A stretch of 61,112 bases of DNA from Lachnospira sp. UBA4285 (GCA_002394965.1 DGVL01000088.1:1-61112); one strand, 5' to 3'. Positions 1 through 61,112 are shown, numbered from the stretch's first letter. A program made the numbers and translations. The notes: generated by a model from the letters alone, not told the origin.

Positions 1-90
1 CCCACAACCTTATTGTAGGAGGAGGAATACGGGGCGGCAGATGGTCTGCTGTCCCTGGCAAGCTGAAATACTACAGGGCGGGTTATTGCT

Positions 91-2955
91 ATGAACAATG
101 TATTATCTTCCATAAAAAGATATATAACTTTTGATAATGCCATCTACCGGCAGCCTCAGCCTATACAGGAAAATTATTACAGCCACAATCTGTATTTCTG
201 CACGGCTGCGGGAGCTCTGCTCTGCATTCTGTCATTCATCGGGATGATCGGAACGGCAGCCCCTTTTGCCGGGGGAGCGCAGGTTGGCAGTAACATCGCC
301 TTATTCGTGTATTTCCTGATTTTTGTCGTCAATTTCATATCTCTGCTGTTTATCCTGCGGGAGCGGAGGCTGCTCAAAACGGATCACCGGAGGCGCCACC
401 AGAGCTTTTTTTACTGGTTTATGGGGATCAATATGGTCCTTGCCAGTATGACATTTTATACAACACAGGCAGGAAGCAGCTTTTTCTTCGAGTACATTCT
501 TGTCACGTCGATAATCTATCTGCTGCCGAACACAGACGGGATTGTGTTTTTCCGAAACGCGGCAGTCAATATCGTGAGTATGATCCTGGTGCTGCACACG
601 ATCCCCAATCAGATCGCCTGGCAGGATCTTGTCGATCTTATCGCACTTCATATCATATGCGGTACTGTAAATGAGGCGCGCTGGAGGATGTTCCTTCAGT
701 ATGAAAATACGAAATTCTCCATTGAGCGGCGGAAAGATGAACTGTATAAAAGCAGCCGCACGGACGGACTCACCGGGCTGCTGAACCGCACCGCCCTCCG
801 AAACGATTATTCGGGGTATCTGAATCATGATCTCTGCGTAGCGCTGCTGGATGTGGACACGTTTAAGAATCTGAATGACACGTATGGCCACGATTACGGA
901 GACAGAGCATTGAAGCTGCTGGGAGATGTCATCAGAACAGCTTTTCAAGCAGAAGGCGAGCGGTGCTATCGGTACGGAGGAGATGAATTCCTGATCATTT
1001 CCACGGATCAGGACGCGGAGAGCTTCTGCCGGAAACTTCAGAGTATTCATGAAGAACATGATGGAAACATGCACCTTTCCGTGAGTATCGGATTCTGCAG
1101 AGGAATCCCGCACACCGAAGATGAACTCCGGAATCTGATCCGCATTGCGGACAGCTATCTGTATCAGGCCAAGAATAATGAAACCGAGAAAATTCTCGGC
1201 AGCATCCGCGTCCAGGATGCGAATTCTGTACAGATGATCAAAGCCAGTGCATCCGCTCTCGAGATGCTGAAAAGCACGGATGAGGTTGCCAGATCGTTCG
1301 ACCAGGCACAGCTTTCCGGAAAAGACTGGTGCATCGCATATATGAATATCAACCAGTACTCGGAGATCAATGAGGCAGCCGGCTATCGCAGGGGACATGA
1401 GGTGCTGGAGCAGATCAGCCGGATTATTCAGAAATATTTTCCGAATGCTGCGCTTGTCAACCGGGAAGTGGATCACTTTGTCCTGCTTTCCACAACACCG
1501 GAGAACGAATTCGTCATCCGAATGCGCAGTATTCAGGAAGAGACTGCCCGCATGGGAACCCAGCGCCCGGTCATCCTGCGGATCGGAGTCTATCATCATC
1601 TTGTCTCCGATTCTCCCGTTGATTTTATCACCGGGATGTTCAAGGCCAAGTATGCCTCTGACGCTGTCAGGGACGTCTCCAAAGGTGACCGGTATCTCTG
1701 CCTCTACAATGCGGAGATGGACAGAGAGAGAAACAGGATTGCATTTATCCACAGTCATTTTCAGGATGCACTCGCCGGTAACCGGATCATCCCTTATTAT
1801 CAGCCGATCATCGGCTCGATCAGCGGGAAAGTATGCGGTTTTGAAGCGCTGAGCCGATGGATGGATCCGGACAGAGGCGTGATCCCGCCAGGCGACTATA
1901 TTCCCTATCTGGAACAGATCAAAGAAGTCTACAGGCTGGATCTGTACTTTCTGGATATGGTCTGCCGGAATCTTGAGGAGAACAGAGAAAGCTTTCCGGA
2001 CAAGCTCTTTGTCAATGTCAATGTGTCCAGAACGGACTTCGAGGTGATCGACATGCCGGAGGAAATAGACAGAATTGTCACCCGGCACGGGATTCCGAAG
2101 CGGCAGATTCAGTTCGAGATTACGGAGTCGGCTTTTGCGGGGGCAAAGTCGCTGGAGTGCGCTGTAAAGGAACTTCACGCACGGGGGTACCGGGTGTGGA
2201 TGGATGACTTTGGAGTGGGGGAGTCCTCCCTCTCATCGCTCCAGAAGTATGAGGTGGAGGGGATCAAGCTGGATCAGTCGTTTTTCACCGGCTCTGCGAA
2301 CCGCAGGACTCAGATCATCATCAAGAGTATTGTCGATCTCAGCCATGAGACGGACTGCATGATGATCGCGGAAGGCGTCGAGACGCAGGATCAGCTCTGG
2401 CTGGCGAGACAGTGGGGGATCAACTACATACAGGGATTTTATTTCAGCAGACCGCTGCCGCTGGAGGAGCTGCTGAAAAAATCGTTCATGAAAGATCTTA
2501 CAAACCGAAGTATAGATGACTATTACCAAACCGTCGTGAATGTCAGCATCACCAATGACTTCAGCCATCGATATTTCTTTCACGCTGACGCTTCTCTCTG
2601 GCTTGGCAGAGCGGTCCTGGAATGGGACGGCAGCCATCTGCACTTGCTCAGGGGCAATGCGCAGATACTGCGAATAATGAGGAATTCCATGCAGATCGAC
2701 GGCACAGACTGTGTGTGCGTGGAAGACGCATCCATCACGCGCCGACTGACCGGTTGGATCAGGAAGATGTCAGAAAGCAGCCCGGAGTGCACATTCCGAT
2801 TTGAAGGGGGATCTTGCAGACTCTGCGTTCAGCTGTTCTATCTGACGAAGAATCCCGAGAGCAGCAGGACGGCCTATGTTCTGAACATAACTAATTTCAA
2901 TGTATCCGATGTAAGTCCGAAAAGGACTTCTGATAAAAATAAGGAGGAGGACTAA
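91..2955 (+). CDS. Membrane-anchored GGDEF / degenerate GGDEF / EAL c-di-GMP signalling protein with an uncharacterised ~140-aa C-terminal extension
   Basis: 954-aa ORF. The N-terminal ~200 aa are hydrophobic, with several predicted TM helices. It has an intact 'RYGGDEF' cyclase motif preceded by 'GLTGLLNR'. A second GGDEF-fold repeat has the motif replaced by 'REVDHF'. EAL domain motifs are present: 'FEALSRW', 'QFEITES', 'DDFGVGESS', 'KLDQSF', 'AEGVETQ', 'QGFYFSRP'. Confidence 0.9.
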   Translation: MNNVLSSIKRYITFDNAIYRQPQPIQENYYSHNLYFCTAAGALLCILSFIGMIGTAAPFAGGAQVGSNIALFVYFLIFVVNFISLLFILRERRLLKTDHRRRHQSFFYWFMGINMVLASMTFYTTQAGSSFFFEYILVTSIIYLLPNTDGIVFFRNAAVNIVSMILVLHTIPNQIAWQDLVDLIALHIICGTVNEARWRMFLQYENTKFSIERRKDELYKSSRTDGLTGLLNRTALRNDYSGYLNHDLCVALLDVDTFKNLNDTYGHDYGDRALKLLGDVIRTAFQAEGERCYRYGGDEFLIISTDQDAESFCRKLQSIHEEHDGNMHLSVSIGFCRGIPHTEDELRNLIRIADSYLYQAKNNETEKILGSIRVQDANSVQMIKASASALEMLKSTDEVARSFDQAQLSGKDWCIAYMNINQYSEINEAAGYRRGHEVLEQISRIIQKYFPNAALVNREVDHFVLLSTTPENEFVIRMRSIQEETARMGTQRPVILRIGVYHHLVSDSPVDFITGMFKAKYASDAVRDVSKGDRYLCLYNAEMDRERNRIAFIHSHFQDALAGNRIIPYYQPIIGSISGKVCGFEALSRWMDPDRGVIPPGDYIPYLEQIKEVYRLDLYFLDMVCRNLEENRESFPDKLFVNVNVSRTDFEVIDMPEEIDRIVTRHGIPKRQIQFEITESAFAGAKSLECAVKELHARGYRVWMDDFGVGESSLSSLQKYEVEGIKLDQSFFTGSANRRTQIIIKSIVDLSHETDCMMIAEGVETQDQLWLARQWGINYIQGFYFSRPLPLEELLKKSFMKDLTNRSIDDYYQTVVNVSITNDFSHRYFFHADASLWLGRAVLEWDGSHLHLLRGNAQILRIMRNSMQIDGTDCVCVEDASITRRLTGWIRKMSESSPECTFRFEGGSCRLCVQLFYLTKNPESSRTAYVLNITNFNVSDVSPKRTSDKNKEED

Positions 2956-2958
2956 ATC

Positions 2959-3618
2959 ATGAATCTCAAGGGCGCGAAGATCAATTTTCTGGGTGACAGC
3001 ATCACGGAACCGTATGGGACATCCGACATTGACCACGCGTACTGGAAACTGCTGGAGAAGCGCGACGGCGTCATCGCCCGCGGGTACGGCATCGGCGGGA
3101 CCAGAATCGCGAGACAGCAGGTCCCGATGCCGGAGGAACACGCGAAGTGGGACCGTTACTTTCTTTCCCGCGTGCCGGATATGGACCCGGATGCGGACGC
3201 CGTCACGGTCTTCGGCGGCACCAACGACTACGGCCACGGCGACGCGGCGATCGGGCATTTCACGGACCGCACAGACGACACGTTCTACGGCGCACTGCAC
3301 AATCTGTACCACGCGCTGATCATGAAATATCCGGGGAAACCGATCGTCATCATGACGCCGCTGCACCGCGAGAATGAGCACCGCGATTACAACGAGCTGG
3401 GGCTTCGCAGCGTGGCCTGCCTGGAAGAGTACGTCGATATCATACAGGAAGTCGCGGCGTACTACGCGCTTCCGGTTCTGGATCTGTACCGCACGAGCGG
3501 CATGAATCCGAACATCCCGGAGTTAAAGGAGCGCTACAACCCGGACGGCCTGCACCCAAACGACGCGGGGCACGAGCTGATCTACGCGAAGCTTCGGGAA
3601 CTGCTGACAAGACTGTGA
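2959..3618 (+). CDS. SGNH/GDSL-family hydrolase (esterase/deacylase)
   Basis: 219 aa. The four SGNH blocks are visible: 'FLGDSIT' (catalytic Ser), 'GIGGT', 'GGTND', 'DGLHPND'. The start lies 3 nt after the previous stop and is preceded by AAGGAGGAGGA, so it is probably co-transcribed. Confidence 0.85.
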   Translation: MNLKGAKINFLGDSITEPYGTSDIDHAYWKLLEKRDGVIARGYGIGGTRIARQQVPMPEEHAKWDRYFLSRVPDMDPDADAVTVFGGTNDYGHGDAAIGHFTDRTDDTFYGALHNLYHALIMKYPGKPIVIMTPLHRENEHRDYNELGLRSVACLEEYVDIIQEVAAYYALPVLDLYRTSGMNPNIPELKERYNPDGLHPNDAGHELIYAKLRELLTRL

Positions 3619-3645
3619 CGCATCGCGCGCGAGAGGCGCAAGAAA

Positions 3646-3689
3646 AGCGGAAGCCGGGAGAAAATCCCGGTTTCCGCTTGATTTTGCTT
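3646..3689. terminator. Bidirectional rho-independent terminator between convergent genes
   Basis: Stem GCGGAAGCCGGGA / TCCCGGTTTCCGC (13 bp with one G-U pair), loop GAAAA, followed by TTGATTTTGCTTT. An A-rich run lies on the other side. Confidence 0.7.
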
Positions 3690-3722
3690 TGTAAGGGACG
3701 CATTTCACGAAGCCGCAGGCTT

Positions 3723-5348
3723 TCAGAACTCCGGTTCCAGTATATCCCGGTGCCCGGCCATGAGATCGTGAAGTCTGCTCCACCTGGCGTAGAGTGCTTC
3801 GTACTGCGCGCCATGACCGGCGTCGGGCAGGACCTCCCGGAAGTGATGGTTCAGCGCATCTTCGATGCTGCTTCTCCCGTTGCAGACAGCTTTCTGGATC
3901 AGGACAGCCGATCCGACCGCGACGCTCTCCTTCCATTCCGGAACCAGAACCGGGCGTCTCAGGATGCTTGCGAACTGTCCGACGGCAAAGGCGTTCTTCT
4001 GCGCGATCCCGCCGCACAGGATGACCTCGTCAAACTTCGCGCCCTGTGCCTCGAAATGTTCCAGAGCCTTCCGGTAACTGCAGGCGCACCCCTGGATCAT
4101 CGCGCCATACACATCTTCCGGCTGCGTCGTGAGGGAGAATCCGGTCACGCAGCCGGTGAGCCGCGGGTCGTTTAAAATACTCCGGCTTCCGTTCCACCAG
4201 TCAAGCACCGTGAGCGGGTTGTTCCAGGGGGATTTTTCTGCCGCCAGCTCCGTCAGATATTCATGCAGGGTTTCCTGATGCGCTCTGGCGGCAGCCGCGT
4301 AGTCCGGCGGGACCTGTCTTTTTGTGAACCAGTCCAGCATATCGCCCATGCACGGACTTCCGGCATCGTAACATGCCTTTCCTGTCAGATATCCGTCCTG
4401 CACCACACCGTTGATCCCGCTCATAGCCACCAGCCGGTCCATGACAAATGAAGTGGCTACCGACGTCCCGAGAACGGATACGATCGCATGAGGATGGGCT
4501 CTGCAAAAGACAAGCCCTGTGATGTTGCCGTCGCCCATAGGCGTCGCGACCGGTGTGCCCGGGATGAGTCCGAGCTCTTCTGCGGCTTCCTCTGTCAGAA
4601 AGCCGCAGGGAGTCTCAAACTCAGAAGGAGGGAGAAAGAACTTGTCGTATAGCGCGTTTCCAAATCCGGGAGCCAGTCTGTCAAGATCTTGCCGGGACGG
4701 ATACCCGAGGTCGCGCGCCCACATGTTGTTAAAGCCCAGATAGTAGATGCTGGCGACAGGATGCCCGGTCAGGCTCCAGGCGATCCAGTCGCCGACCTCA
4801 CAGAAGCGGTCCGCTGCATCAAAGACTTCCGGCGCCTCTTCATATGTCTCAAGAAGCTTCTGGATGCCCTGTACATAGCTGCAGCTCCCGCCGTACCGCG
4901 CGAGCAAAGGGAGACCGCCGGCGTGATACAGCGCTTCGATCTGCCGGATCTGCCGCTTCGCCCCGTGATGCTTCCAGAGCTTGATGTATGCGTGCGGACA
5001 GGAATCCCACCGGGACCCGGACGGATCGTCCGGAGAGAAGAGCAGCGCATTTCCGTCACCCCGGCAGGGAAGAATGGAGGAATTGGCCGCATCGATGCCT
5101 ATCCCGGCAATGTCGCCTGGCGCCGCGCCTGCCTTGCTGATGGCACTGCGCACGGCCTGCTTCATGCAGGAGATGTAATCGCGCGGATCGGCCAGCGCGT
5201 AGCCTTCCGGCAGCGGTGTCCCGTCATCCAGCGCGCTGCTCATCACGCCGTGGGGGTATTCACAGACTTCTGAAGAAAGAACCGTGCCGTCGTCCCTGAC
5301 GAGCACGGCTCTCACCGATAATGTTCCAAAATCAAGACCGATATACAT
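3723..5348 (-). CDS. araB: FGGY-family carbohydrate kinase, ribulokinase (AraB)-like
   Basis: 541 aa. N-terminal 'MYIGLDFGTLSVRAVLV', 'IKLWKHHGA', 'LDWWNGSRS', and a C-terminal 'GGIAQKN' block that aligns by eye with E. coli AraB (LDWFNGRRTP, GGIARKN). Confidence 0.75.
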   Translation of the reverse strand: MYIGLDFGTLSVRAVLVRDDGTVLSSEVCEYPHGVMSSALDDGTPLPEGYALADPRDYISCMKQAVRSAISKAGAAPGDIAGIGIDAANSSILPCRGDGNALLFSPDDPSGSRWDSCPHAYIKLWKHHGAKRQIRQIEALYHAGGLPLLARYGGSCSYVQGIQKLLETYEEAPEVFDAADRFCEVGDWIAWSLTGHPVASIYYLGFNNMWARDLGYPSRQDLDRLAPGFGNALYDKFFLPPSEFETPCGFLTEEAAEELGLIPGTPVATPMGDGNITGLVFCRAHPHAIVSVLGTSVATSFVMDRLVAMSGINGVVQDGYLTGKACYDAGSPCMGDMLDWFTKRQVPPDYAAAARAHQETLHEYLTELAAEKSPWNNPLTVLDWWNGSRSILNDPRLTGCVTGFSLTTQPEDVYGAMIQGCACSYRKALEHFEAQGAKFDEVILCGGIAQKNAFAVGQFASILRRPVLVPEWKESVAVGSAVLIQKAVCNGRSSIEDALNHHFREVLPDAGHGAQYEALYARWSRLHDLMAGHRDILEPEF

Positions 5349-5377
5349 ACGGAATCCTCACATCCAAAGGGGTGTCC

Positions 5378-6052
5378 TCAGGTGATCGCCTTGCGAAAAC
5401 TTGCCAGCCCGTCCTCTGTCATGACGCCGTCGTGGATCAGTCCGGAGGTTCCGGCCACGAAGATATCCGCTCCGGCCTGTCGCATCCTGACGGCGTTGGT
5501 GAGACTGACATTGCCGTCGACCTCGATCTGCACGTCTTCATGCCCGGTCTCATCCAGCCATCTGCGCGTGTCCTCGATCTTACTCAGCGTGGCAGGAATA
5601 AGCTTCTGTCCGGCAAAGCCAGGATTGACCGTCATGATGAGGATACCATCCAGATCATCCAGAACATAGCGCAGAACATCGGGCGGGGTGGCGGGGTTCA
5701 ATGCGGCCATCGCCTTCGCGCCCTTCGCGCGGATGTACTGCAGCGTGCGCTGCAGATGGCGGGTCGTCTCATAGTGAACGGAGACGAAATCGCCGGGTGC
5801 AATGTCAAAGTAATCGAGCTTGCGGTCCGGACTTTCAATCATCAGATGAATGTCCATCGGGACCTTTGAGATCGACCGCAGCTGACGGATATAGTCGGTG
5901 CCGAGGCAGAAGTTCGGCACAAATTCACCGTCCATAATATCAATATGAAAGTAGGACACGCCGCTTTGCTCCATGAGGCGGACCATGTCCTTTGTGTGCG
6001 TCACGTCGACACACATCATGGAGACGGAAATCTGCGAAGCTCTTGATGCCAT
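5378..6052 (-). CDS. rpe: Ribulose-phosphate 3-epimerase family protein (Rpe/AlsE-like)
   Basis: 224 aa. Motifs 'SMMCVD', 'FHIDIMDGEFVPNF', 'MDIHLMI', 'MTVNPGFAGQK', 'IEVDGNV'. Whether it is the housekeeping rpe or a pathway-specific paralog cannot be decided from sequence alone. Confidence 0.8.
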   Translation of the reverse strand: MASRASQISVSMMCVDVTHTKDMVRLMEQSGVSYFHIDIMDGEFVPNFCLGTDYIRQLRSISKVPMDIHLMIESPDRKLDYFDIAPGDFVSVHYETTRHLQRTLQYIRAKGAKAMAALNPATPPDVLRYVLDDLDGILIMTVNPGFAGQKLIPATLSKIEDTRRWLDETGHEDVQIEVDGNVSLTNAVRMRQAGADIFVAGTSGLIHDGVMTEDGLASFRKAIT

Positions 6053-6065
6053 GCGATACCTCCTC

Positions 6066-7064
6066 TCAGTCGATCTTCAGTACAATGCGGTTGGTGAAGA
6101 CATTGCGGTCTGTCAGCATGGAGAATGCTTTGTTCACCTCGGAAAGCGGCATGATCTGGGAGATGACTAGATCCGGATGGATCGTCTTACTCTCCAGAGC
6201 GTCCACTACGGCTGCCCAGTCGTTGCTGGCCTCCCGGTATGCGGAATTCCAGGTCCCGTAAACGGTGAGTTCCTTGCGCAGAATCTGCCAGTAGTCGGCC
6301 TGGGCCAGATCCACCGCTCCGCCCGGGTTCCCCATGAGCACGACCCGCCCAAACGGCTTTACGCCTCGCAGACATCTGGCCAGCGCCTCCCCGTTACCGG
6401 TTCCTTCCAGCACGACATCTGTCTGAATGTCGTCTGTGTACTCGTAATATCCAAGCGTCTTTGCGTATTCAATTTTCTTCTTATCGATATCGAACAGATA
6501 TACTTTTGAGGCACCTGCGATGACGGCCCACTGGGCGGCCAGAAGGCCAATCGGGCCGGCACCCGAGATCAGGATGGTCTCGCCTTTCTGAATGTGCAGA
6601 CGGCTGATTGCGTGGTGCGATACGGCCATCGGCTCACTGAGCGCTGCCTGCTCCAGCGGAACGGAGTCGTCCAGCAGCACGACGTTCCAGCGCTTGACCG
6701 CCAGCTTCTGCGCGTAGCCCCCGTCTCTTCTGGAGCCGTAGTAATCATAGTGCCGGCACAGCTCGTAGAGCCCTTTTTCACACATGTCGCAGCTGCGGCA
6801 GGGAATCAGAGGAAATACGGTCGCATGCCTTCCGGTCCATTCCCCTTTGGGATCATAGGAGATCACGCCGGAAAATTCATGCCCCGGGATCGTCGGGAAG
6901 TGGTATGTGCCGCGCTTGAGCACACGTCCGACATCGCTACCGCAGATGCCGCAGTACTTCACATCCAGCATGACCTCATCCTCTTTACATTCCGGGACGG
7001 GGACTTCTTCATAGCGCAGATCTCCGATTCCGTGGAGATTGGCCGCCATCATTGTATTGCTCAT
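6066..7064 (-). CDS. Zn-dependent medium-chain dehydrogenase (polyol / polyol-phosphate dehydrogenase type)
   Basis: 332 aa. Motifs 'YCGICGSDV', 'GHEFSG', structural-zinc Cys cluster 'CRSCDMCEKGLYELC', Rossmann 'ISGAGPIGLL'. Confidence 0.85.
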   Translation of the reverse strand: MSNTMMAANLHGIGDLRYEEVPVPECKEDEVMLDVKYCGICGSDVGRVLKRGTYHFPTIPGHEFSGVISYDPKGEWTGRHATVFPLIPCRSCDMCEKGLYELCRHYDYYGSRRDGGYAQKLAVKRWNVVLLDDSVPLEQAALSEPMAVSHHAISRLHIQKGETILISGAGPIGLLAAQWAVIAGASKVYLFDIDKKKIEYAKTLGYYEYTDDIQTDVVLEGTGNGEALARCLRGVKPFGRVVLMGNPGGAVDLAQADYWQILRKELTVYGTWNSAYREASNDWAAVVDALESKTIHPDLVISQIMPLSEVNKAFSMLTDRNVFTNRIVLKID

Positions 7065-7217
7065 ATAATTTCCTTCCTGAAAGAATCTGCTCGATTCTTA
7101 CCGATGCGGGGTCTGCCCGATCTGTGTTGGAAATGTCTGTGAAAAGTCTGCTGCTGTATGTTTCATAACATTTGCCCTATTTTTTTGCAAGGATGCCGGA
7201 TAAATTTGAAAACGAGG

Positions 7218-7246
7218 TTGACAGATAATGCAAAACTGTGTTCAAT
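7218..7246 (+). promoter_or_regulatory. Candidate sigma-A promoter for the DeoR regulator gene
   Basis: TTGACA (7218-7223), 17-nt spacer, TTCAAT (7241-7246) preceded by TGTG. The -10 element is weak. Confidence 0.25.
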
Positions 7247-7298
7247 TATGAGCATAAACAATCGTGAATTATCAGAAACGGTGACAGGAGGTATATCT

Positions 7299-8069
7299 AT
7301 GTCGTCATATAATCCGAGGCAGTCAAAAATTCTGGAATACATCAGCCTGCATCCGACGGTGAGAGTCGAGGAGGTGGCGGAAAAGTTTTACATCAGTCCC
7401 AGCACAGTCCGGAGAGATTTTAATTATCTGGAGGAACTCGGCTATATCCGCCGGGTTCACGGCGGCGCGGTACTCACGGAGGGCAGTACCTTTGATGAAC
7501 CCGCCAGACTGCGCAGGATGCATCAGCTGAAGGAAAAATCGGCCATCGCAGATCTGGCTGTCCGGTTTTTAAAGCCTTCATCCAGCTACTTCTTTGATTC
7601 CAGCTCGACGAGTGCCGTTCTGGCGACCAAGCTGAACGACTTTCCGGATGTGATTCTTGCGACCAATGGGATCGGGATTCTCAGTGAGATGAGCAGTACC
7701 AGCAAGCTGACGATTCTCTCCACAGGAGGCTTTCTTCGCTCGCCGTGGAATGAGCTGACAGGGAATATGGCGCTTGAAAGTATCAATTCGATGAATGCGG
7801 ATGTTTTCTTTTTCTCCTGCGCCGGCTTCAGCCTTCAGAAAGGTGCCACCGAAATCAGCGACGCCAATGTCGGCGTGAAGCGGGCCTTTTATGAGCATTC
7901 CCAGAAACATATCCTGCTGTGTGATCATACGAAGCTGGACCATGATTACTTTTTTATATCATTTCCCATCGGGCGGCTTGACTATGTTGTCACGGATCAG
8001 AAGCCGGAGGATCCGGAATATGTGAACAGGCTGGGAGACCGGCTGATCTATCCGGGAAGCGGGAACTGA
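7299..8069 (+). CDS. DeoR-family transcriptional regulator (HTH plus DeoR C-terminal sugar-phosphate sensor)
   Basis: The ORF track starts at 7158, but AGGAGG (7286-7291) precedes the ATG at 7299 ('MSSYNPRQSKILEYI...'). HTH 'VRVEEVAEKFYISPSTVRRDFNYLEELGYIRRVHGGA'. It is divergent from the ADH-rpe-araB operon. Confidence 0.85.
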   Translation: MSSYNPRQSKILEYISLHPTVRVEEVAEKFYISPSTVRRDFNYLEELGYIRRVHGGAVLTEGSTFDEPARLRRMHQLKEKSAIADLAVRFLKPSSSYFFDSSSTSAVLATKLNDFPDVILATNGIGILSEMSSTSKLTILSTGGFLRSPWNELTGNMALESINSMNADVFFFSCAGFSLQKGATEISDANVGVKRAFYEHSQKHILLCDHTKLDHDYFFISFPIGRLDYVVTDQKPEDPEYVNRLGDRLIYPGSGN

Positions 8070-8118
8070 ATCGGCACAGGGCGCATCTTGTAAGGCCGGG
8101 GGATATAGTATGGAACGG

Positions 8119-8146
8119 GGAGCGGCATGCGGCCGCTCCTTGTTTT
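8119..8146 (+). terminator. Rho-independent terminator after the DeoR gene
   Basis: GGAGCGGC / GCCGCTCC 8-bp stem, 5-nt loop, then TTGTTTT. Confidence 0.6.
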
Positions 8147-8184
8147 AGTGAAGGCGGCTGATCTTACAGACATTTTACGTTTCT

Positions 8185-8214
8185 TTGACAACAGATTGAG
8201 AATGCTGGTATAGC
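8185..8214 (+). promoter_or_regulatory. Candidate extended -10 promoter, about 370 nt upstream of the ABC ATPase gene
   Basis: TTGACA (8185-8190), 18-nt spacer ending in TGG, TATAGC (8209-8214). Confidence 0.3.
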
Positions 8215-8591
8215 ATAAAACTGCCGTGAAAGAAACTGCTCATTATTGCTCACTATTAAATGAAAAATCGTTTCGTTTTCCAAGATGGATATCGACTTTG
8301 CTCAATATCTTGAATGAAGGATGCCGGTGTGCTAAATATAAAAACAACAAAAAACGGCGATGGAGCGCCGCGAATATCAGCTTAATGCCCTGAAATCACA
8401 TAAAATCAGGAAAATGTGACAAAAGAGACGACATGTTTGTTTGTTAAAAATCTGCTTATTTATGAACGTATTCCGGGACCGCAGAGGAAATCTCTGCTGC
8501 GGGGAAAAGGAAATGTCTCATGCGGTCACCGGATGGAAAGCGGATCGGATAAGCAGCCCCAAACAGGATACTACGGGAGGAACCGGTCAAA

Positions 8592-9641
8592 ATGGGTGAA
8601 ATTGTTTTAAAGAACGTCACGAAGAAATTCGGAAGCAACACCGTCATACAGAATCTGAATCTGACGATCAAAGACGGATCATTCACGGTGCTTGTCGGGC
8701 CATCCGGATGCGGCAAAACGACGCTGCTGCGGATGATAGCCGGCATTGGCCCGCAGACATCCGGTACGGTGTGCATTGACGGAAAAGATATTTCCGAGGT
8801 GGCACCGGGAGACCGCGGTGTCGCGATGGTTTTTCAGAACTATGCGATTTATCCGACGATGTCTGTATATGAAAACATTGAGTTTGGTCTGAAGAACAAT
8901 CACATTCCTAAGGATAAGAGAAGAAAGCTGGTTGATGACGCCTGTGAAAAGGTCGGCCTTCAGGAACTGAAGGACAGACAGCCGAACGCCCTGTCCGGCG
9001 GACAGAGACAGCGGGTCGCTCTTGCGCGGGCTATCGTCAAGCAGCCTTCTGTCTTCCTGATGGATGAGCCGCTTTCGAACCTGGATGCCAAGCTGAGAGT
9101 ACAGATGCGCGTTGAACTGATCGAACTCCATCACAAGCTGAAGACGACTTTTGTGTATGTGACACATGATCAGATTGAGGCGATGTCCATGGCGGACACC
9201 ATCGTTCTGATGAATGAAGGCAAGATCATGCAGATGGATTCTCCGAGAAAGCTGTACCGGGATCCGGACAATCTCTTTGCTGCCCGCTTCATCGGGTCGC
9301 CGGCCATGAACATCCGCAGGTTCGGAAATGAGGAGTACGTCCTTGGCTTCCGCCCGGAGAAGGGCATTATCAGTACCCAGGAGCCTCAGGGATGTTACCG
9401 GACGAGCGGGACGGTGGTGGCCAAAGAGGATCTCGGAAGCGAAATCCATTATTCCGTCCGGGATATGTACGACGATGTATCGGTCATCCGGTCGGAAGAG
9501 GATGACATCACAGTCGGAGAAAAGGTCTGGATCGGTGCAAAGCCGGAAAATATCTACCTGTTTGGAAACGATCAGCTCCGGATCCGGGAGGATGATCCGC
9601 GGTATCCGGATCTGTGCCGTCAGGTCCTGGCACTGCAGTAA
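8592..9641 (+). CDS. Sugar ABC transporter ATP-binding protein (MsmK/MalK/UgpC type); the only ATPase in the locus
   Basis: 349 aa. Walker A 'GPSGCGKTT', Q-loop 'VFQNYA', signature 'LSGGQRQR', Walker B 'VFLMDEPLS', H-loop 'VTHD', and a C-terminal regulatory (TOBE-like) extension. Confidence 0.92.
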   Translation: MGEIVLKNVTKKFGSNTVIQNLNLTIKDGSFTVLVGPSGCGKTTLLRMIAGIGPQTSGTVCIDGKDISEVAPGDRGVAMVFQNYAIYPTMSVYENIEFGLKNNHIPKDKRRKLVDDACEKVGLQELKDRQPNALSGGQRQRVALARAIVKQPSVFLMDEPLSNLDAKLRVQMRVELIELHHKLKTTFVYVTHDQIEAMSMADTIVLMNEGKIMQMDSPRKLYRDPDNLFAARFIGSPAMNIRRFGNEEYVLGFRPEKGIISTQEPQGCYRTSGTVVAKEDLGSEIHYSVRDMYDDVSVIRSEEDDITVGEKVWIGAKPENIYLFGNDQLRIREDDPRYPDLCRQVLALQ

Positions 9642-9680
9642 GGATGCGACAGGGCTTACGCAGGCTGGCAGGAGGTCAGA

Positions 9681-10607
9681 ATGAAAAAAAACACAACCAA
9701 TACTGAGGAACTTGAGACAAGACACAGGGGTAACTGGAAAGAGAAGATCAAGCCGTACCTGTACATAGCCCCTGCCTTCGTCGGAATCGGGCTGTTCACG
9801 ATCTATCCGGTCATCAAGGTACTGATCTGGTCATTCCAGAAGGTAAATCAGCTGGATACATCGAAAACAAAATGGGTCGGAATGAAAAATTATTCCTATC
9901 TCCTTTCAAACGGCGCATTTCAGAAGACGCTGCTGAACACGTTCATTTACACCGGAGCGACGCTTGCCATCATCATGACATGTGCTCTGATCCTGGCATT
10001 CTGGCTGAACAAATCGCAGGGGCATCTGACGATGTTCACGCAGGGCGCTGCATTTATGCCGCATGTAATCTCGTCCGTGTCGATCGCCCTGGTTTTCTCC
10101 ATGATGATGAACCCGTCCTTCGGCCTGTTTAACAAGGTCTTAACGGCCGTAGGGCTTCCGGCCTCTCCGTGGCTGACAAGTTCCAGCACGGCGATGCCCA
10201 GCGTCGTCGGTGTCGCAAGCTGGAAGGCAATCGGTTACTACTGCCTGATCATCATCGGGGCGCTGCAGAGCATATCCGCCAGCATCTATGAGGCGGCTTC
10301 GCTTGACAATGCGGGGGCCGGTGTCACACTCCGCAAGATCACGATTCCGATGATCTCCCCACAGCTGTTCTTCGTGATGATCACCATGACGATCGGATCG
10401 TTCAAGGTGTTTGATACCGTCCGGCTTCTGACAGATGGCGGTCCCAACAATGCGACATCGGTTCTTGTTTACTACATCTATAAACAGGTGTTCTGGGAGA
10501 GCAATATCGGACGTGCGTGTGCCGCTGGCATTGTGCTTCTTGTCCTGGTAGGAGTTCTTACGGTTATTTATTTCAGGCTCCTGTCCAAACGGGTGCATTA
10601 CCAGTGA
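9681..10607 (+). CDS. CUT1 sugar ABC transporter permease (MalF/UgpA type)
   Basis: 308 aa with about 6 TM helices. EAA-loop-like 'YEAASLDNAGAGVTLRKITIP'. GGAGG RBS. Confidence 0.88.
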   Translation: MKKNTTNTEELETRHRGNWKEKIKPYLYIAPAFVGIGLFTIYPVIKVLIWSFQKVNQLDTSKTKWVGMKNYSYLLSNGAFQKTLLNTFIYTGATLAIIMTCALILAFWLNKSQGHLTMFTQGAAFMPHVISSVSIALVFSMMMNPSFGLFNKVLTAVGLPASPWLTSSSTAMPSVVGVASWKAIGYYCLIIIGALQSISASIYEAASLDNAGAGVTLRKITIPMISPQLFFVMITMTIGSFKVFDTVRLLTDGGPNNATSVLVYYIYKQVFWESNIGRACAAGIVLLVLVGVLTVIYFRLLSKRVHYQ

Positions 10608-10634
10608 GAAGCGGATATCGGGGGAGCAGATACT

Positions 10635-11465
10635 ATGTATAAGGTTAGAAAAAGAATTGGTTCCGTCATTTCGGTGATTTTAAAACTGATCGTCTCGTTT
10701 ATCTTTATTTTCCCGTTTCTCTGGATGCTTTCCGTGTCCCTGCAGTCGGACGCGGAGACACAGTCGATGAGCCTGACGCTGATCCCAAAGGTGCTGCAAT
10801 TCCAGAACTATGTGAATGCGTGGCACAGCGCCCCGTTCCCGCTGTATATCCGGAACTCGCTGCTGATCATCGTGGGGATCGTTGTACTTCAGATGCTCAT
10901 CATGGTGCCGGCCGCATACGCCTTCGCCAAGATGGAGTTCAAGGGCAAGAATATACTGTTCGGCATTATTCTGATTGCCTTCATGATGCCGATTCAGATC
11001 CGGTTTATCCCGATTTATTTCATGATGTCAGACTGGAATCTGATAGATACGCTCTGGTCGCAGATTATTCCGCACATGACGGACGCATTCGGCATCTTCC
11101 TGCTGCGGCAGTATTTCATGCAGGTTCCGGATGAGCTCATTGAGGCGGCAAAACTCGATAAATCCACCGACCTTCAGATCATGTGGAAGATCATGCTTCC
11201 GATGAGCCGTCCGGGTGTTGCTTCGGTCATACTGCTTTCATTTGTCGGACACTGGAACGATTACTTCTGGCCTCTGGTTATGACCAACAGTGACGCGGTG
11301 CGCCCGATTACAATCGGTGTCGCAAGACTCAAGGCGACAGAAGGCTCGCTGTTCTGGAACACAATCATGGCCGGCAACATGTTCCTCGTGATTCCGGTTC
11401 TGATCATTTACTTCTTTATGGCAAGAAATATCATCAAGTCCTTCACCTATACCGGAATCAAGTAA
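10635..11465 (+). CDS. CUT1 sugar ABC transporter permease (MalG/UgpE type)
   Basis: 276 aa. EAA loop 'IEAAKLDKSTDLQIMWKIMLP'. Confidence 0.88.
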   Translation: MYKVRKRIGSVISVILKLIVSFIFIFPFLWMLSVSLQSDAETQSMSLTLIPKVLQFQNYVNAWHSAPFPLYIRNSLLIIVGIVVLQMLIMVPAAYAFAKMEFKGKNILFGIILIAFMMPIQIRFIPIYFMMSDWNLIDTLWSQIIPHMTDAFGIFLLRQYFMQVPDELIEAAKLDKSTDLQIMWKIMLPMSRPGVASVILLSFVGHWNDYFWPLVMTNSDAVRPITIGVARLKATEGSLFWNTIMAGNMFLVIPVLIIYFFMARNIIKSFTYTGIK

Positions 11466-11533
11466 GGTTCTTTCATTTCAAATTCAAACAGCCCGGCGTC
11501 AGAATGCGGGTGATTAAAAAAGGGAGGTATGTA

Positions 11534-12934
11534 ATGAATAAACGGATTATGGCAGCGGCACTGAGCGCGTCAATGGCTCTGGGGCTGACAGCCTGCGGCG
11601 GGGCAGGCGGCGGAGCGTCGACAACCGCCAAAACAGAGGCAGCCAAAACAACAGCGGCAGCATCCAGTACGACCACGGCAGCGGCGACAACCAAAGCAGC
11701 CGCATCTCAGAGCTCGGACGGCAGCACGGTGGAGATCAATTTCTGGCACAGCATGGGCGGCAAGAACGGCGAGGTCCTGGCGGCGATTGTAGACAGCTAC
11801 AATGCTTCCCAGAGCAAGGTGCATGTGACCGCCACCTATCAGGGCGGCTATTATGATTCCATTGCCAACGCTCAGACAGCCATTGCGGCCGGAAACGGGC
11901 CGGATCTGATCCAGTCCGGCACCGGACAGGTGTTCCTTCTTTCAGGCACAGAGGGAATCGTCGCCAATATGTATGATTATCTGGACAAGAACGACGGCCT
12001 TTCCCGGGACGATTTCTACAACAGTTTCATCTATATGTACGAGTCGGATCAGAATGGAAAGAAGTTCCTGTCCTGCCTTCCGATGGGCTCGTCCACACCG
12101 GTTCTGTACTGCAACAAGACGCTGCTTGACAAGGCCGGCGTATCCATTCCGAAGACATGGGACGAGATGAAGGAAGCCTGTGCGACGCTGGTTGACGGCG
12201 GATACTGTGACTACGGCTTTGCCCAGCCGCGTGATTCCTGGTATTTCTGGATGGCGATTCCGAACTTCACCGGCAAGGAGGCATTTTCGTCCGACGGCCT
12301 GAAGCTTGACTGCAAGGACGGAGCTGTGAAGACGTATACATTTGCCCAGGATCTTATAAAGAAGAACTACATGTATCCGGGCCCTGCGTCCGAGGGCGGT
12401 GCGACGATCAACCAGATGATGCAGGCGCAGCAGTGCGCGTTCTACATCAACTCGGTCGGCGGTCTCAAGAACCAGGAGACAGCGGCAGAGGCAGGCGGAT
12501 ATGAACTCGTCGTGTCGGATGTTCCGGCCGGAGCGACCAAGGATGTTCCGTCGGGCGGTAATGTTCTGGTAATGCTGGAAGGCGACCAGAAGAAGAAAGA
12601 CGCTACCTGGGATTTCCTGAAGTGGATGTACACCAGCGATGACGGTATCGCGAAATTCATCGCCAACAGCGGATATTTTGCACCGACAGAGAAAGTCAAG
12701 AATTCCAAGCCGGTGGCGGACAAGCTGACGAACGACGAGAACTACAAGAGAGCATACAGCGCCATCGACAATGTAAACAGCAACTATTATATGGTAAATG
12801 GTTCTTCCAATCTCTCCACACCGATCATGACATTTATGGATGCCGTGTTCTATGATCTGGAGGATCCGGCCGCCCAGTACGATGTGCTCAAGGAAGCATG
12901 TGATGAGGCGCTGGCGGAAGCAAATGACAAGTAA
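11534..12934 (+). CDS. ABC transporter extracellular solute-binding lipoprotein (cassette A)
   Basis: The ORF track starts at 11504, but GGGAGG (11522-11527) precedes the ATG at 11534 ('MNKRIMAAALSASMALGLTACGG'). Lipobox LTAC followed by an Ala/Thr/Ser-rich linker. Family-1 SBP length. Confidence 0.85.
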   Translation: MNKRIMAAALSASMALGLTACGGAGGGASTTAKTEAAKTTAAASSTTTAAATTKAAASQSSDGSTVEINFWHSMGGKNGEVLAAIVDSYNASQSKVHVTATYQGGYYDSIANAQTAIAAGNGPDLIQSGTGQVFLLSGTEGIVANMYDYLDKNDGLSRDDFYNSFIYMYESDQNGKKFLSCLPMGSSTPVLYCNKTLLDKAGVSIPKTWDEMKEACATLVDGGYCDYGFAQPRDSWYFWMAIPNFTGKEAFSSDGLKLDCKDGAVKTYTFAQDLIKKNYMYPGPASEGGATINQMMQAQQCAFYINSVGGLKNQETAAEAGGYELVVSDVPAGATKDVPSGGNVLVMLEGDQKKKDATWDFLKWMYTSDDGIAKFIANSGYFAPTEKVKNSKPVADKLTNDENYKRAYSAIDNVNSNYYMVNGSSNLSTPIMTFMDAVFYDLEDPAAQYDVLKEACDEALAEANDK

Positions 12935-12984
12935 GCGATAAAAGCGCAATACCATCAGCTTAGAGTTTTGTTTTGGCAAACCGG

Positions 12985-13019
12985 CAGGCTGCGGATAAGC
13001 AAAGCCGCAGCCTGTTTTT
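12985..13019 (+). terminator. Rho-independent terminator/stabiliser hairpin after the SBP gene
   Basis: Perfect 10-bp stem CAGGCTGCGG / CCGCAGCCTG, 10-nt loop, then TTTTT. Confidence 0.7.
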
Positions 13020-13031
13020 AGTTTCAGGACT

Positions 13032-14342
13032 GTGACAATGAAGAAGAAAAAACTGATCGTAATGTCTAACGACGCCCTCGTTTACGAGGACCTGAAGACT
13101 TTGGAGAATATGCCGGAGCTGGCACCTGTATTTAAAGAAGGCGCCATGGTGCGGCACGTGCGGACCATCTATCCGTCCGTCACATATCCCTGCCATGTGA
13201 GCATCGCTTCCGGCTGCTATCCGGACAAGACCGGCATCGTGAGCAACTCGGTCGTAAAACCGGGGTGCTGCGGGCCCAAGCCGTGGGAGTGGTTCCATGA
13301 TTCCGTCAAATGCCGGGATATCTTTGACGCGGCCAAAGCTGCGGGACTTACCACCGGCGCCGTGTTCTGGCCGGTCACCGGAAACCATCCGTCGATTGAC
13401 TGGCTCGTGGACGAGTACTGGCCGCAGAGTGAGAATGACGACATGCGCGATGTGTTTCTGCGCAGCGGAACATCCGAGGAGCTGTGGGACCGCGTCGTAC
13501 GTCACTACGTCAGGGGCTGCCACATCCGAAAGCACCCGGAGACAAACTACCTGATCATGGACTGCGCTTGCGACATCATCAAATACTATCAGCCGGATCT
13601 GCTGATGCTCCATCCCGCGAACATCGATGCCGCAAGACATCACAGCGGCGTGTTCTCGGATCTGGTGACCGATGCGGTGCGAAGCGCCGGTGAGTGGATG
13701 GTGCGGGTCATCACAGCCACAAAAAATGCGGGCACCTTTGAGAATACGGTTTTTGCATTTGTCAGTGACCACGGACAGCTGAACATCACCAGGCGCATCA
13801 ATCTGAATGTGCTGCTTCGGGAGGCCGGTCTCATTGATGTGGACGAGAACGGTGAAGTGGCAGACTGGCGAGCATGGAGTCACTCCGTCGGGCTGTCTGC
13901 CCAGATTTATCTTAAAAATCCGGAGGATGCCGATACGCTGCAGAAAGTGGAGAACGTTCTGAAACAGGCTGTCAGCCGCGGCGTGTACGGAATGGAAAGG
14001 TATTACACGAAGCAGCAGGCGGAGGAAGAGGAGCATCTGGCGGGGGATTTCTCCTTTGTTGTTGAGACAGACGGGTACACCTCGTTTGCAGACGACTGGA
14101 AAGAACCGCTGGTACACCCGATGGATCTGGGCGATTACCGGTACGGTAAGGCGACACACGGGCATAACCCGTCCAAGGGACCGCAGCCGCCGCTGATTCT
14201 GTGGGGCCCGGGAATAAAGAAGGGCGCCGTGCTGGATCGCTGCAATATTGTTGATGAGGCACCGACATTCGCGGACATCTTAGGGCTTTCCCTTCCGGAT
14301 GCCGACGGACGGAGCCTGCGTGAACTGTTGGAAGAGGCGTGA
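13032..14342 (+). CDS. Cytoplasmic alkaline-phosphatase-superfamily phosphodiesterase/nucleotide pyrophosphatase (NPP type)
   Basis: 436 aa (GTG at 13032, or ATG at 13038). NPP nucleophile motif 'YPSVTYPCHVSIASG' and metal-site motif 'FVSDHGQ'. No signal peptide. Confidence 0.8.
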   Translation: MTMKKKKLIVMSNDALVYEDLKTLENMPELAPVFKEGAMVRHVRTIYPSVTYPCHVSIASGCYPDKTGIVSNSVVKPGCCGPKPWEWFHDSVKCRDIFDAAKAAGLTTGAVFWPVTGNHPSIDWLVDEYWPQSENDDMRDVFLRSGTSEELWDRVVRHYVRGCHIRKHPETNYLIMDCACDIIKYYQPDLLMLHPANIDAARHHSGVFSDLVTDAVRSAGEWMVRVITATKNAGTFENTVFAFVSDHGQLNITRRINLNVLLREAGLIDVDENGEVADWRAWSHSVGLSAQIYLKNPEDADTLQKVENVLKQAVSRGVYGMERYYTKQQAEEEEHLAGDFSFVVETDGYTSFADDWKEPLVHPMDLGDYRYGKATHGHNPSKGPQPPLILWGPGIKKGAVLDRCNIVDEAPTFADILGLSLPDADGRSLRELLEEA

Positions 14343-14475
14343 GAGGAGGCACAGACAGAAAATCAGCGGAAGGCTGTCATCCGGGTCTGCACAAGCTTGT
14401 GCGTTCTGTTCGTAATGCAGATGAACATACCGGAAACAGAACACGGACAGCACAAACGATATTGGGGGACTTTCT

Positions 14476-15777
14476 ATGGCACTGGGTATCATAATCTGTA
14501 TTGTATTCTTAATCATGGCCGCTCTCATGATGACCAAGAAGATGCCGACACTGCTGGCACTTCCCATCATGGCGGTGCTGATTGCACTGATTGCCGGAAT
14601 GCCGATCAATTCCGGCGACGAAAATCTCTTTAAAACGGTTATTGCCGGAGGATCCACAAAACTGGCGGGAACGTATATTGCCATTCTGATCGCCTGCTGG
14701 CTGTCTCAGATCATGAGCCATACCGGCGTTACCAACACAGTCATCAAAAAGGCTGCGGAACTGGGCGGAGACAAGCCGTTTGTTGTGGCAGAGCTCATGT
14801 GCATCGTGACGCTTGTTCTCTTCACGGTTCTCATGGGAACCGGAGCTGTCGTCATGGTTGGCACGATTGTGCTTCCGATCCTGCTTTCGGTTGGCGTGCC
14901 GCCTATTGTCGCGAGCAATATCTTCCTCTGCGGTGTCTCAGGCGGTTATATCCTGAATCCGGCCAATATGTCCGGACTGATCAATATTACCGGGATCACG
15001 CAGTCGGACCTCACGATGTGTGCAGTTGTCGTGGCCGTGGGAGAAGTGGTATTCCTTACAACCGAACTGGTCGTGACATTTAAAAAGAACGGAAAGAAAT
15101 ATGCATTTGCAGCACCGGTAAAAGAGGAAGAAACACCGGATGACGAGCCGGAGACACTTCACGGCTTCCGGGGATTCATGGCATGCATCACGCCGGTTGT
15201 CATTGTAGTTCTGGCACTTGTCTTCAAGCTCGATGCCATCGTCTGCTTCTTCATCGGCATTCTCTGGATCATCATTTTTACGATTCATGGCAAATGGTCA
15301 AAGTACATGAGCATGATCACAAGGAGCTGCTATGACGGATTCAAGGACGGAGCGCCGGCCGCGATTCTCTTTGTCGGCATCGGCATGCTTCTGGCAGCGG
15401 TAACGGCCAAGGTTACACAGACGGCTCTGAATCCATTCATGACGGCGATCACGCCGAAGAGTGCCATCGGGTTCGTGATTTTCGCCGCGATTCTCTGTCC
15501 GCTGTCTCTTTACAGAGGACCGTTCAATATCTTCGGCCTCGGATCCGGGCTTGCCGCTTCAATCATCGGACTTGGCACACTGCCGGTGAAGCTTGTTGCA
15601 ACGGTATTCTACGCCTGCACCCGCTGGCCGGCTCAGGCAGGCCCGACGGCAACACAGGTTGTCTGGACTTCATCCTTTGTGGGATATGATCCGGTTACAA
15701 CAACAAATAAAATTCAGCCGGCAAACTGGATATTCACAGCCATCACGATTATTATCATGGCACTGTTGTATACCTGA
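14476..15777 (+). CDS. Polytopic permease of the ion-transporter superfamily (GntP/CitMHS/DcuC-like)
   Basis: 433 aa with more than 10 hydrophobic helices in two halves, separated by a charged loop 'KKNGKKYAFAAPVKEEETPDDEPE'. Family assignment is by general resemblance only. Confidence 0.55.
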   Translation: MALGIIICIVFLIMAALMMTKKMPTLLALPIMAVLIALIAGMPINSGDENLFKTVIAGGSTKLAGTYIAILIACWLSQIMSHTGVTNTVIKKAAELGGDKPFVVAELMCIVTLVLFTVLMGTGAVVMVGTIVLPILLSVGVPPIVASNIFLCGVSGGYILNPANMSGLINITGITQSDLTMCAVVVAVGEVVFLTTELVVTFKKNGKKYAFAAPVKEEETPDDEPETLHGFRGFMACITPVVIVVLALVFKLDAIVCFFIGILWIIIFTIHGKWSKYMSMITRSCYDGFKDGAPAAILFVGIGMLLAAVTAKVTQTALNPFMTAITPKSAIGFVIFAAILCPLSLYRGPFNIFGLGSGLAASIIGLGTLPVKLVATVFYACTRWPAQAGPTATQVVWTSSFVGYDPVTTTNKIQPANWIFTAITIIIMALLYT

Positions 15778-15787
15778 ACCGGACACG

Positions 15788-15819
15788 GCGGCTGCTTTTC
15801 GGGACAGAAAAGCAGCCGC
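15788..15819 (+). terminator. Strong intercistronic stem-loop (weak terminator/attenuator or mRNA stabiliser)
   Basis: Perfect 13-bp stem GCGGCTGCTTTTC / GAAAAGCAGCCGC, 6-nt loop. Only a weak U-tract (ACAGGTTTACGCTTT) follows. Confidence 0.4.
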
Positions 15820-15856
15820 ACAGGTTTACGCTTTACAAAGGAAGGAGGACGGATTC

Positions 15857-18016
15857 ATGAAGGTCAGAATTGGCATAGACGTCGGCGGTACATTTACCGA
15901 CGCGGTGGCTATTGATGATGAAACATACCAGCTTATTGGCGCTGTGAAAATACCGACAACCCACACGGCAAAGGAAGGTGTGGCAGCCGGAATTATACTT
16001 GTCCTGAAGAAAATTCTGGAAGAATGTAAGATTTCCCCGGAGGATGTCGTATTTATCGCACATGGCACCACACAGGCGACCAACGCTCTTCTGGAAGGAG
16101 ACGTTGCGCATGTTGGAATTCTCACGCTGGGAAGCGGGCTTGACGGTATGAAAGCCAAAAGAGATTCCGATATGGGGACAATCGAACTGGCAAAAGGAAA
16201 GTTCCTGAAAACCAGCAACTGTTTCGTGAACTCAGCGGACAGCGGCAATATCGACGCGGCAATACGGGATGGCGTGAAAAATCTTATTGACAGCGGATCC
16301 CAGTCGATTGTAGCGACGGAAGCATTCAGCGTGGACAATCCGGAGAATGAGAACAAGGTTGTCGACATCTGCGCACAGATGGGATACCCGGCAACAGCCG
16401 GAAACGATGTATCAAAGCTGTATGGCCTTAAAGTGCGCACACGCACGGCTGTGATTAACGGAAGTATTCTTCCGAAGATGCTCGAGACAGCCAATATGAC
16501 AGAGGAATCCATCAGGAAGGCGAAGATCAAGGCGCCCCTCATGGTGATGCGGTGCGACGGCGGTGTAATGACGATGGATGAGGTGCGCAAGCGCCCGATC
16601 CTCACGATTCTCTCCGGCCCTGCCGCGGGTGTGGCCGGTGCGCTGATGTATGAAAAGCTGACGGACGGGATATTCCTCGAGGTTGGCGGCACAAGTACGG
16701 ATATATCCTGCGTCAAGGACGGCAGTGTACAGATAAAATATGCGGAGGTCGGCGGGCATAAGACATATCTGAATTCTCTTGATGTCCGGACGGTCGGCAT
16801 CGGAGGAGGCTCCATGATCGAGCTTTCCGGGGGCGTGGCAGTTGATTGCGGACCGAGAAGTGCGCATATCGCAAATCTTGACTACGAATGCTACACGGCA
16901 GCGGAAAACATTGTAAATCCGGTGCTGAAGGGGATTCATCCGAAGGATACGGATCCGGAATACGCCTACATTGAATGTGAAAACGGGATGAAATTTGCCC
17001 TGACCCTTTCGGGAGCGGCCAATATCGCAGGCATGGTTCCGGAAAGCGACTACGCGAGAGGCAATATTGAGGCGGCGAAAAAAGCCTGGAAGCCGCTGGC
17101 AGACAATATGCATCTGAGCGTGGAACAGGCAGCGGAAAAGGTGCTGGAATTTGCAGCAAAAAAAGATGGTCTGGTTGTAAATGAACTGATTCATGATTAC
17201 GGACTCAACAAGGATACTGTGGTTCTCGTCGGAGGCGGAGGCGGTGCAAGCTCTATTGTTCCGTTCCTCGGAAAAACTCTCGGATGTCATTTCAAAATCG
17301 CAAAGAATGCATCGGTCATTTCCCCCATCGGCGTTGCCATGGCACTTGTCCGGGATATGGTTGAAAGAACCATCATGAATCCGACAGAGGCGGATATTCT
17401 TGCCATCCGGAAAGAGGCACTTGAAAAGGCTGTTCAATCGGGTGCAGATCCGGGCAGTGTCGAAGTTAAGGTTGAGATCGATACACAGGCCAACAAGCTG
17501 AAAGCTGTGGCGATCGGAGCCACGGAGCTTCGCACGAAGGATATCGCAGGAGCCAGGAAGACACCGGAAGAGATCAAAAAAATCGTGGCAGACAACGCAA
17601 AAATATCGCCGGATCTGGTTGAAATTGTCGGTGAGACTCCCTCGTATTATGCAGTTCAATTCAAGACACAGGTCAAGAGCTTCCTGTTCTTTAAGAAAAC
17701 GATCAATTCCGTCAGGATCGTAGATAAAGACGGGATTATCCGACTGCAGCGAAAGGACGGAGTGATTGCGAAGAGTAAAGTGGCAGACGCTTCAAAGATG
17801 CTGAATCATCTAATTGAAGAATATATGATTGCAGATGACGGCGGCGAAGAGATGCCGAATGTCTTTATCGCAACAGGGAGCAGGATTATTGATCTGTCGG
17901 GAATGCAGAGCAGAGAGCAGATGCGCACGCTGGCCCAGGCCGAACTGGGAGGGCTGAATCCGGATGAACAGCTGCTGTTCCTCTGCACGCTGAAGATGTC
18001 GAATGTGAGGGCGTGA
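15857..18016 (+). CDS. Hydantoinase/oxoprolinase-family (HyuA-like, ASKHA-fold) protein, with no HyuB partner in the window
   Basis: The ORF track starts at 15593, inside the previous gene. GAAGGAGGA (15841-15849) precedes the ATG at 15857. N-terminus 'MKVRIGIDVGGTFTDAV', then 'AHGTTQATNALLEG', 'LSGPAAGV', 'FLEVGGTSTDIS', 'VGIGGGS', 'VLVGGGGGA'. Confidence 0.75.
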   Translation: MKVRIGIDVGGTFTDAVAIDDETYQLIGAVKIPTTHTAKEGVAAGIILVLKKILEECKISPEDVVFIAHGTTQATNALLEGDVAHVGILTLGSGLDGMKAKRDSDMGTIELAKGKFLKTSNCFVNSADSGNIDAAIRDGVKNLIDSGSQSIVATEAFSVDNPENENKVVDICAQMGYPATAGNDVSKLYGLKVRTRTAVINGSILPKMLETANMTEESIRKAKIKAPLMVMRCDGGVMTMDEVRKRPILTILSGPAAGVAGALMYEKLTDGIFLEVGGTSTDISCVKDGSVQIKYAEVGGHKTYLNSLDVRTVGIGGGSMIELSGGVAVDCGPRSAHIANLDYECYTAAENIVNPVLKGIHPKDTDPEYAYIECENGMKFALTLSGAANIAGMVPESDYARGNIEAAKKAWKPLADNMHLSVEQAAEKVLEFAAKKDGLVVNELIHDYGLNKDTVVLVGGGGGASSIVPFLGKTLGCHFKIAKNASVISPIGVAMALVRDMVERTIMNPTEADILAIRKEALEKAVQSGADPGSVEVKVEIDTQANKLKAVAIGATELRTKDIAGARKTPEEIKKIVADNAKISPDLVEIVGETPSYYAVQFKTQVKSFLFFKKTINSVRIVDKDGIIRLQRKDGVIAKSKVADASKMLNHLIEEYMIADDGGEEMPNVFIATGSRIIDLSGMQSREQMRTLAQAELGGLNPDEQLLFLCTLKMSNVRA

Positions 18017-18023
18017 AGGGCTT

Positions 18024-18692
18024 ATGAAGAGTTTTCCGTTTCCTGACAGAGTACATTCCAGAGACGAACTTAAACGGGACGTTTTGTACGATAAAATCCC
18101 GGAAGAAGACAGAATTCCGATCTGTGACAGGGCGTGGGATACCGGCGCTGCGGCGGCAAGGCGTATCATGCAGGAGTACGGAGAACGCACTTCCATACAG
18201 GATATTGCTTCACAGTGCGGCCTTGTGGTAAAACGACTTGACAGAGATAATGTCGCCGGAAATATGCGCTACTTCAGCGAGTACTATGCGGGGCGGAATA
18301 CAATTTTTATGTATTCGGGTAGCATTGCCCGGTGGGCAGAAGAGAATCATTTCCCATATGACCAGGCGGAGGAACTGATTCTGTCTCATGAGTTTTTTCA
18401 CTATCTGGAACAGAACAAGATCGGTGAAACAGCGAAGCAGTATGAGGTGCCGACGGTAAAAATCGGGAAACACGTACTGGTTAAAGTCGGTGTCAGAGCA
18501 CTCTGTGAAATTGGAGCCCACGGATTCTCAAGAACATATTACGAAATCCGCAGGAATGTATCACTTAAAGATACCGGAAAGTATGTCAGGAATGCGGCGG
18601 TAGACATTAATTACTTTGAAAGGGCTGTATCAGCTGAAAAATTCCGCAAATTCCTATCCGGCATGACAGGTTCCGGGGCAATGAAAAAATAA
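18024..18692 (+). CDS. Hypothetical cytoplasmic protein with an HExxH zinc-metallopeptidase-like motif
   Basis: 222 aa. It starts 7 nt after the hydantoinase-like gene. Motif 'LSHEFFHYLEQN'. No signal peptide or TM helix. I recognise no other family. Confidence 0.5.
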   Translation: MKSFPFPDRVHSRDELKRDVLYDKIPEEDRIPICDRAWDTGAAAARRIMQEYGERTSIQDIASQCGLVVKRLDRDNVAGNMRYFSEYYAGRNTIFMYSGSIARWAEENHFPYDQAEELILSHEFFHYLEQNKIGETAKQYEVPTVKIGKHVLVKVGVRALCEIGAHGFSRTYYEIRRNVSLKDTGKYVRNAAVDINYFERAVSAEKFRKFLSGMTGSGAMKK

Positions 18693-18712
18693 TCTGCAGA
18701 AAGGCGAATCGT

Positions 18713-20074
18713 ATGGAAAAAATAACGACAGATATCTGTGTCATCGGCGGCGGTCCGGGAGGATTTTCTACTGCCGTCGTTGCGGCGAGAATGGGTAAAA
18801 AAGTTCTTCTGGTCGACAGAGCCGGTTTTATCGGAGGACAGCTCGGATCCGGACTTCCGTTCCTGGCTTTCTGGGATATAAAGAAGAGACAGGTGATCGG
18901 AGGCTTTGCCCAGGAATATGTTGACAGGCTCGAGGCAGTAGGAGCTTCCTATGGTCACGCATACTGCCCGCATCACCAGTCTACAACGCTGGTTCATCCG
19001 TTTTACTCCAGAATCATCTGCTTTCAGATGCTGGAAGAGGCCGGCGTGGATGTCCTGCTGCACTGTGAGCTCACCGATGTCACGGTAGAGAATGAAAAAA
19101 TCACATCCGTCGTCGTTACCGGAAAAGGCACTTCTATTGAGATTGACGCGAAAATTTTTGTCGACGGTACAGGGGACGGCGACCTCGGGTTCATGGCCGG
19201 CGCGGCGTATGAAAAGGGAAACGAGAAGACGCATGTGATGCAGCCGCCGACGCTGATGTTTAATCTGGGCGGTGTTGATTTTGACGAATTTGCCGACTTC
19301 ATTGCACAGCATCCGGAAGAACTGCCATATGATGTTCTGCCCAATATTGCGGAAGGGTACAATGCGGAATTCTTCCGGACGAACAAGAGCTTCATTTTCC
19401 TCGGGATGCACCATTTACTGGAAGAACTGCGCAAGAAGGGCGAGTGCCCGGTTGACAGAGAAACGGTTATTTTTATCCGGCAGCCGATTCCGGGCGAAGT
19501 CATGGTCAATACAATCCGAATCCTGAATTTTGACGGTTCGGACGTACGCAGCCTGACAAAGGGTGAGATCAACGCACATCTGCAGATTCCCAAAATTATG
19601 AAGATGTTCAGGGATCATGTTCCGGGATTTGAGAACTGCTATCTTGCTTCTATTAATTCGGCGATCGGAGTGCGCGAGACCAGACGGATCGTCGGTGAGA
19701 AGATGCTGTCCCATGAGGATGCGATTGCCGGTCTTAAACCGGAGGACTCCATTGCACTGTGCGGATACTTCATTGACGTTCACAACGGCGCGGGGCAGGG
19801 CACATACCGCGTTGTCATCAAGGAACCGTTTGGCATTCCGTACGGATGCACGGTGGCACGAGATGTCTCGAATCTGATGATGACCGGCCGCTGTATCAGC
19901 GTCGATCATCTCGCGTTCGGTGCGACCAGGCTGATGAACGAGTGCATGGTGATCGGACAGGCTGTGGGCGATGCAGCCTCCATGGCAATTGATGCAGGAA
20001 TCGCGCCGAAAGATGTCGATGTGAAGCAGCTCAGAAAAACGCTTCTGGAGCAGAAAGCAATCCTGCGTGTCTGA
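18713..20074 (+). CDS. FAD-dependent oxidoreductase (short paralog, core domain only)
   Basis: 453 aa. Dinucleotide fold 'DICVIGGGPGGFSTAVVAARMGKKVLLVDRAGFIGG'. It shares C-terminal core motifs with the three ~617-aa paralogs: 'VRETRRIVG', 'IPYG', 'LMMTGRCISV', 'GQAVGDAA'. Confidence 0.8.
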   Translation: MEKITTDICVIGGGPGGFSTAVVAARMGKKVLLVDRAGFIGGQLGSGLPFLAFWDIKKRQVIGGFAQEYVDRLEAVGASYGHAYCPHHQSTTLVHPFYSRIICFQMLEEAGVDVLLHCELTDVTVENEKITSVVVTGKGTSIEIDAKIFVDGTGDGDLGFMAGAAYEKGNEKTHVMQPPTLMFNLGGVDFDEFADFIAQHPEELPYDVLPNIAEGYNAEFFRTNKSFIFLGMHHLLEELRKKGECPVDRETVIFIRQPIPGEVMVNTIRILNFDGSDVRSLTKGEINAHLQIPKIMKMFRDHVPGFENCYLASINSAIGVRETRRIVGEKMLSHEDAIAGLKPEDSIALCGYFIDVHNGAGQGTYRVVIKEPFGIPYGCTVARDVSNLMMTGRCISVDHLAFGATRLMNECMVIGQAVGDAASMAIDAGIAPKDVDVKQLRKTLLEQKAILRV

Positions 20075-20097
20075 GCAGACAAATGTAGATTAAAAAA

Positions 20098-20132
20098 GCT
20101 CTGTTCCCGCAAGATGGGAACAGAGCCGTTTT
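20098..20132 (+). terminator. Rho-independent terminator
   Basis: Perfect 11-bp stem GCTCTGTTCCC / GGGAACAGAGC, 7-nt loop, then CGTTTT. Confidence 0.7.
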
Positions 20133-20148
20133 ACGGGGAGCAGGGATT

Positions 20149-20928
20149 ATGAGAATTCTTCTGATACGTCACGGTACACCGGATTATGAAAAGGATGTTC
20201 TGACGGAGGAAGGCAAAAAAGAAGCTGCGGCACTCGCTGCGCTGGCGCCAGAGCTGGATCTGGGGGAGTGTTATGTTTCACCGCTCGGAAGAGCGCAGGA
20301 GACAGCCTCGTACTGCCTTGCCGCAACAGGGAAAACAGCCACGACACTGGACTGGCTGCAGGAGTTTCCGACCGAACTGGACCTGAATGGGCATCCGCAG
20401 CTGCAGGAGGCCTATCCGGGAACGCAGGCCGACCCGGAAACAGGAATCTATCCGAAGCGTATTTTCTGGGGCATGCTTCCGTCCTACCTTTTTGCGCATC
20501 CTGAATATCTGGATCCGGCAGGCTGGAGAGAAACCCTCACGGCGAAGCAGTCCGACCTGATTCACCTGTATGACACTGTCGCAGACGGACTTGACAGCCT
20601 TCTTGCCGAACATGGATATGTGCGGAACGGTCTGCACTACCGGGTTGATAAAGAAAACAGCGGGACGCTGACCCTGTTCTGCCATTACGGTGTGAGCAGC
20701 GTGATTCTCTCCCATCTTCTCAACTGCTCCCCGTTCCTGCCCTGGCACATGCTCTGCCTGGCTCCATCCTCTGTTTCCGAAATTTCCTCGGAAGAGCGCC
20801 GGCAGGGATATGCGCTGTTTCGCGCTGTGCGCCTGGGGGACACGACGCATCTCACGATGGCCGGGCTGAAGCCGACACTAAATTCGCGGTTCTGTGATGT
20901 GTATCACAGCGATGTGCGGCATGACTGA
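20149..20928 (+). CDS. Histidine phosphatase family protein (phosphoglycerate-mutase-like)
   Basis: 259 aa. N-terminal 'ILLIRHGTPDYE' (RHG motif), 'SPLGRAQETA', and a later 'CHYGV' His. Confidence 0.8.
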   Translation: MRILLIRHGTPDYEKDVLTEEGKKEAAALAALAPELDLGECYVSPLGRAQETASYCLAATGKTATTLDWLQEFPTELDLNGHPQLQEAYPGTQADPETGIYPKRIFWGMLPSYLFAHPEYLDPAGWRETLTAKQSDLIHLYDTVADGLDSLLAEHGYVRNGLHYRVDKENSGTLTLFCHYGVSSVILSHLLNCSPFLPWHMLCLAPSSVSEISSEERRQGYALFRAVRLGDTTHLTMAGLKPTLNSRFCDVYHSDVRHD

Positions 20929-20971
20929 CATGAAGATGTGTTCTGGTGCCTGAGCCCAGAGAGGAGACAAT

Positions 20972-21856
20972 GTGCGGTTTTCAACGTCTACCAATATTTA
21001 CACGCGCAATGAGCGCGGCCCGTATTCCATTCCCATCGAAGAATCTGTCCGGGTGTGTGCGCAGGCAGGTTTTCACTATATTGATGCGAATCTCTGCGTG
21101 ATTGCGCAGCCGGGATTTAAAACCAGCATTCTGTGCGAGGATGACTGGGAGAACAGGATATGCCGCGTCCGGGATCTGGTGGACTGTCTGGGAGCTGAAA
21201 TCAGGCAGTCTCATTCCTGGTGGTATGCGAAATCGCCGATACCCTGCGAAGAACTGCCGGGAGGAAGTTTCGGAGAAGAGATGATGCGGCGGAGCATCCT
21301 CGCATCCGAAATTCTGGGCGTGAAGTGGATGGTCGTTCATCCGATTTCGGTAACGGAGAACGGAAAACGATCGCGGGAGAAAACGTTCGCCTATAATCTG
21401 CAGTATCTGGCCCGCTGGAATAAAGTGTGCAGGGAACATTCTGTTGGGATGGCAGTCGAGAATATGGTCGGTGTGCACGGCAATGAATGGGCCGATGTGG
21501 ATTTCCTGATCAAGCTGGTTGATGCACTGGATGATCCCAATGTGGGGATCTGTCTTGACACCGGCCATGCCAATATTTCCGGACTGGACGTGGCAGAATG
21601 TGTCCGCAAAATCGGCCCGCGCCTTCACGCGACGCATATCAATGACAACTATGCACGCGGAATGGATGAGCATCTTGCGCCGTTTAACGGGACGGTGAAA
21701 TGGCGGGAAGTTCTGAAAGCTTTGCGGGAGACAGGGTACCAGGATGATTTTGCGTATGAAATTCAGAACTACACCAACATGTATCCAAAGGAGCTTCAAC
21801 CGGAACTGATCCGCTTCACATACCTGCTGGGACAGTATATGCTGACGGAACTGTGA
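20972..21856 (+). CDS. Xylose-isomerase-like TIM-barrel protein (sugar phosphate isomerase/epimerase family), paralog 1
   Basis: 294 aa. GTG start 5 nt after GAGGAG. Motifs 'WMVVHP', 'ENMVG', 'GICLDTGHAN', 'LHATHINDN', 'FAYEI'. About 65% aa identity by eye to the 29445-30350 product. Confidence 0.8.
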   Translation: MRFSTSTNIYTRNERGPYSIPIEESVRVCAQAGFHYIDANLCVIAQPGFKTSILCEDDWENRICRVRDLVDCLGAEIRQSHSWWYAKSPIPCEELPGGSFGEEMMRRSILASEILGVKWMVVHPISVTENGKRSREKTFAYNLQYLARWNKVCREHSVGMAVENMVGVHGNEWADVDFLIKLVDALDDPNVGICLDTGHANISGLDVAECVRKIGPRLHATHINDNYARGMDEHLAPFNGTVKWREVLKALRETGYQDDFAYEIQNYTNMYPKELQPELIRFTYLLGQYMLTEL

Positions 21857-21953
21857 TGTGTTCATAATTTGCAAATCGCTGCGGTTTCATATTTTGCCCA
21901 GGATCTTATATTGAAGGATTTTCTGATACGAGCAGAGAAGGAGTTATTGTACT

Positions 21954-23189
21954 TTGGACATTGATGTCATGCAATACAGGAATAACACATTGCTTACCAG
22001 GTTCGTCGTGCCATATGGCACTGTGTCAATCGGAGCAAAAGCATTTAAAAATTGTGTAAACCTTAAAGAGATATCGCTGCCAGGCTCGATCAGAAATATT
22101 GATATGAAAGCTTTCCATAACTGTGTCAGTCTGGAGAAAATCGGTTATGCAGGGTCAAGAGAAGACTGGAAAAAGGTAGAAATTAGTCCGGTGGGAACTG
22201 AGTGCCTGCGCTCACCGGACTCTGCGCAGAATGAACAGGAGACGCTTGAAACTGCGCAATCAGGCGTGGGTGATGTGTACGCAAACATTTGCGCGCTTCT
22301 GCATCATCCGGATGGCGGATTTCACATAATTCCAGCGGATCTTATCGTGCCGGGCGTTTATGGAAAGACCGGAGACATGACGCTGCTCTTGTTCCCGAAC
22401 GGATGCACGATGCTGATTGACACCGGATACCGTGCGAACTTTCCAGCAGTACGGACTTTTCTGGAACGAACGCGCATCAGAAGTCTTGATTACATGGTTT
22501 TTTCGCACGCAGATCCGGATCACGTGACCAACGCCAGAGCAATCGGCGAATATCTGTACGCACATGGAGGCCGTATCGGGAGCTTTCTTTGGACAGGACA
22601 GAGGTATGGGCAGACCGTGGAGGATTTTAAGATATTTCTGACCAAACAAAATGTACCCATGAACTGTAGTATTCTGAGTGGTCGGGAATTTGTGATAGAC
22701 GGCGTTACGGTTTCGATTTTAAGTCCTGACAGGGAAGAGATTCGACTGCCTGCACAGGATGACAGCGTGCGGAACAATCAGTCTATGGTGATGAAGTTTA
22801 CATATGGGGAGGCTTCATATCTCACGGCGGGTGATCTGTACGAAGTGCAGGAGAAAAAACTCACTGAAAAGTACGGGCGAAAACTTAAGACGTCGGTGCT
22901 GAAAACCAATCACCATGGTGCGTACACTTCCAACTCTGAAGAGTGGATACATGCCACTGCGCCGCGGTTTGCTTTTACAGAGAACAATGACAATGGAAGT
23001 TCCGCGTTGGCGCAACTTTTGCAGAAAAATGCCATCCAATACGCCAGTACCGGATGGCAGGGAACTATGTTGATATCGATGTACAGGGACGGATGCTTGA
23101 AGATTTGCTCAGAATATCCGTTGGGAGAGCGCAATCTTCAGAGGATTGCGCTTCGGCCGGGACTGCTCATATGCGGATCTTCAGGATGA
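21954..23189 (+). CDS. Chimeric protein: N-terminal BspA-type leucine-rich-repeat segment fused to an MBL-fold metallo-hydrolase (ComEC C-terminal-like)
   Basis: 411 aa. TTG start 10 nt after AAGGAG. LRR-like 'IGAKAFKNCVNLKEISLPGSIRNIDMKAFHNCVSLEKIGY'. MBL motifs 'MLIDTGY', 'FSHADPDHV', 'KTNHHG'. No signal peptide. Confidence 0.6.
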   Translation: MDIDVMQYRNNTLLTRFVVPYGTVSIGAKAFKNCVNLKEISLPGSIRNIDMKAFHNCVSLEKIGYAGSREDWKKVEISPVGTECLRSPDSAQNEQETLETAQSGVGDVYANICALLHHPDGGFHIIPADLIVPGVYGKTGDMTLLLFPNGCTMLIDTGYRANFPAVRTFLERTRIRSLDYMVFSHADPDHVTNARAIGEYLYAHGGRIGSFLWTGQRYGQTVEDFKIFLTKQNVPMNCSILSGREFVIDGVTVSILSPDREEIRLPAQDDSVRNNQSMVMKFTYGEASYLTAGDLYEVQEKKLTEKYGRKLKTSVLKTNHHGAYTSNSEEWIHATAPRFAFTENNDNGSSALAQLLQKNAIQYASTGWQGTMLISMYRDGCLKICSEYPLGERNLQRIALRPGLLICGSSG

Positions 23190-23880
23190 ACTCATTGCGG
23201 AAGGCGGGGTAGTAGCTTTCACAGTACTCGACCAGGTCGTCATCAGAGTCCTGAACAGTCGAGTAGATGAAGAGTGCCATCGTCTTCTCCGGGATCTCCA
23301 TGAGATGGCAGCACCGGTTGTCGAGCTCGGCGATGTTGATGTGCTTTTCGATCCGCTTCCGGTAGATTCCATGTTCTGCAAGCGCCGCGTGGATGGATAT
23401 CTTTGTAAAGTCGTAATTCTGCAGGAAAAAGAGCTTTTTCGTAAAGTACGAAGTCGTCATGACAATGGGACCTTCCTGGAAGGAATTGTCAATGTACCGC
23501 ATCCGTGTCAGCTTGAGCACGGTTTCACCCGGAGACAGCTTCAGCATGTTCTGGACATGTTCCGGCGCCTCCATGAGGCGAAACTCGATGACATCACTCG
23601 CGGCCTTTTTTCCCCGTTTCTTCATCTCTTTGTCAAAACTTTCAATAAAGATCGTGGAGTCTTCCAGCTCTTTGGGCTTGGTGACATAAGTGCCCTTGCC
23701 CTTGATCCTTTTCAGATATCCTTCATTCACCAGGCGGGCCATGGCGGTGCGCACGGACGGACGGCTGATGCCGAATTGCTGAGCCAGTTCGATCTCCGTC
23801 GGGAGCTTCGTGCCCACCGGCCATTCCTCGTCCTGAATTTTTTTCATGATGTAGTGATATACCTGACTATGTAATGACAT
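23167..23880 (-). CDS. GntR-family transcriptional regulator, HutC subfamily (UTRA effector domain)
   Basis: 237 aa. wHTH 'LPTEIELAQQFGISRPSVRTAMARLVNEGYLKRIKGKGTYV'. Its 3' end overlaps the convergent upstream gene by 23 nt. It is divergent from the cassette B operon. Confidence 0.88.
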   Translation of the reverse strand: MSLHSQVYHYIMKKIQDEEWPVGTKLPTEIELAQQFGISRPSVRTAMARLVNEGYLKRIKGKGTYVTKPKELEDSTIFIESFDKEMKKRGKKAASDVIEFRLMEAPEHVQNMLKLSPGETVLKLTRMRYIDNSFQEGPIVMTTSYFTKKLFFLQNYDFTKISIHAALAEHGIYRKRIEKHINIAELDNRCCHLMEIPEKTMALFIYSTVQDSDDDLVEYCESYYPAFRNEFILKIRI

Positions 23881-23992
23881 ATATACTCCTCACTGTGACA
23901 CACGGCGATTGCAGTCACGAAGAAGCACGCCGGAAACGGTTTCTCTTTTGTGGATCTGTATGCAGCGCCTGCTCATCCTGGCAGGCAGATTC

Positions 23993-24004
23993 ATGTAATA
24001 ACAT
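23993..24004. promoter_or_regulatory. Candidate GntR/HutC operator, distal copy (ATGTAATAACAT)
   Basis: Exact reverse complement of the 12-mer at 24099-24110. It contains the GT..AC core typical of GntR operators (TGT-AATA-ACA). Confidence 0.4.
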
Positions 24005-24074
24005 TATAAGCCTATTATAAACTATAATTCACGAATCCGCACGCAAACCTTACAAAATATTTGTTTTATATGTA

Positions 24075-24103
24075 TTGACAAAATAATTTTTCGAGTCTAT
24101 GTT
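24075..24103 (+). promoter_or_regulatory. Candidate sigma-A promoter of the cassette B operon
   Basis: TTGACA (24075-24080), 17-nt spacer, TATGTT (24098-24103). Confidence 0.45.
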
Positions 24104-24110
24104 ATTACAT
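24099..24110. promoter_or_regulatory. Candidate GntR/HutC operator, proximal copy (ATGTTATTACAT), overlapping the -10 element
   Basis: 12-nt inverted copy of 23993-24004. It overlaps the TATGTT -10 hexamer. Confidence 0.4.
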
Positions 24111-24200
24111 ATAAAGTTCAAAAGTGTTATGAACAGTCGTGGTCAATCAGATCGTATTGTGTGCCGGAATGAAGATAAATCGGCAAGAAGGAGAATGTTT

Positions 24201-25646
24201 ATGAACAATACTGTAGTGAGAGCAGGAAGCGCTGTCCTTGCGGCAGCTATGCTGACAGGGCTGACAGCCTGCGGCAGCGGGACAGGAGGAGCCGGAACAA
24301 CGAAGGCGGCTGCATCGTCTTCCGGTGCAGCTGCGACGACTGCATCCGCCGGGGCGACGAAGGCAGCTGCGGGCAAGGAGAACACCGGGAAGACGATCAC
24401 GCTGAATCTCTGGGGCGGTGTCCCGGGAGAGTATGGGTATGACGAGATGGTCGAGAACTTCAACAAGGAGTTCAAAGACAAGGGAATCCAGATTGAGTAC
24501 ACGCGGTATAAGAATGACAGTGATGGCAATCTGCAGCTTGATACGTATCTTTCCAGCGGCGGCAGCATAGACATCTACATGGGATACGGCGGCATCTCAA
24601 GACTCAAGACTCGTGTCGAGGCCGGAACGGCGCTGGATATGACGGATTATCTCAAGACGAGGAATTTTGATCCGGTGCAAGAGCTTGGCGCGACCAATGT
24701 GACAGGCTATACGATCGATGACAAGTACTACGCTCTGCCGACAAAGTATGAAAACAAAGGCTGGATGGTCGTCAATGAGAACCTGTTCAAAGAGGCAGGA
24801 ATTGAGCTGCCGCTGAAAGGCTGGACATACGAGGAGTTCCGGGAAGCTGCCAAGAAACTGACCAAAGGAGACGGTCAGGACAAGACCTGGGGCATGTACT
24901 GGAATCTGAACACAACGCTGACTGATTCGACTGAATTTATCGCGTCACCACTGAAACAGTACCGGGTTTATACGGATGATGAAGGGACTTCAACCAATTT
25001 CGACAATGATCTCTGGAAGAAGGGACTTCAGCTGATTAAAGACACCTATGACGACGGAAGTGCCATGACCTATGAGACCGAGACAGCGGACAATGTGACG
25101 TTTGATCAGGTGTTCCTCGAGGGAAAGACAGCTATGTCGGCCGGTATCTACAATCTGAGAATTATCAACGATCTGGATACGTACCCGCATGACTTCACGA
25201 CGGCAATCGTGCCGTTCCCGGTTCCGGATGAGTCCTATCTGAGCGAATACGATTACTCCTACAGGCCGGGTGCCGGGGATCTGATCTGCGTGAATCCGAA
25301 GTCAGAGCACATCGAGGAGGCTATGGACTTCGTTCTGTGGTACATCAAAGGCGGTATGGCGCCTCTGGCAGCCAGCGGCCGCATCCCGCTCTGGAAGGGA
25401 TTCGACAGCGATCTGGTAACCAAGTCGCTCTGCGCAAAGGAAGGTGTCTTTGATCCGGAATCCGTAAAAGCCTATATGGCAGTCGACGGAACCAAGGCGA
25501 TCAAGTCCATCTCGACAAAGTATGACTCCAAGATCGGCGATGTCCGGAAAGAGGAGGAGCAGGCATTCCTTCTGGGTAAGGAAGATGTGGATACCTGCTG
25601 CCGCAATATGAAGACCAGAGCGGACGAGATTCTGGCCGGCGAATAA
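24201..25646 (+). CDS. ABC transporter extracellular solute-binding lipoprotein (cassette B)
   Basis: The ORF track starts at 24099. AAGGAG (24187-24192) favours the ATG at 24201 ('MNNTVVRAGSAVLAAAMLTGLTACGSG', lipobox LTAC) or the ATG at 24195. Ala/Ser/Thr linker. Homologous to the cassette C SBP. Confidence 0.85.
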   Translation: MNNTVVRAGSAVLAAAMLTGLTACGSGTGGAGTTKAAASSSGAAATTASAGATKAAAGKENTGKTITLNLWGGVPGEYGYDEMVENFNKEFKDKGIQIEYTRYKNDSDGNLQLDTYLSSGGSIDIYMGYGGISRLKTRVEAGTALDMTDYLKTRNFDPVQELGATNVTGYTIDDKYYALPTKYENKGWMVVNENLFKEAGIELPLKGWTYEEFREAAKKLTKGDGQDKTWGMYWNLNTTLTDSTEFIASPLKQYRVYTDDEGTSTNFDNDLWKKGLQLIKDTYDDGSAMTYETETADNVTFDQVFLEGKTAMSAGIYNLRIINDLDTYPHDFTTAIVPFPVPDESYLSEYDYSYRPGAGDLICVNPKSEHIEEAMDFVLWYIKGGMAPLAASGRIPLWKGFDSDLVTKSLCAKEGVFDPESVKAYMAVDGTKAIKSISTKYDSKIGDVRKEEEQAFLLGKEDVDTCCRNMKTRADEILAGE

Positions 25647-25660
25647 TGAATTGAGTTTGT

Positions 25661-25715
25661 GCAGAGGCACCGGACGTAGTGATGAAATGCACATACGCCG
25701 GTGCTTCTGCTTTTT
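25661..25715 (+). terminator. Intra-operon terminator-like hairpin between the SBP and permease genes
   Basis: 13-bp stem GCAGAGGCACCGG / CCGGTGCTTCTGC (one G-U pair), ~24-nt loop, then TTTTT. Confidence 0.55.
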
Positions 25716-25744
25716 CTGTCAGTTTTCACGAGGGAGAATTTAAC

Positions 25745-26641
25745 ATGAATGGCAAAAGAAAAAAAGCGGTGCGCGAGCAGCTCACGGCGACCGTATTTCT
25801 TCTTCCGAGCCTGATCGGCCTTGTTCTCTTCAGTCTGCTTCCGCTGGTGTTTTCCCTTTTTATCAGCCTGACGGACTGGAATTTCCTGAACGGCATGGGG
25901 AACTGGAATTTCATCGGCTTCGAGAATTTTCTCGACATGTGGACGGATGAATGGTTCCTGGCTTCCATGAAGAACACATTCATCTACACGATTGTCGTCG
26001 TTCCGATCGGACTGTTCCTTGCACTTATCATCGCGGCTCTGATTGACAGCTTCATCAATGACAAGCTCGCCAATGTTCTCCGGGTGACGATGTACATGCC
26101 GAAGATCTGCAATATCGTTGCATCCGCCGCGATCTGGATCATGCTGTACTCGACATACGGCCCGTTCACCCAGCTGATGCGTCTGCTCGGATGGAAGAAT
26201 CCGCCGCATTTCCTCGCCAGTTATACCTGGGCGCTGCCGGCGATCATGCTGATGAGCATCTGGAGCGGCCTGGGGTATCATGTGTTTATCTATAGTGCCG
26301 GAATGGCCGGGATCTCGAGAGACCTGTACGAGGCGGCCGAGCTGGATGGAGCGGGTGCCTTGCAGAAATTCTGGTATGTGACAATACCGCAGCTTCGCCC
26401 GACCACATTCTTCCTGATGATAACCGGAATCATCGGGTCTTTCAAAGTCTTTGGATCGGTGAACGTAATGACGCAGGGCGGTCCGGGGCATTCGACGTAC
26501 ACGCTTGTGTATTACATCTATAAATCTGCATTTTCCTATTACAACATGGGGTATGCGTCCGCAATTGCGGTTATTCTGTTCCTGATTCTGCTCGTTGTGA
26601 CGCTGATTCAGTGGAAACACAACAACGGCAGCGGCGATTGA
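25745..26641 (+). CDS. CUT1 sugar ABC transporter permease (MalF/UgpA type), cassette B
   Basis: The ORF track starts at 25679, inside the hairpin. GGGAGA precedes the ATG at 25745 ('MNGKRKKAVREQL'). EAA loop 'YEAAELDGAGALQKFWYVTIP'. Confidence 0.88.
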   Translation: MNGKRKKAVREQLTATVFLLPSLIGLVLFSLLPLVFSLFISLTDWNFLNGMGNWNFIGFENFLDMWTDEWFLASMKNTFIYTIVVVPIGLFLALIIAALIDSFINDKLANVLRVTMYMPKICNIVASAAIWIMLYSTYGPFTQLMRLLGWKNPPHFLASYTWALPAIMLMSIWSGLGYHVFIYSAGMAGISRDLYEAAELDGAGALQKFWYVTIPQLRPTTFFLMITGIIGSFKVFGSVNVMTQGGPGHSTYTLVYYIYKSAFSYYNMGYASAIAVILFLILLVVTLIQWKHNNGSGD

Positions 26642-26653
26642 GGTGTGATGAAT

Positions 26654-27520
26654 ATGGCTAAAGAAAAAAGTAAAATGAGAAAAAAGAGCCCTGTTCCGAA
26701 AGTCGTCTGGAGCATTCTTCTGATCCTGTTTGCCCTGCTGATGATCACGCCTTTCCTTTGGATGCTGTCTTCTTCCTTCAAGCTGGAGCGGGACGTGATG
26801 AAATTCCCGATCGAATGGATACCGGCAAATCCGATCCTGAATAATTACAAGAATGTTCTGCACATCGGCGTCAAGAGCAAGGACTACCATTTTCTTCTGG
26901 CCTACGCCAACTCGATCAAGGTGTCCGTATTTGCCACTCTGACAAGCGTTCTGTCGGCGATGCTGGCCGGGTATGCATTCGCCAAGTTGAAATTCAAGGG
27001 CTCGAATGTGCTGTTCATCATCTATCTGATGCAGATGATGGTTCCGTCTCAGCTCACGCTGATCCCGAGATTCGTGGCGTTCTCGGAGCTCGGACTCGTG
27101 AATACGCACTTCTCCATCATTGCACCGAAAATCATCTCTGTCTCCGCGACCTTCATGATGCGGCAGGCGTTCATGGCCGTTCCGGAAGAACTCAGGGAAA
27201 GTGCCAAGATAGACGGAGCCGGAGAGTGGAAGACGTGCTGGAAGATCATGGTTCCGCAGATCCGTCCGACGATCGGCGCCATGACGACGGTAGCGTTTCT
27301 TGACAACTGGAACAGCTATCTGGATCCGCTCGTTTTTCTCTCAGACTGGAGACTGATGACGATCCCGATTGCCCTGAACCAGTTTGTATCAGAAGAAGGC
27401 TCTAAATACGGACTTATCTCGGCAGCCTGCTGCCTGACAGTAATCCCGGTATTTATCGTGTTCCTGGTCGGACAGAAGTTCTTCATCAAGGGACTGACCG
27501 TCGGAGCCGTCAAGGGGTGA
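26654..27520 (+). CDS. CUT1 sugar ABC transporter permease (MalG/UgpE type), cassette B
   Basis: In-frame starts exist at 26645 (GTG), 26648 and 26654. GAGGTG (26640-26645) favours 26654. EAA loop 'RESAKIDGAGEWKTCWKIMVP'. Confidence 0.88.
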   Translation: MAKEKSKMRKKSPVPKVVWSILLILFALLMITPFLWMLSSSFKLERDVMKFPIEWIPANPILNNYKNVLHIGVKSKDYHFLLAYANSIKVSVFATLTSVLSAMLAGYAFAKLKFKGSNVLFIIYLMQMMVPSQLTLIPRFVAFSELGLVNTHFSIIAPKIISVSATFMMRQAFMAVPEELRESAKIDGAGEWKTCWKIMVPQIRPTIGAMTTVAFLDNWNSYLDPLVFLSDWRLMTIPIALNQFVSEEGSKYGLISAACCLTVIPVFIVFLVGQKFFIKGLTVGAVKG

Positions 27521-27569
27521 CGGCCTGTAAACCACAAGCAGACAGGTCTGCAGGAAGGCAGACATACAC

Positions 27570-29429
27570 ATGAACAATTTTAAAGAATATTCGCTGCAGT
27601 TTGATTTTATCGTCGTGGGCGGAGGCTTTACCGGCCTGTGCGCGGCGCTGGCAGCGGCAAGAAAGGGAGTCAGAACAGCTCTGGTCCAGGACAGGCCGGT
27701 GCTGGGCGGCAATGGCAGCAGCGAGATCCGGATGCACATATGCGGGGCATCGGATAACGGCACCAAGCCGGAACTCGCCGAAGGCGGCATTATCCATGAG
27801 CTGATGCTCTCCAACAAACGGGTGAATGACAGCTACAACTTCTCGATCTGGTCAGCCGTGCTCTTCGACAAGGCAAAACGGGAGAAAAATCTCACGGTCT
27901 TCTACAACACGACGATGCACGAAGTTCACCGCGCAGGCGGAAAAATCACAGAAATCGACTGTTATCAGATGACAACGGAGAAGAGTCTTCACCTTTCGGC
28001 GCCCATCTTCGCGGATTGTACGGGGAACGGGACGCTGTCCGCATTCGCTGGGGCGCAGGTCTTCACCGGCAGTGAGGGAAAGGACGCCTACGGTGAGCCG
28101 GACGCTCCGTCTGAGGCCAACAGCAACCGCATGGGCAACACCCTTCTCTTCAAGGCCAGAGACACCGGGCATCCGGTGAAATTCATCCCTCCGGTCCAGT
28201 GCATGCACTTTACGGAAGAACAGCTTCGCTTCCGCCAGCACACAGCCGAATCTCCCGTGCCGCAAAGCAGCGAGGGGGATGACGACCGGGAAGTCGGATG
28301 GATGTTCGGAGGGATCTGCCAGGACTATGGGTACTGGTGGGTCGAGATCCCGGGCACGTCAGAGGACATCGTGAGCGAGTACGAGGATATCCGGGATCAG
28401 CTGGTCGCCGCGATCTACGGCGTCTGGGATCATATCAAGAACGGCGGTGACCACGGCGCTGAAAACTACGAGCTGACATGGGTCGGAATGCTGCCGGGTG
28501 TGCGGGAGAGCCGCCGGATCGCCGGAGACTATGTTCTCAACGAGAAAGATATATTGAGCAACCGCCGCTTCCCGGATGCAGTTGCCTATGGCGGCTGGCA
28601 TATCGACAACCACGTTCCGCTCGGACTGTTTGACTTTGACAAGCTGCCGGCAACGGTCATCGGATATCCTGGATCCTACACGATCCCGTACCGAAGCTAT
28701 ATCGTCCGGGGGATTGAGAACTTATTTGTGGGAGGCCGGTGCCTGAGCGCATCCAAGCTCGGCATGGCTTCGTCCCGCGTCATGGGAACCTGTGCGATCG
28801 GCGGGCAGGCGATCGGAACTGCGGCAGCGCTGGCGGTGAAGTGTGGCGTGTCGATCCGGGAAGTTGATATCCGGAGGCTGCAGCAGGAGCTGCTTAAGGA
28901 TGACTGTTACATTCCGGGCGTTGCCAACGAAGATGAAAAGGATCTTGCCCGCACAGCCCTGATCACGGCTTCTTCCGAGGCGGAAGGCTTTGCTGCGGCG
29001 AATGTGGTAAATGGTGTTTCCAGGACGATTGGCGGGAAGAGCAATGCCTGGCATTCCCGGCCGTTACGCGGACAGGCGGCTGCGGACAATTCCTGTGAGT
29101 GGCTGCGTCTCTCTCTTAAGGCACCGGCAATTGTTTCACAGGTTCAAATAACGTTTGACTCAAACTTTGCGGTTGAGAAAAAGATCACGCTGTCCTCAAG
29201 AAGGCAGAATCAGCAGAAGATCGGCGTGCCGGCAGAGCTCGTGAAGGACTATGATGTGGAACTGATACATGACGGCCGCGTGGTCGCAAAGAGCGAACAG
29301 AGGGAGAACTATCAGAGACTGAACCGTGTGAATTTCCAGGAAGGCGTCTTATGTGACGCCGTGAGGATCCGGATTCTCTCTACAAACGGAATCCCGGAAG
29401 CAAGGCTCTTTGAAGTGCGGATTTATTGA
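27570..29429 (+). CDS. FAD-dependent oxidoreductase with a C-terminal galactose-binding-like (F5/8 type C-like) beta-sandwich domain, paralog B
   Basis: 619 aa. 'FDFIVVGGGFTGLCAALAAARKGVRTALVQDRPVLGGNGSSEIRMH'. Conserved core 'GVWDHIKNGGDHGAENYEL', 'RESRRIAGDY', 'AYGGWHIDNH', 'IPYRS', 'GGRCLSAS', 'GGQAIGTAAA'. The C-terminal ~150 aa end in 'ARLFEVRIY'. No signal peptide. Confidence 0.8.
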   Translation: MNNFKEYSLQFDFIVVGGGFTGLCAALAAARKGVRTALVQDRPVLGGNGSSEIRMHICGASDNGTKPELAEGGIIHELMLSNKRVNDSYNFSIWSAVLFDKAKREKNLTVFYNTTMHEVHRAGGKITEIDCYQMTTEKSLHLSAPIFADCTGNGTLSAFAGAQVFTGSEGKDAYGEPDAPSEANSNRMGNTLLFKARDTGHPVKFIPPVQCMHFTEEQLRFRQHTAESPVPQSSEGDDDREVGWMFGGICQDYGYWWVEIPGTSEDIVSEYEDIRDQLVAAIYGVWDHIKNGGDHGAENYELTWVGMLPGVRESRRIAGDYVLNEKDILSNRRFPDAVAYGGWHIDNHVPLGLFDFDKLPATVIGYPGSYTIPYRSYIVRGIENLFVGGRCLSASKLGMASSRVMGTCAIGGQAIGTAAALAVKCGVSIREVDIRRLQQELLKDDCYIPGVANEDEKDLARTALITASSEAEGFAAANVVNGVSRTIGGKSNAWHSRPLRGQAAADNSCEWLRLSLKAPAIVSQVQITFDSNFAVEKKITLSSRRQNQQKIGVPAELVKDYDVELIHDGRVVAKSEQRENYQRLNRVNFQEGVLCDAVRIRILSTNGIPEARLFEVRIY

Positions 29430-29444
29430 AGAAAGGACGGAACT

Positions 29445-30350
29445 ATGCGTTTTTCAACATCGACCAATATATATTGTTACGATCAGGGAAAACCCTATGC
29501 TATTCCGATGGACGAGTCCATTCAGGTGTGCGCCAAAGCCGGCTTCCGGTATGTGGATGCCAATCTGTGCGGCATCACAAGACCCGGTCACGCCATAAGC
29601 GCACTCTGCCGGGACGACTGGGAGGAGGAAATCCGCCGGTACCGCCAGGAGGCGGACCGCCTTCATGTAAAAATAGCGCAGTCCCACGCCTGGTGGTGCA
29701 CAAAGCCGACCGTTCCGTATACGGAACTTCCGGAAGGCGACTTTGGCGAGGAGATGATGCGAAGAAGCATTCTTGCCTCCGAAATTCTGGGAGTAAAGTG
29801 GATGGTTGTTCATCCGTTTTCTGTCACGGAAAACGGCAAGCGCTCAAAAGAGCGCAGCCTCCCGTACAACCTGACGTATTACCGGCGCTGGAATGAAGTG
29901 TGCAAAGCGCATCATGTCGGCATGGCGATCGAAAACATGGTCGGCGTGCACGGCAATGAGTGGGGCGACATGGACTTCCTGATCCGGCTGGTCGATGCTG
30001 TTGCAGACCCCAATGTCGGGATCTGTCTTGACACCGGGCACGCGAATGTAACGGGACTTGACGTGGCGGAGTGTGTCAGAAAGGCAGGAAGGCGACTGCA
30101 CGCGACACACATCAACGACAATTATGCCCGGGGGGTGGACGAGCACCTGGCACCTATGTGCGGAAACGTCAAGTGGCCGGAGGTTATTAAGGCGCTGAAA
30201 GAGGTCGGCTATGAGGACGATTTCTCCTACGAGATCCATAAGTATACCCATATGTATCCGAAAGAACTTCAGCCGGAATTAATCCGTTTTACATATCATC
30301 TCGGCATATGGCTGCTGCAGGAGAACGGCTTTTCAGAAGCCCTTGATTGA
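29445..30350 (+). CDS. Xylose-isomerase-like TIM-barrel protein (sugar phosphate isomerase/epimerase family), paralog 2
   Basis: 301 aa. It starts 15 nt after the flavoprotein gene. It has the same motif set as paralog 1: 'WMVVHP', 'ENMVG', 'GICLDTGHAN', 'LHATHINDN', 'FSYEI'. Confidence 0.8.
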   Translation: MRFSTSTNIYCYDQGKPYAIPMDESIQVCAKAGFRYVDANLCGITRPGHAISALCRDDWEEEIRRYRQEADRLHVKIAQSHAWWCTKPTVPYTELPEGDFGEEMMRRSILASEILGVKWMVVHPFSVTENGKRSKERSLPYNLTYYRRWNEVCKAHHVGMAIENMVGVHGNEWGDMDFLIRLVDAVADPNVGICLDTGHANVTGLDVAECVRKAGRRLHATHINDNYARGVDEHLAPMCGNVKWPEVIKALKEVGYEDDFSYEIHKYTHMYPKELQPELIRFTYHLGIWLLQENGFSEALD

Positions 30351-30364
30351 GACACGGCATAAAT

Positions 30365-30712
30365 ATGGGCAGAAAAAAACTGCTTGTGATGTCAAATGAC
30401 GCCCTCGTCTACGAAGATCTGAAAACTTTGGAGAACATGCCGGAACTCACGCCGGTGTTTCGGGAAGGCGCGATGGTGAAGCGGGTGCGGACGGTGTATC
30501 CGTCCGTGACGTATCCCTGCCATGTGAGCATCGCTTCCGGCTGCTATCCGGACAAGACCGGTGTGGTGAGCAACGAAGCCGTGCAGCCGGGGTGCTGCGG
30601 GCCCAAGCCGTGGCAGTGGTTTCACGATGCGGTGAAGTGCCAGGACATCTTTGACGCGGCCAAATCGGCCGGACTCTCAACAACCGCTTATTCCTGCTTT
30701 ACAGGCGCATAA
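30365..30712 (+). pseudogene. 3'-truncated paralog of the NPP-type phosphodiesterase gene (13032-14342)
   Basis: The first ~104 codons are collinear with the full-length gene ('KKLLVMSNDALVYEDLKTLENMPEL...YPSVTYPCHVSIASGCYPDKTG...CCGPKPW'). A 50-nt block is identical at 30512-30561 and 13195-13244. Homology decays after ~30676, and a stop at 30710 lies 6 nt from the AraC gene stop. The 'SDHG' metal-site region is absent. Confidence 0.8.
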
Positions 30713-30718
30713 AGTGAT

Positions 30719-31651
30719 TCATTTATCCGAAAAATGTTTTCTATATTCTGATGGGGTCATATGTACGGTCTTTTTGAAAACGGAAATGAAAGAAGACATC
30801 GTATGAAAACCAGAGCACTGGAAAGCGTCAGTTACCCTTTGCCCGCTTTCCAGTGCTTTTTTTGCGACATCAATTCTGCGACGAGCTATGTATTCGGAAA
30901 TGTTAATATTATAGTATTGGCGGAAAAGACGTGACAAGTATTCCCGGCTATAGAAAAAGTGGGTGGCTATTTCTGAAGTTGATGAAATCGTCTGCAGATT
31001 GTCATCAATATAGGATTTGATATTCAAAACATTCTGTGGAAGCTGAAAGACGTTATTAGAGTTTTGGCACCCTTTTCGGCTGATAAGAACAAACAAGTGA
31101 AGAATATAGATATACATATCTAGAATGGCATCAGAATTCTGTCCATTAAAAACAAATTGAAGCTTATTGAGATCATAGTAATACTCGCAGAGGGATTCTG
31201 AACTGATTTCAAGATAGACCGAAGTTTTGAGCTTCAAAAAAGCTCTTGGCATTTCGCCGCCAAATGCCAGAAAGAACTGCGGGGTAAAGTAAAATACATA
31301 CCGTTCGTATTCACTTTCTTCCGACTGGTGTGCGGTATGCATAATATGCGGAGGAATGATAAGAATAGAGCCGCGGCTCGGAATAATCTCCCGGTTATCT
31401 GATATATAGGATATTTTTCCTGATATATATATATCCATTTCATAAAACAGATGATAGTGGAGCTTTTCCGGAAATATGGACATGTTATACGTTGTTACAC
31501 GATGGGAAAAGATAAGGTTCTTACCAAGATAGTAATCTTTCCAGCCATATTCGCTTTGAAAGGCATGAAGGCCGGTCATTGAGAACACCTCTTCTATATA
31601 GCGGCGAGTTGCTATGTGAGATTGATAATACTGATCTAATACTGAATCCAT
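30719..31651 (-). CDS. AraC-family transcriptional regulator (N-terminal cupin-like sensor, C-terminal double HTH)
   Basis: 310 aa. The C-terminus 'FFYSREYLSRLFRQYYNINISEYIARRRIDVAKKAL...FHTMSSFISVFKKTVHMTPSEYRK' is typical AraC/XylS. The gene is AT-rich. Confidence 0.88.
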   Translation of the reverse strand: MDSVLDQYYQSHIATRRYIEEVFSMTGLHAFQSEYGWKDYYLGKNLIFSHRVTTYNMSIFPEKLHYHLFYEMDIYISGKISYISDNREIIPSRGSILIIPPHIMHTAHQSEESEYERYVFYFTPQFFLAFGGEMPRAFLKLKTSVYLEISSESLCEYYYDLNKLQFVFNGQNSDAILDMYIYILHLFVLISRKGCQNSNNVFQLPQNVLNIKSYIDDNLQTISSTSEIATHFFYSREYLSRLFRQYYNINISEYIARRRIDVAKKALESGQRVTDAFQCSGFHTMSSFISVFKKTVHMTPSEYRKHFSDK

Positions 31652-31660
31652 GCTGCTCCA

Positions 31661-31672
31661 ATATCACATATT
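31661..31672 (+). promoter_or_regulatory. 12-nt repeat ATATCACATATT, copy 1, overlapping a 14-bp perfect palindrome ACATATTAATATGT (31666-31679)
   Basis: Exact direct repeat of 31937-31948. It lies 10 nt upstream of the AraC start codon. Confidence 0.35.
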
Positions 31673-31936
31673 AATATGTTATTTGCAAAACTCCAATTTA
31701 TTTACTGAAATATATCATACCATATACAATATGACCAAACAAGATTTAAGAAGAGAAGCTAGATGAGAGATTTTCGCTGCATGGCTAGCTGAATTCTTTG
31801 ATTTATATATTGACTTAATATTAATCTCTTTTGGATATTTATGGTGAAATATGGTGTATAACTATTTTTAATGTGAAATAATATAATAAATGAAATATTT
31901 TACCATATTAGAAAGCCAATCAACAATAAGCTTCTG

Positions 31937-31948
31937 ATATCACATATT
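31937..31948 (+). promoter_or_regulatory. 12-nt repeat ATATCACATATT, copy 2 (candidate AraC half-site upstream of the island operon)
   Basis: Exact copy 276 bp from copy 1, and about 120 bp upstream of the flavoprotein start. Confidence 0.35.
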
Positions 31949-32065
31949 GATAAGTTTAATGTCAAATAAAGGAAAGAATTTTTAGTTTTTGATAAGTACA
32001 ATGTAACTAAATTAAAGAGTGTGAATAATTAATTGAAAATCTGTTCGCACAGGGGGAGGTTGGTT

Positions 32066-33886
32066 GTGCTTAGAAAAGTGCTGCATACTGTAAAACATGC
32101 CTGTGATGTCTGCGTGATTGGCGGCGGAATTGGTGGTATGTTCAGTGCAGTTTCTGCCGCTAGAAATGGTGCGAAGGTTGTTCTGATGCAGGATCGTCCG
32201 GTCCTGGGAGGAAATGCGAGTTCTGAGATACGAATGTGGATTTCCGGGGCAGGAACCAGAGTACGAGATCTTCAGGAAACAGGCCTTATGGAAGAACTGT
32301 TGCTGGAGAACATGTATCGAAATCCGACCCGGAATTATACGATTTGGGACAGTATTCTTTATGAGATGATCAAGAAAGAACCTAACATTGAACTGCTTCT
32401 GAATTGCTCCTGCTGTGAGGCGGATATGGATAATGATAGTATCAGTTCAATATCAGGCTTCCAACTTACTACATATACGTGGCATGTGGTTAGTGCTTCT
32501 ATTTTCATCGATTGTTCCGGTGACAGTATACTTGCTGAACTCACAGGCGCTGAGTACCGGGTTGGACGGGAAGCAAAAGATGAATTCAAAGAAGAGTTTG
32601 GACTGTCAGAAGCTGACAGTAAAACTATGGGTATGAGTCTGCTGCTCCAGGCGAGAGAAACAGACCATCCGGTGAGTTTTACACCACCTTCCTGGGCATA
32701 TACGTTTAAAACAGATGCGGATATGCATAATAAACCGCATGATTTATACCATATAAATACAAATTTCTATTGGATAGAACTTGGTGGGGAATATGACACC
32801 ATACATGACACAGAGAAAATTCGTGATGAATTGCTGAAGATTGCGTTTGGAGTCTGGGATCATATCAAAAATCAGGGAGAACATGGGGCCGATAATTGGG
32901 AGCTTGAATGGATCGGTTTTCTCCCAGGGAAAAGAGAAAGCCGCAGATATATTGGAGATTACATATTAACGCAGAATGATGTTGAGAAACATCCGGTTTT
33001 CGAGGATACTGTCGCGTATGGCGGATGGCAGATCGACAATCATCTCCCTGGCGGTTTTTTTATGAATGGAGAAAATGGTGGACATCTGGAGAAAAGAAGG
33101 CTGACGGAACCGTATGGTATCCCGTATCGCTGCCTGTATTCCAAAAATATTCGAAACCTAATGTTTGCAGGCCGAAATATTAGTGCAACCCATATTGGAA
33201 TCAGCACAACGAGAGTGATGGGGACAGTTGGCGTACTAGGGCAGGCGGCTGGTACCGCGGCGGCAATAGCCGTGAGAAATGGGTTGCTCCCAAGAGAAGC
33301 CGGAAAGCAGAAGATAAAAGAAATACAGAACCAGCTTCTTGAAGATGATTGCTTCCTTCCGGGGTTTACGCGTCCTATATCAGACCTTACTAAAAAGGCG
33401 AAGATGCAGTGTGATTATGGTGATGGCTCTGCTTTAATAAATGGGATGGATCGGAGAATATGGGGGAGAGATAACGGATACTATGGCAAAACAAATCAGG
33501 CAATAACGTATCGATTTGATCGGCTGACAGAGATTCATGGTTTTCGGCTTGTGACAGATAGTGATTTAAACCGAGAGTATGTGGAAGGAAATCCGGATGG
33601 TGTAAATACATCCAGCGTCTTGTTCTATCCGGCCAGCTATCATCACACAACTTTTGGGTTTCCGCAGTGCATGCTCAAATCGTTCCGGATTGAGGCAGAG
33701 AATGCAGATGGAAGCTGGAAAACTGTCTATAGGGAAACAGCCAATCATCAGCGGCTTATACGAAAGCCATTGTCAGTCTGTACAACAGCGATTCGTCTAA
33801 TTCCACTTTCGACATATATGAGTGAAAGAAAAAATGAGGACTATGGGAGTTCAACAGCGCATATTTTTGCTTTTGAAGTAAATTGA
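32066..33886 (+). CDS. FAD-dependent oxidoreductase with a C-terminal galactose-binding-like domain, paralog C (in the low-GC island)
   Basis: The ORF track starts at TTG 32033. GGGGGAGG (32052-32059) favours the GTG at 32066. 'CDVCVIGGGIGGMFSAVSAARNGAKVVLMQDRPVLGGNASSEIRMW', 'GVWDHIKNQGEHGADNWEL', 'RESRRYIGDY', 'AYGGWQIDNH', 'IPYRC'. It ends in 'HIFAFEVN'. Confidence 0.8.
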   Translation: MLRKVLHTVKHACDVCVIGGGIGGMFSAVSAARNGAKVVLMQDRPVLGGNASSEIRMWISGAGTRVRDLQETGLMEELLLENMYRNPTRNYTIWDSILYEMIKKEPNIELLLNCSCCEADMDNDSISSISGFQLTTYTWHVVSASIFIDCSGDSILAELTGAEYRVGREAKDEFKEEFGLSEADSKTMGMSLLLQARETDHPVSFTPPSWAYTFKTDADMHNKPHDLYHINTNFYWIELGGEYDTIHDTEKIRDELLKIAFGVWDHIKNQGEHGADNWELEWIGFLPGKRESRRYIGDYILTQNDVEKHPVFEDTVAYGGWQIDNHLPGGFFMNGENGGHLEKRRLTEPYGIPYRCLYSKNIRNLMFAGRNISATHIGISTTRVMGTVGVLGQAAGTAAAIAVRNGLLPREAGKQKIKEIQNQLLEDDCFLPGFTRPISDLTKKAKMQCDYGDGSALINGMDRRIWGRDNGYYGKTNQAITYRFDRLTEIHGFRLVTDSDLNREYVEGNPDGVNTSSVLFYPASYHHTTFGFPQCMLKSFRIEAENADGSWKTVYRETANHQRLIRKPLSVCTTAIRLIPLSTYMSERKNEDYGSSTAHIFAFEVN

Positions 33887-33919
33887 ATGAAAATTCAGGA
33901 GATGAAAAGGAGGAAGTAA

Positions 33920-35345
33920 ATGAAGAAGGCAATATCGGGAGTTATGGCATCATTACTTGCTGTAACAATACTGGCAGGATGCGGAGGAGAAAGCGGTGGT
34001 GGCTCAATATCGTCAGGAAACACCGGAACAACGAAGTCAGCTGGAGTGACAACCACAACTTCTTCCACCATTTCTGGAGAACCGGTTTATATCGATCCAG
34101 ATGCGGCAAACGTGACGGGAACCGTTAACTTCTATACGGCTTTCGCGGGCGAGAATGGAACAGATGCTCTCATTAAGGAATTCAACTCCTATTATCCTAA
34201 TGTTGAAGTGATTCCTACAGTTTATAAGAATAACGGGGATGGAAATGTAGGGCTGGATACAGCCATTATGGCTGGAAATGTAGACGTAATTCTGAGCTTC
34301 GGTGTGGCGAATACATCAGCGCGCTGGGACAACAAATTGCTGATGGATATTACGGATAAATTAAAGAATGACAACCTGGATCTCGTAAAAGAATGGGGGA
34401 CTGATACATATAAATCATCAGATGGGAAGGTGTATGTATTTCCTTCAGGAGGTTTATCAGTTTACATTGCCATCAATAAAGACAAGTGGGATGCTGCCGG
34501 ACTTGGCGATATACCGTCAGAATGGACTTGGGATGAATAATATTGATGCATGCCGCAAACTTACTGTGAAAGACGCATCTGGTAAAACAATTACTTATGG
34601 TGGATCAGACTTCAATCAGACAGATTATTGGACATATTCGGTGCGCCAGAGTAAAGGAAAGAATGCTTTTTATAAAGAAGATGGTACAGCTGATTTTGAC
34701 AATCCGCTTTTTGCAAAGGTGCTGCAGAGAGAGCTGGATGCTGAAAACGAAGGCATTTGGTATTCAAAAGCAAATTATCTGGCAGATTCGACGAAATCCA
34801 GGGATATGTTTTTAAATGGTACGAATGCCACAACAGTTGAATCTATTCTGACACGTTACATTGCAGCGGCTGATCCGCAGTTTAAAATTACATATGCTCC
34901 ATATCCGGTCAACGAAAAAGGCGAAACGAATTATATGGCGGGAGCAGTGCCGAATTCTTTCGTGGGTGTAACAGCTAATACCAAATCTCCACAGGCAGCT
35001 TATGATTTTGCCAAGTTCGTTGCAACTTATGGGAATAAATATATGTATGCGGCTGGGCATGCAGGAAAATGGACCGGCATGAAAACAGATGATATTCTTG
35101 CCGTGGTATTTGGCTCGAAAGAAGCTGCTGAAAAGTATATTGATACAGACAGTTTCGAAAAATATGTGGTGGCGACCGGACAACCAGCTTATTCTGAGAA
35201 TGATATTACTGCATATTCAGATATTCAGTCGTTGATCAGTGAATATACGAAATACTGTCTGAACGGAGAGACAACTGTTTCGGAAGCAATGAAAGAGATG
35301 CAAAGCGCCGCGAATGAGGCAATTCAGGATGCTAAAAAAGGATAA
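33920..35345 (+). pseudogene. ABC solute-binding lipoprotein gene (cassette C) interrupted by a +1 frameshift near 34536-34541
   Basis: Two overlapping ORFs (33920-34540 and 34422-35345) together align with the cassette B SBP. Frame 1 ends '...IPSEWTWDE*'. The next frame continues '(N)IDACRKLTVKDASGKT...', against cassette B 'KGWTYEEFREAAKKLTKGDGQDKT'. Removing one A from GAATAATATT restores 'WDEYIDACRKL'. Lipobox 'LAGCGG'. Confidence 0.75.
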
Positions 35346-35364
35346 TTAGCTTTCGATATAACAA

Positions 35365-35407
35365 AGAGCTGCCGTATCAGAAATAGATATTGCTGAGCGG
35401 CGGCTCT
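35365..35407 (+). other. Intercistronic stem-loop after the SBP gene (mRNA stabiliser/partial terminator)
   Basis: 10-bp stem AGAGCTGCCG / CGGCGGCTCT (one G-U pair), 23-nt loop, no U-tract. Confidence 0.35.
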
Positions 35408-35429
35408 CTTGTGACAGGAGGAGTGGTAA

Positions 35430-36311
35430 ATGTCTGAAAGACAGAAAAGAGAAAACAGGGCGGGATGGCTTTTTATGCTTCCAGCTATGGTCCTATTTAT
35501 TACCTTGGTCATCTTTCCGGTGATTATGTCCCTGTTTCTTTCGTTCACCAAGTGGAACTTTCTTTCAGGTGTATCTGGTATTAAATGGGTTGGGCTGAGC
35601 AATTTTGTAAAGCTTCTTACAAGAGACAGGAAGTTCAGCATTGCATTAGCAAACACATTCATATATGCCGTGACAACAGCACCTGTTTCAATTGTACTCG
35701 CTTTGATCTTTGCGTATATGATCAATGACAAGGTATATCTGAAAAAGTTTAACCGAATGTGCTTTTTTATCCCTTATATCTCGAGTATGGTGGCATTAAG
35801 TGCAGTATTTCGCTTCTTGTTTCGAAGCGATGGACCTATCAATTCAGTGCTGATACATGTTTTTCATGTTTCTGTTGTGCCAGAATGGCTTACCAGTACC
35901 AGTTTGTGTAAAATACCGATCATTTGTGTGATGATCTATGCAGGGATAGGCTATTCATTGATCGTATATATGGCGGCCCTGCAAAATGTACCTGGTGAAT
36001 TATATGATGCAGCGGCAGTTGATGGCGCAGGAAACGTTCGGACATTCTGGAAAATAACTATTCCGCTGGTTTCCCCGACAACGTTTTATTTGAGCATTGT
36101 TCGTCTGATTGCAGCTTTCAAAGTATTTACCGCCATTAATGTTATGGGAATGGCTGATACAGCTCCCAGTATAGTTACACAGATATATACCAATGCATTC
36201 GGAGCGTATGAATTTGGAAACGCCAGTGCAGAAGCCTGGATCCTTGTTTTCATTATCCTTGTTATTACTGGCATTCAGTTCCTGGCTCAGAAAAAATGGG
36301 TAGTGTATTGA
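35430..36311 (+). CDS. CUT1 sugar ABC transporter permease (MalF/UgpA type), cassette C
   Basis: 293 aa. AGGAGG RBS. EAA loop 'YDAAAVDGAGNVRTFWKITIP'. Confidence 0.88.
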   Translation: MSERQKRENRAGWLFMLPAMVLFITLVIFPVIMSLFLSFTKWNFLSGVSGIKWVGLSNFVKLLTRDRKFSIALANTFIYAVTTAPVSIVLALIFAYMINDKVYLKKFNRMCFFIPYISSMVALSAVFRFLFRSDGPINSVLIHVFHVSVVPEWLTSTSLCKIPIICVMIYAGIGYSLIVYMAALQNVPGELYDAAAVDGAGNVRTFWKITIPLVSPTTFYLSIVRLIAAFKVFTAINVMGMADTAPSIVTQIYTNAFGAYEFGNASAEAWILVFIILVITGIQFLAQKKWVVY

Positions 36312-36341
36312 TGAAAAATAAGAATTGAGAGGTCGGGAGCT

Positions 36342-37172
36342 GTGAAAAGAGAAAAGCAAGGAACCAAAGTAATTAACACAATATGGGTTACGGTGTGTGG
36401 CTGCCTGTTCTTGATGCCATTGCTTTGGATGTTGTCTTCATCCGTAAAGTCAGGGCCAGAAGTTTTTGCGGATGATTTTAAATGGATACCGGAAATAATT
36501 CGTTGGGACAATTATATTAAGGTTTGGACGAATGCGAATGCTCCTTTTTGGAGAGCAATGTGTAACTCCCTGTTCGTATCGGTAGTGAGTACGCTGGGGC
36601 AGCTTCTGGTTTCATCGATGGCTGGCTATGCTCTCGCAAAGATTCAGTTCAAGGGAAAACATGCTGTTTTTATTGCAATGATGGCAACGATGATGATCCC
36701 GGGCCAGGCTACAATAATCCCCAAATTTATACTATTTCGTACAATTGGGCTCTATGATACCTTATGGTCACTGATTCTGCCGGGATGGTTCAGTATCACA
36801 TCGATCTTTCTGCTGAGACAATTCTATATGGGTCTTCCAAATGACCTTATGGAATCTGCAAAAGTTGATGGAGCTGATCACTTTTTAATCTGGTACCGGG
36901 TTTTGATGCCGCTGACAAAGCCGGTCATGGTAACAGTCATCGTATTGTCTTTCATCAATTCGTGGAATGAATATCTGCATGCTCTGATTTTTCTTCCATC
37001 AAATCAACTCTACACGGTTTCACTTGCGATTCAATATTGGATGAATATGACTGATGAATATAATCTCATGATGACGGCAGCGGCGAGTGCTGTGATCCCA
37101 GTGATTATCCTGTACCTGTTTACTCAGAAATATTTTATCGCGAGTATTGCAACTACTGGTGTGAAAGGGTGA
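36342..37172 (+). CDS. CUT1 sugar ABC transporter permease (MalG/UgpE type), cassette C
   Basis: 276 aa. GTG start. EAA loop 'MESAKVDGADHFLIWYRVLMP'. Confidence 0.88.
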   Translation: MKREKQGTKVINTIWVTVCGCLFLMPLLWMLSSSVKSGPEVFADDFKWIPEIIRWDNYIKVWTNANAPFWRAMCNSLFVSVVSTLGQLLVSSMAGYALAKIQFKGKHAVFIAMMATMMIPGQATIIPKFILFRTIGLYDTLWSLILPGWFSITSIFLLRQFYMGLPNDLMESAKVDGADHFLIWYRVLMPLTKPVMVTVIVLSFINSWNEYLHALIFLPSNQLYTVSLAIQYWMNMTDEYNLMMTAAASAVIPVIILYLFTQKYFIASIATTGVKG

Positions 37173-37188
37173 AAGAAAAGAAAGAAGA

Positions 37189-37896
37189 ATGAAGGAATTA
37201 CAAGGAAATATTCATTTGATCGCTCATCGCGGGTTTACGCAGAGAGCAGTGATGAATTCAGTTGCTGCATTTGAAGAGGCAGGAAAAAGGCAGTATTGGG
37301 CGATAGAGACAGATGTAAGAAAAACGAAAGATGGTGTGTTGGTCTGTAGCCATGATCCGGTAGTCGATACATTATTTGATGGATCCGGAAAAATTTGCAA
37401 CATGAAGTGGGAAGAACTGCAGAAACTACATTATAAAAATGGTCAGAATGGTAGAATTCCCATGTTCATAGATTATCTGCAGATCTGCCATGATTACGGA
37501 TGCATACCGTTCATTGAAACAAAAACGGATGACATCTCTGATGTTTTGGAGGTATCGAGAAGCATTTTTCCATCTGAAAGAATTATCATATCAAGTATAT
37601 GCTTTGAACATTTGGTGCATGTCAGACAGTTGGATCGAAATGTATTTGTCCATCATATTTTCAGCGATGAAGATAAAATGATAAAATTAGCTCAGATGGG
37701 GAATGCAGGAGTGTCTCTGAATTGTCCGATACCGGATGAAGTATCAAAGGAACAGATTGCGCGGATTCATGCCAAAGGCCTGAAAGTTTGCCTGCGGGCT
37801 GGAGATACATTGAAAGATATCAAAAAAATGACAAGGCTTGGATTGGATTATATTCCAACAAACAAAATCACGCCAGAAGATGTTCGGAGACTGTAA
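37189..37896 (+). CDS. Cytoplasmic glycerophosphodiester phosphodiesterase (GDPD/UgpQ-like)
   Basis: 235 aa. 'LIAHRGF' and 'AIETDVRKTKDGVLVCSHD' match the GDPD HR...E.D...H catalytic signature. No signal peptide. Confidence 0.8.
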   Translation: MKELQGNIHLIAHRGFTQRAVMNSVAAFEEAGKRQYWAIETDVRKTKDGVLVCSHDPVVDTLFDGSGKICNMKWEELQKLHYKNGQNGRIPMFIDYLQICHDYGCIPFIETKTDDISDVLEVSRSIFPSERIIISSICFEHLVHVRQLDRNVFVHHIFSDEDKMIKLAQMGNAGVSLNCPIPDEVSKEQIARIHAKGLKVCLRAGDTLKDIKKMTRLGLDYIPTNKITPEDVRRL

Positions 37897-37918
37897 CTAT
37901 ATTTAAGGAGGCAGATTA

Positions 37919-38581
37919 GTGAAGATCCAGGCAGTATTACTGGATATGGACGGGCTGATGGTAGATACTGAACGGCAATCTGATGAAGGGTGGACTTGGG
38001 CATGCCGTCAGCAGGGAATAGAGATTCCCCCCGGATTACTGGATCGTTTTAAGGGAGCAACAAAGGAAAGCTGCCGGAAAGCGTTTGACAATTATTATCA
38101 AGGCCGTTTTGACTACGAATATACAAGAATGCTGAAAGAGCAGTATATCGCAAGGATTCAGTCGACAGAGGGCGTACCACCTAAGCCAGGCCTATTTGTT
38201 CTTTTAAACGATCTGCGTGAAAAGCATATTCCGGCGGTTGTAGCCACATCTACAGAGCGCAAAACTGCAGAGAAAATCCTGCACAATATCGGAGCGTGGG
38301 ATTATCTTACCGATGTCGCATATGGAGATGAGATCAAGAAAAGCAAGCCGGCGCCGGATATTTTCCTTCTTGCGGCTAAAAAAGCTGGCGCCGCTCCTTC
38401 ATGCTGCATCGTGCTGGAAGACAGCATTAATGGAATTAAATCGGGGGCGGCCGCAGGCTGCGCTGTTATTCATATTCCGGATACTGTACAGATTCCGCCG
38501 GCGATATTGCAGCTGACGAAGGCTGTGGTCCCGACACTTGCTTATGTGCCTGAACTTATTGAAAAATGGAATCAAAGTTGA
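37919..38581 (+). CDS. HAD-superfamily hydrolase (beta-phosphoglucomutase / sugar-phosphatase subfamily IA)
   Basis: 220 aa. GTG start after AAGGAGG. Motif I 'LLDMDGLMVDTE', motif II 'ATST', motif III/IV 'KSKP...EDSINGIKSG'. Confidence 0.8.
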   Translation: MKIQAVLLDMDGLMVDTERQSDEGWTWACRQQGIEIPPGLLDRFKGATKESCRKAFDNYYQGRFDYEYTRMLKEQYIARIQSTEGVPPKPGLFVLLNDLREKHIPAVVATSTERKTAEKILHNIGAWDYLTDVAYGDEIKKSKPAPDIFLLAAKKAGAAPSCCIVLEDSINGIKSGAAAGCAVIHIPDTVQIPPAILQLTKAVVPTLAYVPELIEKWNQS

Positions 38582-38630
38582 ACACAGCGTGAGCTTCATG
38601 AGTTTGATTGTTATTATGAGGAAGAGCAGG

Positions 38631-40481
38631 ATGGCTATACGAGAAAAAGAAGCAGATTATGATATTGTCGTGATCGGCGGCGGACTCTCCGGAGTGTGTG
38701 CTGCTATTGCTGCGGCAAGAGAGGGGAGCAAAGTCGCGCTGGTTCAGAACCGGTCCGTGTTCGGCGGGAATGCAAGCTCGGAGATCCGAATGCATGTGGC
38801 AGGAGCGAACTGCCTGTCTTCCAAGCCGAATCTGCGTGAGACCGGTATCCTGGAAGAGATATTGCTGGAGAACAAGAGACGCAATCCATATGCGGATTTT
38901 CCGACATTTGACATGATCATCTGGGAAAAGGTGTATATGGAGCCCAATATCACGGCTTACCTGAATACCAATATTGAAGATGTCGGCGTGCAGGAGAACC
39001 GGATCACATGCGTGACCGGCCATCAGAACAGCACAGAGACAAAAATCAAACTGAACGGCCGGATATTTATCGACGCGACCGGACACGGGACGGTCGGCGT
39101 GATGGCAGGCGCAGCTCACCGGGAAGGCAGCGAGTCAAAATATGAGTTCCAGGAACCGTCTGCCCCGGAAGAACCGAATCGATACACCATGGGCAATACC
39201 ATTATGTTCCACGCCGTTGACCGCGGGGAGCCGGTTCCGTTTATCAAGCCGGCCTGGGCCAATACCTATACGGAAGAGGACCTCAAGTTCCGCCCGCATG
39301 TCGATCAGGTTTCGGTTGACGATGAGGACGGTATCCACAATGATGTGGAGAATGCCCCGAAGGGCAAGCTGCCGGAGTTCTCCAACATGGATGTCGGATA
39401 CTGGTGGTGTGAGCTAGGAGGAGATTATGACGACATAATCGGCCAGGGGGAAGAACTGCGGGATGATCTCCTGAAGTGCATCTACGGCGTCTGGGATCAC
39501 ATGAAAAATGGCGGCGATCACGGAGTTGAAAACTACGATCTCGACTGGGTTGGCATGGTCCCCGGCTACAGAGAGAGCAGAAGGCTGGAAGGGGATTATA
39601 TCCTCAATGAGAATGACATCCGCAGCAACCGGATCTTTCCGGATGCGGTTGCCTACGGCGGCTGGCCGATGGATGTCCATATTGCCGGAGGGATGCATGA
39701 CCTCAGCCATTTCCCTTCGAAGGTCTATAATTTTGACGGCTGCTATTCAATCCCGTACAGATGCTACTACAGCCGGAATCTTGTGAATCTGATGATGGCC
39801 GGAAGAGATATCAGCACGTCAAAGATGGCTTTTGGCTCGATCAGGGTTATGGGCACGTGTTCTGTCGGAGGGCAGGCAGTCGGAACTGCGGCGGCTCTCG
39901 CTGTGAAGTACCAGGAGACGCCCAGGCAGATCGGGAAAAATCACATCCGGGAGCTTCAGCAGGAACTTTTGAAGAATGACTGCTATATTCCGGGCTTTGA
40001 GAATACCGATGAGAATGATCTCGCCCGGACAGCCGTGTGGTCTGCTGCTTCCGAGACAAGTGGCTGCCCGGCGCAAAGCGTCGCTTCCGGCCCGGCACGC
40101 CCGGTCGGTGAGAGCAAAAACTACTGGGAATCTTCGGATCTCTCGAGGGCAGAGCTGACAGGGAAACTGAAGAGCCCGGCACGGATCCGGGAGGTGCGTC
40201 TCACCTTCGACACAGATCTGAGCCACGAAATCCAGCCGTCCATGCTTCGGAATATAATGAGCCGCGAAGTGAAGGGGATGCCGCATGAGCTGGTGAAAGA
40301 TTACGACATCAGACTGATGCGCGGCGGAGAAGTGATGTATGAGAGAAAGATACGCGGCAACTATCAGAGACTGAATGTCATCCGGACAGGCGAAGTCCCC
40401 TGCGACAGTATTGAAATCAAGATTCATGACACGTGGGGGAATCCGACAGCAAGGATTCAGGAAGTGAGATTATACGATTAA
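38631..40481 (+). CDS. FAD-dependent oxidoreductase with a C-terminal galactose-binding-like domain, paralog D
   Basis: The ORF track starts at 38538, overlapping the HAD gene. GAGGAAGAG precedes the ATG at 38631 ('MAIREKEADYDIVVIGGGLSGVCAAIAAAREGSKVALVQNRSVFGGNASSEIRMH'). 'GVWDHMKNGGDHGVENYDL', 'RESRRLEGDY', 'AYGGWPMDVH', 'IPYRC'. It ends in 'ARIQEVRLYD'. Confidence 0.8.
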   Translation: MAIREKEADYDIVVIGGGLSGVCAAIAAAREGSKVALVQNRSVFGGNASSEIRMHVAGANCLSSKPNLRETGILEEILLENKRRNPYADFPTFDMIIWEKVYMEPNITAYLNTNIEDVGVQENRITCVTGHQNSTETKIKLNGRIFIDATGHGTVGVMAGAAHREGSESKYEFQEPSAPEEPNRYTMGNTIMFHAVDRGEPVPFIKPAWANTYTEEDLKFRPHVDQVSVDDEDGIHNDVENAPKGKLPEFSNMDVGYWWCELGGDYDDIIGQGEELRDDLLKCIYGVWDHMKNGGDHGVENYDLDWVGMVPGYRESRRLEGDYILNENDIRSNRIFPDAVAYGGWPMDVHIAGGMHDLSHFPSKVYNFDGCYSIPYRCYYSRNLVNLMMAGRDISTSKMAFGSIRVMGTCSVGGQAVGTAAALAVKYQETPRQIGKNHIRELQQELLKNDCYIPGFENTDENDLARTAVWSAASETSGCPAQSVASGPARPVGESKNYWESSDLSRAELTGKLKSPARIREVRLTFDTDLSHEIQPSMLRNIMSREVKGMPHELVKDYDIRLMRGGEVMYERKIRGNYQRLNVIRTGEVPCDSIEIKIHDTWGNPTARIQEVRLYD

Positions 40482-40506
40482 ATAATATTAGAAAGAGGTG
40501 TCGATT

Positions 40507-41562
40507 ATGTCTGCAGAGGAAAGAAAATGGATGCGTCAGGAGCTGATGACGGCGCCGGGTGAGATTACCATTCAGAAGACGGCGATCCCGGAGCTGGGCC
40601 CGGATCAGGTACTTGTGCGGATCAAAAGACTTGGTATCTGCGGGAGTGACATTCATGTCTACCATGGGACGCACCCGTATACAAAATATCCGGTCACGCA
40701 GGGACATGAGGTGTCCGGTCAGATTGTCGCGTGCGGGCAGTATGCGAAAAAATATGCCATCGGTCAGAAAGTCACGATCGAGCCGCAGGTTTTCTGCGGC
40801 CGCTGCTACCCCTGTCTGCACGGGAAGTACAATCTCTGCGAGCACCTGAAGGTCATGGGCTTTCAGACGGTCGGGACGGCGAGTGACTATTTTGCGGTGG
40901 ACGAATCAAAGGTGACGGCGCTCCCGGATGAAATGAGTTATGATGAGGGAGCCATGCTGGAGCCGCTGGCCGTGACGATTCACGCGGCAAAGCGATATCC
41001 TGATATGAAGGGGGCCAATGTGGCGATTCTGGGGTGCGGGCCGATCGGAATCCTGCTCGCCCAGTCTGCCAAAGCTTTCGGGGCCAGAAAAGTTCTGAGC
41101 ACCGATGTGTCGGACTTTCGACTGAAGCTGGCCAGACAGGTTGGCGCAGACGCAGTGGCAAACACAAAGACCGAAGACTTTGGAGAAGTGCTGAATCGTG
41201 AATTCGGTGCCGATAAAGCCGATGTGATCTATGACTGCGCCGGCAATGACACGACCATGAATCTTGCCATACGCAATGCCCGGAAGGGAAGTACCATTAT
41301 TCTGGTTGCGGTTTTCGGGAAGATGGCAAGTGTCGATCTGGCTAAGCTTAATGACTCGGAACTTGATCTGAATACATCGATGATGTATCGCCATGAGGAT
41401 TTCGAGGATGCCATCCGTTTCGTGAAAGAAGGAAAGATTCAATTAAAACCACTGATGAGCCGACACTTTGACATGGAGCATTACCTGGACGCCTACCGGT
41501 ACATTGACAAGAACAGTGAGAAGACGATGAAGGTTCTTATTGATGTCGATCCGGATGCATAA
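40507..41562 (+). CDS. Zn-dependent medium-chain dehydrogenase (sorbitol / threonine dehydrogenase-like polyol dehydrogenase)
   Basis: AAAGAGG precedes the ATG at 40507 (the track uses the GTG at 40498). 'LGICGSDIHVYHG', 'GHEVSG', structural-Zn cluster 'CGRCYPCLHGKYNLC', Rossmann 'ILGCGPIGIL'. Confidence 0.85.
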   Translation: MSAEERKWMRQELMTAPGEITIQKTAIPELGPDQVLVRIKRLGICGSDIHVYHGTHPYTKYPVTQGHEVSGQIVACGQYAKKYAIGQKVTIEPQVFCGRCYPCLHGKYNLCEHLKVMGFQTVGTASDYFAVDESKVTALPDEMSYDEGAMLEPLAVTIHAAKRYPDMKGANVAILGCGPIGILLAQSAKAFGARKVLSTDVSDFRLKLARQVGADAVANTKTEDFGEVLNREFGADKADVIYDCAGNDTTMNLAIRNARKGSTIILVAVFGKMASVDLAKLNDSELDLNTSMMYRHEDFEDAIRFVKEGKIQLKPLMSRHFDMEHYLDAYRYIDKNSEKTMKVLIDVDPDA

Positions 41563-41598
41563 GAATTGTGATCATTAAGTCTATGAATTTGTCGAAAA

Positions 41599-41642
41599 GA
41601 AGCTTCGCGAAGAAGAGTTTTTCTCTTCCATCGCGAAGCTTC
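41599..41642. terminator. Long hairpin between convergent genes (bidirectional terminator candidate)
   Basis: GAAGCTTCGCGA-AGAAGAG-TTTTT-CTCTTCCA-TCGCGAAGCTTC. The outer 12 bp are perfect and an inner 6-7 bp also pair. On the minus strand it is followed by TTTTCGAC. Confidence 0.6.
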
Positions 41643-41689
41643 TGCTGTCTTCAGACCGGTTCCGGGACTGCTCCTGTCCGGAATCCGGA

Positions 41690-42787
41690 TTATACGTTGA
41701 ACCGGAATACGACGACGTCGCCGTCCTGCATCACATAGTCCTTGCCCTCAAGTCGGATGAGTCCCTTCTCGCGCGCCACAGCGGAAGATCCGCAGTCGAG
41801 CAGATCCTGATAGTTGATGACCTCTGCGCGGATAAAGCCGCGCTCAAAATCCGAGTGAATCTTGCCGGCTGCCTGCGGGGCCTTGGTGCCTTTTTTGATG
41901 GTCCACGCGCGGGTTTCCTTTTCTCCGGCGGTGAGATAGGAGATGAGCCCGAGGATGCGGTAGCTCGCCGCGATCAGCTTGTCAAGGCCCGAAGAGGTCA
42001 CGCCCATCGCGCCCAGATAGTCCTTCTTCTCGGCGTCATCCAGTTCGGAGATCTCTTCCTCCATGCGCGCGCAGATGACGAATACTTCGCAGTCCGCTTC
42101 CTTCGCGTATTCACGCACCTTCTGAACGTAAGGGTTTCCGGCCCCGTCGTCTGCCATGTCGTCCTCGGCCACATTGGCGGCAAGGATCACTGGCTTGGCG
42201 GTGAGAAGGTTATAATCCTTCATCCAGAGTTCCTGTTCGTCGCTCTCGCACGGGAAGTTCTTCGCCAGTTTTCCGTCCTCCAGAAACGCCTTGAGCTTTT
42301 CGATGAAAGCGACTTCCTTCGCAATGTCCTTGTTGTTGAAAGCGGCTTTCTTCTGCTTCGCGAGCCGGCGGTCCAGCACCTCGATGTCGGAGAAGATGAG
42401 CTCCAGATTGATGGTATCGATGTCGCGCAGCGGGTCGATGGATCCGTCGACGTGGATGATATTGGTATCCTCAAAGCAGCGCACCACGTGGACGATGGCG
42501 TCCGTCTCGCGGATATTGGCGAGGAACTGGTTGCCGAGGCCCTCCCCTTTGCTCGCGCCTTTCACAAGTCCGGCAATGTCGACGAATTCGATCACCGCCG
42601 GCGTGATCTTCTTCGAGTTGTACAGTGCTGCCAGCTTGTCAAGCCTCTCGTCCGGAACCGCCACGACGCCGACGTTTGGGTCGATCGTGCAGAACGGATA
42701 GTTCTCCGAGGCCGCTCCCGCCTTCGTCAGAGAATTGAAGAGCGAACTCTTGCCGACATTGGGCAGACCAACGATACCTAATTTCAT
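41690..42787 (-). CDS. ychF: Ribosome-binding ATPase YchF
   Basis: 365 aa. 'MKLGIVGLPNVGKSSLFN', 'FCTIDPN', 'DIAGLVKGAS', and the C-terminal TGS-like 'IHSDFERGFIRAEV'. Confidence 0.95.
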   Translation of the reverse strand: MKLGIVGLPNVGKSSLFNSLTKAGAASENYPFCTIDPNVGVVAVPDERLDKLAALYNSKKITPAVIEFVDIAGLVKGASKGEGLGNQFLANIRETDAIVHVVRCFEDTNIIHVDGSIDPLRDIDTINLELIFSDIEVLDRRLAKQKKAAFNNKDIAKEVAFIEKLKAFLEDGKLAKNFPCESDEQELWMKDYNLLTAKPVILAANVAEDDMADDGAGNPYVQKVREYAKEADCEVFVICARMEEEISELDDAEKKDYLGAMGVTSSGLDKLIAASYRILGLISYLTAGEKETRAWTIKKGTKAPQAAGKIHSDFERGFIRAEVINYQDLLDCGSSAVAREKGLIRLEGKDYVMQDGDVVVFRFNV

Positions 42788-42877
42788 AATCTTTCTATCT
42801 CCTTTTCGCTGCCGCGAATTTGTTACAGTGTATCACAGAATGCGCGCAAGAAAAAGGAGGCAGCTCGGAGACGAACG

Positions 42878-43969
42878 TTACTGAAGTGTCAGATCGCCGT
42901 CCTTTACCCAACCCTTCCTGCGGCAGAAGAGATTGATGAGCGGCGCGAGGATGGCCGGAAGCACGAAACTGATGAGAATCAGACCGGTCACGTCAAAGGC
43001 ACTGATTGCTGCCATCTTTCCGGCGGCGATATCCGAAAGCCAGCCCTGAATAACGCCGATCTGGCCGACCAGACCGCAGGTTCCCATGCCGGAGTCGATA
43101 GCCGGACCGTTCATCTGAAGATGGAACACGCAAGTGGCGATCGGGCCTGTGATGGCGGAAGTGAGAGTCGGAGCGATCCAGATGCGCGGATTTTTCACGA
43201 TGTTGGGCATCTGCAGCATGGAGGTTCCGATGCCCTGTGATACGAGGCCGCCCCAGCGGTTTTCCTTAAACGACATGACGGCGAAGCCGACCATCTGCGC
43301 GCAGCACCCGGCGACAGCCGCGCCGCCCGCCAGACCGGTGAGCCCCAGTGCGGCGCAGATCGCCGCCGAGGAGATCGGCAGTGTCAGCGCGACGCCGACT
43401 GCGACTGACACTAAGATTCCCATGAGCAGCGGCTGCAGCTCTGTCGCCCACATGATGAATGTCCCGACCATCATGGCGAGCTTTCCGAGAGCCGGGGCCA
43501 GGAGCCATGACAGGAACACACCGACGCCGACCGTGACGAGCGGTGTCACGAGGATGTCAACTTTTGTCTCGCCGGAGACCATTTTGCCGACCTCGGATGT
43601 GATAATGGCGACAAAGAGCACAGCCAGCGGGCCGCCGGCGCCTCCTAATGCGTTAGAGGAAAAACCGACGGTGATGAGCGAGAAGAGAACCAGCGGCGGA
43701 CACTGAAGCGCGCGCCCGATGGCGGCAGCCATCGCCGGACCGCTCATGGCCATGGCGAGAGACCCGACCGTGTACTGGGTGCCGGATATCGTCGCGACCG
43801 GCTGCGTCAGGAACGAGATCGAAAAGAGAGCCCCGATCGTGTTGATGATCGTGCCGATGAGCAGAGAACAGAACAGCCCCTGCGCCATGGCTCCCAGTGC
43901 GTCAATGCCGTATCGCTTCAGCGAAATCTCAATGTTTTTTCGCTTACAGAAAGCTTTCCAAGAATCCAT
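42878..43969 (-). CDS. PfoR-like / PTS EIIC-like integral membrane protein (COG3641-type)
   Basis: The ORF track starts at 44146. AGGAAAGGGA precedes the ATG at 43969 ('MDSWKAFCKRKNIEISLKRYGIDALGAMAQGLFCSLLIGTIINTIG'). Polytopic. No EIIA/EIIB partner nearby. Confidence 0.6.
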   Translation of the reverse strand: MDSWKAFCKRKNIEISLKRYGIDALGAMAQGLFCSLLIGTIINTIGALFSISFLTQPVATISGTQYTVGSLAMAMSGPAMAAAIGRALQCPPLVLFSLITVGFSSNALGGAGGPLAVLFVAIITSEVGKMVSGETKVDILVTPLVTVGVGVFLSWLLAPALGKLAMMVGTFIMWATELQPLLMGILVSVAVGVALTLPISSAAICAALGLTGLAGGAAVAGCCAQMVGFAVMSFKENRWGGLVSQGIGTSMLQMPNIVKNPRIWIAPTLTSAITGPIATCVFHLQMNGPAIDSGMGTCGLVGQIGVIQGWLSDIAAGKMAAISAFDVTGLILISFVLPAILAPLINLFCRRKGWVKDGDLTLQ

Positions 43970-44157
43970 ATTTTTCCCTTTCCTCATTCTGACAGGCCGC
44001 CGCCCTGTACAGGCTGGCGCCATAACTTCAGCACGCGTTCTATTGTAAATATATGACATTACATGTGTCAAGACATAAATAGAGGGATGCGGTAAGGAAC
44101 GAAGAACAGGACGCGGCTGAGAGGAGTATGGTATGATAGGAGACAATCAGAAAGGAG

Positions 44158-45789
44158 TTGGTGATGATGCGGCCTGAGCGAGTGGACAGAAAGACGAAGA
44201 TTCAAAGATTTCCGCTTTTTGCCACTGGGTCACTCGCGGCGATTCTGGCACTCTTCGCGGCACTTACCGGCCGGCTTGACGGACACACAGTGGCGGGGGC
44301 CTGTTTCTGGTACGCACTCGTCATGGCGGTATATGAATTCCGACCCGGATCCTGGGTGAATTCGTTTCCGGCTTCGGAATACAGTTCGCGACACACCTGT
44401 CTCACGCTTGCAGCCGAGATCCTGCTTATACTCGCCTGCATCCTGCCGATGTCCCTTTCGCCGATCTGGAACGGTGAAGTGCCCGATCACCGAAACGAAT
44501 ATGAGGTGATGGCGGATTCGCTTCTGGAAGGCCATCTGTATCTGGACTATGATGACATCGATCCGAAGCTTCTGACGATGGAGAATCCGTATGATCCGGA
44601 GGCGCGCAAAGCCGCTGGCGTCAGCGTGCACTGGGATCACGCCTGGTACAACGGGCATTATTATATGTACTTCGGCGTCGTGCCGGCTGTTCTGACGTTT
44701 CTGCCGTATCGGATTCTCACCGGACACGCCCTGACAACCTATCACGCGACTCAGCTGTATGTGATGCTGATGATTCTGGGCTTTTTTGCGCTGTTTCAGG
44801 AACTTGCAGACCGCTTTTACAAAAGACTGCCCTTCGGAACGTATCTGCTGCTGTCTGCTGCGTCTGGCGCCATCAGCTCCTGGTACTGTGCCGAGGCACC
44901 GGCGCTGTACTGCACCGCGATATCGGCGGGACTCTGCCTTCAGGTCTGGAGTATTTATTTTTTCGCGCGCGCTGCATTCACCATAAAAGCGGGAAAGAAG
45001 CGCGTCAGATGGGCGGTGCTTGGCGCGCTGCTCGGCAGTCTTGCCTTCGGGTGCCGGCCGCCGGTGGCCCTCGGGAATCTGCTTGCCCTTGGGATGCTTG
45101 TCCCCTGCCTTAAGGGGCATCGGCCATCTGCGAGGTTTTTCAAAGCGCTTTTCACCGTGTTTCTTCCTTATATACTGGTGGGGGCAGCTCTGATGTGGTA
45201 CAACTATGCGCGCTTTGACAATCCGTTTGAGTTTGGCCAGACGTATCAGATGACGGTGGCAGACCAGCACTTGTATTCGACTGCGTCTTTCAGACTTGCC
45301 CCCGGGAAGGCACTGCAGGCTATCACCGGGAATTTCTTTGGCTTCGGAGGGGTGTCCGATACGTTTCCGTATATATCCTTTTCCGGCGCGTTCCTGAATT
45401 TCCCTGTCTTCTTTCTTGTTCTGAACCTGCTTGACCGGGACGTGCTGCGGGGCGTGAGAAAGGACGGCCTTTCGGGAACACTTCTGTGCCTGGCTGTGAC
45501 GCCTCTGCTCGTGACGGCACTTGATGCCGCCTGGACGCCATTCCTGATGGAGCGGTACCGGCTGGATATCTATTATCTTCTTTCCATCCTGACCTTTACC
45601 GCGGTGGCGGCGGCCCACCGGGACAAGGAAGAAAGAGGCGCCCGCCGGGTGCTCTGGGCAGCCGATATTCTGGGCGTTTTAGCGCTCCTGGGTTCTTTCC
45701 TGCTGTTTCTGGTGCCCAACGACTGTAATATCGCCGCGCTGTATCCGGAAATATCCGATTCGATGCGGCGCATCATTCTCTTTTTCTGA
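44158..45789 (+). CDS. Large polytopic membrane protein of unknown function (possibly a GT-C-type glycosyltransferase)
   Basis: 543 aa (alternative ATG starts at 44164/44167 after AAAGGAG), with more than 10 TM segments. The loop 'ENPYDPEARKAAGVSVHWDHAWYNGHYYMYFG' resembles ArnT/PMT-like proteins only loosely. Confidence 0.35.
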   Translation: MVMMRPERVDRKTKIQRFPLFATGSLAAILALFAALTGRLDGHTVAGACFWYALVMAVYEFRPGSWVNSFPASEYSSRHTCLTLAAEILLILACILPMSLSPIWNGEVPDHRNEYEVMADSLLEGHLYLDYDDIDPKLLTMENPYDPEARKAAGVSVHWDHAWYNGHYYMYFGVVPAVLTFLPYRILTGHALTTYHATQLYVMLMILGFFALFQELADRFYKRLPFGTYLLLSAASGAISSWYCAEAPALYCTAISAGLCLQVWSIYFFARAAFTIKAGKKRVRWAVLGALLGSLAFGCRPPVALGNLLALGMLVPCLKGHRPSARFFKALFTVFLPYILVGAALMWYNYARFDNPFEFGQTYQMTVADQHLYSTASFRLAPGKALQAITGNFFGFGGVSDTFPYISFSGAFLNFPVFFLVLNLLDRDVLRGVRKDGLSGTLLCLAVTPLLVTALDAAWTPFLMERYRLDIYYLLSILTFTAVAAAHRDKEERGARRVLWAADILGVLALLGSFLLFLVPNDCNIAALYPEISDSMRRIILFF

Positions 45790-45833
45790 TATTTTATTTT
45801 ATCTGCGGCGGATGTGCCGCCATACCACGAGAC

Positions 45834-45872
45834 TGCTGCGGGAGGGAATTGACCTTTCCGCAGCATATTTTT
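45834..45872 (+). terminator. Rho-independent terminator upstream of the dcw cluster
   Basis: Stem TGCTGCGG / CCGCAGCA (8 bp plus a G-U pair), 14-nt loop, then TATTTTT. Confidence 0.5.
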
Positions 45873-45880
45873 GTACTCTC

Positions 45881-45909
45881 TTGAATTCAGGGGGGATTTA
45901 GGGTAATAT
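45881..45909 (+). promoter_or_regulatory. Candidate Pmra promoter of the dcw cluster
   Basis: TTGAAT (45881-45886), 17-nt spacer, TAATAT (45904-45909). Confidence 0.5.
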
Positions 45910-45917
45910 TGGCATTG

Positions 45918-45955
45918 AAAGTGGCGAATTTTACCACAAAGTGTAATTTTGTGGG
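45918..45955 (+). promoter_or_regulatory. Candidate MraZ operator: GTG[G/T] boxes on a 10-nt register
   Basis: GAAAGTGG (GTGG at 45921), CAAAGTGT (GTGT at 45941), TTTTGTGGGGG (GTGG at 45951). The starts fall at +0, +20 and +30 nt, just downstream of the -10 element. Confidence 0.5.
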
Positions 45956-45974
45956 GGATCGGAGGCGACGCGTC

Positions 45975-46412
45975 ATGTTTATGGGACAATACAATCATAA
46001 TCTTGACGCGAAGGGACGGCTGATCGTCCCGGCCAGACTCCGGGAGCCGCTGGGAGAGCACGCATTTGTCACGAAAGGGTTGGACGGCTGCCTGTTTGTG
46101 TACACAGAGAGCGACTGGAAGGCCTTTGAGGAAAAGCTGGGGAAGCTGCCGATCACGAGTCCTGACGCGCGCCAGTTCGCGAGATTTTTCCTGGCAGGCG
46201 CAGCGGACTGCGAGTTTGACAAGCAGGGGCGTATTCTGATTCCGCAGGTCCTGCGGGATTACGCGGACCTGAAGAAAGAAGTCGTTCTCGTGGGCGTCGC
46301 GAGCCGGATTGAGATATGGAGCGGGCAGCGCTGGAATGAGCGCGAGGCGGCTTACAACCAGAACATGGATGAAGTGGCCGTGAATCTCGGCAATCTGGGA
46401 TTCAGCATCTGA
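45975..46412 (+). CDS. mraZ: Transcriptional regulator MraZ
   Basis: The ORF track starts at 45909. The canonical N-terminus 'MFMGQYNHNLDAKGRLIVPARLRE' starts at 45975. The second SpoVT/AbrB-like repeat is 'DKQGRILIPQVLRDYA'. Confidence 0.93.
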   Translation: MFMGQYNHNLDAKGRLIVPARLREPLGEHAFVTKGLDGCLFVYTESDWKAFEEKLGKLPITSPDARQFARFFLAGAADCEFDKQGRILIPQVLRDYADLKKEVVLVGVASRIEIWSGQRWNEREAAYNQNMDEVAVNLGNLGFSI

Positions 46413-46424
46413 TCGGAGAACAGA

Positions 46425-47390
46425 ATGGAATTTAAACACACGCCGGTCCTGCTGAAGGAAGTGCTCGAAAACCTGAACATCCGTCCGGACGGCATCTATG
46501 TGGACGGGACGCTCGGAGGCGCTGGTCACGCTGAGGAGATTGTGAAGCGGCTCGGAGAGGGCGGACGTCTGATCGGAATCGATCAGGACGCGGACGCCAT
46601 CCGCGCGGCGAAGGACAGGCTGGCTTCGTACAAAGAGAAGGTGAGCATCTTCCGAAGTAATTATGAGAGCTTCGCGGACGTGCTCAGTCAGGCTGGGGTG
46701 GAGCGGGTCGATGGATTTCTGCTGGACCTTGGCGTCTCTTCGTATCAGCTGGATACAGCAGAGCGAGGCTTTTCCTACAGTGTCAACGCTCCGCTTGACA
46801 TGCGGATGGACGACCGGCAGAGCCGGACGGCGGCCGACATCGTCAACACATATTCCAGAAAGGAACTCACGAGGATTCTTCGGGAGTACGGGGAGGAGCG
46901 CTTCGCGCCGCAGATCGCAGCCGGCATTGAAAAGGCGAGACAGAAAGCGCCGCTCACGACAACATTTGAACTGGATGACGTGATCCGGGACTCGATTCCC
47001 GCAAGATTCCGGGAGCACGGCGGACATCCGGCCAAGCGGACGTTCCAGGCGATTCGGATCGAGCTGAACCGCGAGCTGGAGGTTCTGCAGGATTCCATCG
47101 GAGCCATGATCGACAGCCTGAACGAGGGCGGAAGGATCTGTATCATCACCTTCCACTCGCTGGAAGACCGGATCGTCAAGAACGCATTTAAGAAAGCGCA
47201 GGATCCCTGCACATGCCCGCCGGATTTCCCCGTGTGTGTGTGCGGCCAGATTTCAAAGGGACACATAATAACCCGGAAGCCGATTCTTCCGGGCGAAGAA
47301 GAGCAGGAGATAAACCCGAGATCCAGAAGCGCGAAGCTGCGGGTCTTTGAGAGGAAGACAGGGACGACAGGAAAATGGCAGAAAGAATGA
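46425..47390 (+). CDS. rsmH: 16S rRNA (cytosine1402-N4)-methyltransferase RsmH (MraW)
   Basis: 321 aa. '[11 protein letters not shown]', '[12 protein letters not shown]', '[10 protein letters not shown]', '[12 protein letters not shown]'. Confidence 0.95.
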
Positions 47391-47836
47391 CGAGACAGAT
47401 GTATATCGGCGGAAGCGCGGCGCCAAAGCCGCTCGCGCAGCCGGACCGCAGGACGGGGACTTCTACCAGACAGTATACGACTCTGCACAGCCGGTATGTC
47501 AGGCGCGTCAATGCGTTCAATTTCCTGTACACACTGGCAGTCATCGGTGTGGTGGCAGTGATTTTCACATTCTGTGTATCGTATCTCAGGACAAGGGCCG
47601 CCATGCAGGCCAACGAGGCCAAGATCGCCAGTCTTCAGGCACAGCTTTCTTCGCTCACCTCGGAGAATGACGACGAAGCCATGAAACTTTCGGCCAATGT
47701 CGATTACCAGGAGATCTACCGGGTGGCCACGGAGGAACTCGGCATGACATATCCGACCGGGGGACAGGTTGTTGAATACAGCGCGGGGGACAGTGAATAT
47801 GTCGAACAGTACAGCGATGTTCCGACTTCAAAATGA
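47375..47836 (+). CDS. ftsL: Cell division protein FtsL-like (bitopic, coiled coil)
   Basis: 153 aa. It overlaps rsmH by 16 nt. Single TM '[24 protein letters not shown]' followed by '[18 protein letters not shown]'. The call rests on position in the dcw cluster. Confidence 0.7.
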
Positions 47837-47870
47837 TATGTGAAGCGCAGGGAGACTTAAGGACTGAACC

Positions 47871-49826
47871 ATGACAGATATCCGCGGCAGAAATCCGAAT
47901 AAAAAGAAGGCAGTGCGAAGACGGACGTACGAAAAGTCTGCGGCTGCCTTCTTTCTTACTGTTGCGCTGCTGTTCACCCTGGTCGTGCGGATCGGCTGCA
48001 TCAACGTCACCAAAGGCAGCGCCTACTCGAAAATCGTGCTGAATCATCAGGCGTACACATCGGAGACTCTGACGGCAAAGCGCGGCGAGATTGTCGACAG
48101 GAACGGCACAATTCTGGCGTACAGCGAGAAAGTCTACAATCTCATCATCGATCCGGCAGCTATCCTGTCTGACGCAGCGTATGTAGAACCGACGATCAAG
48201 GCACTCACGGAACAGTTCCCACAGCTCTCCGCGTCGGACATCCGCCAGGTTCTCGCGGATTATCCGGATTCAAAGTACCGCAAGATTCTCACGAAACTGA
48301 CGGAGAGTGAGATCGCCGGGATGAATGCGATCCTGGCGGACACGGCTGACAACCCGAATGTCACAGGCATCTACTTTGAGACCACCTATCAGCGCGAGTA
48401 TCCGTTTGACACGCTGGCATGCGACACCATCGGATATGCGGACTCCGGCGGCGGGGAACTGGGGCTGGAGAGATGGTATGACAGCGAACTGACCGGGACC
48501 AGTGGTCAGACGTACAACTACGTGAATGAGGACCTGGATTCCGAGGAGGCGACACAGCCGGCCAGGGACGGTCTGACGGTTGTCACGACAATTGACTATC
48601 AGATTCAGTCGATCATCGACAACTACCTGGTGGAATACAACAATAACTCGCCGGCCAAGGGAATGGCGGTCATTGCGATGAACCCGAACAATGGCGAGAT
48701 TCTGGCGATGTCCAACTGGCCGTTCTTCAATCTGAACAGCCCGCGCGACCTGAGCGGCGCCTACACGCAGGAAGAGATCGACGCGATGAGCGAGGATGAA
48801 ACGCTGACGGCGCTGAACGAGCTGTGGAACAATTACGCGGTCTCACAGATCTATGAACCCGGTTCGACCTTCAAATCGATCACGGTGGCATCAGCCCTCG
48901 AGGAGAATCTGGTGAGTGAGAGCAGCCATTATTACTGCAGCGGCGCAAAGCAGGTGGAGGATTATTTTATCAAGTGCGTCGCCTACAGCGAAGGCGGACA
49001 CGGAAGCCTGACGCTTGAGGAAGGCCTTGGCTATTCCTGCAATGTCGAGCTGATGGACATCGGAGAGTCGCTCGGGGCCGAGAAGATGCGCAAGCATCAG
49101 GACGACTTCGGATTCGGATCCAAGACAGGAATCGACCTGCCCAGCGAGGAGCGCGGACTTGTGAAGGACGCCGATACCATGGATGCGGTCGATGTTGCGA
49201 CCAATTCCTTCGGGCAGAACATCAGCGTCACCATGGTGCAGATGGCGTCGGCGTACGCCTCCATGATAAATGGCGGCAGCTACTACAAACCGCATCTGGT
49301 GAAGGCTTTTGAGAACTCTTCGGGCGACACGGTGCAGACTGTCGCACCGACGCTGGTGCGCCGCACGGTGACGGAGGAGACTTCGGAGACGATGCGCAAA
49401 TTCCTGGAAGACGCTGTCACGGTGTATGGTGTTCAGGAGATGAAAGTGCCGGGATACCGCATCGGAGGCAAGACAGGAACCGCGCAGAAGATCCCGCGCA
49501 CGGATCTGAAGTGGGTGACCTCGGCGATAAGCTTTGTGCCGGCTGACAACCCGTCCTTTCTGCTGTATGTTGTAATCGACGAGGAGAACGGGACCAGCGG
49601 AACGACGGAGGCAAACAGCAACGAGGCACAGCACATCACGCGGACGCTCTATCAGAGACTGCTGCCGTATCTGGGAATTGAATACAGCGCTGAAGTTGAG
49701 GCACAGCAGACGGCAGCGCTCGAGCAGGTGAATCAGAGTAAGGTGTCGATCAGCTCAGAATCGGCAATTGATTCGCCGCAGAGCTCCACGGCCGACACGA
49801 CCAATGCCGAATATGAGGCCGGATAG
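47871..49826 (+). CDS. Class B penicillin-binding protein (FtsI / PBP2B / SpoVD-type transpeptidase)
   Basis: 651 aa. N-terminal TM anchor. Active-site motifs 'STFK' (EPGSTFKSIT), 'SCN' (GYSCNVE), 'KTGTA' (GGKTGTAQ). Confidence 0.92.
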   Translation: MTDIRGRNPNKKKAVRRRTYEKSAAAFFLTVALLFTLVVRIGCINVTKGSAYSKIVLNHQAYTSETLTAKRGEIVDRNGTILAYSEKVYNLIIDPAAILSDAAYVEPTIKALTEQFPQLSASDIRQVLADYPDSKYRKILTKLTESEIAGMNAILADTADNPNVTGIYFETTYQREYPFDTLACDTIGYADSGGGELGLERWYDSELTGTSGQTYNYVNEDLDSEEATQPARDGLTVVTTIDYQIQSIIDNYLVEYNNNSPAKGMAVIAMNPNNGEILAMSNWPFFNLNSPRDLSGAYTQEEIDAMSEDETLTALNELWNNYAVSQIYEPGSTFKSITVASALEENLVSESSHYYCSGAKQVEDYFIKCVAYSEGGHGSLTLEEGLGYSCNVELMDIGESLGAEKMRKHQDDFGFGSKTGIDLPSEERGLVKDADTMDAVDVATNSFGQNISVTMVQMASAYASMINGGSYYKPHLVKAFENSSGDTVQTVAPTLVRRTVTEETSETMRKFLEDAVTVYGVQEMKVPGYRIGGKTGTAQKIPRTDLKWVTSAISFVPADNPSFLLYVVIDEENGTSGTTEANSNEAQHITRTLYQRLLPYLGIEYSAEVEAQQTAALEQVNQSKVSISSESAIDSPQSSTADTTNAEYEAG

Positions 49827-49851
49827 GAATCCGGAGAAGAAGGTACGGACA

Positions 49852-51228
49852 ATGGATGAGGATATGGATCTTAAAGGAAAGAAAGTAACCGTTGTTGGCA
49901 CGGGCATCAGCGGAATCGGCGCGGCTAAGCTGCTGATTCATGCGGGCGCCGACGTGCTGCTGTATGACGCGAATCCGGACATCAATCCGCAGGCCGTTCA
50001 GGAAAAGCTGGGCGGAATTAAGCCAAGGCTTCTGACCGGGGAGATGACGGAGGCGGCAGCGGAGGAGACTCAGCTTCTGGTGATCAGCCCCGGCGTCCCG
50101 ATCGACAGCCCGCTGGTGGAGAGATTCCGCACGCAGGGAACACCTGTGTGGGGAGAAATCGAGCTCGCCTGGCATTTCGAGAAGGGAAAGGTCATCGCGA
50201 TCACCGGCACCAATGGAAAGACAACCACGACGGCGCTCACCGGCGCGATTCTTGGCGCGGCGGTGAAGGATACCCTTGTCGTCGGGAATATCGGCCGCTC
50301 TTATACCGGCGAGGTTTTAAAAACAAACAGCGGCTCTGTGACGGTTGCGGAGATCAGCAGCTTTCAGCTGGAGAGTATCCGGACATTTCATCCGGTGATC
50401 AGCGCGATCCTGAATATCACACCGGACCACCTTGACCGCCATCACACCATGGAGTGCTATGCGCAGACGAAGGAAAAGATCTGCATGAACGAGGGGGCTG
50501 GCGATGCGGTTGTTCTCAACTACGATGATGAGCGCCTCAGAGAGTTCGGCAGCGCAAAGTCAGATGTCCGGGTCGTGTGGTTTGCAAGAAAGTCGATCCC
50601 CCCGAAGGGCGAGTTTGCTTATCTGAAGGGCGATGAGATCTGGCTCGGCGAGGACGGTGCTCTCACCCGGAATTATATGAATGTCCATGACATGAAACTG
50701 ATCGGAGCCCACAATTACGAGAATGTGATGGCGGCGATCTGCATGGCAAGGCTCTGGGGCGTTGCCGATGATGTCATCCGCGAAGAGATCCGGAACTTCA
50801 AGGCGGTAGAACACCGCATCGAGTACGTCCGGGAGAAGGATGGAGTTGTGTATTACAACGACTCCAAGGGAACGAATCCGGATGCCTCCATCAAGGCGAT
50901 CGAGGCGATGAACCGGCCGACCGTTCTGATCGGCGGAGGCTTTGATAAACAGCTCGCATTCGACGACTATGTGGAGGCCTTCGGGGATAAGGTGAAGGTC
51001 CTTGTCGTGCTGGGACAGACGGCCGACAAGCTCGAGGCGTGTGCAAAAGCCCACGGATTTGAGAACGTAATTCACGCGAAGGACATGAAGGAGTGCGTGA
51101 AGATCTGTGCCAGAGAGGCGAAACCGGGATTCGCGGTGCTGCTCTCCCCTGCCTGTGCGAGCTGGGGGATGTTTGACAACTATGAACAGCGCGGCCGCAT
51201 CTTCAAGAAATATGTAAACGAGCTGTGA
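49852..51228 (+). CDS. murD: UDP-N-acetylmuramoyl-L-alanine--D-glutamate ligase MurD
   Basis: The ORF track starts at 49768, inside the PBP gene. The ATG at 49852 follows GGAGAAGAAGG. 'KKVTVVGTGISGIGAAKLL', 'ISPGVP', 'IAITGTNGKTTTT', 'DSKGTNPDA'. Confidence 0.92.
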   Translation: MDEDMDLKGKKVTVVGTGISGIGAAKLLIHAGADVLLYDANPDINPQAVQEKLGGIKPRLLTGEMTEAAAEETQLLVISPGVPIDSPLVERFRTQGTPVWGEIELAWHFEKGKVIAITGTNGKTTTTALTGAILGAAVKDTLVVGNIGRSYTGEVLKTNSGSVTVAEISSFQLESIRTFHPVISAILNITPDHLDRHHTMECYAQTKEKICMNEGAGDAVVLNYDDERLREFGSAKSDVRVVWFARKSIPPKGEFAYLKGDEIWLGEDGALTRNYMNVHDMKLIGAHNYENVMAAICMARLWGVADDVIREEIRNFKAVEHRIEYVREKDGVVYYNDSKGTNPDASIKAIEAMNRPTVLIGGGFDKQLAFDDYVEAFGDKVKVLVVLGQTADKLEACAKAHGFENVIHAKDMKECVKICAREAKPGFAVLLSPACASWGMFDNYEQRGRIFKKYVNEL

Positions 51229-51247
51229 TGTTCAGCGGGGGAGTGCG

Positions 51248-52444
51248 ATGGCGGAAAAAAAGATGACCCGGAGCCGCAGGCGGGCACAGAAAATCAAATA
51301 TCCGAAATCCTTTGATTACACTCTGCTTTTCCTGCTGGTCTTCATCATCGGATTTGGCCTGGTCATGATCTGCTCGACGAGTTCGTACTCTGCCATGATC
51401 AAATATGGCGATGCGCTCTATTACTTCAAACGCCAGCTCGCCTTCACGTTCATCGGCACCGGGGCGATGATGCTGTTCTATTTTCTGGGATATTACTGGG
51501 TCAACCGGCTCGGGAGGCTCGTATATGGCATCGGCGTCCTTATGATGCTGCTGCTTCCGTTCCTGGGCACCGAATCACACGGCGCGAAGCGCTGGATTTA
51601 TATCGGATCTGTCAGCATTCAGCCGGCGGAAATCCTGAAATTCGGTGTCATCTGCTACGGCGCGTGGAAGATCGCCAGTGCCGGCGGAGTCCTGAAAGGC
51701 AGAAAAAATATCTTCAAATTCATGATGAGTGACGCAGCAGTGCCTGCCCTGATTGTATATATGCTCTCGAAGAACCTGAGCTCCGGTATCATCGTGTTCT
51801 TGATCGGTATGTTCCTCTGCTTTCTGGCGACTCCGCAGATTAAGAAATGGGTCCTCGCGATCGTGTCGCTTGTCGGTGCGTCGGGCCTGCTAGTATTTGG
51901 CATTGCGCATCTGCCGACAGGTAATGGCGGAAGCTTCCGGGTGCAGCGCATAATCACCTGGCTGCACCCGGAGTCGGATCTGACCGGAACCGGCTATCAG
52001 ACCATTCAGGCGTTGTATGCGATCGGATCGGGTGGCTTTTTCGGGAAAGGCCTCGGAAAATCGCTGCAGAAACTCGGCTATGTCCCGGAATCGCAGAACG
52101 ACATGATTTTCTCCATCATCTGTGAGGAACTTGGAATTTTCGGCGCCGTCTGCGTAATTGTTGTATTTGCCGCGCTTTTGTACCATATCTGGGATGTCGC
52201 ATACAATGCCAAGGATTCCCTCGGGTTCTACCTGTGTATGGGCGTCTTCGCACAGGTCGCCATACAGGTGATCCTGAATATTGCCGTTGTGACCAATCTG
52301 ATCCCCAACACGGGCGTATCGCTGCCGTTCATCAGTTACGGCGGAAGCTCGGCGGCGCTTCTCATGGCAGAATTCGGACTGGTGCTGGCTGTCTCGAGAA
52401 AGACATACGAGGCGGCGGCGAAGGAAGAAGGGCAGCGGCCATGA
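51248..52444 (+). CDS. ftsW: SEDS-family peptidoglycan glycosyltransferase FtsW/SpoVE
   Basis: 398 aa, 10-TM type. 'GAKRWIYIGSVSIQPAEILKF', 'GTGYQTIQALYAIGSGGFFGKGLG', 'PESQNDMIFSIICEELG', 'SLPFISYGGSS'. Confidence 0.92.
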   Translation: MAEKKMTRSRRRAQKIKYPKSFDYTLLFLLVFIIGFGLVMICSTSSYSAMIKYGDALYYFKRQLAFTFIGTGAMMLFYFLGYYWVNRLGRLVYGIGVLMMLLLPFLGTESHGAKRWIYIGSVSIQPAEILKFGVICYGAWKIASAGGVLKGRKNIFKFMMSDAAVPALIVYMLSKNLSSGIIVFLIGMFLCFLATPQIKKWVLAIVSLVGASGLLVFGIAHLPTGNGGSFRVQRIITWLHPESDLTGTGYQTIQALYAIGSGGFFGKGLGKSLQKLGYVPESQNDMIFSIICEELGIFGAVCVIVVFAALLYHIWDVAYNAKDSLGFYLCMGVFAQVAIQVILNIAVVTNLIPNTGVSLPFISYGGSSAALLMAEFGLVLAVSRKTYEAAAKEEGQRP

Positions 52445-53211
52445 AGAAGAAAGTGGTGATTCCCGTCATACTGGCTGCGCTGGTCGCATCCGCCGCCGTC
52501 TTTACGTACTGTATGCGGATCGACAAGGTCGTATATACCGGCAACACGCAGTATGACGAGAGCTGGCTCACCCGGACGATATTCGGTGGGCTTGCGCCGA
52601 ACCGTCTGACGTACTATCTGTTTCACCGCACGCATGCTTCGATCCCGGAGGTGGAAAAGTATGACGTGCAGTTCACCGGGAACGAGGCGGAAGTGACGGT
52701 GAGCGAAAAGACGAAGATTGGCTATATACGGTACATGGGCGCGAACCTGTACTTTGACCGCTACGGCACGATCGTCGAGAGCACCGATGCGGTCTATGAA
52801 AACATTCCGGAGATCACAGGGCTGTCGTTTGATTCCCTGATTGTAGGCCAGCTGATTGACACGCAGCAGGAACTGACACTGAATTCTGTGCTCACGTTCT
52901 CGCAGAGCCTCTCCGAGTACAACCTGCCGGTTTCACGGGCGGACTTCACGGACACCGGCGACATAGTCCTGACGATGAAGAATGTCTCGGTGCAGCTCGG
53001 GACGACCGAGCACCTTCCGGACAAGCTCTTTCAGCTGAATGCGCTGTATCCGAAACTGAAAGATCTTTCCGGCACGCTGTATCTGGCTTCGTATGACGGC
53101 ACACAGGAGCGGATCATCTTCCGGGACAGCACCAGGACGGCCACAGAGACGGCAGATGAGGGGCCACAGGCAAATGATTCCATATTGGAAACAGATGCGT
53201 CTGACGGATAA
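52441..53211 (+). CDS. ftsQ: Cell division protein FtsQ/DivIB (POTRA domain)
   Basis: The ORF track starts at 52234. The ATG at 52441 forms an ATGA overlap with the ftsW stop. 'MKKKVVIPVILAALVASAAVF' TM anchor, then a POTRA-like 'IDKVVYTGNTQYDESWL'. Confidence 0.8.
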   Translation: MKKKVVIPVILAALVASAAVFTYCMRIDKVVYTGNTQYDESWLTRTIFGGLAPNRLTYYLFHRTHASIPEVEKYDVQFTGNEAEVTVSEKTKIGYIRYMGANLYFDRYGTIVESTDAVYENIPEITGLSFDSLIVGQLIDTQQELTLNSVLTFSQSLSEYNLPVSRADFTDTGDIVLTMKNVSVQLGTTEHLPDKLFQLNALYPKLKDLSGTLYLASYDGTQERIIFRDSTRTATETADEGPQANDSILETDASDG

Positions 53212-53396
53212 ACCCTTGAGAAAACCGCAAAGAAAGCGGAAGCCTGGATACGGGTGACTGGCGTATGCTGGATGAATAAAAATGGAATCTTGAATTGATT
53301 CCAATTTGTCATATTTTCAGGGTTGCTTTTTAATTATCTGAATAATATTATAAGAAAGAGTTTCGAGCTCTTGAGGATGGCAAGGAGGGCATTAAA

Positions 53397-54581
53397 TTGG
53401 TTGAATTAAAATCGAATGATACGGAGACTTCCGCAAGAATTATTGTCGTCGGTGTGGGCGGCGGCGGCAACAATGCCGTGAACCGCATGGTAGATGAGAA
53501 CGTCACTGGCGTTGAATTTATTGGCGTGAACACGGATGCACAGGCACTTCAGATGTGCAAGGCACCGACAGCGATCCAGATCGGCGAAAAGCTTACGAAG
53601 GGGCTGGGCGCCGGCGCGCAGCCGGAGGTCGGCGAGAAGGCGGCCGAGGAGAACACGGACGATCTGACGAACGCCCTGAAGGGCGCGGACATGGTTTTCG
53701 TCACATGTGGCATGGGCGGCGGCACCGGAACCGGCGCGGCTCCTGTCATCGCCAAACTCGCGAAGGACATGGGCATCCTCACGGTCGGTGTTGTGACGAA
53801 GCCGTTCAAGTTCGAGGCGAGAAAGAGAATGTCCAATGCCATTGCCGGCATTGAGAAGCTCAAGTCCTGTGTCGACACGCTGATCGTCATCCCGAACGAC
53901 AAGCTGCTTGAAATCGTAGACCGCCGCACGTCCATGCCGGACGCGCTGAAGAAGGCGGATGAAGTTCTTCAGCAGGCCGTACAGGGCATCACCGATCTGA
54001 TCAATGTTCCGGGACTGATCAACCTCGACTTCGCGGATATCAAGACGGTCATGGTCGACAAGGGCATTGCGCACATCGGCATAGGCGAGGCCTCCGGCGA
54101 CGACAAGGCGCTTGAAGCCGTCAAGCAGGCTGTCACCAGCCCGCTTCTCGAGACGACCATCGAGAACGCCAGCAACGTCATCATCAACATCTCCGGTGAC
54201 ATCAGCCTGCTCGAGGCGAATGACGCAGCCACCTATGTACAGGAGCTTGCCGGCGATGACGCGAACATCATCTTCGGTGCCATGTATGACGAGAACGCGC
54301 AGGATACCTGCAAGATCACCGTCATCGCTACGGGGCTTGAGGATGAGAACATCAACCAGCAGATGAATGTGTTCAATGTCAAGAACAGCCTGAACAGGGG
54401 CACGGCACAGTCATCCAGACCGGTTCAGCCGACCTTTACGGCACCGGCTTCCCAGGCTCCCAAGACCGTTGTGACCCCGACTCCGTCGGAGCGCATCCAG
54501 TCCTTTGACACGACGCCAACCCCGGGGAGTGGCAACGCTTCCAAGGGCATCAACATTCCGACGTTCCTTCGCAGAAAGTAA
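53397..54581 (+). CDS. ftsZ: Cell division GTPase FtsZ
   Basis: 394 aa. TTG start 8 nt after AAGGAGG. '[15 protein letters not shown]', '[15 protein letters not shown]', 'NLDFADI'. C-terminal conserved peptide '[10 protein letters not shown]'. Confidence 0.97.
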
Positions 54582-54627
54582 GGAAGAGACGGGGAAAGCC
54601 CGACGCCATCATCTGAACATAAGCAGA

Positions 54628-54670
54628 AGAGACTCTCATAATCCCCCGGGGTGTGAGAGCCTCTTTTTTT
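54628..54670 (+). terminator. Rho-independent terminator after ftsZ
   Basis: Stem AGACTCTCA / TGAGAGCCT (one mismatch), ~15-nt loop, then CTTTTTTT. Confidence 0.65.
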
Positions 54671-54686
54671 CAGGAGAGGATATTGA

Positions 54687-55421
54687 ATGGATACACGTAA
54701 ACGGAGGAGAAAGAGCAGCAATGTGCGCTTTGCCCTGGTCTGGACGGCAGTGCTTGTCACAAGTCTTATCGGGATTGATATCGCCCATTTCGGTTCGGTT
54801 CCAGCCTGGGCAAAGGGTGTCCGCAGATACTTTCTGAAAGGACCGGCGATCTGCATCGATGCGGGGCACGGCGGGGAGGATGCCGGCGCTTCATCGGGCG
54901 GTCAGATCGAAAAGGAACAGACCCTCAGGATAGCCCAGCTTGTGGAGGATGACCTGGAAAGCGACGGAATACGGGTCATCATGACAAGAGACGACGACAG
55001 CACGACGTCTCTTGAATCCAGGGTGCAGACGGCCAATGATGCCGGCGCTCTCGGATTTGTCTCCATCCACAGAAATATGTATAATGGCACGAAGACGGAT
55101 GTGAAAGGCGTTGAGATCTGGACCAGCCACGACGCCGGAGAGGCCGAGACCGATCTGGCAAGACTGGTGCTGGAGCATCTGACAGAAACCGGATACATCA
55201 CAAGCCGAGGCATCAAGGGCGGCTCGATGGACGACCCGGAGACGGACTACTATGTTATCCGCAACACGCAGATGCCGTCCATCCTGATTGAGTTGGGGTT
55301 TCTCTCCAGTGAGGATGACCGGGCCATGGTGGAAGAGTACGCAGATGTCACCGCGCGCGCCATCGCAGACGGCATCGAAGACTGGATGAACGAACAGACA
55401 GAAACGGAGAGCAGCAGGTGA
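54687..55421 (+). CDS. N-acetylmuramoyl-L-alanine amidase (Amidase_3, CwlD-like size), membrane anchored
   Basis: 244 aa. N-terminal TM anchor. '[14 protein letters not shown]', 'FVSIHRN', '[11 protein letters not shown]'. Confidence 0.85.
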
Positions 55422-57244
55422 GTGATTTAAGCGAAGATATCCGCCAGGATCATATAAGGAATTTCTGCATTATTGCCCACATCGACCACGGCAAGTCGAC
55501 GCTTGCCGACCGGATCATCGAGAAGACGGGCCTGCTCACCAAACGTGAGATGCAGGATCAGGTTCTGGACAACATGGACCTGGAGCGGGAGAGAGGCATT
55601 ACGATCAAGGCCCAGACGGTCCGCATCATCTATAACGCGAAGGACGGTGACGAATACATCCTGAATCTGATCGACACCCCCGGACATGTGGACTTCAACT
55701 ACGAGGTGAGCCGGGCACTTGCGGCCTGTGACGGCGCGGTGCTGATCGTGGACGCCTCGCAGGGCATCGAGGCCCAGACGCTCGGGAACTACTATCTGGC
55801 GATGGAACACGATCTCGAGGTGGTCCCGGTCATCAACAAGATTGACCTGCCCAGCGCCGAGCCGGAGCGGGTGAAACAGGAGATCGAGGATGTCATCGGT
55901 CTTGACTGCACGGATGTCCCGCTGATCTCGGCGAAAAACGGAATCAACATCGACCAGGTTCTGGAGCAGATTGTGCACCGGATTCCGGCGCCATCAGGCG
56001 ACCGGAACAAGCCGCTGCAGTGTCTGATCTTCGATTCCCTGTATGATTCCTATAAGGGTGTCATCGTATTTGTCAGGGTGTTTGAGGGCACTGTGAAGAA
56101 AGGGACGAGGATCCGCTTCATGGCGACGGAGGCTGAGGAAGAGGTCGTCGAAGTCGGGTACTTCGGGCCGGGGCAGTTCATCCCGTGCGAGGAGCTCCGG
56201 GCCGGTATGGTGGGTTACATCACCGCCAGCATCAAGAACGTCCGGGACACGCGCGTGGGAGACACCGTCACAGACGCGCAGAGACCGTGCGACAAGCCGC
56301 TTCCGGGTTACCGCAAGGTGACGCCGATGGTCTACTGCGGCCTGTACCCGGCGGACGGCGCAAAGTATCCGGATCTGCGGGACGCTCTGGAGAAGCTGCA
56401 GCTCAACGATGCGTCGCTGCAGTATGAGCCGGAGACGAGCGCGGCTCTGGGGTTCGGATTCCGGTGCGGATTTCTTGGTCTTCTGCATCTGGACGTGATC
56501 CAGGAGCGGCTCGAGAGGGAGTACGGGCTTGATCTGGTCACGACGGCACCGGGTGTTATCTACAAGGTCATCAAAACCGACGGCAGCGTGATGATGCTCA
56601 CCAATCCGTCCAATATGCCGGATCCGTCAGAGATCACGGAGATGCAGGAACCGATCGTGTCGGCGGAGATCATGGTGACCAAGGATTATGTCGGCCAGAT
56701 CATGAAGCTGTGCCAGGAGCGGCGCGGCGTGTACAACGGCATGGAGTACATCGAGGCAAACCGCGCACTTCTCAAGTATGATCTGCCGCTCAACGAGATC
56801 ATCTATGACTTCTTTGATGCGCTGAAGTCCCGCTCGCGCGGATATGCGTCCTTTGATTATGAATTCAAGGACTATGAGCCCAGCAAACTCGTGAAGCTGG
56901 ATATTCTGGTGAACAAGGAGCAAGTGGATGCTCTGTCCTTCATCGTCTGGGCCGGGAGCGCAGAGGAGCGGGGGCGGAAGATGTGCCAGAAGCTGAAGGA
57001 AGAGATCCCGAGGCAGCTCTTTGAGATCCCGATTCAGGCTGCGATCGGGAGCCGTATCATCGCCCGCGAGACCGTCAAGGCCCTTCGCAAGGACGTTCTG
57101 GCTAAATGTTACGGCGGCGACATCTCCAGAAAGAAGAAGCTGCTGGAGAAACAGAAGGAAGGCAAAAAGCGGATGCGGCAGATCGGGAATGTCGAGATTC
57201 CGCAGAAAGCTTTCATGAGTGTGCTGAAACTTGATGACGAGTAA
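55418..57244 (+). CDS. lepA: Elongation factor 4 (LepA)
   Basis: 608 aa. GTG start in a GTGA overlap with the amidase stop. '[20 protein letters not shown]', '[10 protein letters not shown]', 'NKIDL'. LepA-specific C-terminus '[24 protein letters not shown]'. Confidence 0.97.
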
Positions 57245-58376
57245 AGAACAGAGAGGAATCTATATCCACATCCCTTTCTGCGCCAGAAAATGTGTGTACT
57301 GTGACTTCCTCTCCGCGCCGCGGCCGGATACGGTGGTGAGGGCTTATTTTGACGCGCTGATCCGGGAGATCCGCATGACATCGCGCGAGGAGACGGAGTA
57401 CGGCCCCGTATCCACGGTGTTCTTCGGGGGAGGGACTCCGGGACTTGTGCCCGCCGCCTTCATCGCCCGTGTTCTCTCTGCACTCAGAGAGAACTTTGAC
57501 ATCCGCCAGGACGCGGAGATCACGCTTGAAACCAACCCGGGGCTGATGGATGAGCAGAAGCTCTCTGCCTGGCGTGCGGCAGGGGTGAACCGGCTGAGCA
57601 TGGGCGCTCAGTCTTTTGACGACAGAGAGCTCAGACTGCTTGGGAGGATCCATACGGCGGCGCAGGTTCGTGAGGGCTTTGCCCTCGCGAGGAAGGCCGG
57701 TTTTGACAATATCAACATCGATCTGATGGAGGCACTTCCGGGGCAGGACATCCGCAGTCTGCAGAAAAATCTTGAGGCGCTGACAGCACTCTCTCCGGAA
57801 CACGTGAGCGTGTACTCGCTCATTCTGGAGGACGGGACGTATCTGGCAGAGCATCTGCCCGAATTTCCGCCGCTTCCCGGTGAGGATGCGGAGCGGGCTA
57901 TGTACTGGCATTCTGTCCGGTTTCTTGAAAAACGCGGCTACCGGCAGTATGAGATCTCCAACTTCGCGAAGCCGGGGAGGGCCTGCCTGCACAACGTCTC
58001 ATACTGGGAGCGCCGTGAGTATCTGGGACTGGGGCTTGGCGCGTCGTCTCTCCGCCGTGAGACGCGCATCACCAACACGCAGGATCTGTCGGAATATCTG
58101 AGATTTACAGAGCTGACTGATATAAGGAAAGACGTGACACATCTGACGCGCCAGGATGCGCAGGCGGAGTTTTTTTATCTCGGGCTGCGCAAAAAAGAAG
58201 GCGTGTCACTTGACGAATTCCGGGACGCTTTCGGTGCCGATCCGCTTGCAATCTACGGTCCGGTTCTCGTGAAGCATCGAAAAGACGGAACGCTGGGAGA
58301 GGACGGCGGGCGGATTTTTCTCACGAGGCGCGGCCTGGATGTAAGCAATTACATCCTCTGCGACTTTCTGCCTTAA
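57234..58376 (+). CDS. hemW: Radical SAM heme chaperone HemW (HemN-like)
   Basis: The ATG at 57234 (TTG at 57231 in the track) overlaps the lepA 3' end by 11 nt. '[17 protein letters not shown]' (CxxxCxxC), 'GGGTP'. The lepA-hemW linkage is conserved in Firmicutes. Confidence 0.9.
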
Positions 58377-58422
58377 AGGGCTGGCTTTTTTCCGGTACAT
58401 ATGGCAAATTATTTGAATGCCA

Positions 58423-58451
58423 CTGTACTTCGTGTTAGAATGACAATAGAT
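58423..58451 (+). promoter_or_regulatory. Candidate extended -10 promoter of the flavodiiron gene
   Basis: TTGAAT (58423-58428), 17-nt spacer ending in TGT, TAGAAT (58446-58451). Confidence 0.45.
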
Positions 58452-58510
58452 TTTGCGTATGAACGTGTACCCCTGCGCTCAGAAAGCGCAAAAAAGAATC
58501 AGGAGCTGTT

Positions 58511-59689
58511 ATGGTTGAAAAGTTAGCTGGGAGCAGCGATGTATATTTTCTCGGAGCGGATGACACGACGCTTGATCTTTTCGAGAGTCAGTACCGCATT
58601 CCCGATGGCATGTCCTACAACTCGTACCTGATCCGCGATGAGAAGATCGCCGTGATGGATACGGTTGACCACCGCGCCACAGACATATGGATGGATCATC
58701 TGGAGGAGGCTCTGGACGGCAGAGCGCCGGACTATCTGGTGGTTCATCACATGGAGCCGGATCATTCCGGCAGTATCGGCGCCTTCATGGAGAAGTATCC
58801 GGAGACGAAGATCGTTGTCAATCCGAAGAGCAAGGTCATGCTCAACCAGTTCCTGGGTGACACATATGCGGACCGCCAGATCGTGGTGAATGAGGGCGGC
58901 ACGCTGAAACTTGGCGAACACGAGCTCACATTTGTCATGGCGCCGATGGTGCACTGGCCTGAGGTCATGGTCTCCTTTGATACAAAGGATGGGATTCTGT
59001 TCTCAGCGGACGCATTTGGAAAGTTCGGCGCTATCCGTGACAGGCGGTATGCTGACAAGGCGGACTGGACAGACGAGGCACGCCGGTATTTCCTGAATAT
59101 TGTCGGGAAGTACGGCATGATGGTGCAGAAGCTTCTGGCGAAGGCTGCGACGCTTGACATCCGGACGATCTGTCCGCTGCACGGCCCTGTGATCCAAGAC
59201 GATCTGGCTTTCTATCTCGGAAAGTATGATGTCTGGAGTTCATACAGACCCGAAGAAGAGGGCGTCTTTATTCCGTACGCCTCGGTTCACGGCAATACCA
59301 GAGCGGCGGCCTTGAAGCTGGCTGAACTTGTCAGCGCGCGCGGTGTGAAAGCCGTGCCGTTTGATCTGACCCGCGGCGACGCGGCGGAGGCGCTGGCGGA
59401 CTGCTACCGCTATGACAAGATTGTATTCGCGTCGGTGACGTATGACGGCGGGATCTTCCCGGCTATGCAGTCACTTCTCTACAAGCTGACGTTAAAGAAT
59501 TTCCAGAGCCGGAAAGTCGCGTTCCTGGAGAACGGTTCCTGGGCACCGCAGGCAGCCTGCCTGATGGAGAAGATGCTCTGCGGTATGAAGAACGTCACAT
59601 GCTGTTCTCACAAGGTGACGATCCGCTCCGCCATGAAAGAGGCAGATGTGGCGGCCATGAACGCCATGCTTGACGAGCTTCTGGCCTGA
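58511..59689 (+). CDS. FprA-family A-type flavoprotein (flavodiiron protein: MBL-like diiron domain plus flavodoxin domain)
   Basis: 392 aa. Diiron motif 'VVHHMEPDHSG'. C-terminal flavodoxin-like 'VFIPYASVHGNTRAAALKLAE'. Confidence 0.88.
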   Translation: MVEKLAGSSDVYFLGADDTTLDLFESQYRIPDGMSYNSYLIRDEKIAVMDTVDHRATDIWMDHLEEALDGRAPDYLVVHHMEPDHSGSIGAFMEKYPETKIVVNPKSKVMLNQFLGDTYADRQIVVNEGGTLKLGEHELTFVMAPMVHWPEVMVSFDTKDGILFSADAFGKFGAIRDRRYADKADWTDEARRYFLNIVGKYGMMVQKLLAKAATLDIRTICPLHGPVIQDDLAFYLGKYDVWSSYRPEEEGVFIPYASVHGNTRAAALKLAELVSARGVKAVPFDLTRGDAAEALADCYRYDKIVFASVTYDGGIFPAMQSLLYKLTLKNFQSRKVAFLENGSWAPQAACLMEKMLCGMKNVTCCSHKVTIRSAMKEADVAAMNAMLDELLA

Positions 59690-59787
59690 GAGGGCATGAA
59701 AGAAGGTGCCGCAAAGAGGCACCGGATGAACTGGTGTGTTTCCGGACAGCCTTCCACTTCCGAAAGGGTCCGGCACAATATATTTAA

Positions 59788-61112
<1,325 letters not shown>

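Follow-up and report, generated by a model that had tools for sequence, protein, structure and literature searches.

The UgpBAEC importer of E. coli, with its cytoplasmic GDPD UgpQ, is a CUT1 ABC system for organophosphate salvage that takes up glycerol-3-phosphate and glycerophosphodiesters. Teichoic acids are degraded by secreted GlpQ (a GDPD) plus PhoD in Bacillus subtilis, and by GlpQ in Staphylococcus aureus. The Agrobacterium acc operon for agrocinopines combines ABC import of a sugar phosphodiester with its cleavage by cytoplasmic AccF, a phosphodiesterase, and dephosphorylation by AccG, a phosphatase. The PF01261 family takes in the phosphodiesterases endonuclease IV (EndoIV) and CbiR, a cobamide phosphodiesterase, both of which cut sugar-phosphate diester bonds (PMC7733943).

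The window is a 61,112-nt stretch of DNA from the genome of an uncultured gut member of the Clostridia, and its nearest MAGs carry a Lachnospiraceae label. Pfam scans of every sizeable ORF between 8.5 and 41.6 kb recovered the inventory of an earlier note at essentially the same coordinates (Table 1). All three CUT1 ABC cassettes listed there were found by Pfam, as were the four paralogous FAD proteins, which belong to PF12831. The two Zn-dependent dehydrogenases, with a ribulokinase-like kinase and a 3-epimerase, were found by Pfam and NCBIfam. PF01663, GDPD, PF00300 and PF01261 were also present. Of five phosphoesterases said to lack signal peptides, all were found and no signal peptide was detected in any (NPP1, short NPP, His_Phos_1, GDPD, HAD_2), but the copy at 30365-30712 covers just 107/342 profile positions and is therefore a gene remnant. 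Catalytic motifs are intact in the sequences of the four full-length enzymes. The earlier note had missed three regulators (DeoR, GntR and AraC), a HydA-like gene, a membrane protein, a 222-aa protein and an LRR protein with a ComEC-like metallo-beta-lactamase (MBL) fold. Of the three cassettes, the first alone includes an ATPase gene.

Table 1. Features in and beside the 8.5-41.6 kb region, in window coordinates.
Feature	Position	Strand	Basis and remarks
GDSL hydrolase	2959-3618		Just outside region
Ribulokinase-like FGGY kinase	3723-5348	-	Pfam; NCBIfam ribulokinase 414.5 bits vs cutoff 428
Ribulose-phosphate 3-epimerase (RPE)	5378-6052	-	Pfam; NCBIfam rpe 216.6 vs cutoff 212.6
ZnADH1, Zn-dependent alcohol/polyol(-phosphate) dehydrogenase	6066-7064	-	NCBIfam best: galactitol-1-P 5-dehydrogenase, 191 bits vs cutoff 550
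DeoR-family regulator	7158-8069	+	Pfam HTH_DeoR + DeoRC; probable start ~7299
UgpC/MsmX-like ATPase, importer 1	8592-9641	+	Pfam; NCBIfam best UgpC, 385 vs cutoff 432
Permeases, importer 1	9681-10607, 10635-11465	+	Pfam
SBP1, UgpB-like lipoprotein	11504-12934	+	Pfam; LTAC lipobox
NPP1, NPP-type (alkaline-phosphatase superfamily) putative phosphodiesterase	13032-14342	+	PF01663, 134.9 bits
Membrane protein (unk433)	14476-15777	+	At least 10 TM segments
Hydantoinase-A/ASKHA-like protein	15857-18016	+	No HydB partner
222-aa protein (unk222)	18024-18692	+	No family
FAD1, 453 aa	18713-20074	+	PF12831, 374.9 bits; no C-terminal lectin-like domain
Histidine-phosphatase superfamily protein (HisPhos)	20149-20928	+	PF00300 (His_Phos_1); RHG motif residues 7-9
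TIM1, MJ1311 type	20972-21856	+	PF01261
BspA-type LRR + ComEC-like MBL-fold protein	21954-23189	+	Pfam; SHADPDH motif; NCBIfam ComEC/Rec2 2.7e-15
GntR/UTRA regulator	23167-23880	-	Pfam
SBP2, importer 2	24099 or 24201-25646	+	Pfam
Permeases, importer 2	25679-26641, 26645-27520	+	Pfam; no ATPase gene
FAD2, 619 aa	27570-29429	+	PF12831, Pfam; C-terminal CBM32/F5-8-type-C-like domain
TIM2, TIM1 paralogue	29445-30350	+	PF01261
NPP remnant, 121 aa, N-terminal third only	30347-30712	+	PF01663 positions 1-107 of 342
AraC regulator	30719-31651	-	Pfam
FAD3	32066-33886		PF12831, Pfam
SBP3	33920-35345		Split by 1-nt insertion near 34539
Permeases, importer 3	35430-36311, 36342-37172		Pfam
GDPD, cytoplasmic	37189-37896		Pfam; no signal peptide
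HAD_2 polyol/sugar-phosphate phosphatase	37919-38581		Best matches: beta-PGM family, mannitol-1-phosphatase, hexitol phosphatase
FAD4	38631-40481	+	PF12831; 47% identical to FAD2
ZnADH2, Zn-dependent dehydrogenase	40498-41562	+	Pfam, NCBIfam; missing in closest relative
PTS EIIC	42878-44146		Just outside region

The lack of carbohydrate-active families claimed for the region also held. No GH, PL, CE or PTS Pfam family was matched in the 33 forward-called ORFs between 8.5 and 41.6 kb, or in 10 long antisense or alternative ORFs of the same interval. The absence of GH genes is no anomaly for CUT1 importers of small molecules; UgpB, too, belongs to a CUT1 system. Judged by count alone, the eight phosphoesterase-type genes among the region's ~30 genes far exceed the number usual for a sugar locus. 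The phosphoester theme holds up, and goes further than the earlier note had recognised.

Module A contains the DeoR gene, importer 1 and NPP1. The nearest PDB matches of SBP1 are a G3P-binding protein (9lff, 2.5e-28) and E. coli UgpB (4aq4, 1.9e-18); its best NCBIfam match is UgpB at 93.7 bits, far under the equivalog cutoff of 411. NPP1 is a predicted cytoplasmic phosphodiesterase, for which ENPP4 and Xanthomonas NPP are the closest structures. Its catalytic set (D14, T51, N72, D199, H203, D246, H247) is invariant in 17 family members, and H376 is nearly so. The polyol/pentulose catabolic trio (3723..7064) is divergent from the DeoR operon and remains beside NPP1 in both relative arrangements seen (L005, L119). 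A CUT1 cassette adjoins the NPP-family gene in 11/45 non-redundant loci; six loci have DeoR close by and six have polyol genes. Three quarters of the 45 have no adjoining importer. DeoR genes accompany NPP-importer operons in L029, L048, L053, L084, L085, L099 and L119. Genes for polyol catabolism (Zn-ADH, FGGY or PfkB kinases, aldolase, RPE) adjoin such operons time and again; L084 and L099 have DeoR beside SBP-ATPase-perm-perm-NPP-class II aldolase-FGGY-ZnADH-PfkB. A Hungatella operon, PHP-LRR/MBL-NPP-TIM-SBP-ATPase-perm-perm-DeoR, includes a TIM1 homologue.

The unk433/HydA/unk222 insert (14476..18692), part of module A, is missing in the closest relative (L005/L013) and is located after NPP in L119/L120. 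It stays outside the scheme proposed below and was counted against it. No signal peptide was found in the LRR-MBL protein. Its homologues lie directly upstream of NPP in L029, L100 and L103, and beside the GntR operon in L005/L013. The ComEC-like protein is another probable phosphodiesterase.

TIM1 and TIM2, which are 71% identical, had been described as isomerase/lyase-like. Two PF01261 proteins are indeed present, but both keep the full trinuclear metal site of endonuclease IV. Compared with a verified Nfo sequence, all nine ligands (9/9 in TIM1: H81, H123, E163, D196, H199, H222, D232, H234, E263) are kept in both proteins and in eight homologues. TIM1 and TIM2 are therefore probably phosphodiesterases too, and are predicted to be metal-dependent. 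Their best solved relative, MJ1311 (PDB 3wqo, 3.3e-12), shares eight ligands in the aligned stretch. In overall similarity ketose 3-epimerases are as close as EndoIV, and both proteins score under every curated nfo and CbiR cutoff (CbiR model, 25-30 bits vs 105). The predicted structure of TIM2 is of low confidence (pLDDT 64).

Module B is a core operon beside a GntR gene, an arrangement kept in L005, L008, L009, L011, L013 and L014. SBP2 looks like ordinary sugar SBPs, its nearest relatives being the uncharacterised 4rk2 and Lmo0181. FAD2 orthologues have a TIM gene immediately downstream in L005-L009, L013 and L022-24; in L011 and L014 the TIM gene belongs to their operon but comes behind the importer genes. 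FAD4 is directly 3' of TIM2 in relatives, completing the operon. Here the remnant of an NPP1 paralogue follows TIM2; its identity with the N-terminal part of NPP1 is 82% in protein and 83% in DNA sequence, and the copies in L001 and L002 are truncated too.

Module C (30719..38581) has a GC content of 0.414 and is missing from L005/L013. SBP3 is intact in two 99.99%-identical contigs and carries a single extra base here; with this frameshift, module C is probably crippled in this genome. The same order, AraC beside FAD-SBP-perm-perm-GDPD, was found in L114, L117 and L118. Giant signal-peptide GDPD proteins (1078 and 1840 aa) are encoded upstream of it in L114 and L117.

The four flavoproteins are 25-47% identical in pairs, with FAD1 25-28% identical to the other three. 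In the AF2 model of FAD2 (pLDDT 83), the FAD domain has a loose Foldseek likeness to FrdA, MnmG and geranylgeranyl reductase (TM 0.25-0.32), and the C-terminal domain resembles CBM32 and the lectin domain of lectinolysin (TMt 0.75-0.80). FAD2 has thousands of homologues in Clostridia at 60-67% identity. Its orthologues (63-66%) often stand alone among unrelated genes (GHMP kinase, S1 protein, aminotransferase), so the flavoprotein may act on a common metabolite and not on an imported glycan fragment. FAD3 orthologues occur in the AraC/GDPD operons and in overlapping, translationally coupled HAD-FAD-HisPhos trios. The trio pattern is echoed in the window by HAD followed by FAD4 and by FAD1 followed by the histidine phosphatase, the latter pair recurring in L115/L116/L122. 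The link between flavoproteins and phosphoesterases is therefore a true one, although no neighbouring gene encodes a partner to accept electrons from the flavoproteins.

Each module was found again elsewhere: DeoR with a UgpB-like importer and NPP, often near polyol-catabolic genes; GntR with importer, FAD, TIM and FAD; AraC with FAD, importer and GDPD, beside the secreted GDPD giants in two other genomes; and the HAD-FAD-HisPhos trios. Importer+NPP, importer+GDPD and flavoprotein+phosphatase sets recur in unrelated genomes. This recurrence, the G3P binders nearest to SBP1 and the EndoIV-type site lend partial support to the phosphodiester-salvage idea; the class of substrate, the sequence of steps and the flavoprotein chemistry are inferred.

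We give an even chance to the reading that the region is a cluster of separately regulated operons salvaging phosphodiesters, a variant of Ugp-like organophosphate salvage. The operons have a design in common: a CUT1 importer, at least one predicted cytoplasmic metallophosphodiesterase or phosphatase, and one or two PF12831 flavoproteins. It suggests that phosphate-linked polyol or glycerol compounds are salvaged. In module A the UgpB-like SBP would bring in an organophosphodiester, likely candidates being a glycerophosphodiester or a polyol-phosphate fragment, as from teichoic acids or phosphoglycans. NPP1 would cut the diester in the cytoplasm, probably assisted by TIM1, the ComEC-like MBL protein and the histidine phosphatase, and the freed polyol or polyol-phosphate would reach central metabolism through the neighbouring Zn-ADH, FGGY kinase (ribulokinase-like) and Ru5P 3-epimerase. 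Module B is the conserved core, in which the second importer would supply the two flavoproteins FAD2 and FAD4 and TIM2, a predicted phosphodiesterase. Module C, acquired horizontally, is a Ugp-like set whose GDPD would yield glycerol-3-phosphate and whose HAD would dephosphorylate a polyol or sugar phosphate. The part proposed for the flavoproteins is oxidation, within a phosphorylated intermediate, of its polyol or glycosyl moiety. No extracellular depolymerase was found in the window.

The earlier note had suggested that the whole 33 kb acts as a single system, taking up phosphodiester-linked glycosyl-polyol fragments and breaking them down by means other than classical glycosidases. The modules do have a common theme. 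The NPP cassette, polyol genes, LRR-MBL gene and FAD2/TIM/FAD4 operon occur together in the L005 and L119 arrangements and in L011, and the NPP and FAD2/TIM/FAD4 cassettes adjoin in three places (this window, L005 and the distant MAG L011). However, there are three different regulators, one importer is frameshifted, one NPP is truncated, and each module occurs on its own elsewhere. Missing from the closest relative are 14.4-21.9 kb, the low-GC block (30.3-38.6 kb) and ZnADH2, and the GC of that block is foreign (0.41 vs 0.52-0.56). Synteny and GC reveal a mosaic history. Rather than a single 33-kb unit, the region is made up of three or four import operons, each under separate regulation; the single-system reading is quite improbable. 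Import of glycosylated fragments is not supported either, as nothing found points to a glycosyl moiety.

It is unlikely that these operons have nothing to do with one another and serve ordinary sugar or polyol uptake, with phosphoesterases doing generic sugar-phosphate or nucleotide housekeeping and glycosidases lying elsewhere or being needless for monomer substrates. Many small molecules enter through CUT1 importers, SBP2 is similar to sugar SBPs, the Zn-ADH, kinase and epimerase genes would be enough for free polyols, and FAD2 orthologues and most NPP homologues are found without importers. Yet NPP, GDPD, HAD, HisPhos and EndoIV-type TIM genes are linked with importers and PF12831 genes across distant genomes, HAD-FAD-HisPhos genes are translationally coupled, SBP1 is nearest to G3P binders, and secreted GDPD giants adjoin module C homologues. 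Nucleotide-type phosphodiesters or pyrophosphates (oligonucleotides, CDP-polyols, ADP-ribose, cobamide-like compounds) have a small chance of being the substrates instead of teichoic-acid-like polyol phosphates: NPP, EndoIV-type TIM, ComEC-like MBL and PHP domains have nuclease or nucleotide-processing relatives, and CbiR belongs to PF01261. The nfo and CbiR scores argue against this, as do the polyol dehydrogenase, kinase and aldolase neighbours and the G3P binders nearest to the SBP; nucleoside, deoxyribose and cobamide genes are not nearby, and no riboswitch was found. Oxidative glycoside cleavage by flavoprotein-TIM pairs, through a 3-keto-glycoside and beta-elimination as in DgpA/DgpBC, CarA/CarBC and the Bacteroides 3-keto-glucoside lyase pathway, is very improbable. 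The FAD-PF01261 pairing is conserved, FAD2 has its CBM32-like domain, and the B. thetaiotaomicron lyase 8tct is among the TIM2 structural matches (rank 47). But known pathways use Gfo/Idh/MocA or GMC families, and PF12831 is neither; the TIM barrels have the trinuclear ligand set, not a single-metal lyase/epimerase site; a PDB sequence search gave no specific TIM similarity to DgpB or CarB; and the flavoproteins pair with GDPD, HAD and HisPhos where the TIM is missing.

Phosphodiester salvage, the reading we prefer, resembles the acc operon in logic: an intact phosphodiester would be imported, then cut and dephosphorylated inside. The SBP class and organism group differ, and acc is not known to include a flavoprotein. 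With GlpQ/PhoD the modules would share GDPD chemistry on poly(glycerol-phosphate), and the signal-peptide GDPDs of L114 and L117 fit there, but here the phosphoesterases are all cytoplasmic, PhoD (PF09423) is lacking, and cleavage would come after fragment import. Within PF01261, TIM1 and TIM2 have MJ1311 as best solved relative and keep the residues that bind three metals in endonuclease IV, while falling under the curated nfo and CbiR cutoffs. With the Dgp, Car and Bacteroides pathways the locus shares a redox enzyme plus a PF01261 TIM in GH-free sugar-uptake loci; it differs in its oxidoreductase family and TIM site, and its flavoproteins have phosphoesterases as other partners. With UgpBAEC-UgpQ the locus shares a CUT1 importer, UgpB as nearest characterised relative of SBP1, a UgpC-like ATPase and, in module C, a cytoplasmic GDPD after the permeases. 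In contrast to Ugp, SBP1 scores far under the UgpB equivalog cutoff, module A has an NPP-type enzyme in place of GDPD, and the regulators are of DeoR or AraC type, Pho control not being evident. The modules here also have PF12831 flavoproteins, MJ1311-type TIM, MBL, HAD and HisPhos proteins, which Ugp does not.

The open reading frames of the window were listed, every plausible gene was compared with Pfam, and key genes were also compared with NCBIfam. These scans bore out the gene inventory of the earlier note and added genes that it had overlooked. The interval had been described as free of glycosidases and lyases. No Pfam family of GH, PL, CE or PTS type was matched by the 33 called ORFs or by 10 long antisense or alternative ORFs between 8.5 and 41.6 kb (threshold of the GH/PL search, Pfam E≤1e-3). 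PF01663, PF03009, PF00300, PF01261 and an FAD family (PF12831), whose presence had been anticipated, were all found in the region. The phosphoesterases had been placed in the cytoplasm, and a signal peptide was found in none of them.

Genes identified in the window, with positions in nucleotides
Feature	Position	Strand	Source	Remark
GDSL hydrolase	2959-3618			just outside the region
Ribulokinase-like FGGY kinase	3723-5348	-	Pfam/NCBIfam	
Ribulose-phosphate 3-epimerase (RPE)	5378-6052	-	Pfam/NCBIfam	
Zn-dependent dehydrogenase (ZnADH1)	6066-7064	-	Pfam	
DeoR regulator	7158-8069			overlooked earlier
CUT1 ABC cassette 1	8592-12934		Pfam	own ATPase
NPP1, full NPP-type PF01663 gene	13032-14342		Pfam	
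Membrane protein	14476-15777			at least 10 TM segments; overlooked earlier
Hydantoinase-A-like ASKHA protein	15857-18016			without HydB partner; overlooked earlier
222-aa protein	18024-18692			no family; overlooked earlier
PF12831 flavoprotein (FAD1)	18713-20074		Pfam	
His_Phos_1 protein	20149-20928		Pfam	
PF01261 TIM barrel (TIM1)	20972-21856		Pfam	
BspA-LRR and ComEC-like MBL protein	21954-23189			overlooked earlier
GntR regulator	23167-23880	-		overlooked earlier
CUT1 ABC cassette 2	24099/24201-27520		Pfam	without ATPase gene
PF12831 flavoprotein (FAD2)	27570-29429		Pfam	
PF01261 TIM barrel (TIM2)	29445-30350		Pfam	
PF01663 fragment	30347-30712		Pfam	121 aa
AraC regulator	30719-31651	-		overlooked earlier
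PF12831 flavoprotein (FAD3)	32066-33886		Pfam	
CUT1 ABC cassette 3	33920-37172		Pfam	without ATPase gene
GDPD	37189-37896		Pfam	
HAD_2 hydrolase	37919-38581		Pfam	
PF12831 flavoprotein (FAD4)	38631-40481		Pfam	
Zn-dependent dehydrogenase (ZnADH2)	40498-41562		Pfam	
PTS EIIC	42878-44146			just outside the region

The GDPD protein matched PF03009 with 96 bits, contains the HRG...ExD...HD motifs and lacks a signal peptide. The DMDG motif of the HAD protein and the RHG motif of the histidine phosphatase are intact. A short PF01663 gene is indeed present where a truncated NPP copy had been counted among the phosphoesterases, but it covers only 107/342 profile positions and is a remnant, sharing 82% protein and 83% DNA identity with residues 1-110 of NPP1. 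In the gene for SBP3, the binding protein of cassette 3, one extra A near 34539 (34530-34545) breaks the reading frame into ORFs 33920-34540 and 34422-35345. The gene is intact in two contigs from that species (L001/L002), which are otherwise 99.99% identical over 21.8 kb. The extra base may reflect an assembly error or a frameshift specific to this strain.

An Rfam scan produced no riboswitch hinting at a ligand, and promoter and terminator scans gave matches at chance level only. A strong hairpin with a 12-bp stem and a T-run is located on the minus strand at 20097-20127, where 75 nt separate FAD1 from the gene for the histidine phosphatase. Its role could be that of a terminator, an attenuator or an intra-operon RNA-processing site. 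Between the PTS EIIC gene and mraZ, long ORFs overlap on opposite strands (44158-45789 plus, 44230-45618 minus), and the plus-strand ORF has no Pfam family. The division and cell-wall cluster at 45909-54581 looks condensed. It comprises mraZ, mraW, an ftsL-like gene, a PBP gene, a MurD-like ligase gene, ftsW, a family-less 325-aa ORF and ftsZ; murE, murF, mraY and murG were not recognised among the ORFs scanned.

The region was divided into module A, the DeoR operon with importer 1 and NPP1; module B, the GntR operon with importer 2, FAD2, TIM2 and FAD4; and module C, the low-GC AraC block with FAD3, importer 3, GDPD and HAD. Orthologues of FAD2, a 619-aa flavoprotein, were located in species-representative genomes and the loci were compared gene by gene. 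Closest to the window are L005 and L013, two MAGs of uncultured Lachnospiraceae, whose flank proteins are 83-99% identical to those of the window. Their layout is NPP1, FGGY-RPE-ZnADH1 (minus strand), LRR-MBL, GntR (minus strand), SBP2-perm-perm-FAD2-TIM2-FAD4, YchF and PTS. Both lack 14.4-21.9 kb (membrane protein, HydA-like protein, 222-aa protein, FAD1, HisPhos, TIM1), 30317-38649 (NPP remnant, AraC, FAD3, importer 3, GDPD, HAD) and ZnADH2. The GC content of 30.7-38.6 kb is 0.414, compared with 0.52-0.56 in the flanks. In another relative (L119-121), whose NPP1 is 95% identical, the window's order of ZnADH1, DeoR, importer, NPP, membrane protein and HydA is found. The NPP cassette, the polyol genes, the LRR-MBL gene and the GntR operon keep together as neighbours, and do so again in a distant Bacillota MAG (L011). 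The missing blocks, the GC contrast and the layouts of the relatives therefore indicate that the interval is a mosaic, each module having a regulator and a history of its own.

The GC-0.41 block missing from the closest relatives spans 8.3 kb. The remnant of an NPP1 paralogue at its left edge suggests recombination between modules, and a plasmid search with the block gave no match. The trio at 14476-18692 between NPP1 and FAD1 (membrane protein, HydA/ASKHA-like protein and 222-aa protein) is missing from L005/L013 and present in L119/L120. The membrane protein has faint TRAP/CitMHS-like similarity. Pfam scans at high E-values yielded nothing usable for either the 222-aa or the 433-aa protein.

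In module A, the best solved relatives of the binding protein SBP1 were sn-glycerol-3-phosphate-binding proteins (9lff, 2.5e-28; E. coli UgpB, 1.9e-18). UgpB was also its best NCBIfam model, at 93.7 bits, far under the equivalog cutoff of 411. SBP3 is weakly UgpB-like (3.8e-8). Cassette 1 encodes two PF00528 permeases and an ABC_tran/TOBE_2 ATPase, for which UgpC was the best model (385 bits, cutoff 432). NPP1 matched PF01663 with 134.9 bits (cutoff 23). Its Thr nucleophile and bimetal ligands are kept; D14, T51, N72, D199, H203, D246 and H247 are invariant among 17 aligned family members and H376 is nearly so. NPP1 has neither a signal peptide nor a TM segment, and its gene follows the importer genes. 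While characterised NPPs are typically secreted or ecto-enzymes, NPP1 is predicted to be cytoplasmic.

The NPP1 family is well conserved, with ∼50% identity across Clostridia, one Treponema and one Anaerolineae MAG, and its homologues form >1000 90%-identity clusters. For gene context, 80 metagenomic loci were collapsed to 45 non-redundant loci, each with at least 4 kb of flank. Neighbours in the compared loci were called mostly by homology to window proteins and the co-occurrence samples are small and partly redundant; on this basis, a homologous CUT1 cassette adjoins the NPP gene in 11/45 loci, with DeoR in 6, polyol-type genes in 6, a TIM homologue in 3 and an LRR-MBL homologue in 3. One locus (L084) reads DeoR, then SBP-ATPase-perm-perm-NPP-class II aldolase-FGGY kinase-Zn-ADH-PfkB kinase, and L099 has the same order as judged by size and homology. 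A Hungatella operon reads PHP-LRR/MBL-NPP-TIM-SBP-ATPase-perm-perm-DeoR. The importer and NPP genes thus form a recurrent operon. This arrangement is missing from three quarters of NPP family members. The importer-NPP unit is repeatedly joined to enzymes that oxidise, phosphorylate or split polyols and ketoses. Downstream of the NPP gene in L052, L109 and L111 are 3-4 tandem paralogous SBP genes followed by a single ATPase-permease set, which suggests one importer for several related ligands.

FAD1-4 all match PF12831 end to end, with 298-375 bits against a cutoff of 27. Residues G17, G19 and G22 of the dinucleotide-binding GxGxxG motif are invariant, and FAD binding is predicted from sequence. 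In the literature and PDB searched, PF12831 had no characterised member and no solved relative, and no paper that addresses the family's function turned up in full-text searches. PDB sequence searches with FAD1 and FAD2 found relatives at the dinucleotide-binding motif only. The FAD2 model is confident (pLDDT 83), and its Foldseek matches to FrdA/SdhA, MnmG and geranylgeranyl reductase are loose (TM 0.25-0.32). Because the PDB matches are confined to the motif and the FrdA/MnmG-type matches are loose, no function could be transferred. The C-terminal ∼150 residues of the predicted model resemble CBM32 and the lectinolysin lectin domain (Foldseek, TMt 0.75-0.80). The idea that some PF12831 proteins carry a ‘xanthan lyase’ label had no support in the literature searched and was dropped.

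FAD2 and FAD3 each have thousands of close homologues in Clostridia, and the flavoprotein homologues form thousands of 90%-identity clusters. Orthologues of FAD2 occur with GntR, importer, TIM and FAD4 in L005, L008, L009, L011, L013 and L014 (FAD4 is missing in L008 and L009), with a TIM barrel alone in L006, L007 and L022-24, and solitary among unrelated genes in L010, L012, L015-18, L021, L025 and L027. The solitary orthologues suggest a commoner metabolite as flavoprotein substrate. In L015, L016 and L018 (∼position 10001), the orthologue (63-64% identity) sits between GHMP kinase-like and S1-domain genes with no transporter or phosphoesterase near it, which is unexpected for a dedicated catabolic enzyme. 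In an Oscillospiraceae MAG (L027/L028:4476-9979), DeoR, Fe-ADH and a second, 436-aa PF12831 protein precede the orthologue, with a 670-aa sulfatase-domain protein (LtaS-like size) upstream.

Orthologues of FAD3 (71-83% identical) occur in operons in which AraC is followed by FAD-SBP-perm-perm-GDPD (L114, L117, L118). Just upstream of the operon are GDPD proteins with a signal peptide in L114 (4594-7830, 1078 aa) and L117 (2317-7839, 1840 aa), candidate surface depolymerases of glycerol-phosphate polymers. The L117 protein also has a C-terminal hydrophobic anchor. Other FAD3 orthologues form overlapping HAD_2-FAD-His_Phos_1 trios (L115:8224-11435, L116:3924-7135, L122:2972-6134) in otherwise unrelated surroundings. 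This trio is a compact conserved unit and might be the minimal functional core. The window shows the same adjacencies, HAD to FAD4 and FAD1 to HisPhos. From the GDPD operons, the trios and these adjacencies, the flavoprotein-phosphoesterase link is therefore conserved in this PF12831 clade, and it is the most solid new point of the finding. Literature searches for FAD oxidoreductase and GDPD clusters, and for FAD proteins linked to 3-keto chemistry and xylose isomerase-like partners, gave nothing relevant; they matched author names, a Pfam clan name or unrelated loci.

In profile searches, TIM1 and TIM2 lie at roughly the same distance from ketose 3-epimerases, IolO/IolE, endonuclease IV and the cobamide phosphodiesterase CbiR. 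No curated cutoff was approached (nfo TIGR00587, 31-32 bits against 129.65; CbiR, 25-30 against 105), including those of epimerase and isomerase equivalogs (best, D-psicose 3-epimerase, 45 against 300). TIM1, TIM2 and eight homologues from other genomes were then aligned with E. coli endonuclease IV (Nfo), whose sequence is identical to PDB 1qtw. All nine endonuclease IV metal ligands, which we take to be H69, H109, E145, D179, H182, H216, D229, H231 and E261 in Nfo, are kept in TIM1, TIM2 and 8/8 homologues. This numbering of the residues that bind the three metals reportedly goes back to Hosfield et al. 1999. In TIM1 and TIM2 the corresponding residues are H81, H123, E163, D196, H199, H222, D232, H234 and E263, which include HxND and DxH motifs and His/Asp ligands extra to the single-metal E-D-H-E site of ketose 3-epimerases. 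The best solved relative was MJ1311 (3wqo, 3.3e-12), with identity at all eight ligands within the aligned stretch. The MJ1311 structure reportedly has all nine EndoIV ligands on a fold resembling that of epimerases. The AlphaFold model of TIM2 is poor (two-sequence alignment, pLDDT 64) and its Foldseek neighbours are ketose epimerases, so the overall fold does not discriminate. The PF01261 superfamily includes true phosphodiesterases, EndoIV and CbiR (PMC7733943). Judging from the ligand set, we consider a metallophosphodiesterase role rather likelier than an isomerase role for both proteins. If so, the region has eight phosphoesterase-type genes. The annotation ‘sugar phosphate isomerase/epimerase’ is probably wrong for these barrels, a caution for annotators.

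The best-supported reading, which we give about an even chance, is that the operons are Ugp-like ‘import, then cleave inside’ systems for organophosphodiesters. In module A, a glycerol- or polyol-phosphodiester would be imported via the UgpB-like SBP and hydrolysed by NPP1, with the histidine phosphatase, TIM1 and the MBL protein as possible helpers. ZnADH1, the ribulokinase-like kinase and RPE would then take the polyol or polyol-phosphate on to xylulose-5-phosphate, and this could plausibly be a ribitol or arabitol route. An importer-encoded, UgpQ-like cytoplasmic GDPD is found in module C only, module A having NPP instead. Module C would be a horizontally acquired Ugp-like set in which GDPD is followed by a HAD phosphatase of polyol- or sugar-phosphate type. 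In other genomes it would act downstream of a secreted GDPD; here the secreted GDPD is missing and the SBP gene has a frameshift. The conserved core is module B, in which a sugar-like SBP would be coupled to TIM2, the predicted phosphodiesterase, and to two flavoproteins. The flavoproteins are proposed to oxidise a phosphorylated intermediate at its polyol or glycosyl portion, and no electron-transfer partner is encoded nearby. A bolder and unlikely extension is that PF12831 flavoproteins with a CBM32-like domain and MJ1311-type trinuclear-metal TIM barrels form an unrecognised cytoplasmic route dismantling polymers with glycosyl- or polyol-phosphate linkages (fragments of teichoic acids or phosphoglycans), with flavin chemistry replacing the glycosidase. 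They might oxidise the sugar or polyol beside the phosphodiester, or act without redox on a glycosyl-phosphate, as UDP-galactopyranose mutase does.

Other explanations were weighed against the Ugp-like reading. The earlier note had proposed a single integrated 33-kb system for salvage of phosphodiester-linked glycans or polyols. The three regulators, the blocks missing from L005/L013 and the GC shift at module C speak against this, and we regard it as quite improbable. The operons could instead be unrelated to one another and serve ordinary uptake of sugars or polyols, their phosphatases being generic, which seems fairly unlikely. That they serve salvage of nucleotide-type phosphodiesters is quite improbable, on a par with the single system. 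Our initial idea was that the FAD and TIM pair performs oxidative glycoside cleavage like Dgp/Car. It was downgraded and now appears highly improbable, given that the TIM barrels hold the EndoIV ligand set, the flavoprotein has GDPD, HAD and HisPhos as further partners, and the oxidoreductases belong to PF12831 and to neither Gfo/Idh/MocA nor GMC. In addition, no DgpB/CarB chain was found in the TIM2 PDB sequence search, and 8tct appeared at structural rank 47 only.

These operons occur widely among Clostridia. Because of Gram-positive cell walls, the gut is rich in teichoic acids and further polyol polymers with phosphodiester links, and to our knowledge the recycling of these polymers by anaerobes is largely unknown. 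The analysis ties the orphan PF12831 flavoproteins and the orphan MJ1311 TIM-barrel type, both abundant in gut Clostridia, to phosphoester metabolism and offers concrete testable substrates for both. The flavin route, if true, would show what a very large orphan family of flavoproteins does in gut Clostridia.

Among known systems, UgpBAEC-UgpQ comes closest. Related in concept are teichoic-acid degradation by GlpQ/PhoD, which are secreted, and the acc operon, which handles agrocinopine. The modules differ from all of these in having an NPP-type enzyme, an MJ1311-type TIM barrel together with a ComEC-like MBL protein, and PF12831 flavoproteins, and in being under DeoR, GntR or AraC control.

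Follow-up and report, generated by a model that had tools for sequence, protein, structure and literature searches.

Two adjacent plus-strand genes were analysed within a window of 61,112 nucleotides of Lachnospira sp. UBA4285 DNA. The first (27570..29429) encodes a PF12831 flavoprotein of 619 aa, with an FAD domain at aa 12-441 and a tail at approximately aa 464-619 (nt 28959-29426). The second (29445..30350) encodes a 301-aa TIM barrel of the MJ1311-like AP_endonuc_2 type, with H81, H123, E163, D196, H199, H222, D232, H234 and E263 as its putative metal ligands. The 15-nt spacer between them contains the motif GAAAGGA. An initial annotation, made from the sequence alone, had described two genes of these lengths and spacing, and both were confirmed as open reading frames. 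The motifs that it quoted are present as well: LGGNGSSEIRMH at aa 45-56 and the C-terminal end ARLFEVRIY in the flavoprotein, and VVHP (holding H123), CLDTGHAN (D196 and H199) and YEI (E263) in the TIM barrel. The GxGxxG motif of the flavoprotein was also found, although at aa 17-22 and not at aa 16-21 as first given. A signal-peptide-like N-terminus is absent from both proteins, the Rossmann motif of the flavoprotein running from aa 12 and the TIM barrel beginning with MRFSTSTNIY.

The pair closes a unit comprising one solute-binding protein (SBP) and two permeases. The regulator beside it is of the GntR/HutC type (GntR HTH and UTRA; Pfam GntR 2.5e-19, UTRA 9e-25); its minus-strand gene (23167..23880) diverges from that of the SBP and is not part of the operon. 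Its orthologues occupy the same position in five other loci (L010, L014, L016, L019 and L025). The intergenic region between the regulator and SBP genes (23869..24110) contains three copies of the 12-mer ATGTAATRACAT with a GT-N-AC core, which were found by an inverted-repeat search and are candidate GntR operators, while a promoter scan found a promoter-like TTGACA-17-TATGTT at 24075-24103. The SBP gene (24099..25646, +) encodes a CUT1-type sugar solute-binding lipoprotein (SBP_bac_8 2e-18), whose PDB relatives are SBPs for sugars or oligosaccharides and for which no NCBIfam equivalog match was found; its true start is likely near 24195 (MFMNNTVV...AAMLTG). Two ABC permease genes with BPD_transp_1 domains follow on the same strand, at 25679..26641 (60-92% identity in related loci) and 26645..27520. 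No terminator-like site was found on the plus strand between 24099 and 30350, and no glycoside hydrolase gene was found in the operon or the annotated Clostridial loci.

The initial annotation had called the pair the last intact genes of the operon. This holds in the present genome but not in the closest relatives, L016 and L024 (78-81% identity), where the TIM-barrel gene is directly followed by an orthologue of a PF12831 gene located at 38538..40481 (+) in the window. Here, a truncated type I phosphodiesterase (PF01663) fragment comes directly after the TIM-barrel gene (30347..30712, +; profile positions 1-107 of 342 only), fuller-length counterparts of which adjoin ABC-permease genes in L022 and both ABC-permease and PF12831 genes in L050. 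An inserted low-GC segment (~0.42; 30317..38649), absent from the closest relatives, carries an AraC gene on the minus strand, a PF12831 paralogue (32033-33886), a frameshifted SBP gene (33920-35345), two permease genes, and GDPD and HAD genes. The product of the 38538 gene is 47% identical to the 619-aa protein, and it is followed by a Zn-dependent polyol/sugar-type alcohol dehydrogenase gene (Zn-ADH; 40498..41562, +; Pfam ADH_N and ADH_zinc_N), with NCBIfam family-level matches to threonine, idonate, inosose and galactitol-1-P dehydrogenases and orthologues at 62-66% identity in related loci. Upstream lies a sister module of four genes (18713..23189, +): a tail-less PF12831 gene (18713-20074), followed by a TIM paralogue (20972-21856; 71% identical to the 29445 gene) flanked by His_Phos_1 (20149-20928) and MBL-fold (21954-23189) genes.

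The PF12831 flavoprotein

Profile searches of both proteins, as proposed with the initial annotation, placed the TIM barrel in PF01261 (E 1e-28) and the flavoprotein in PF12831 (FAD_oxidored), the family that had been guessed for it, over the full length of the profile (E 3e-90; 303.9 bits, cutoff 27; profile positions 1-416 of 416 aligned to aa 12-441). Its description as neither a GMC nor a Gfo/Idh/MocA enzyme agrees with the lack of any such match at E ≤ 0.01 in Pfam or NCBIfam. The GxGxxG motif, an acidic end of β2 and a GGNxSSE motif, the last of which we take to resemble the FAD_binding_2 family, suggest that the protein binds FAD.

The tail had been described as carbohydrate-binding-like. 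In the AlphaFold model the protein is all-β from approximately aa 464, with pLDDT >90 over most of aa 510-619. The tail itself scores 25.7 bits against F5_F8_type_C, below the Pfam cutoff of 28.2, and 46 homologues searched at E ≤ 0.01 contained F5_F8_type_C (28/46), DUF7402 (30/46) and NedA-like (10/46) domains. By these matches of its homologues, the tail is probably galactose-binding-like, in keeping with the earlier description.

The homologues of the flavoprotein number over 7300; its orthologues share 60-78% identity with it, and it has no NCBIfam equivalog. Searches against the PDB (single-sequence, profile and Foldseek) matched nothing beyond the dinucleotide motif at the N-terminus or flavoprotein folds of a generic two-domain kind. 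We found no characterised member, solved structure or functional literature for PF12831: searches for PF12831/FAD_oxidored turned up lists of flavoproteomes and one unrelated paper on mushrooms, and nothing else, and those combining FAD-dependent oxidoreductases with TIM barrels, 3-keto compounds or glycosides yielded GMC-type enzymes only. The xanthan lyase XalA, considered as a PF12831 protein, was rejected on the grounds that a review places it in PL8. In the literature on xanthan loci, FAD-dependent oxidoreductases that are not tied to any family adjoin ABC transporters.

The best Foldseek matches of the flavoprotein were FrdA/SdhA, flavocytochrome c3, geranylgeranyl reductase and 3-ketosteroid dehydrogenase, at a TM of only ~0.3 and 10-15% identity, so that the similarity in fold is a generic one. 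The invariant residues include many Arg (R312, R315, R316, R390 and R403), which suggests an anionic substrate. These Arg residues, the GGNxSSE motif and the matches to FrdA/SdhA, flavocytochrome c3 and 3-ketosteroid dehydrogenase would all be consistent with a reductive or non-redox flavoprotein, be it an ene-reductase or desaturase acting on an unsaturated or keto sugar acid or an enzyme of flavin-dependent sugar rearrangement. The link to the TIM barrel would then be loose, as the existence of flavoprotein orthologues with no TIM barrel nearby would allow; given the generic fold match and the strong linkage from the TIM barrel to PF12831, however, we regard such a role as distinctly improbable. 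As the host is a Lachnospiraceae anaerobe, the label of oxidase is itself unlikely, and a dehydrogenase or redox-neutral role suits the flavoprotein better.

The TIM barrel and its metal site

Among solved structures, the TIM barrel is most closely related to MJ1311 (PDB 3wqo; profile E 2.5e-26 over 209 columns, 22% identity, TM ~0.8). The aligned motifs (VHA, VVVHP, ENM, DIGHAN, VHAHDN, DDEHL and IEN) contain the same nine residues in both proteins, and by sequence the TIM barrel is assigned to the MJ1311-like subgroup of AP_endonuc_2. Alignment of the family with E. coli Nfo by hhalign (probability 96.9) paired H81 with H69, H123 with H109, E163 with E145, D196 with D179, H199 with H182, H222 with H216, D232 with D229 and H234 with H231. 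Across 152 distinct family members (34-97% identity), these eight ligands and E263 are unchanged in 149-152. In addition to the core residues E163, D196, H222 and E263, five further endonuclease IV ligands are conserved, and the TIM barrel is predicted to keep an endonuclease IV-type three-metal site, not the one-metal site of known keto-sugar lyases. That all nine ligands are conserved is no proof of phosphoester chemistry: the core four also serve the mononuclear isomerases and lyases of sugars.

The initial annotation had suggested that the TIM barrel is an eliminase, to be compared with DgpC, CarB and LgdB, but it does not resemble enzymes of that type. A search of all PDB sequences with the family profile recovered endonuclease IV (1e-11 to 1e-7) and MJ1311 instead, and no such deglycosidase or eliminase was among the matches listed (60 of the 62 at E ≤ 10). 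A Foldseek search with the TIM barrel returned no keto-glycoside or C-glycoside lyase among the best 50, everything there scoring a TM of 0.7-0.8 with no discrimination among subfamilies.

The TIM barrel has no close orthologue among characterised isomerases, as the initial annotation required; its identity to any solved structure is at most 22%. It has no NCBIfam equivalog either, scoring 32.5 with nfo (cutoff 129.65), 25.3 with CbiR (cutoff 105) and 44.9 with psicose epimerase (cutoff 300). After MJ1311, its best characterised relatives in sequence and fold are the ketose 3-epimerases and IolI (best Foldseek E 4.7e-14, TM ~0.75; profile E 1e-15 to 1e-10), and its best partial NCBIfam matches are IolO and psicose epimerase. 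Together with the polyol dehydrogenases that recur nearby, these relationships raise the question of an epimerase or isomerase with a keto-sugar or inosose as its substrate, similar to YcjR, IolI, IolO or FrlC and feeding the Zn-ADH. We consider this rather unlikely, however, as the partial matches (44.7-44.9 against 300) fall far under every equivalog cutoff; ketose 3-epimerases and IolI lack H123, D232 and H234; the five-residue segment bearing the latter two is missing in the epimerases; and a one-metal enzyme would leave the invariance of the extra ligands unexplained.

The nine endonuclease IV ligands could also belong to a true DNA-repair enzyme that entered the operon by accident, and MJ1311 formerly figured as the homologue of Endo IV predicted in M. 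jannaschii (PMC2770678). The low nfo score and the catabolic operon context led us to reject the TIM barrel as a bona fide Nfo: two 71%-identical copies occur within one catabolic region, and the TIM barrel lies consistently inside ABC/PF12831 operons. A repair function is thus extremely improbable.

Co-conservation and genomic neighbourhoods

The initial annotation had expected the two genes to be conserved together in other genomes, and this was borne out. PF12831 lies within 3.2 kb of the TIM barrel in all 7/7 dereplicated TIM clusters (identity of 40% or more, with flanks of 3 kb or longer). The reverse linkage is weaker, with a TIM barrel present at 8/14 informative flavoprotein-anchored genome loci; six flavoprotein orthologues have no TIM barrel nearby, and the three of these with annotated neighbours lie amid unrelated or housekeeping-type genes. 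An isolated two-gene unit with a spacing of 15-22 nt occurs in unrelated Hadza-gut contexts, and in L014 the stop and start of the pair overlap. Chance adjacency was rejected in view of the consistent linkage of the TIM barrel to PF12831 across loci. The two proteins are a real, widely conserved and uncharacterised enzyme pair.

Phosphoesterase genes (MBL, HAD, His-phosphatase, PF01663, GDPD and PAP2) recur beside the TIM barrel. In addition to those in the window, an MBL gene overlaps the TIM stop in L010, a PAP2 gene overlaps the TIM start in L125, a HAD gene lies immediately upstream of the TIM barrel in a class of 21 loci, and L012 has the order TIM-TIM-MBL-FeADH-GDPD. Some distant TIM homologues adjoin GH4 or Gfo/Idh/MocA genes, which fits keto-sugar chemistry. 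In a single example, L124, a member of the TIM family occurs together with an ABC importer and a GH4 gene, in the place held elsewhere by PF12831.

PF12831 homologues were found flanked by GH35 and β-galactosidase genes, within a SusC/D PUL and beside sulfatases. Their glycan-utilisation loci belong to gut Clostridia, Streptomyces, Paenibacillus, marine Bacteroidota and Gammaproteobacteria and a haloarchaeon, a spread across several phyla. Paenibacillus has a PF12831 gene together with a Gfo/Idh/MocA gene and another TIM barrel, an arrangement in which the C3 oxidoreductase need not be the PF12831 protein.

Possible catabolic module and comparison with known systems

We tentatively propose, at clearly less than an even chance, that the pair forms the core of a module that breaks down a carbohydrate or polyol taken up from outside and probably phospho-substituted, combining a flavoprotein dehydrogenase with a multi-metal TIM-barrel phosphoesterase. 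In the presumed order of steps, a CUT1 ABC importer controlled by a GntR/HutC repressor would take up a carbohydrate or polyol conjugate in gut Clostridia, probably bearing a phosphoester or other anionic substituent. The discoidin-like tail of the PF12831 protein may hold the sugar moiety while the FAD-bound enzyme, akin in fold and motifs to the fumarate-reductase/3-ketosteroid-dehydrogenase superfamily, would dehydrogenate the substrate without O2. The TIM barrel, with a two- or three-metal endonuclease IV-type centre, would cleave a phosphoester of the substrate or product and would not release an aglycone from a keto-sugar by β-elimination. The pathway could be completed by the MBL, HAD, His-phosphatase, PF01663 and GDPD enzymes encoded nearby, together with the Zn-polyol dehydrogenase. 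Hydrolysis of phosphodiesters by the TIM barrel is suggested by its ligand set and the neighbouring phosphoesterase genes. Some architectures, however, consist of the flavoprotein and TIM barrel only, with no phosphoesterase gene, and the phosphoesterases, whose type varies between loci, could be there simply to handle sugar phosphates further down the pathway.

The initial annotation had favoured another mechanism, in which the flavoprotein, as a new oxidoreductase class, oxidises an imported glycoside at C3 or C2 and the TIM barrel β-eliminates the aglycone. The tight coupling and co-conservation of the pair, the sugar-type importer in loci where no glycoside hydrolase was found, the carbohydrate-binding-like tail, the core E-D-H-E metal ligands, the arrangement in L124 and a Zn-ADH at hand to reduce the keto-sugar product would all suit it. 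Nevertheless, C-glycoside lyases use one Mn2+ and require a separate β-sandwich subunit (PMC8563793), whereas the tri-metal ligands are invariant here and no gene for a separate small β-sandwich subunit lies beside 29445-30350, the sole nearby β-sandwich being the flavoprotein tail. With no known lyase among the listed PDB matches, an anaerobic host, the Paenibacillus arrangement and phosphoesterase genes recurring nearby, we find no specific support for oxidation followed by elimination and judge it unlikely but not negligible.

Defining the substrate of the module would give a function to two orphan families: PF12831, a very large one with over 7300 relatives from one query alone, and the MJ1311-like TIM barrels, in which an endonuclease IV metal centre is found in a catabolic-operon setting. 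A non-hydrolytic route by which abundant anaerobes of the human gut process glycans with phospho- or other substituents could also come to light, and the window offers a small set of genes for such tests, namely those for the SBP, the flavoprotein and the TIM barrel. More speculatively, and with only a minor chance of being correct, discoidin-tailed PF12831 proteins may be an unrecognised cytoplasmic carbohydrate-active class, which would open or cleave glycosidic or glycosyl-phosphodiester linkages by flavin oxidation together with the tri-metal MJ1311-like TIM barrel in ABC-importer loci free of glycoside hydrolases. The tail could then be the β-sandwich partner of the TIM barrel, by analogy with the C-deglycosidase β-subunit.

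Among known systems, MJ1311 of Methanocaldococcus jannaschii ("D-tagatose 3-epimerase-like protein") shares the nine endonuclease IV His/Asp/Glu positions with the TIM barrel; its 2014 structure paper reportedly pointed out that the tri-zinc residues are conserved and that a groove for DNA is missing. It differs in being archaeal, and no function, operon partner, PF12831 or ABC context is known for it. Endonuclease IV (Nfo) has the same fold with eight of the nine ligands in register, the ninth (E263) being invariant in the family. CbiR, from a gut bacterium, shows that phosphodiesterases acting on small molecules exist in the AP_endonuc_2 superfamily (PMC7733943), which speaks for a phosphoesterase role of the TIM barrel. 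Unlike Nfo and CbiR, the TIM barrel sits in a sugar-import operon and not in a DNA-repair or cobamide locus. Ketose 3-epimerases, IolI and YcjR share its fold but only 14-17% identity. GH4 glycosidases carry out an NAD+/Mn2+ oxidation-elimination inside one protein; like the flavoprotein as predicted here, they are cytoplasmic with a bound redox cofactor, but there is no sequence relationship, and the analogy is one of gene context only. In DgpA/DgpBC, CarA/CarBC, LgdA/LgdB1 and BT2156-2160, as here, an oxidoreductase gene adjoins an AP_endonuc_2 TIM barrel in a carbohydrate-uptake locus, and the core Glu-Asp-His-Glu metal ligands are common to both. The lyase site consists of one His, two Glu and one Asp, with or without Lys, around a mononuclear Mn2+ (PMC8563793), whereas the TIM barrel has five extra invariant ligands and a relationship to these lyases detectable only at the superfamily level; and where the known systems employ GMC or Gfo/Idh/MocA enzymes, the oxidoreductase here belongs to PF12831.

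The gene pair and its operon

The flavoprotein gene (27570-29429, + strand, 619 aa) and the TIM-barrel gene (29445-30350, + strand, 301 aa) are separated by a 15-nt spacer bearing the Shine-Dalgarno-like motif GAAAGGA. The initial annotation had described the same open reading frames and gap, and every motif that it quoted is present, with the GxGxxG motif of the flavoprotein lying at aa 17-22, not 16-21. Genes for a sugar-type solute-binding protein (SBP) and two permeases are located upstream of the flavoprotein gene, and a GntR/UTRA gene on the minus strand is divergent from these transporter genes. From the SBP gene through the end of the TIM-barrel gene, no terminator-like site was found on the + strand. 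The divergent GntR-SBP intergenic region (23869-24110) contains three copies of the 12-mer ATGTAATRACAT, candidate HutC-type operators, one of which shares bases with both the annotated start of the SBP gene and a promoter-like site. In kind, the locus is a sugar-import catabolic operon; neither this operon nor the Clostridial loci that were annotated yielded a glycoside hydrolase.

Related modules have accumulated in the surrounding region. The window contains four PF12831 paralogues, at 18713, 27570, 32033 and 38538 (27%, 100% (self), 37% and 47% identity to the 619-aa flavoprotein), two TIM barrels (20972 and 29445; 71% mutual identity), and further His_Phos_1, MBL, GDPD, HAD and Zn-ADH genes, together with a PF01663 fragment. 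In a DNA comparison with the closest genomes, those of the uncultured Lachnospiraceae L016 and L024, window 24188-30316 was collinear at 81% identity and the match resumed at 38650-40479. Because collinearity jumps from 30316 to 38650, the segment 30317-38649 (8.3 kb, with a low GC of about 0.42), which is not present in either relative, was inserted after the TIM-barrel gene, ahead of the PF12831 gene that ancestrally followed it. On this segment are an AraC gene (- strand), the third PF12831 paralogue, an ABC system, and GDPD and HAD genes, a content which makes it a second, related catabolic module. The earlier description of the flavoprotein and TIM-barrel genes as the last intact pair of the operon thus holds for this genome alone, the insertion lying ahead of the ancestral PF12831 gene. 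In the inserted module, the SBP gene (33920-35345) consists of two overlapping open reading frames in different frames, with an N-terminal part aligning to SBP residues 75-221 and a C-terminal part matching SBP_bac_1 positions 135-305, and is probably a frameshifted pseudogene.

A further stretch of about 15 kb (7056-22348) is extra relative to the closest genomes, being missing from L016. It encodes DeoR, an ABC system with its ATPase, an 807-aa hydantoinase/oxoprolinase-like ORF, a PF12831 protein without the C-terminal tail, His_Phos_1 and the paralogue of the studied TIM barrel; two ORFs within it gave no Pfam match. The locus looks like a hotspot accreting PF12831/TIM modules. The MBL-fold protein adjoining the upstream TIM barrel (21954-23189) has an N-terminal BspA-type LRR_5 segment, and its MBL domain is similar to the ComEC C-terminal domain.

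Conservation and carbohydrate context

The two genes proved to be co-conserved, a point on which the initial annotation had made its proposal depend. Clustering of 80 metagenome loci from the TIM side at 90% identity gave 16 clusters. In seven of them the TIM barrel is 40% or more identical to the query and the flank extends for 3 kb or more, and in all seven a PF12831 gene lies within 3.2 kb. These loci usually also bear the same SBP, two permeases and GntR, and often MBL, HAD and Zn-ADH genes. The pair was also found as an isolated unit of just two genes, and elsewhere the stop codon of one gene overlaps the start codon of the other. From the flavoprotein side, a TIM barrel is present in 8 of 14 informative genome loci; the three TIM-less contexts with annotated neighbours contain unrelated or housekeeping-type genes. 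The linkage is asymmetric. Cultured carriers are represented among the homologues by proteins of Hungatella sp. and Lacrimispora celerecrescens. A common human-gut organism, represented by 28 metagenome loci (L055/L068 type), has the array order P1-P2-PF12831-TIM-MBL-...-PF12831(tail-less)-TIM-PF12831-SBP-P1-P2-PF12831-GntR-MBL, where P1 and P2 are the permease genes; in L068, this 20-kb array (355-20861) matches the window in its parts list.

The carbohydrate connection of the flavoprotein, being one of context, is broad. Among PF12831 homologues at 36-41% identity, that of Streptomyces, in a locus with a sugar ABC system, is flanked by GH35 and β-galactosidase genes, that of Catenovulum adjoins GH2, GH16 and a solute symporter, that of Chondrinema lies within a SusC/D locus, and those of Flammeovirga and a haloarchaeon are found amid sulfatases. 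On one Paenibacillus plasmid the homologue lies 3' of sugar ABC genes; on another it follows a Gfo/Idh/MocA gene and a TIM barrel that differs in not being of the tri-metal type. On the whole, the findings favour a carbohydrate or polyol as the flavoprotein substrate. In actinobacterial xanthan-utilisation loci (PMC12772297; bioRxiv 10.64898/2026.04.20.719765), an uncharacterised "FAD-dependent oxidoreductase", of PF12831 or of another family, stands directly next to an ABC system of one SBP and two permeases.

More remote TIM-family members, at 37-40% identity, occur in the loci L124 (8001-11050; ABC-TIM-RpiR-GH4), where a GH4 gene accompanies the ABC importer and barrel in the place that PF12831 holds in other loci, and L125 (5607-8867; Gfo/Idh/MocA-PAP2-TIM). 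The barrel is therefore combined with varied redox or glycoside enzymes and varied phosphatases.

The predicted metal site of the TIM barrel

The TIM barrel belongs to PF01261 (Pfam, E 1e-28). It has no close characterised enzyme, the best NCBIfam matches falling under every cutoff, and its identity to solved structures reaches 22% at most. Its decisive feature is a predicted metal site: H81, H123, E163, D196, H199, H222, D232 and H234 align with all but one of the nine tri-zinc ligands of E. coli Nfo (hhalign), and these eight positions, like E263, are unchanged in at least 149 of the 152 distinct members of the family (34-97% identity). Searched against the PDB, the family profile matched MJ1311 best (E 2.5e-26), and all nine ligand residues are common to both proteins. 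Ketose 3-epimerases and IolI followed (E 1e-15 to 1e-10); they are without H123, D232 and H234 and without the short segment holding the latter two, and an epimerase is improbable. Endonuclease IV also matched (E 1e-11 to 1e-7), as did YcjR (E 2e-4); a true Endo IV, given the carbohydrate-import setting, receives smaller weight still.

The initial annotation had proposed that the pair cleaves glycosides by β-elimination from a keto intermediate. Linkage to a flavoprotein is compatible with this, and we found no specific support for it: among the best 60 of 62 matches listed for the family profile, no C-deglycosidase or keto-glycoside eliminase appeared at E<=10. C-glycoside lyases hold one Mn2+ with 1His/2Glu/1Asp/1Lys as ligands, in contrast to the nine-ligand set of the TIM family, and a separate subunit, a β-sandwich, helps to form their active site (PMC8563793). 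We regard such elimination as unlikely, if less so than epimerisation.

The immediate neighbours of the TIM barrel are, recurrently across loci, phosphoesterase genes. In the window, His_Phos_1, MBL and the PF01663 fragment lie near the TIM barrels; the last, a 121-aa type I phosphodiesterase remnant (30347-30712, profile positions 1-107 of 342), begins at the TIM-barrel stop codon and has fuller-length counterparts, which in L022 adjoin ABC-permease genes and in L050 adjoin both PF12831 and ABC-permease genes. Elsewhere, an MBL gene overlaps the TIM stop codon in one locus and MBL recurs beside the family, a HAD gene lies just upstream of the barrel, a PAP2 gene overlaps the TIM start (L125), and one locus has the order TIM-TIM-MBL-FeADH-GDPD. 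Small-molecule phosphodiesterases exist in the TIM-barrel superfamily in gut bacteria, as exemplified by CbiR (PMC7733943). Ligand alignment and neighbourhood favour a multi-metal chemistry, which would most simply be phosphoester cleavage; we propose a phosphoester module tentatively.

The flavoprotein and its pairing

The suggested PF12831 membership of the flavoprotein was borne out by a full-length Pfam match (E 3e-90), and the protein is, as had been stated, neither a GMC nor a Gfo/Idh/MocA enzyme. In its AlphaFold model (pLDDT 86.8, pTM 0.91), everything C-terminal to about aa 464 is β-structure, and this tail falls just under the Pfam cutoff for F5_F8_type_C, a domain matched in 28 of 46 homologues (DUF7402 in 30 of 46). 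Of more than 7300 relatives, the named ones bear just "FAD-dependent oxidoreductase". PDB sequence and profile searches matched the N-terminal dinucleotide motif and nothing more, and Foldseek returned generic two-domain flavoproteins (TM about 0.3), namely FrdA/SdhA, geranylgeranyl reductase, MnmG and 3-ketosteroid dehydrogenase. A reductive or non-redox flavoprotein is given smaller weight than the phosphoester, elimination and epimerase readings. Because the host is a member of the Lachnospiraceae, established physiology makes a dehydrogenase or redox-neutral enzyme more likely than an O2-dependent oxidase.

The flavoprotein and TIM barrel form a genuine, uncharacterised catabolic module. 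To our knowledge, neither this PF12831 subfamily nor the MJ1311-like TIM barrels have an assigned function, and the chief value of the locus lies in offering a compact and testable way to find out what two large orphan families do. Each protein can be placed in a known superfamily, and the pairing of PF12831 with an MJ1311-like TIM barrel fits no described system.
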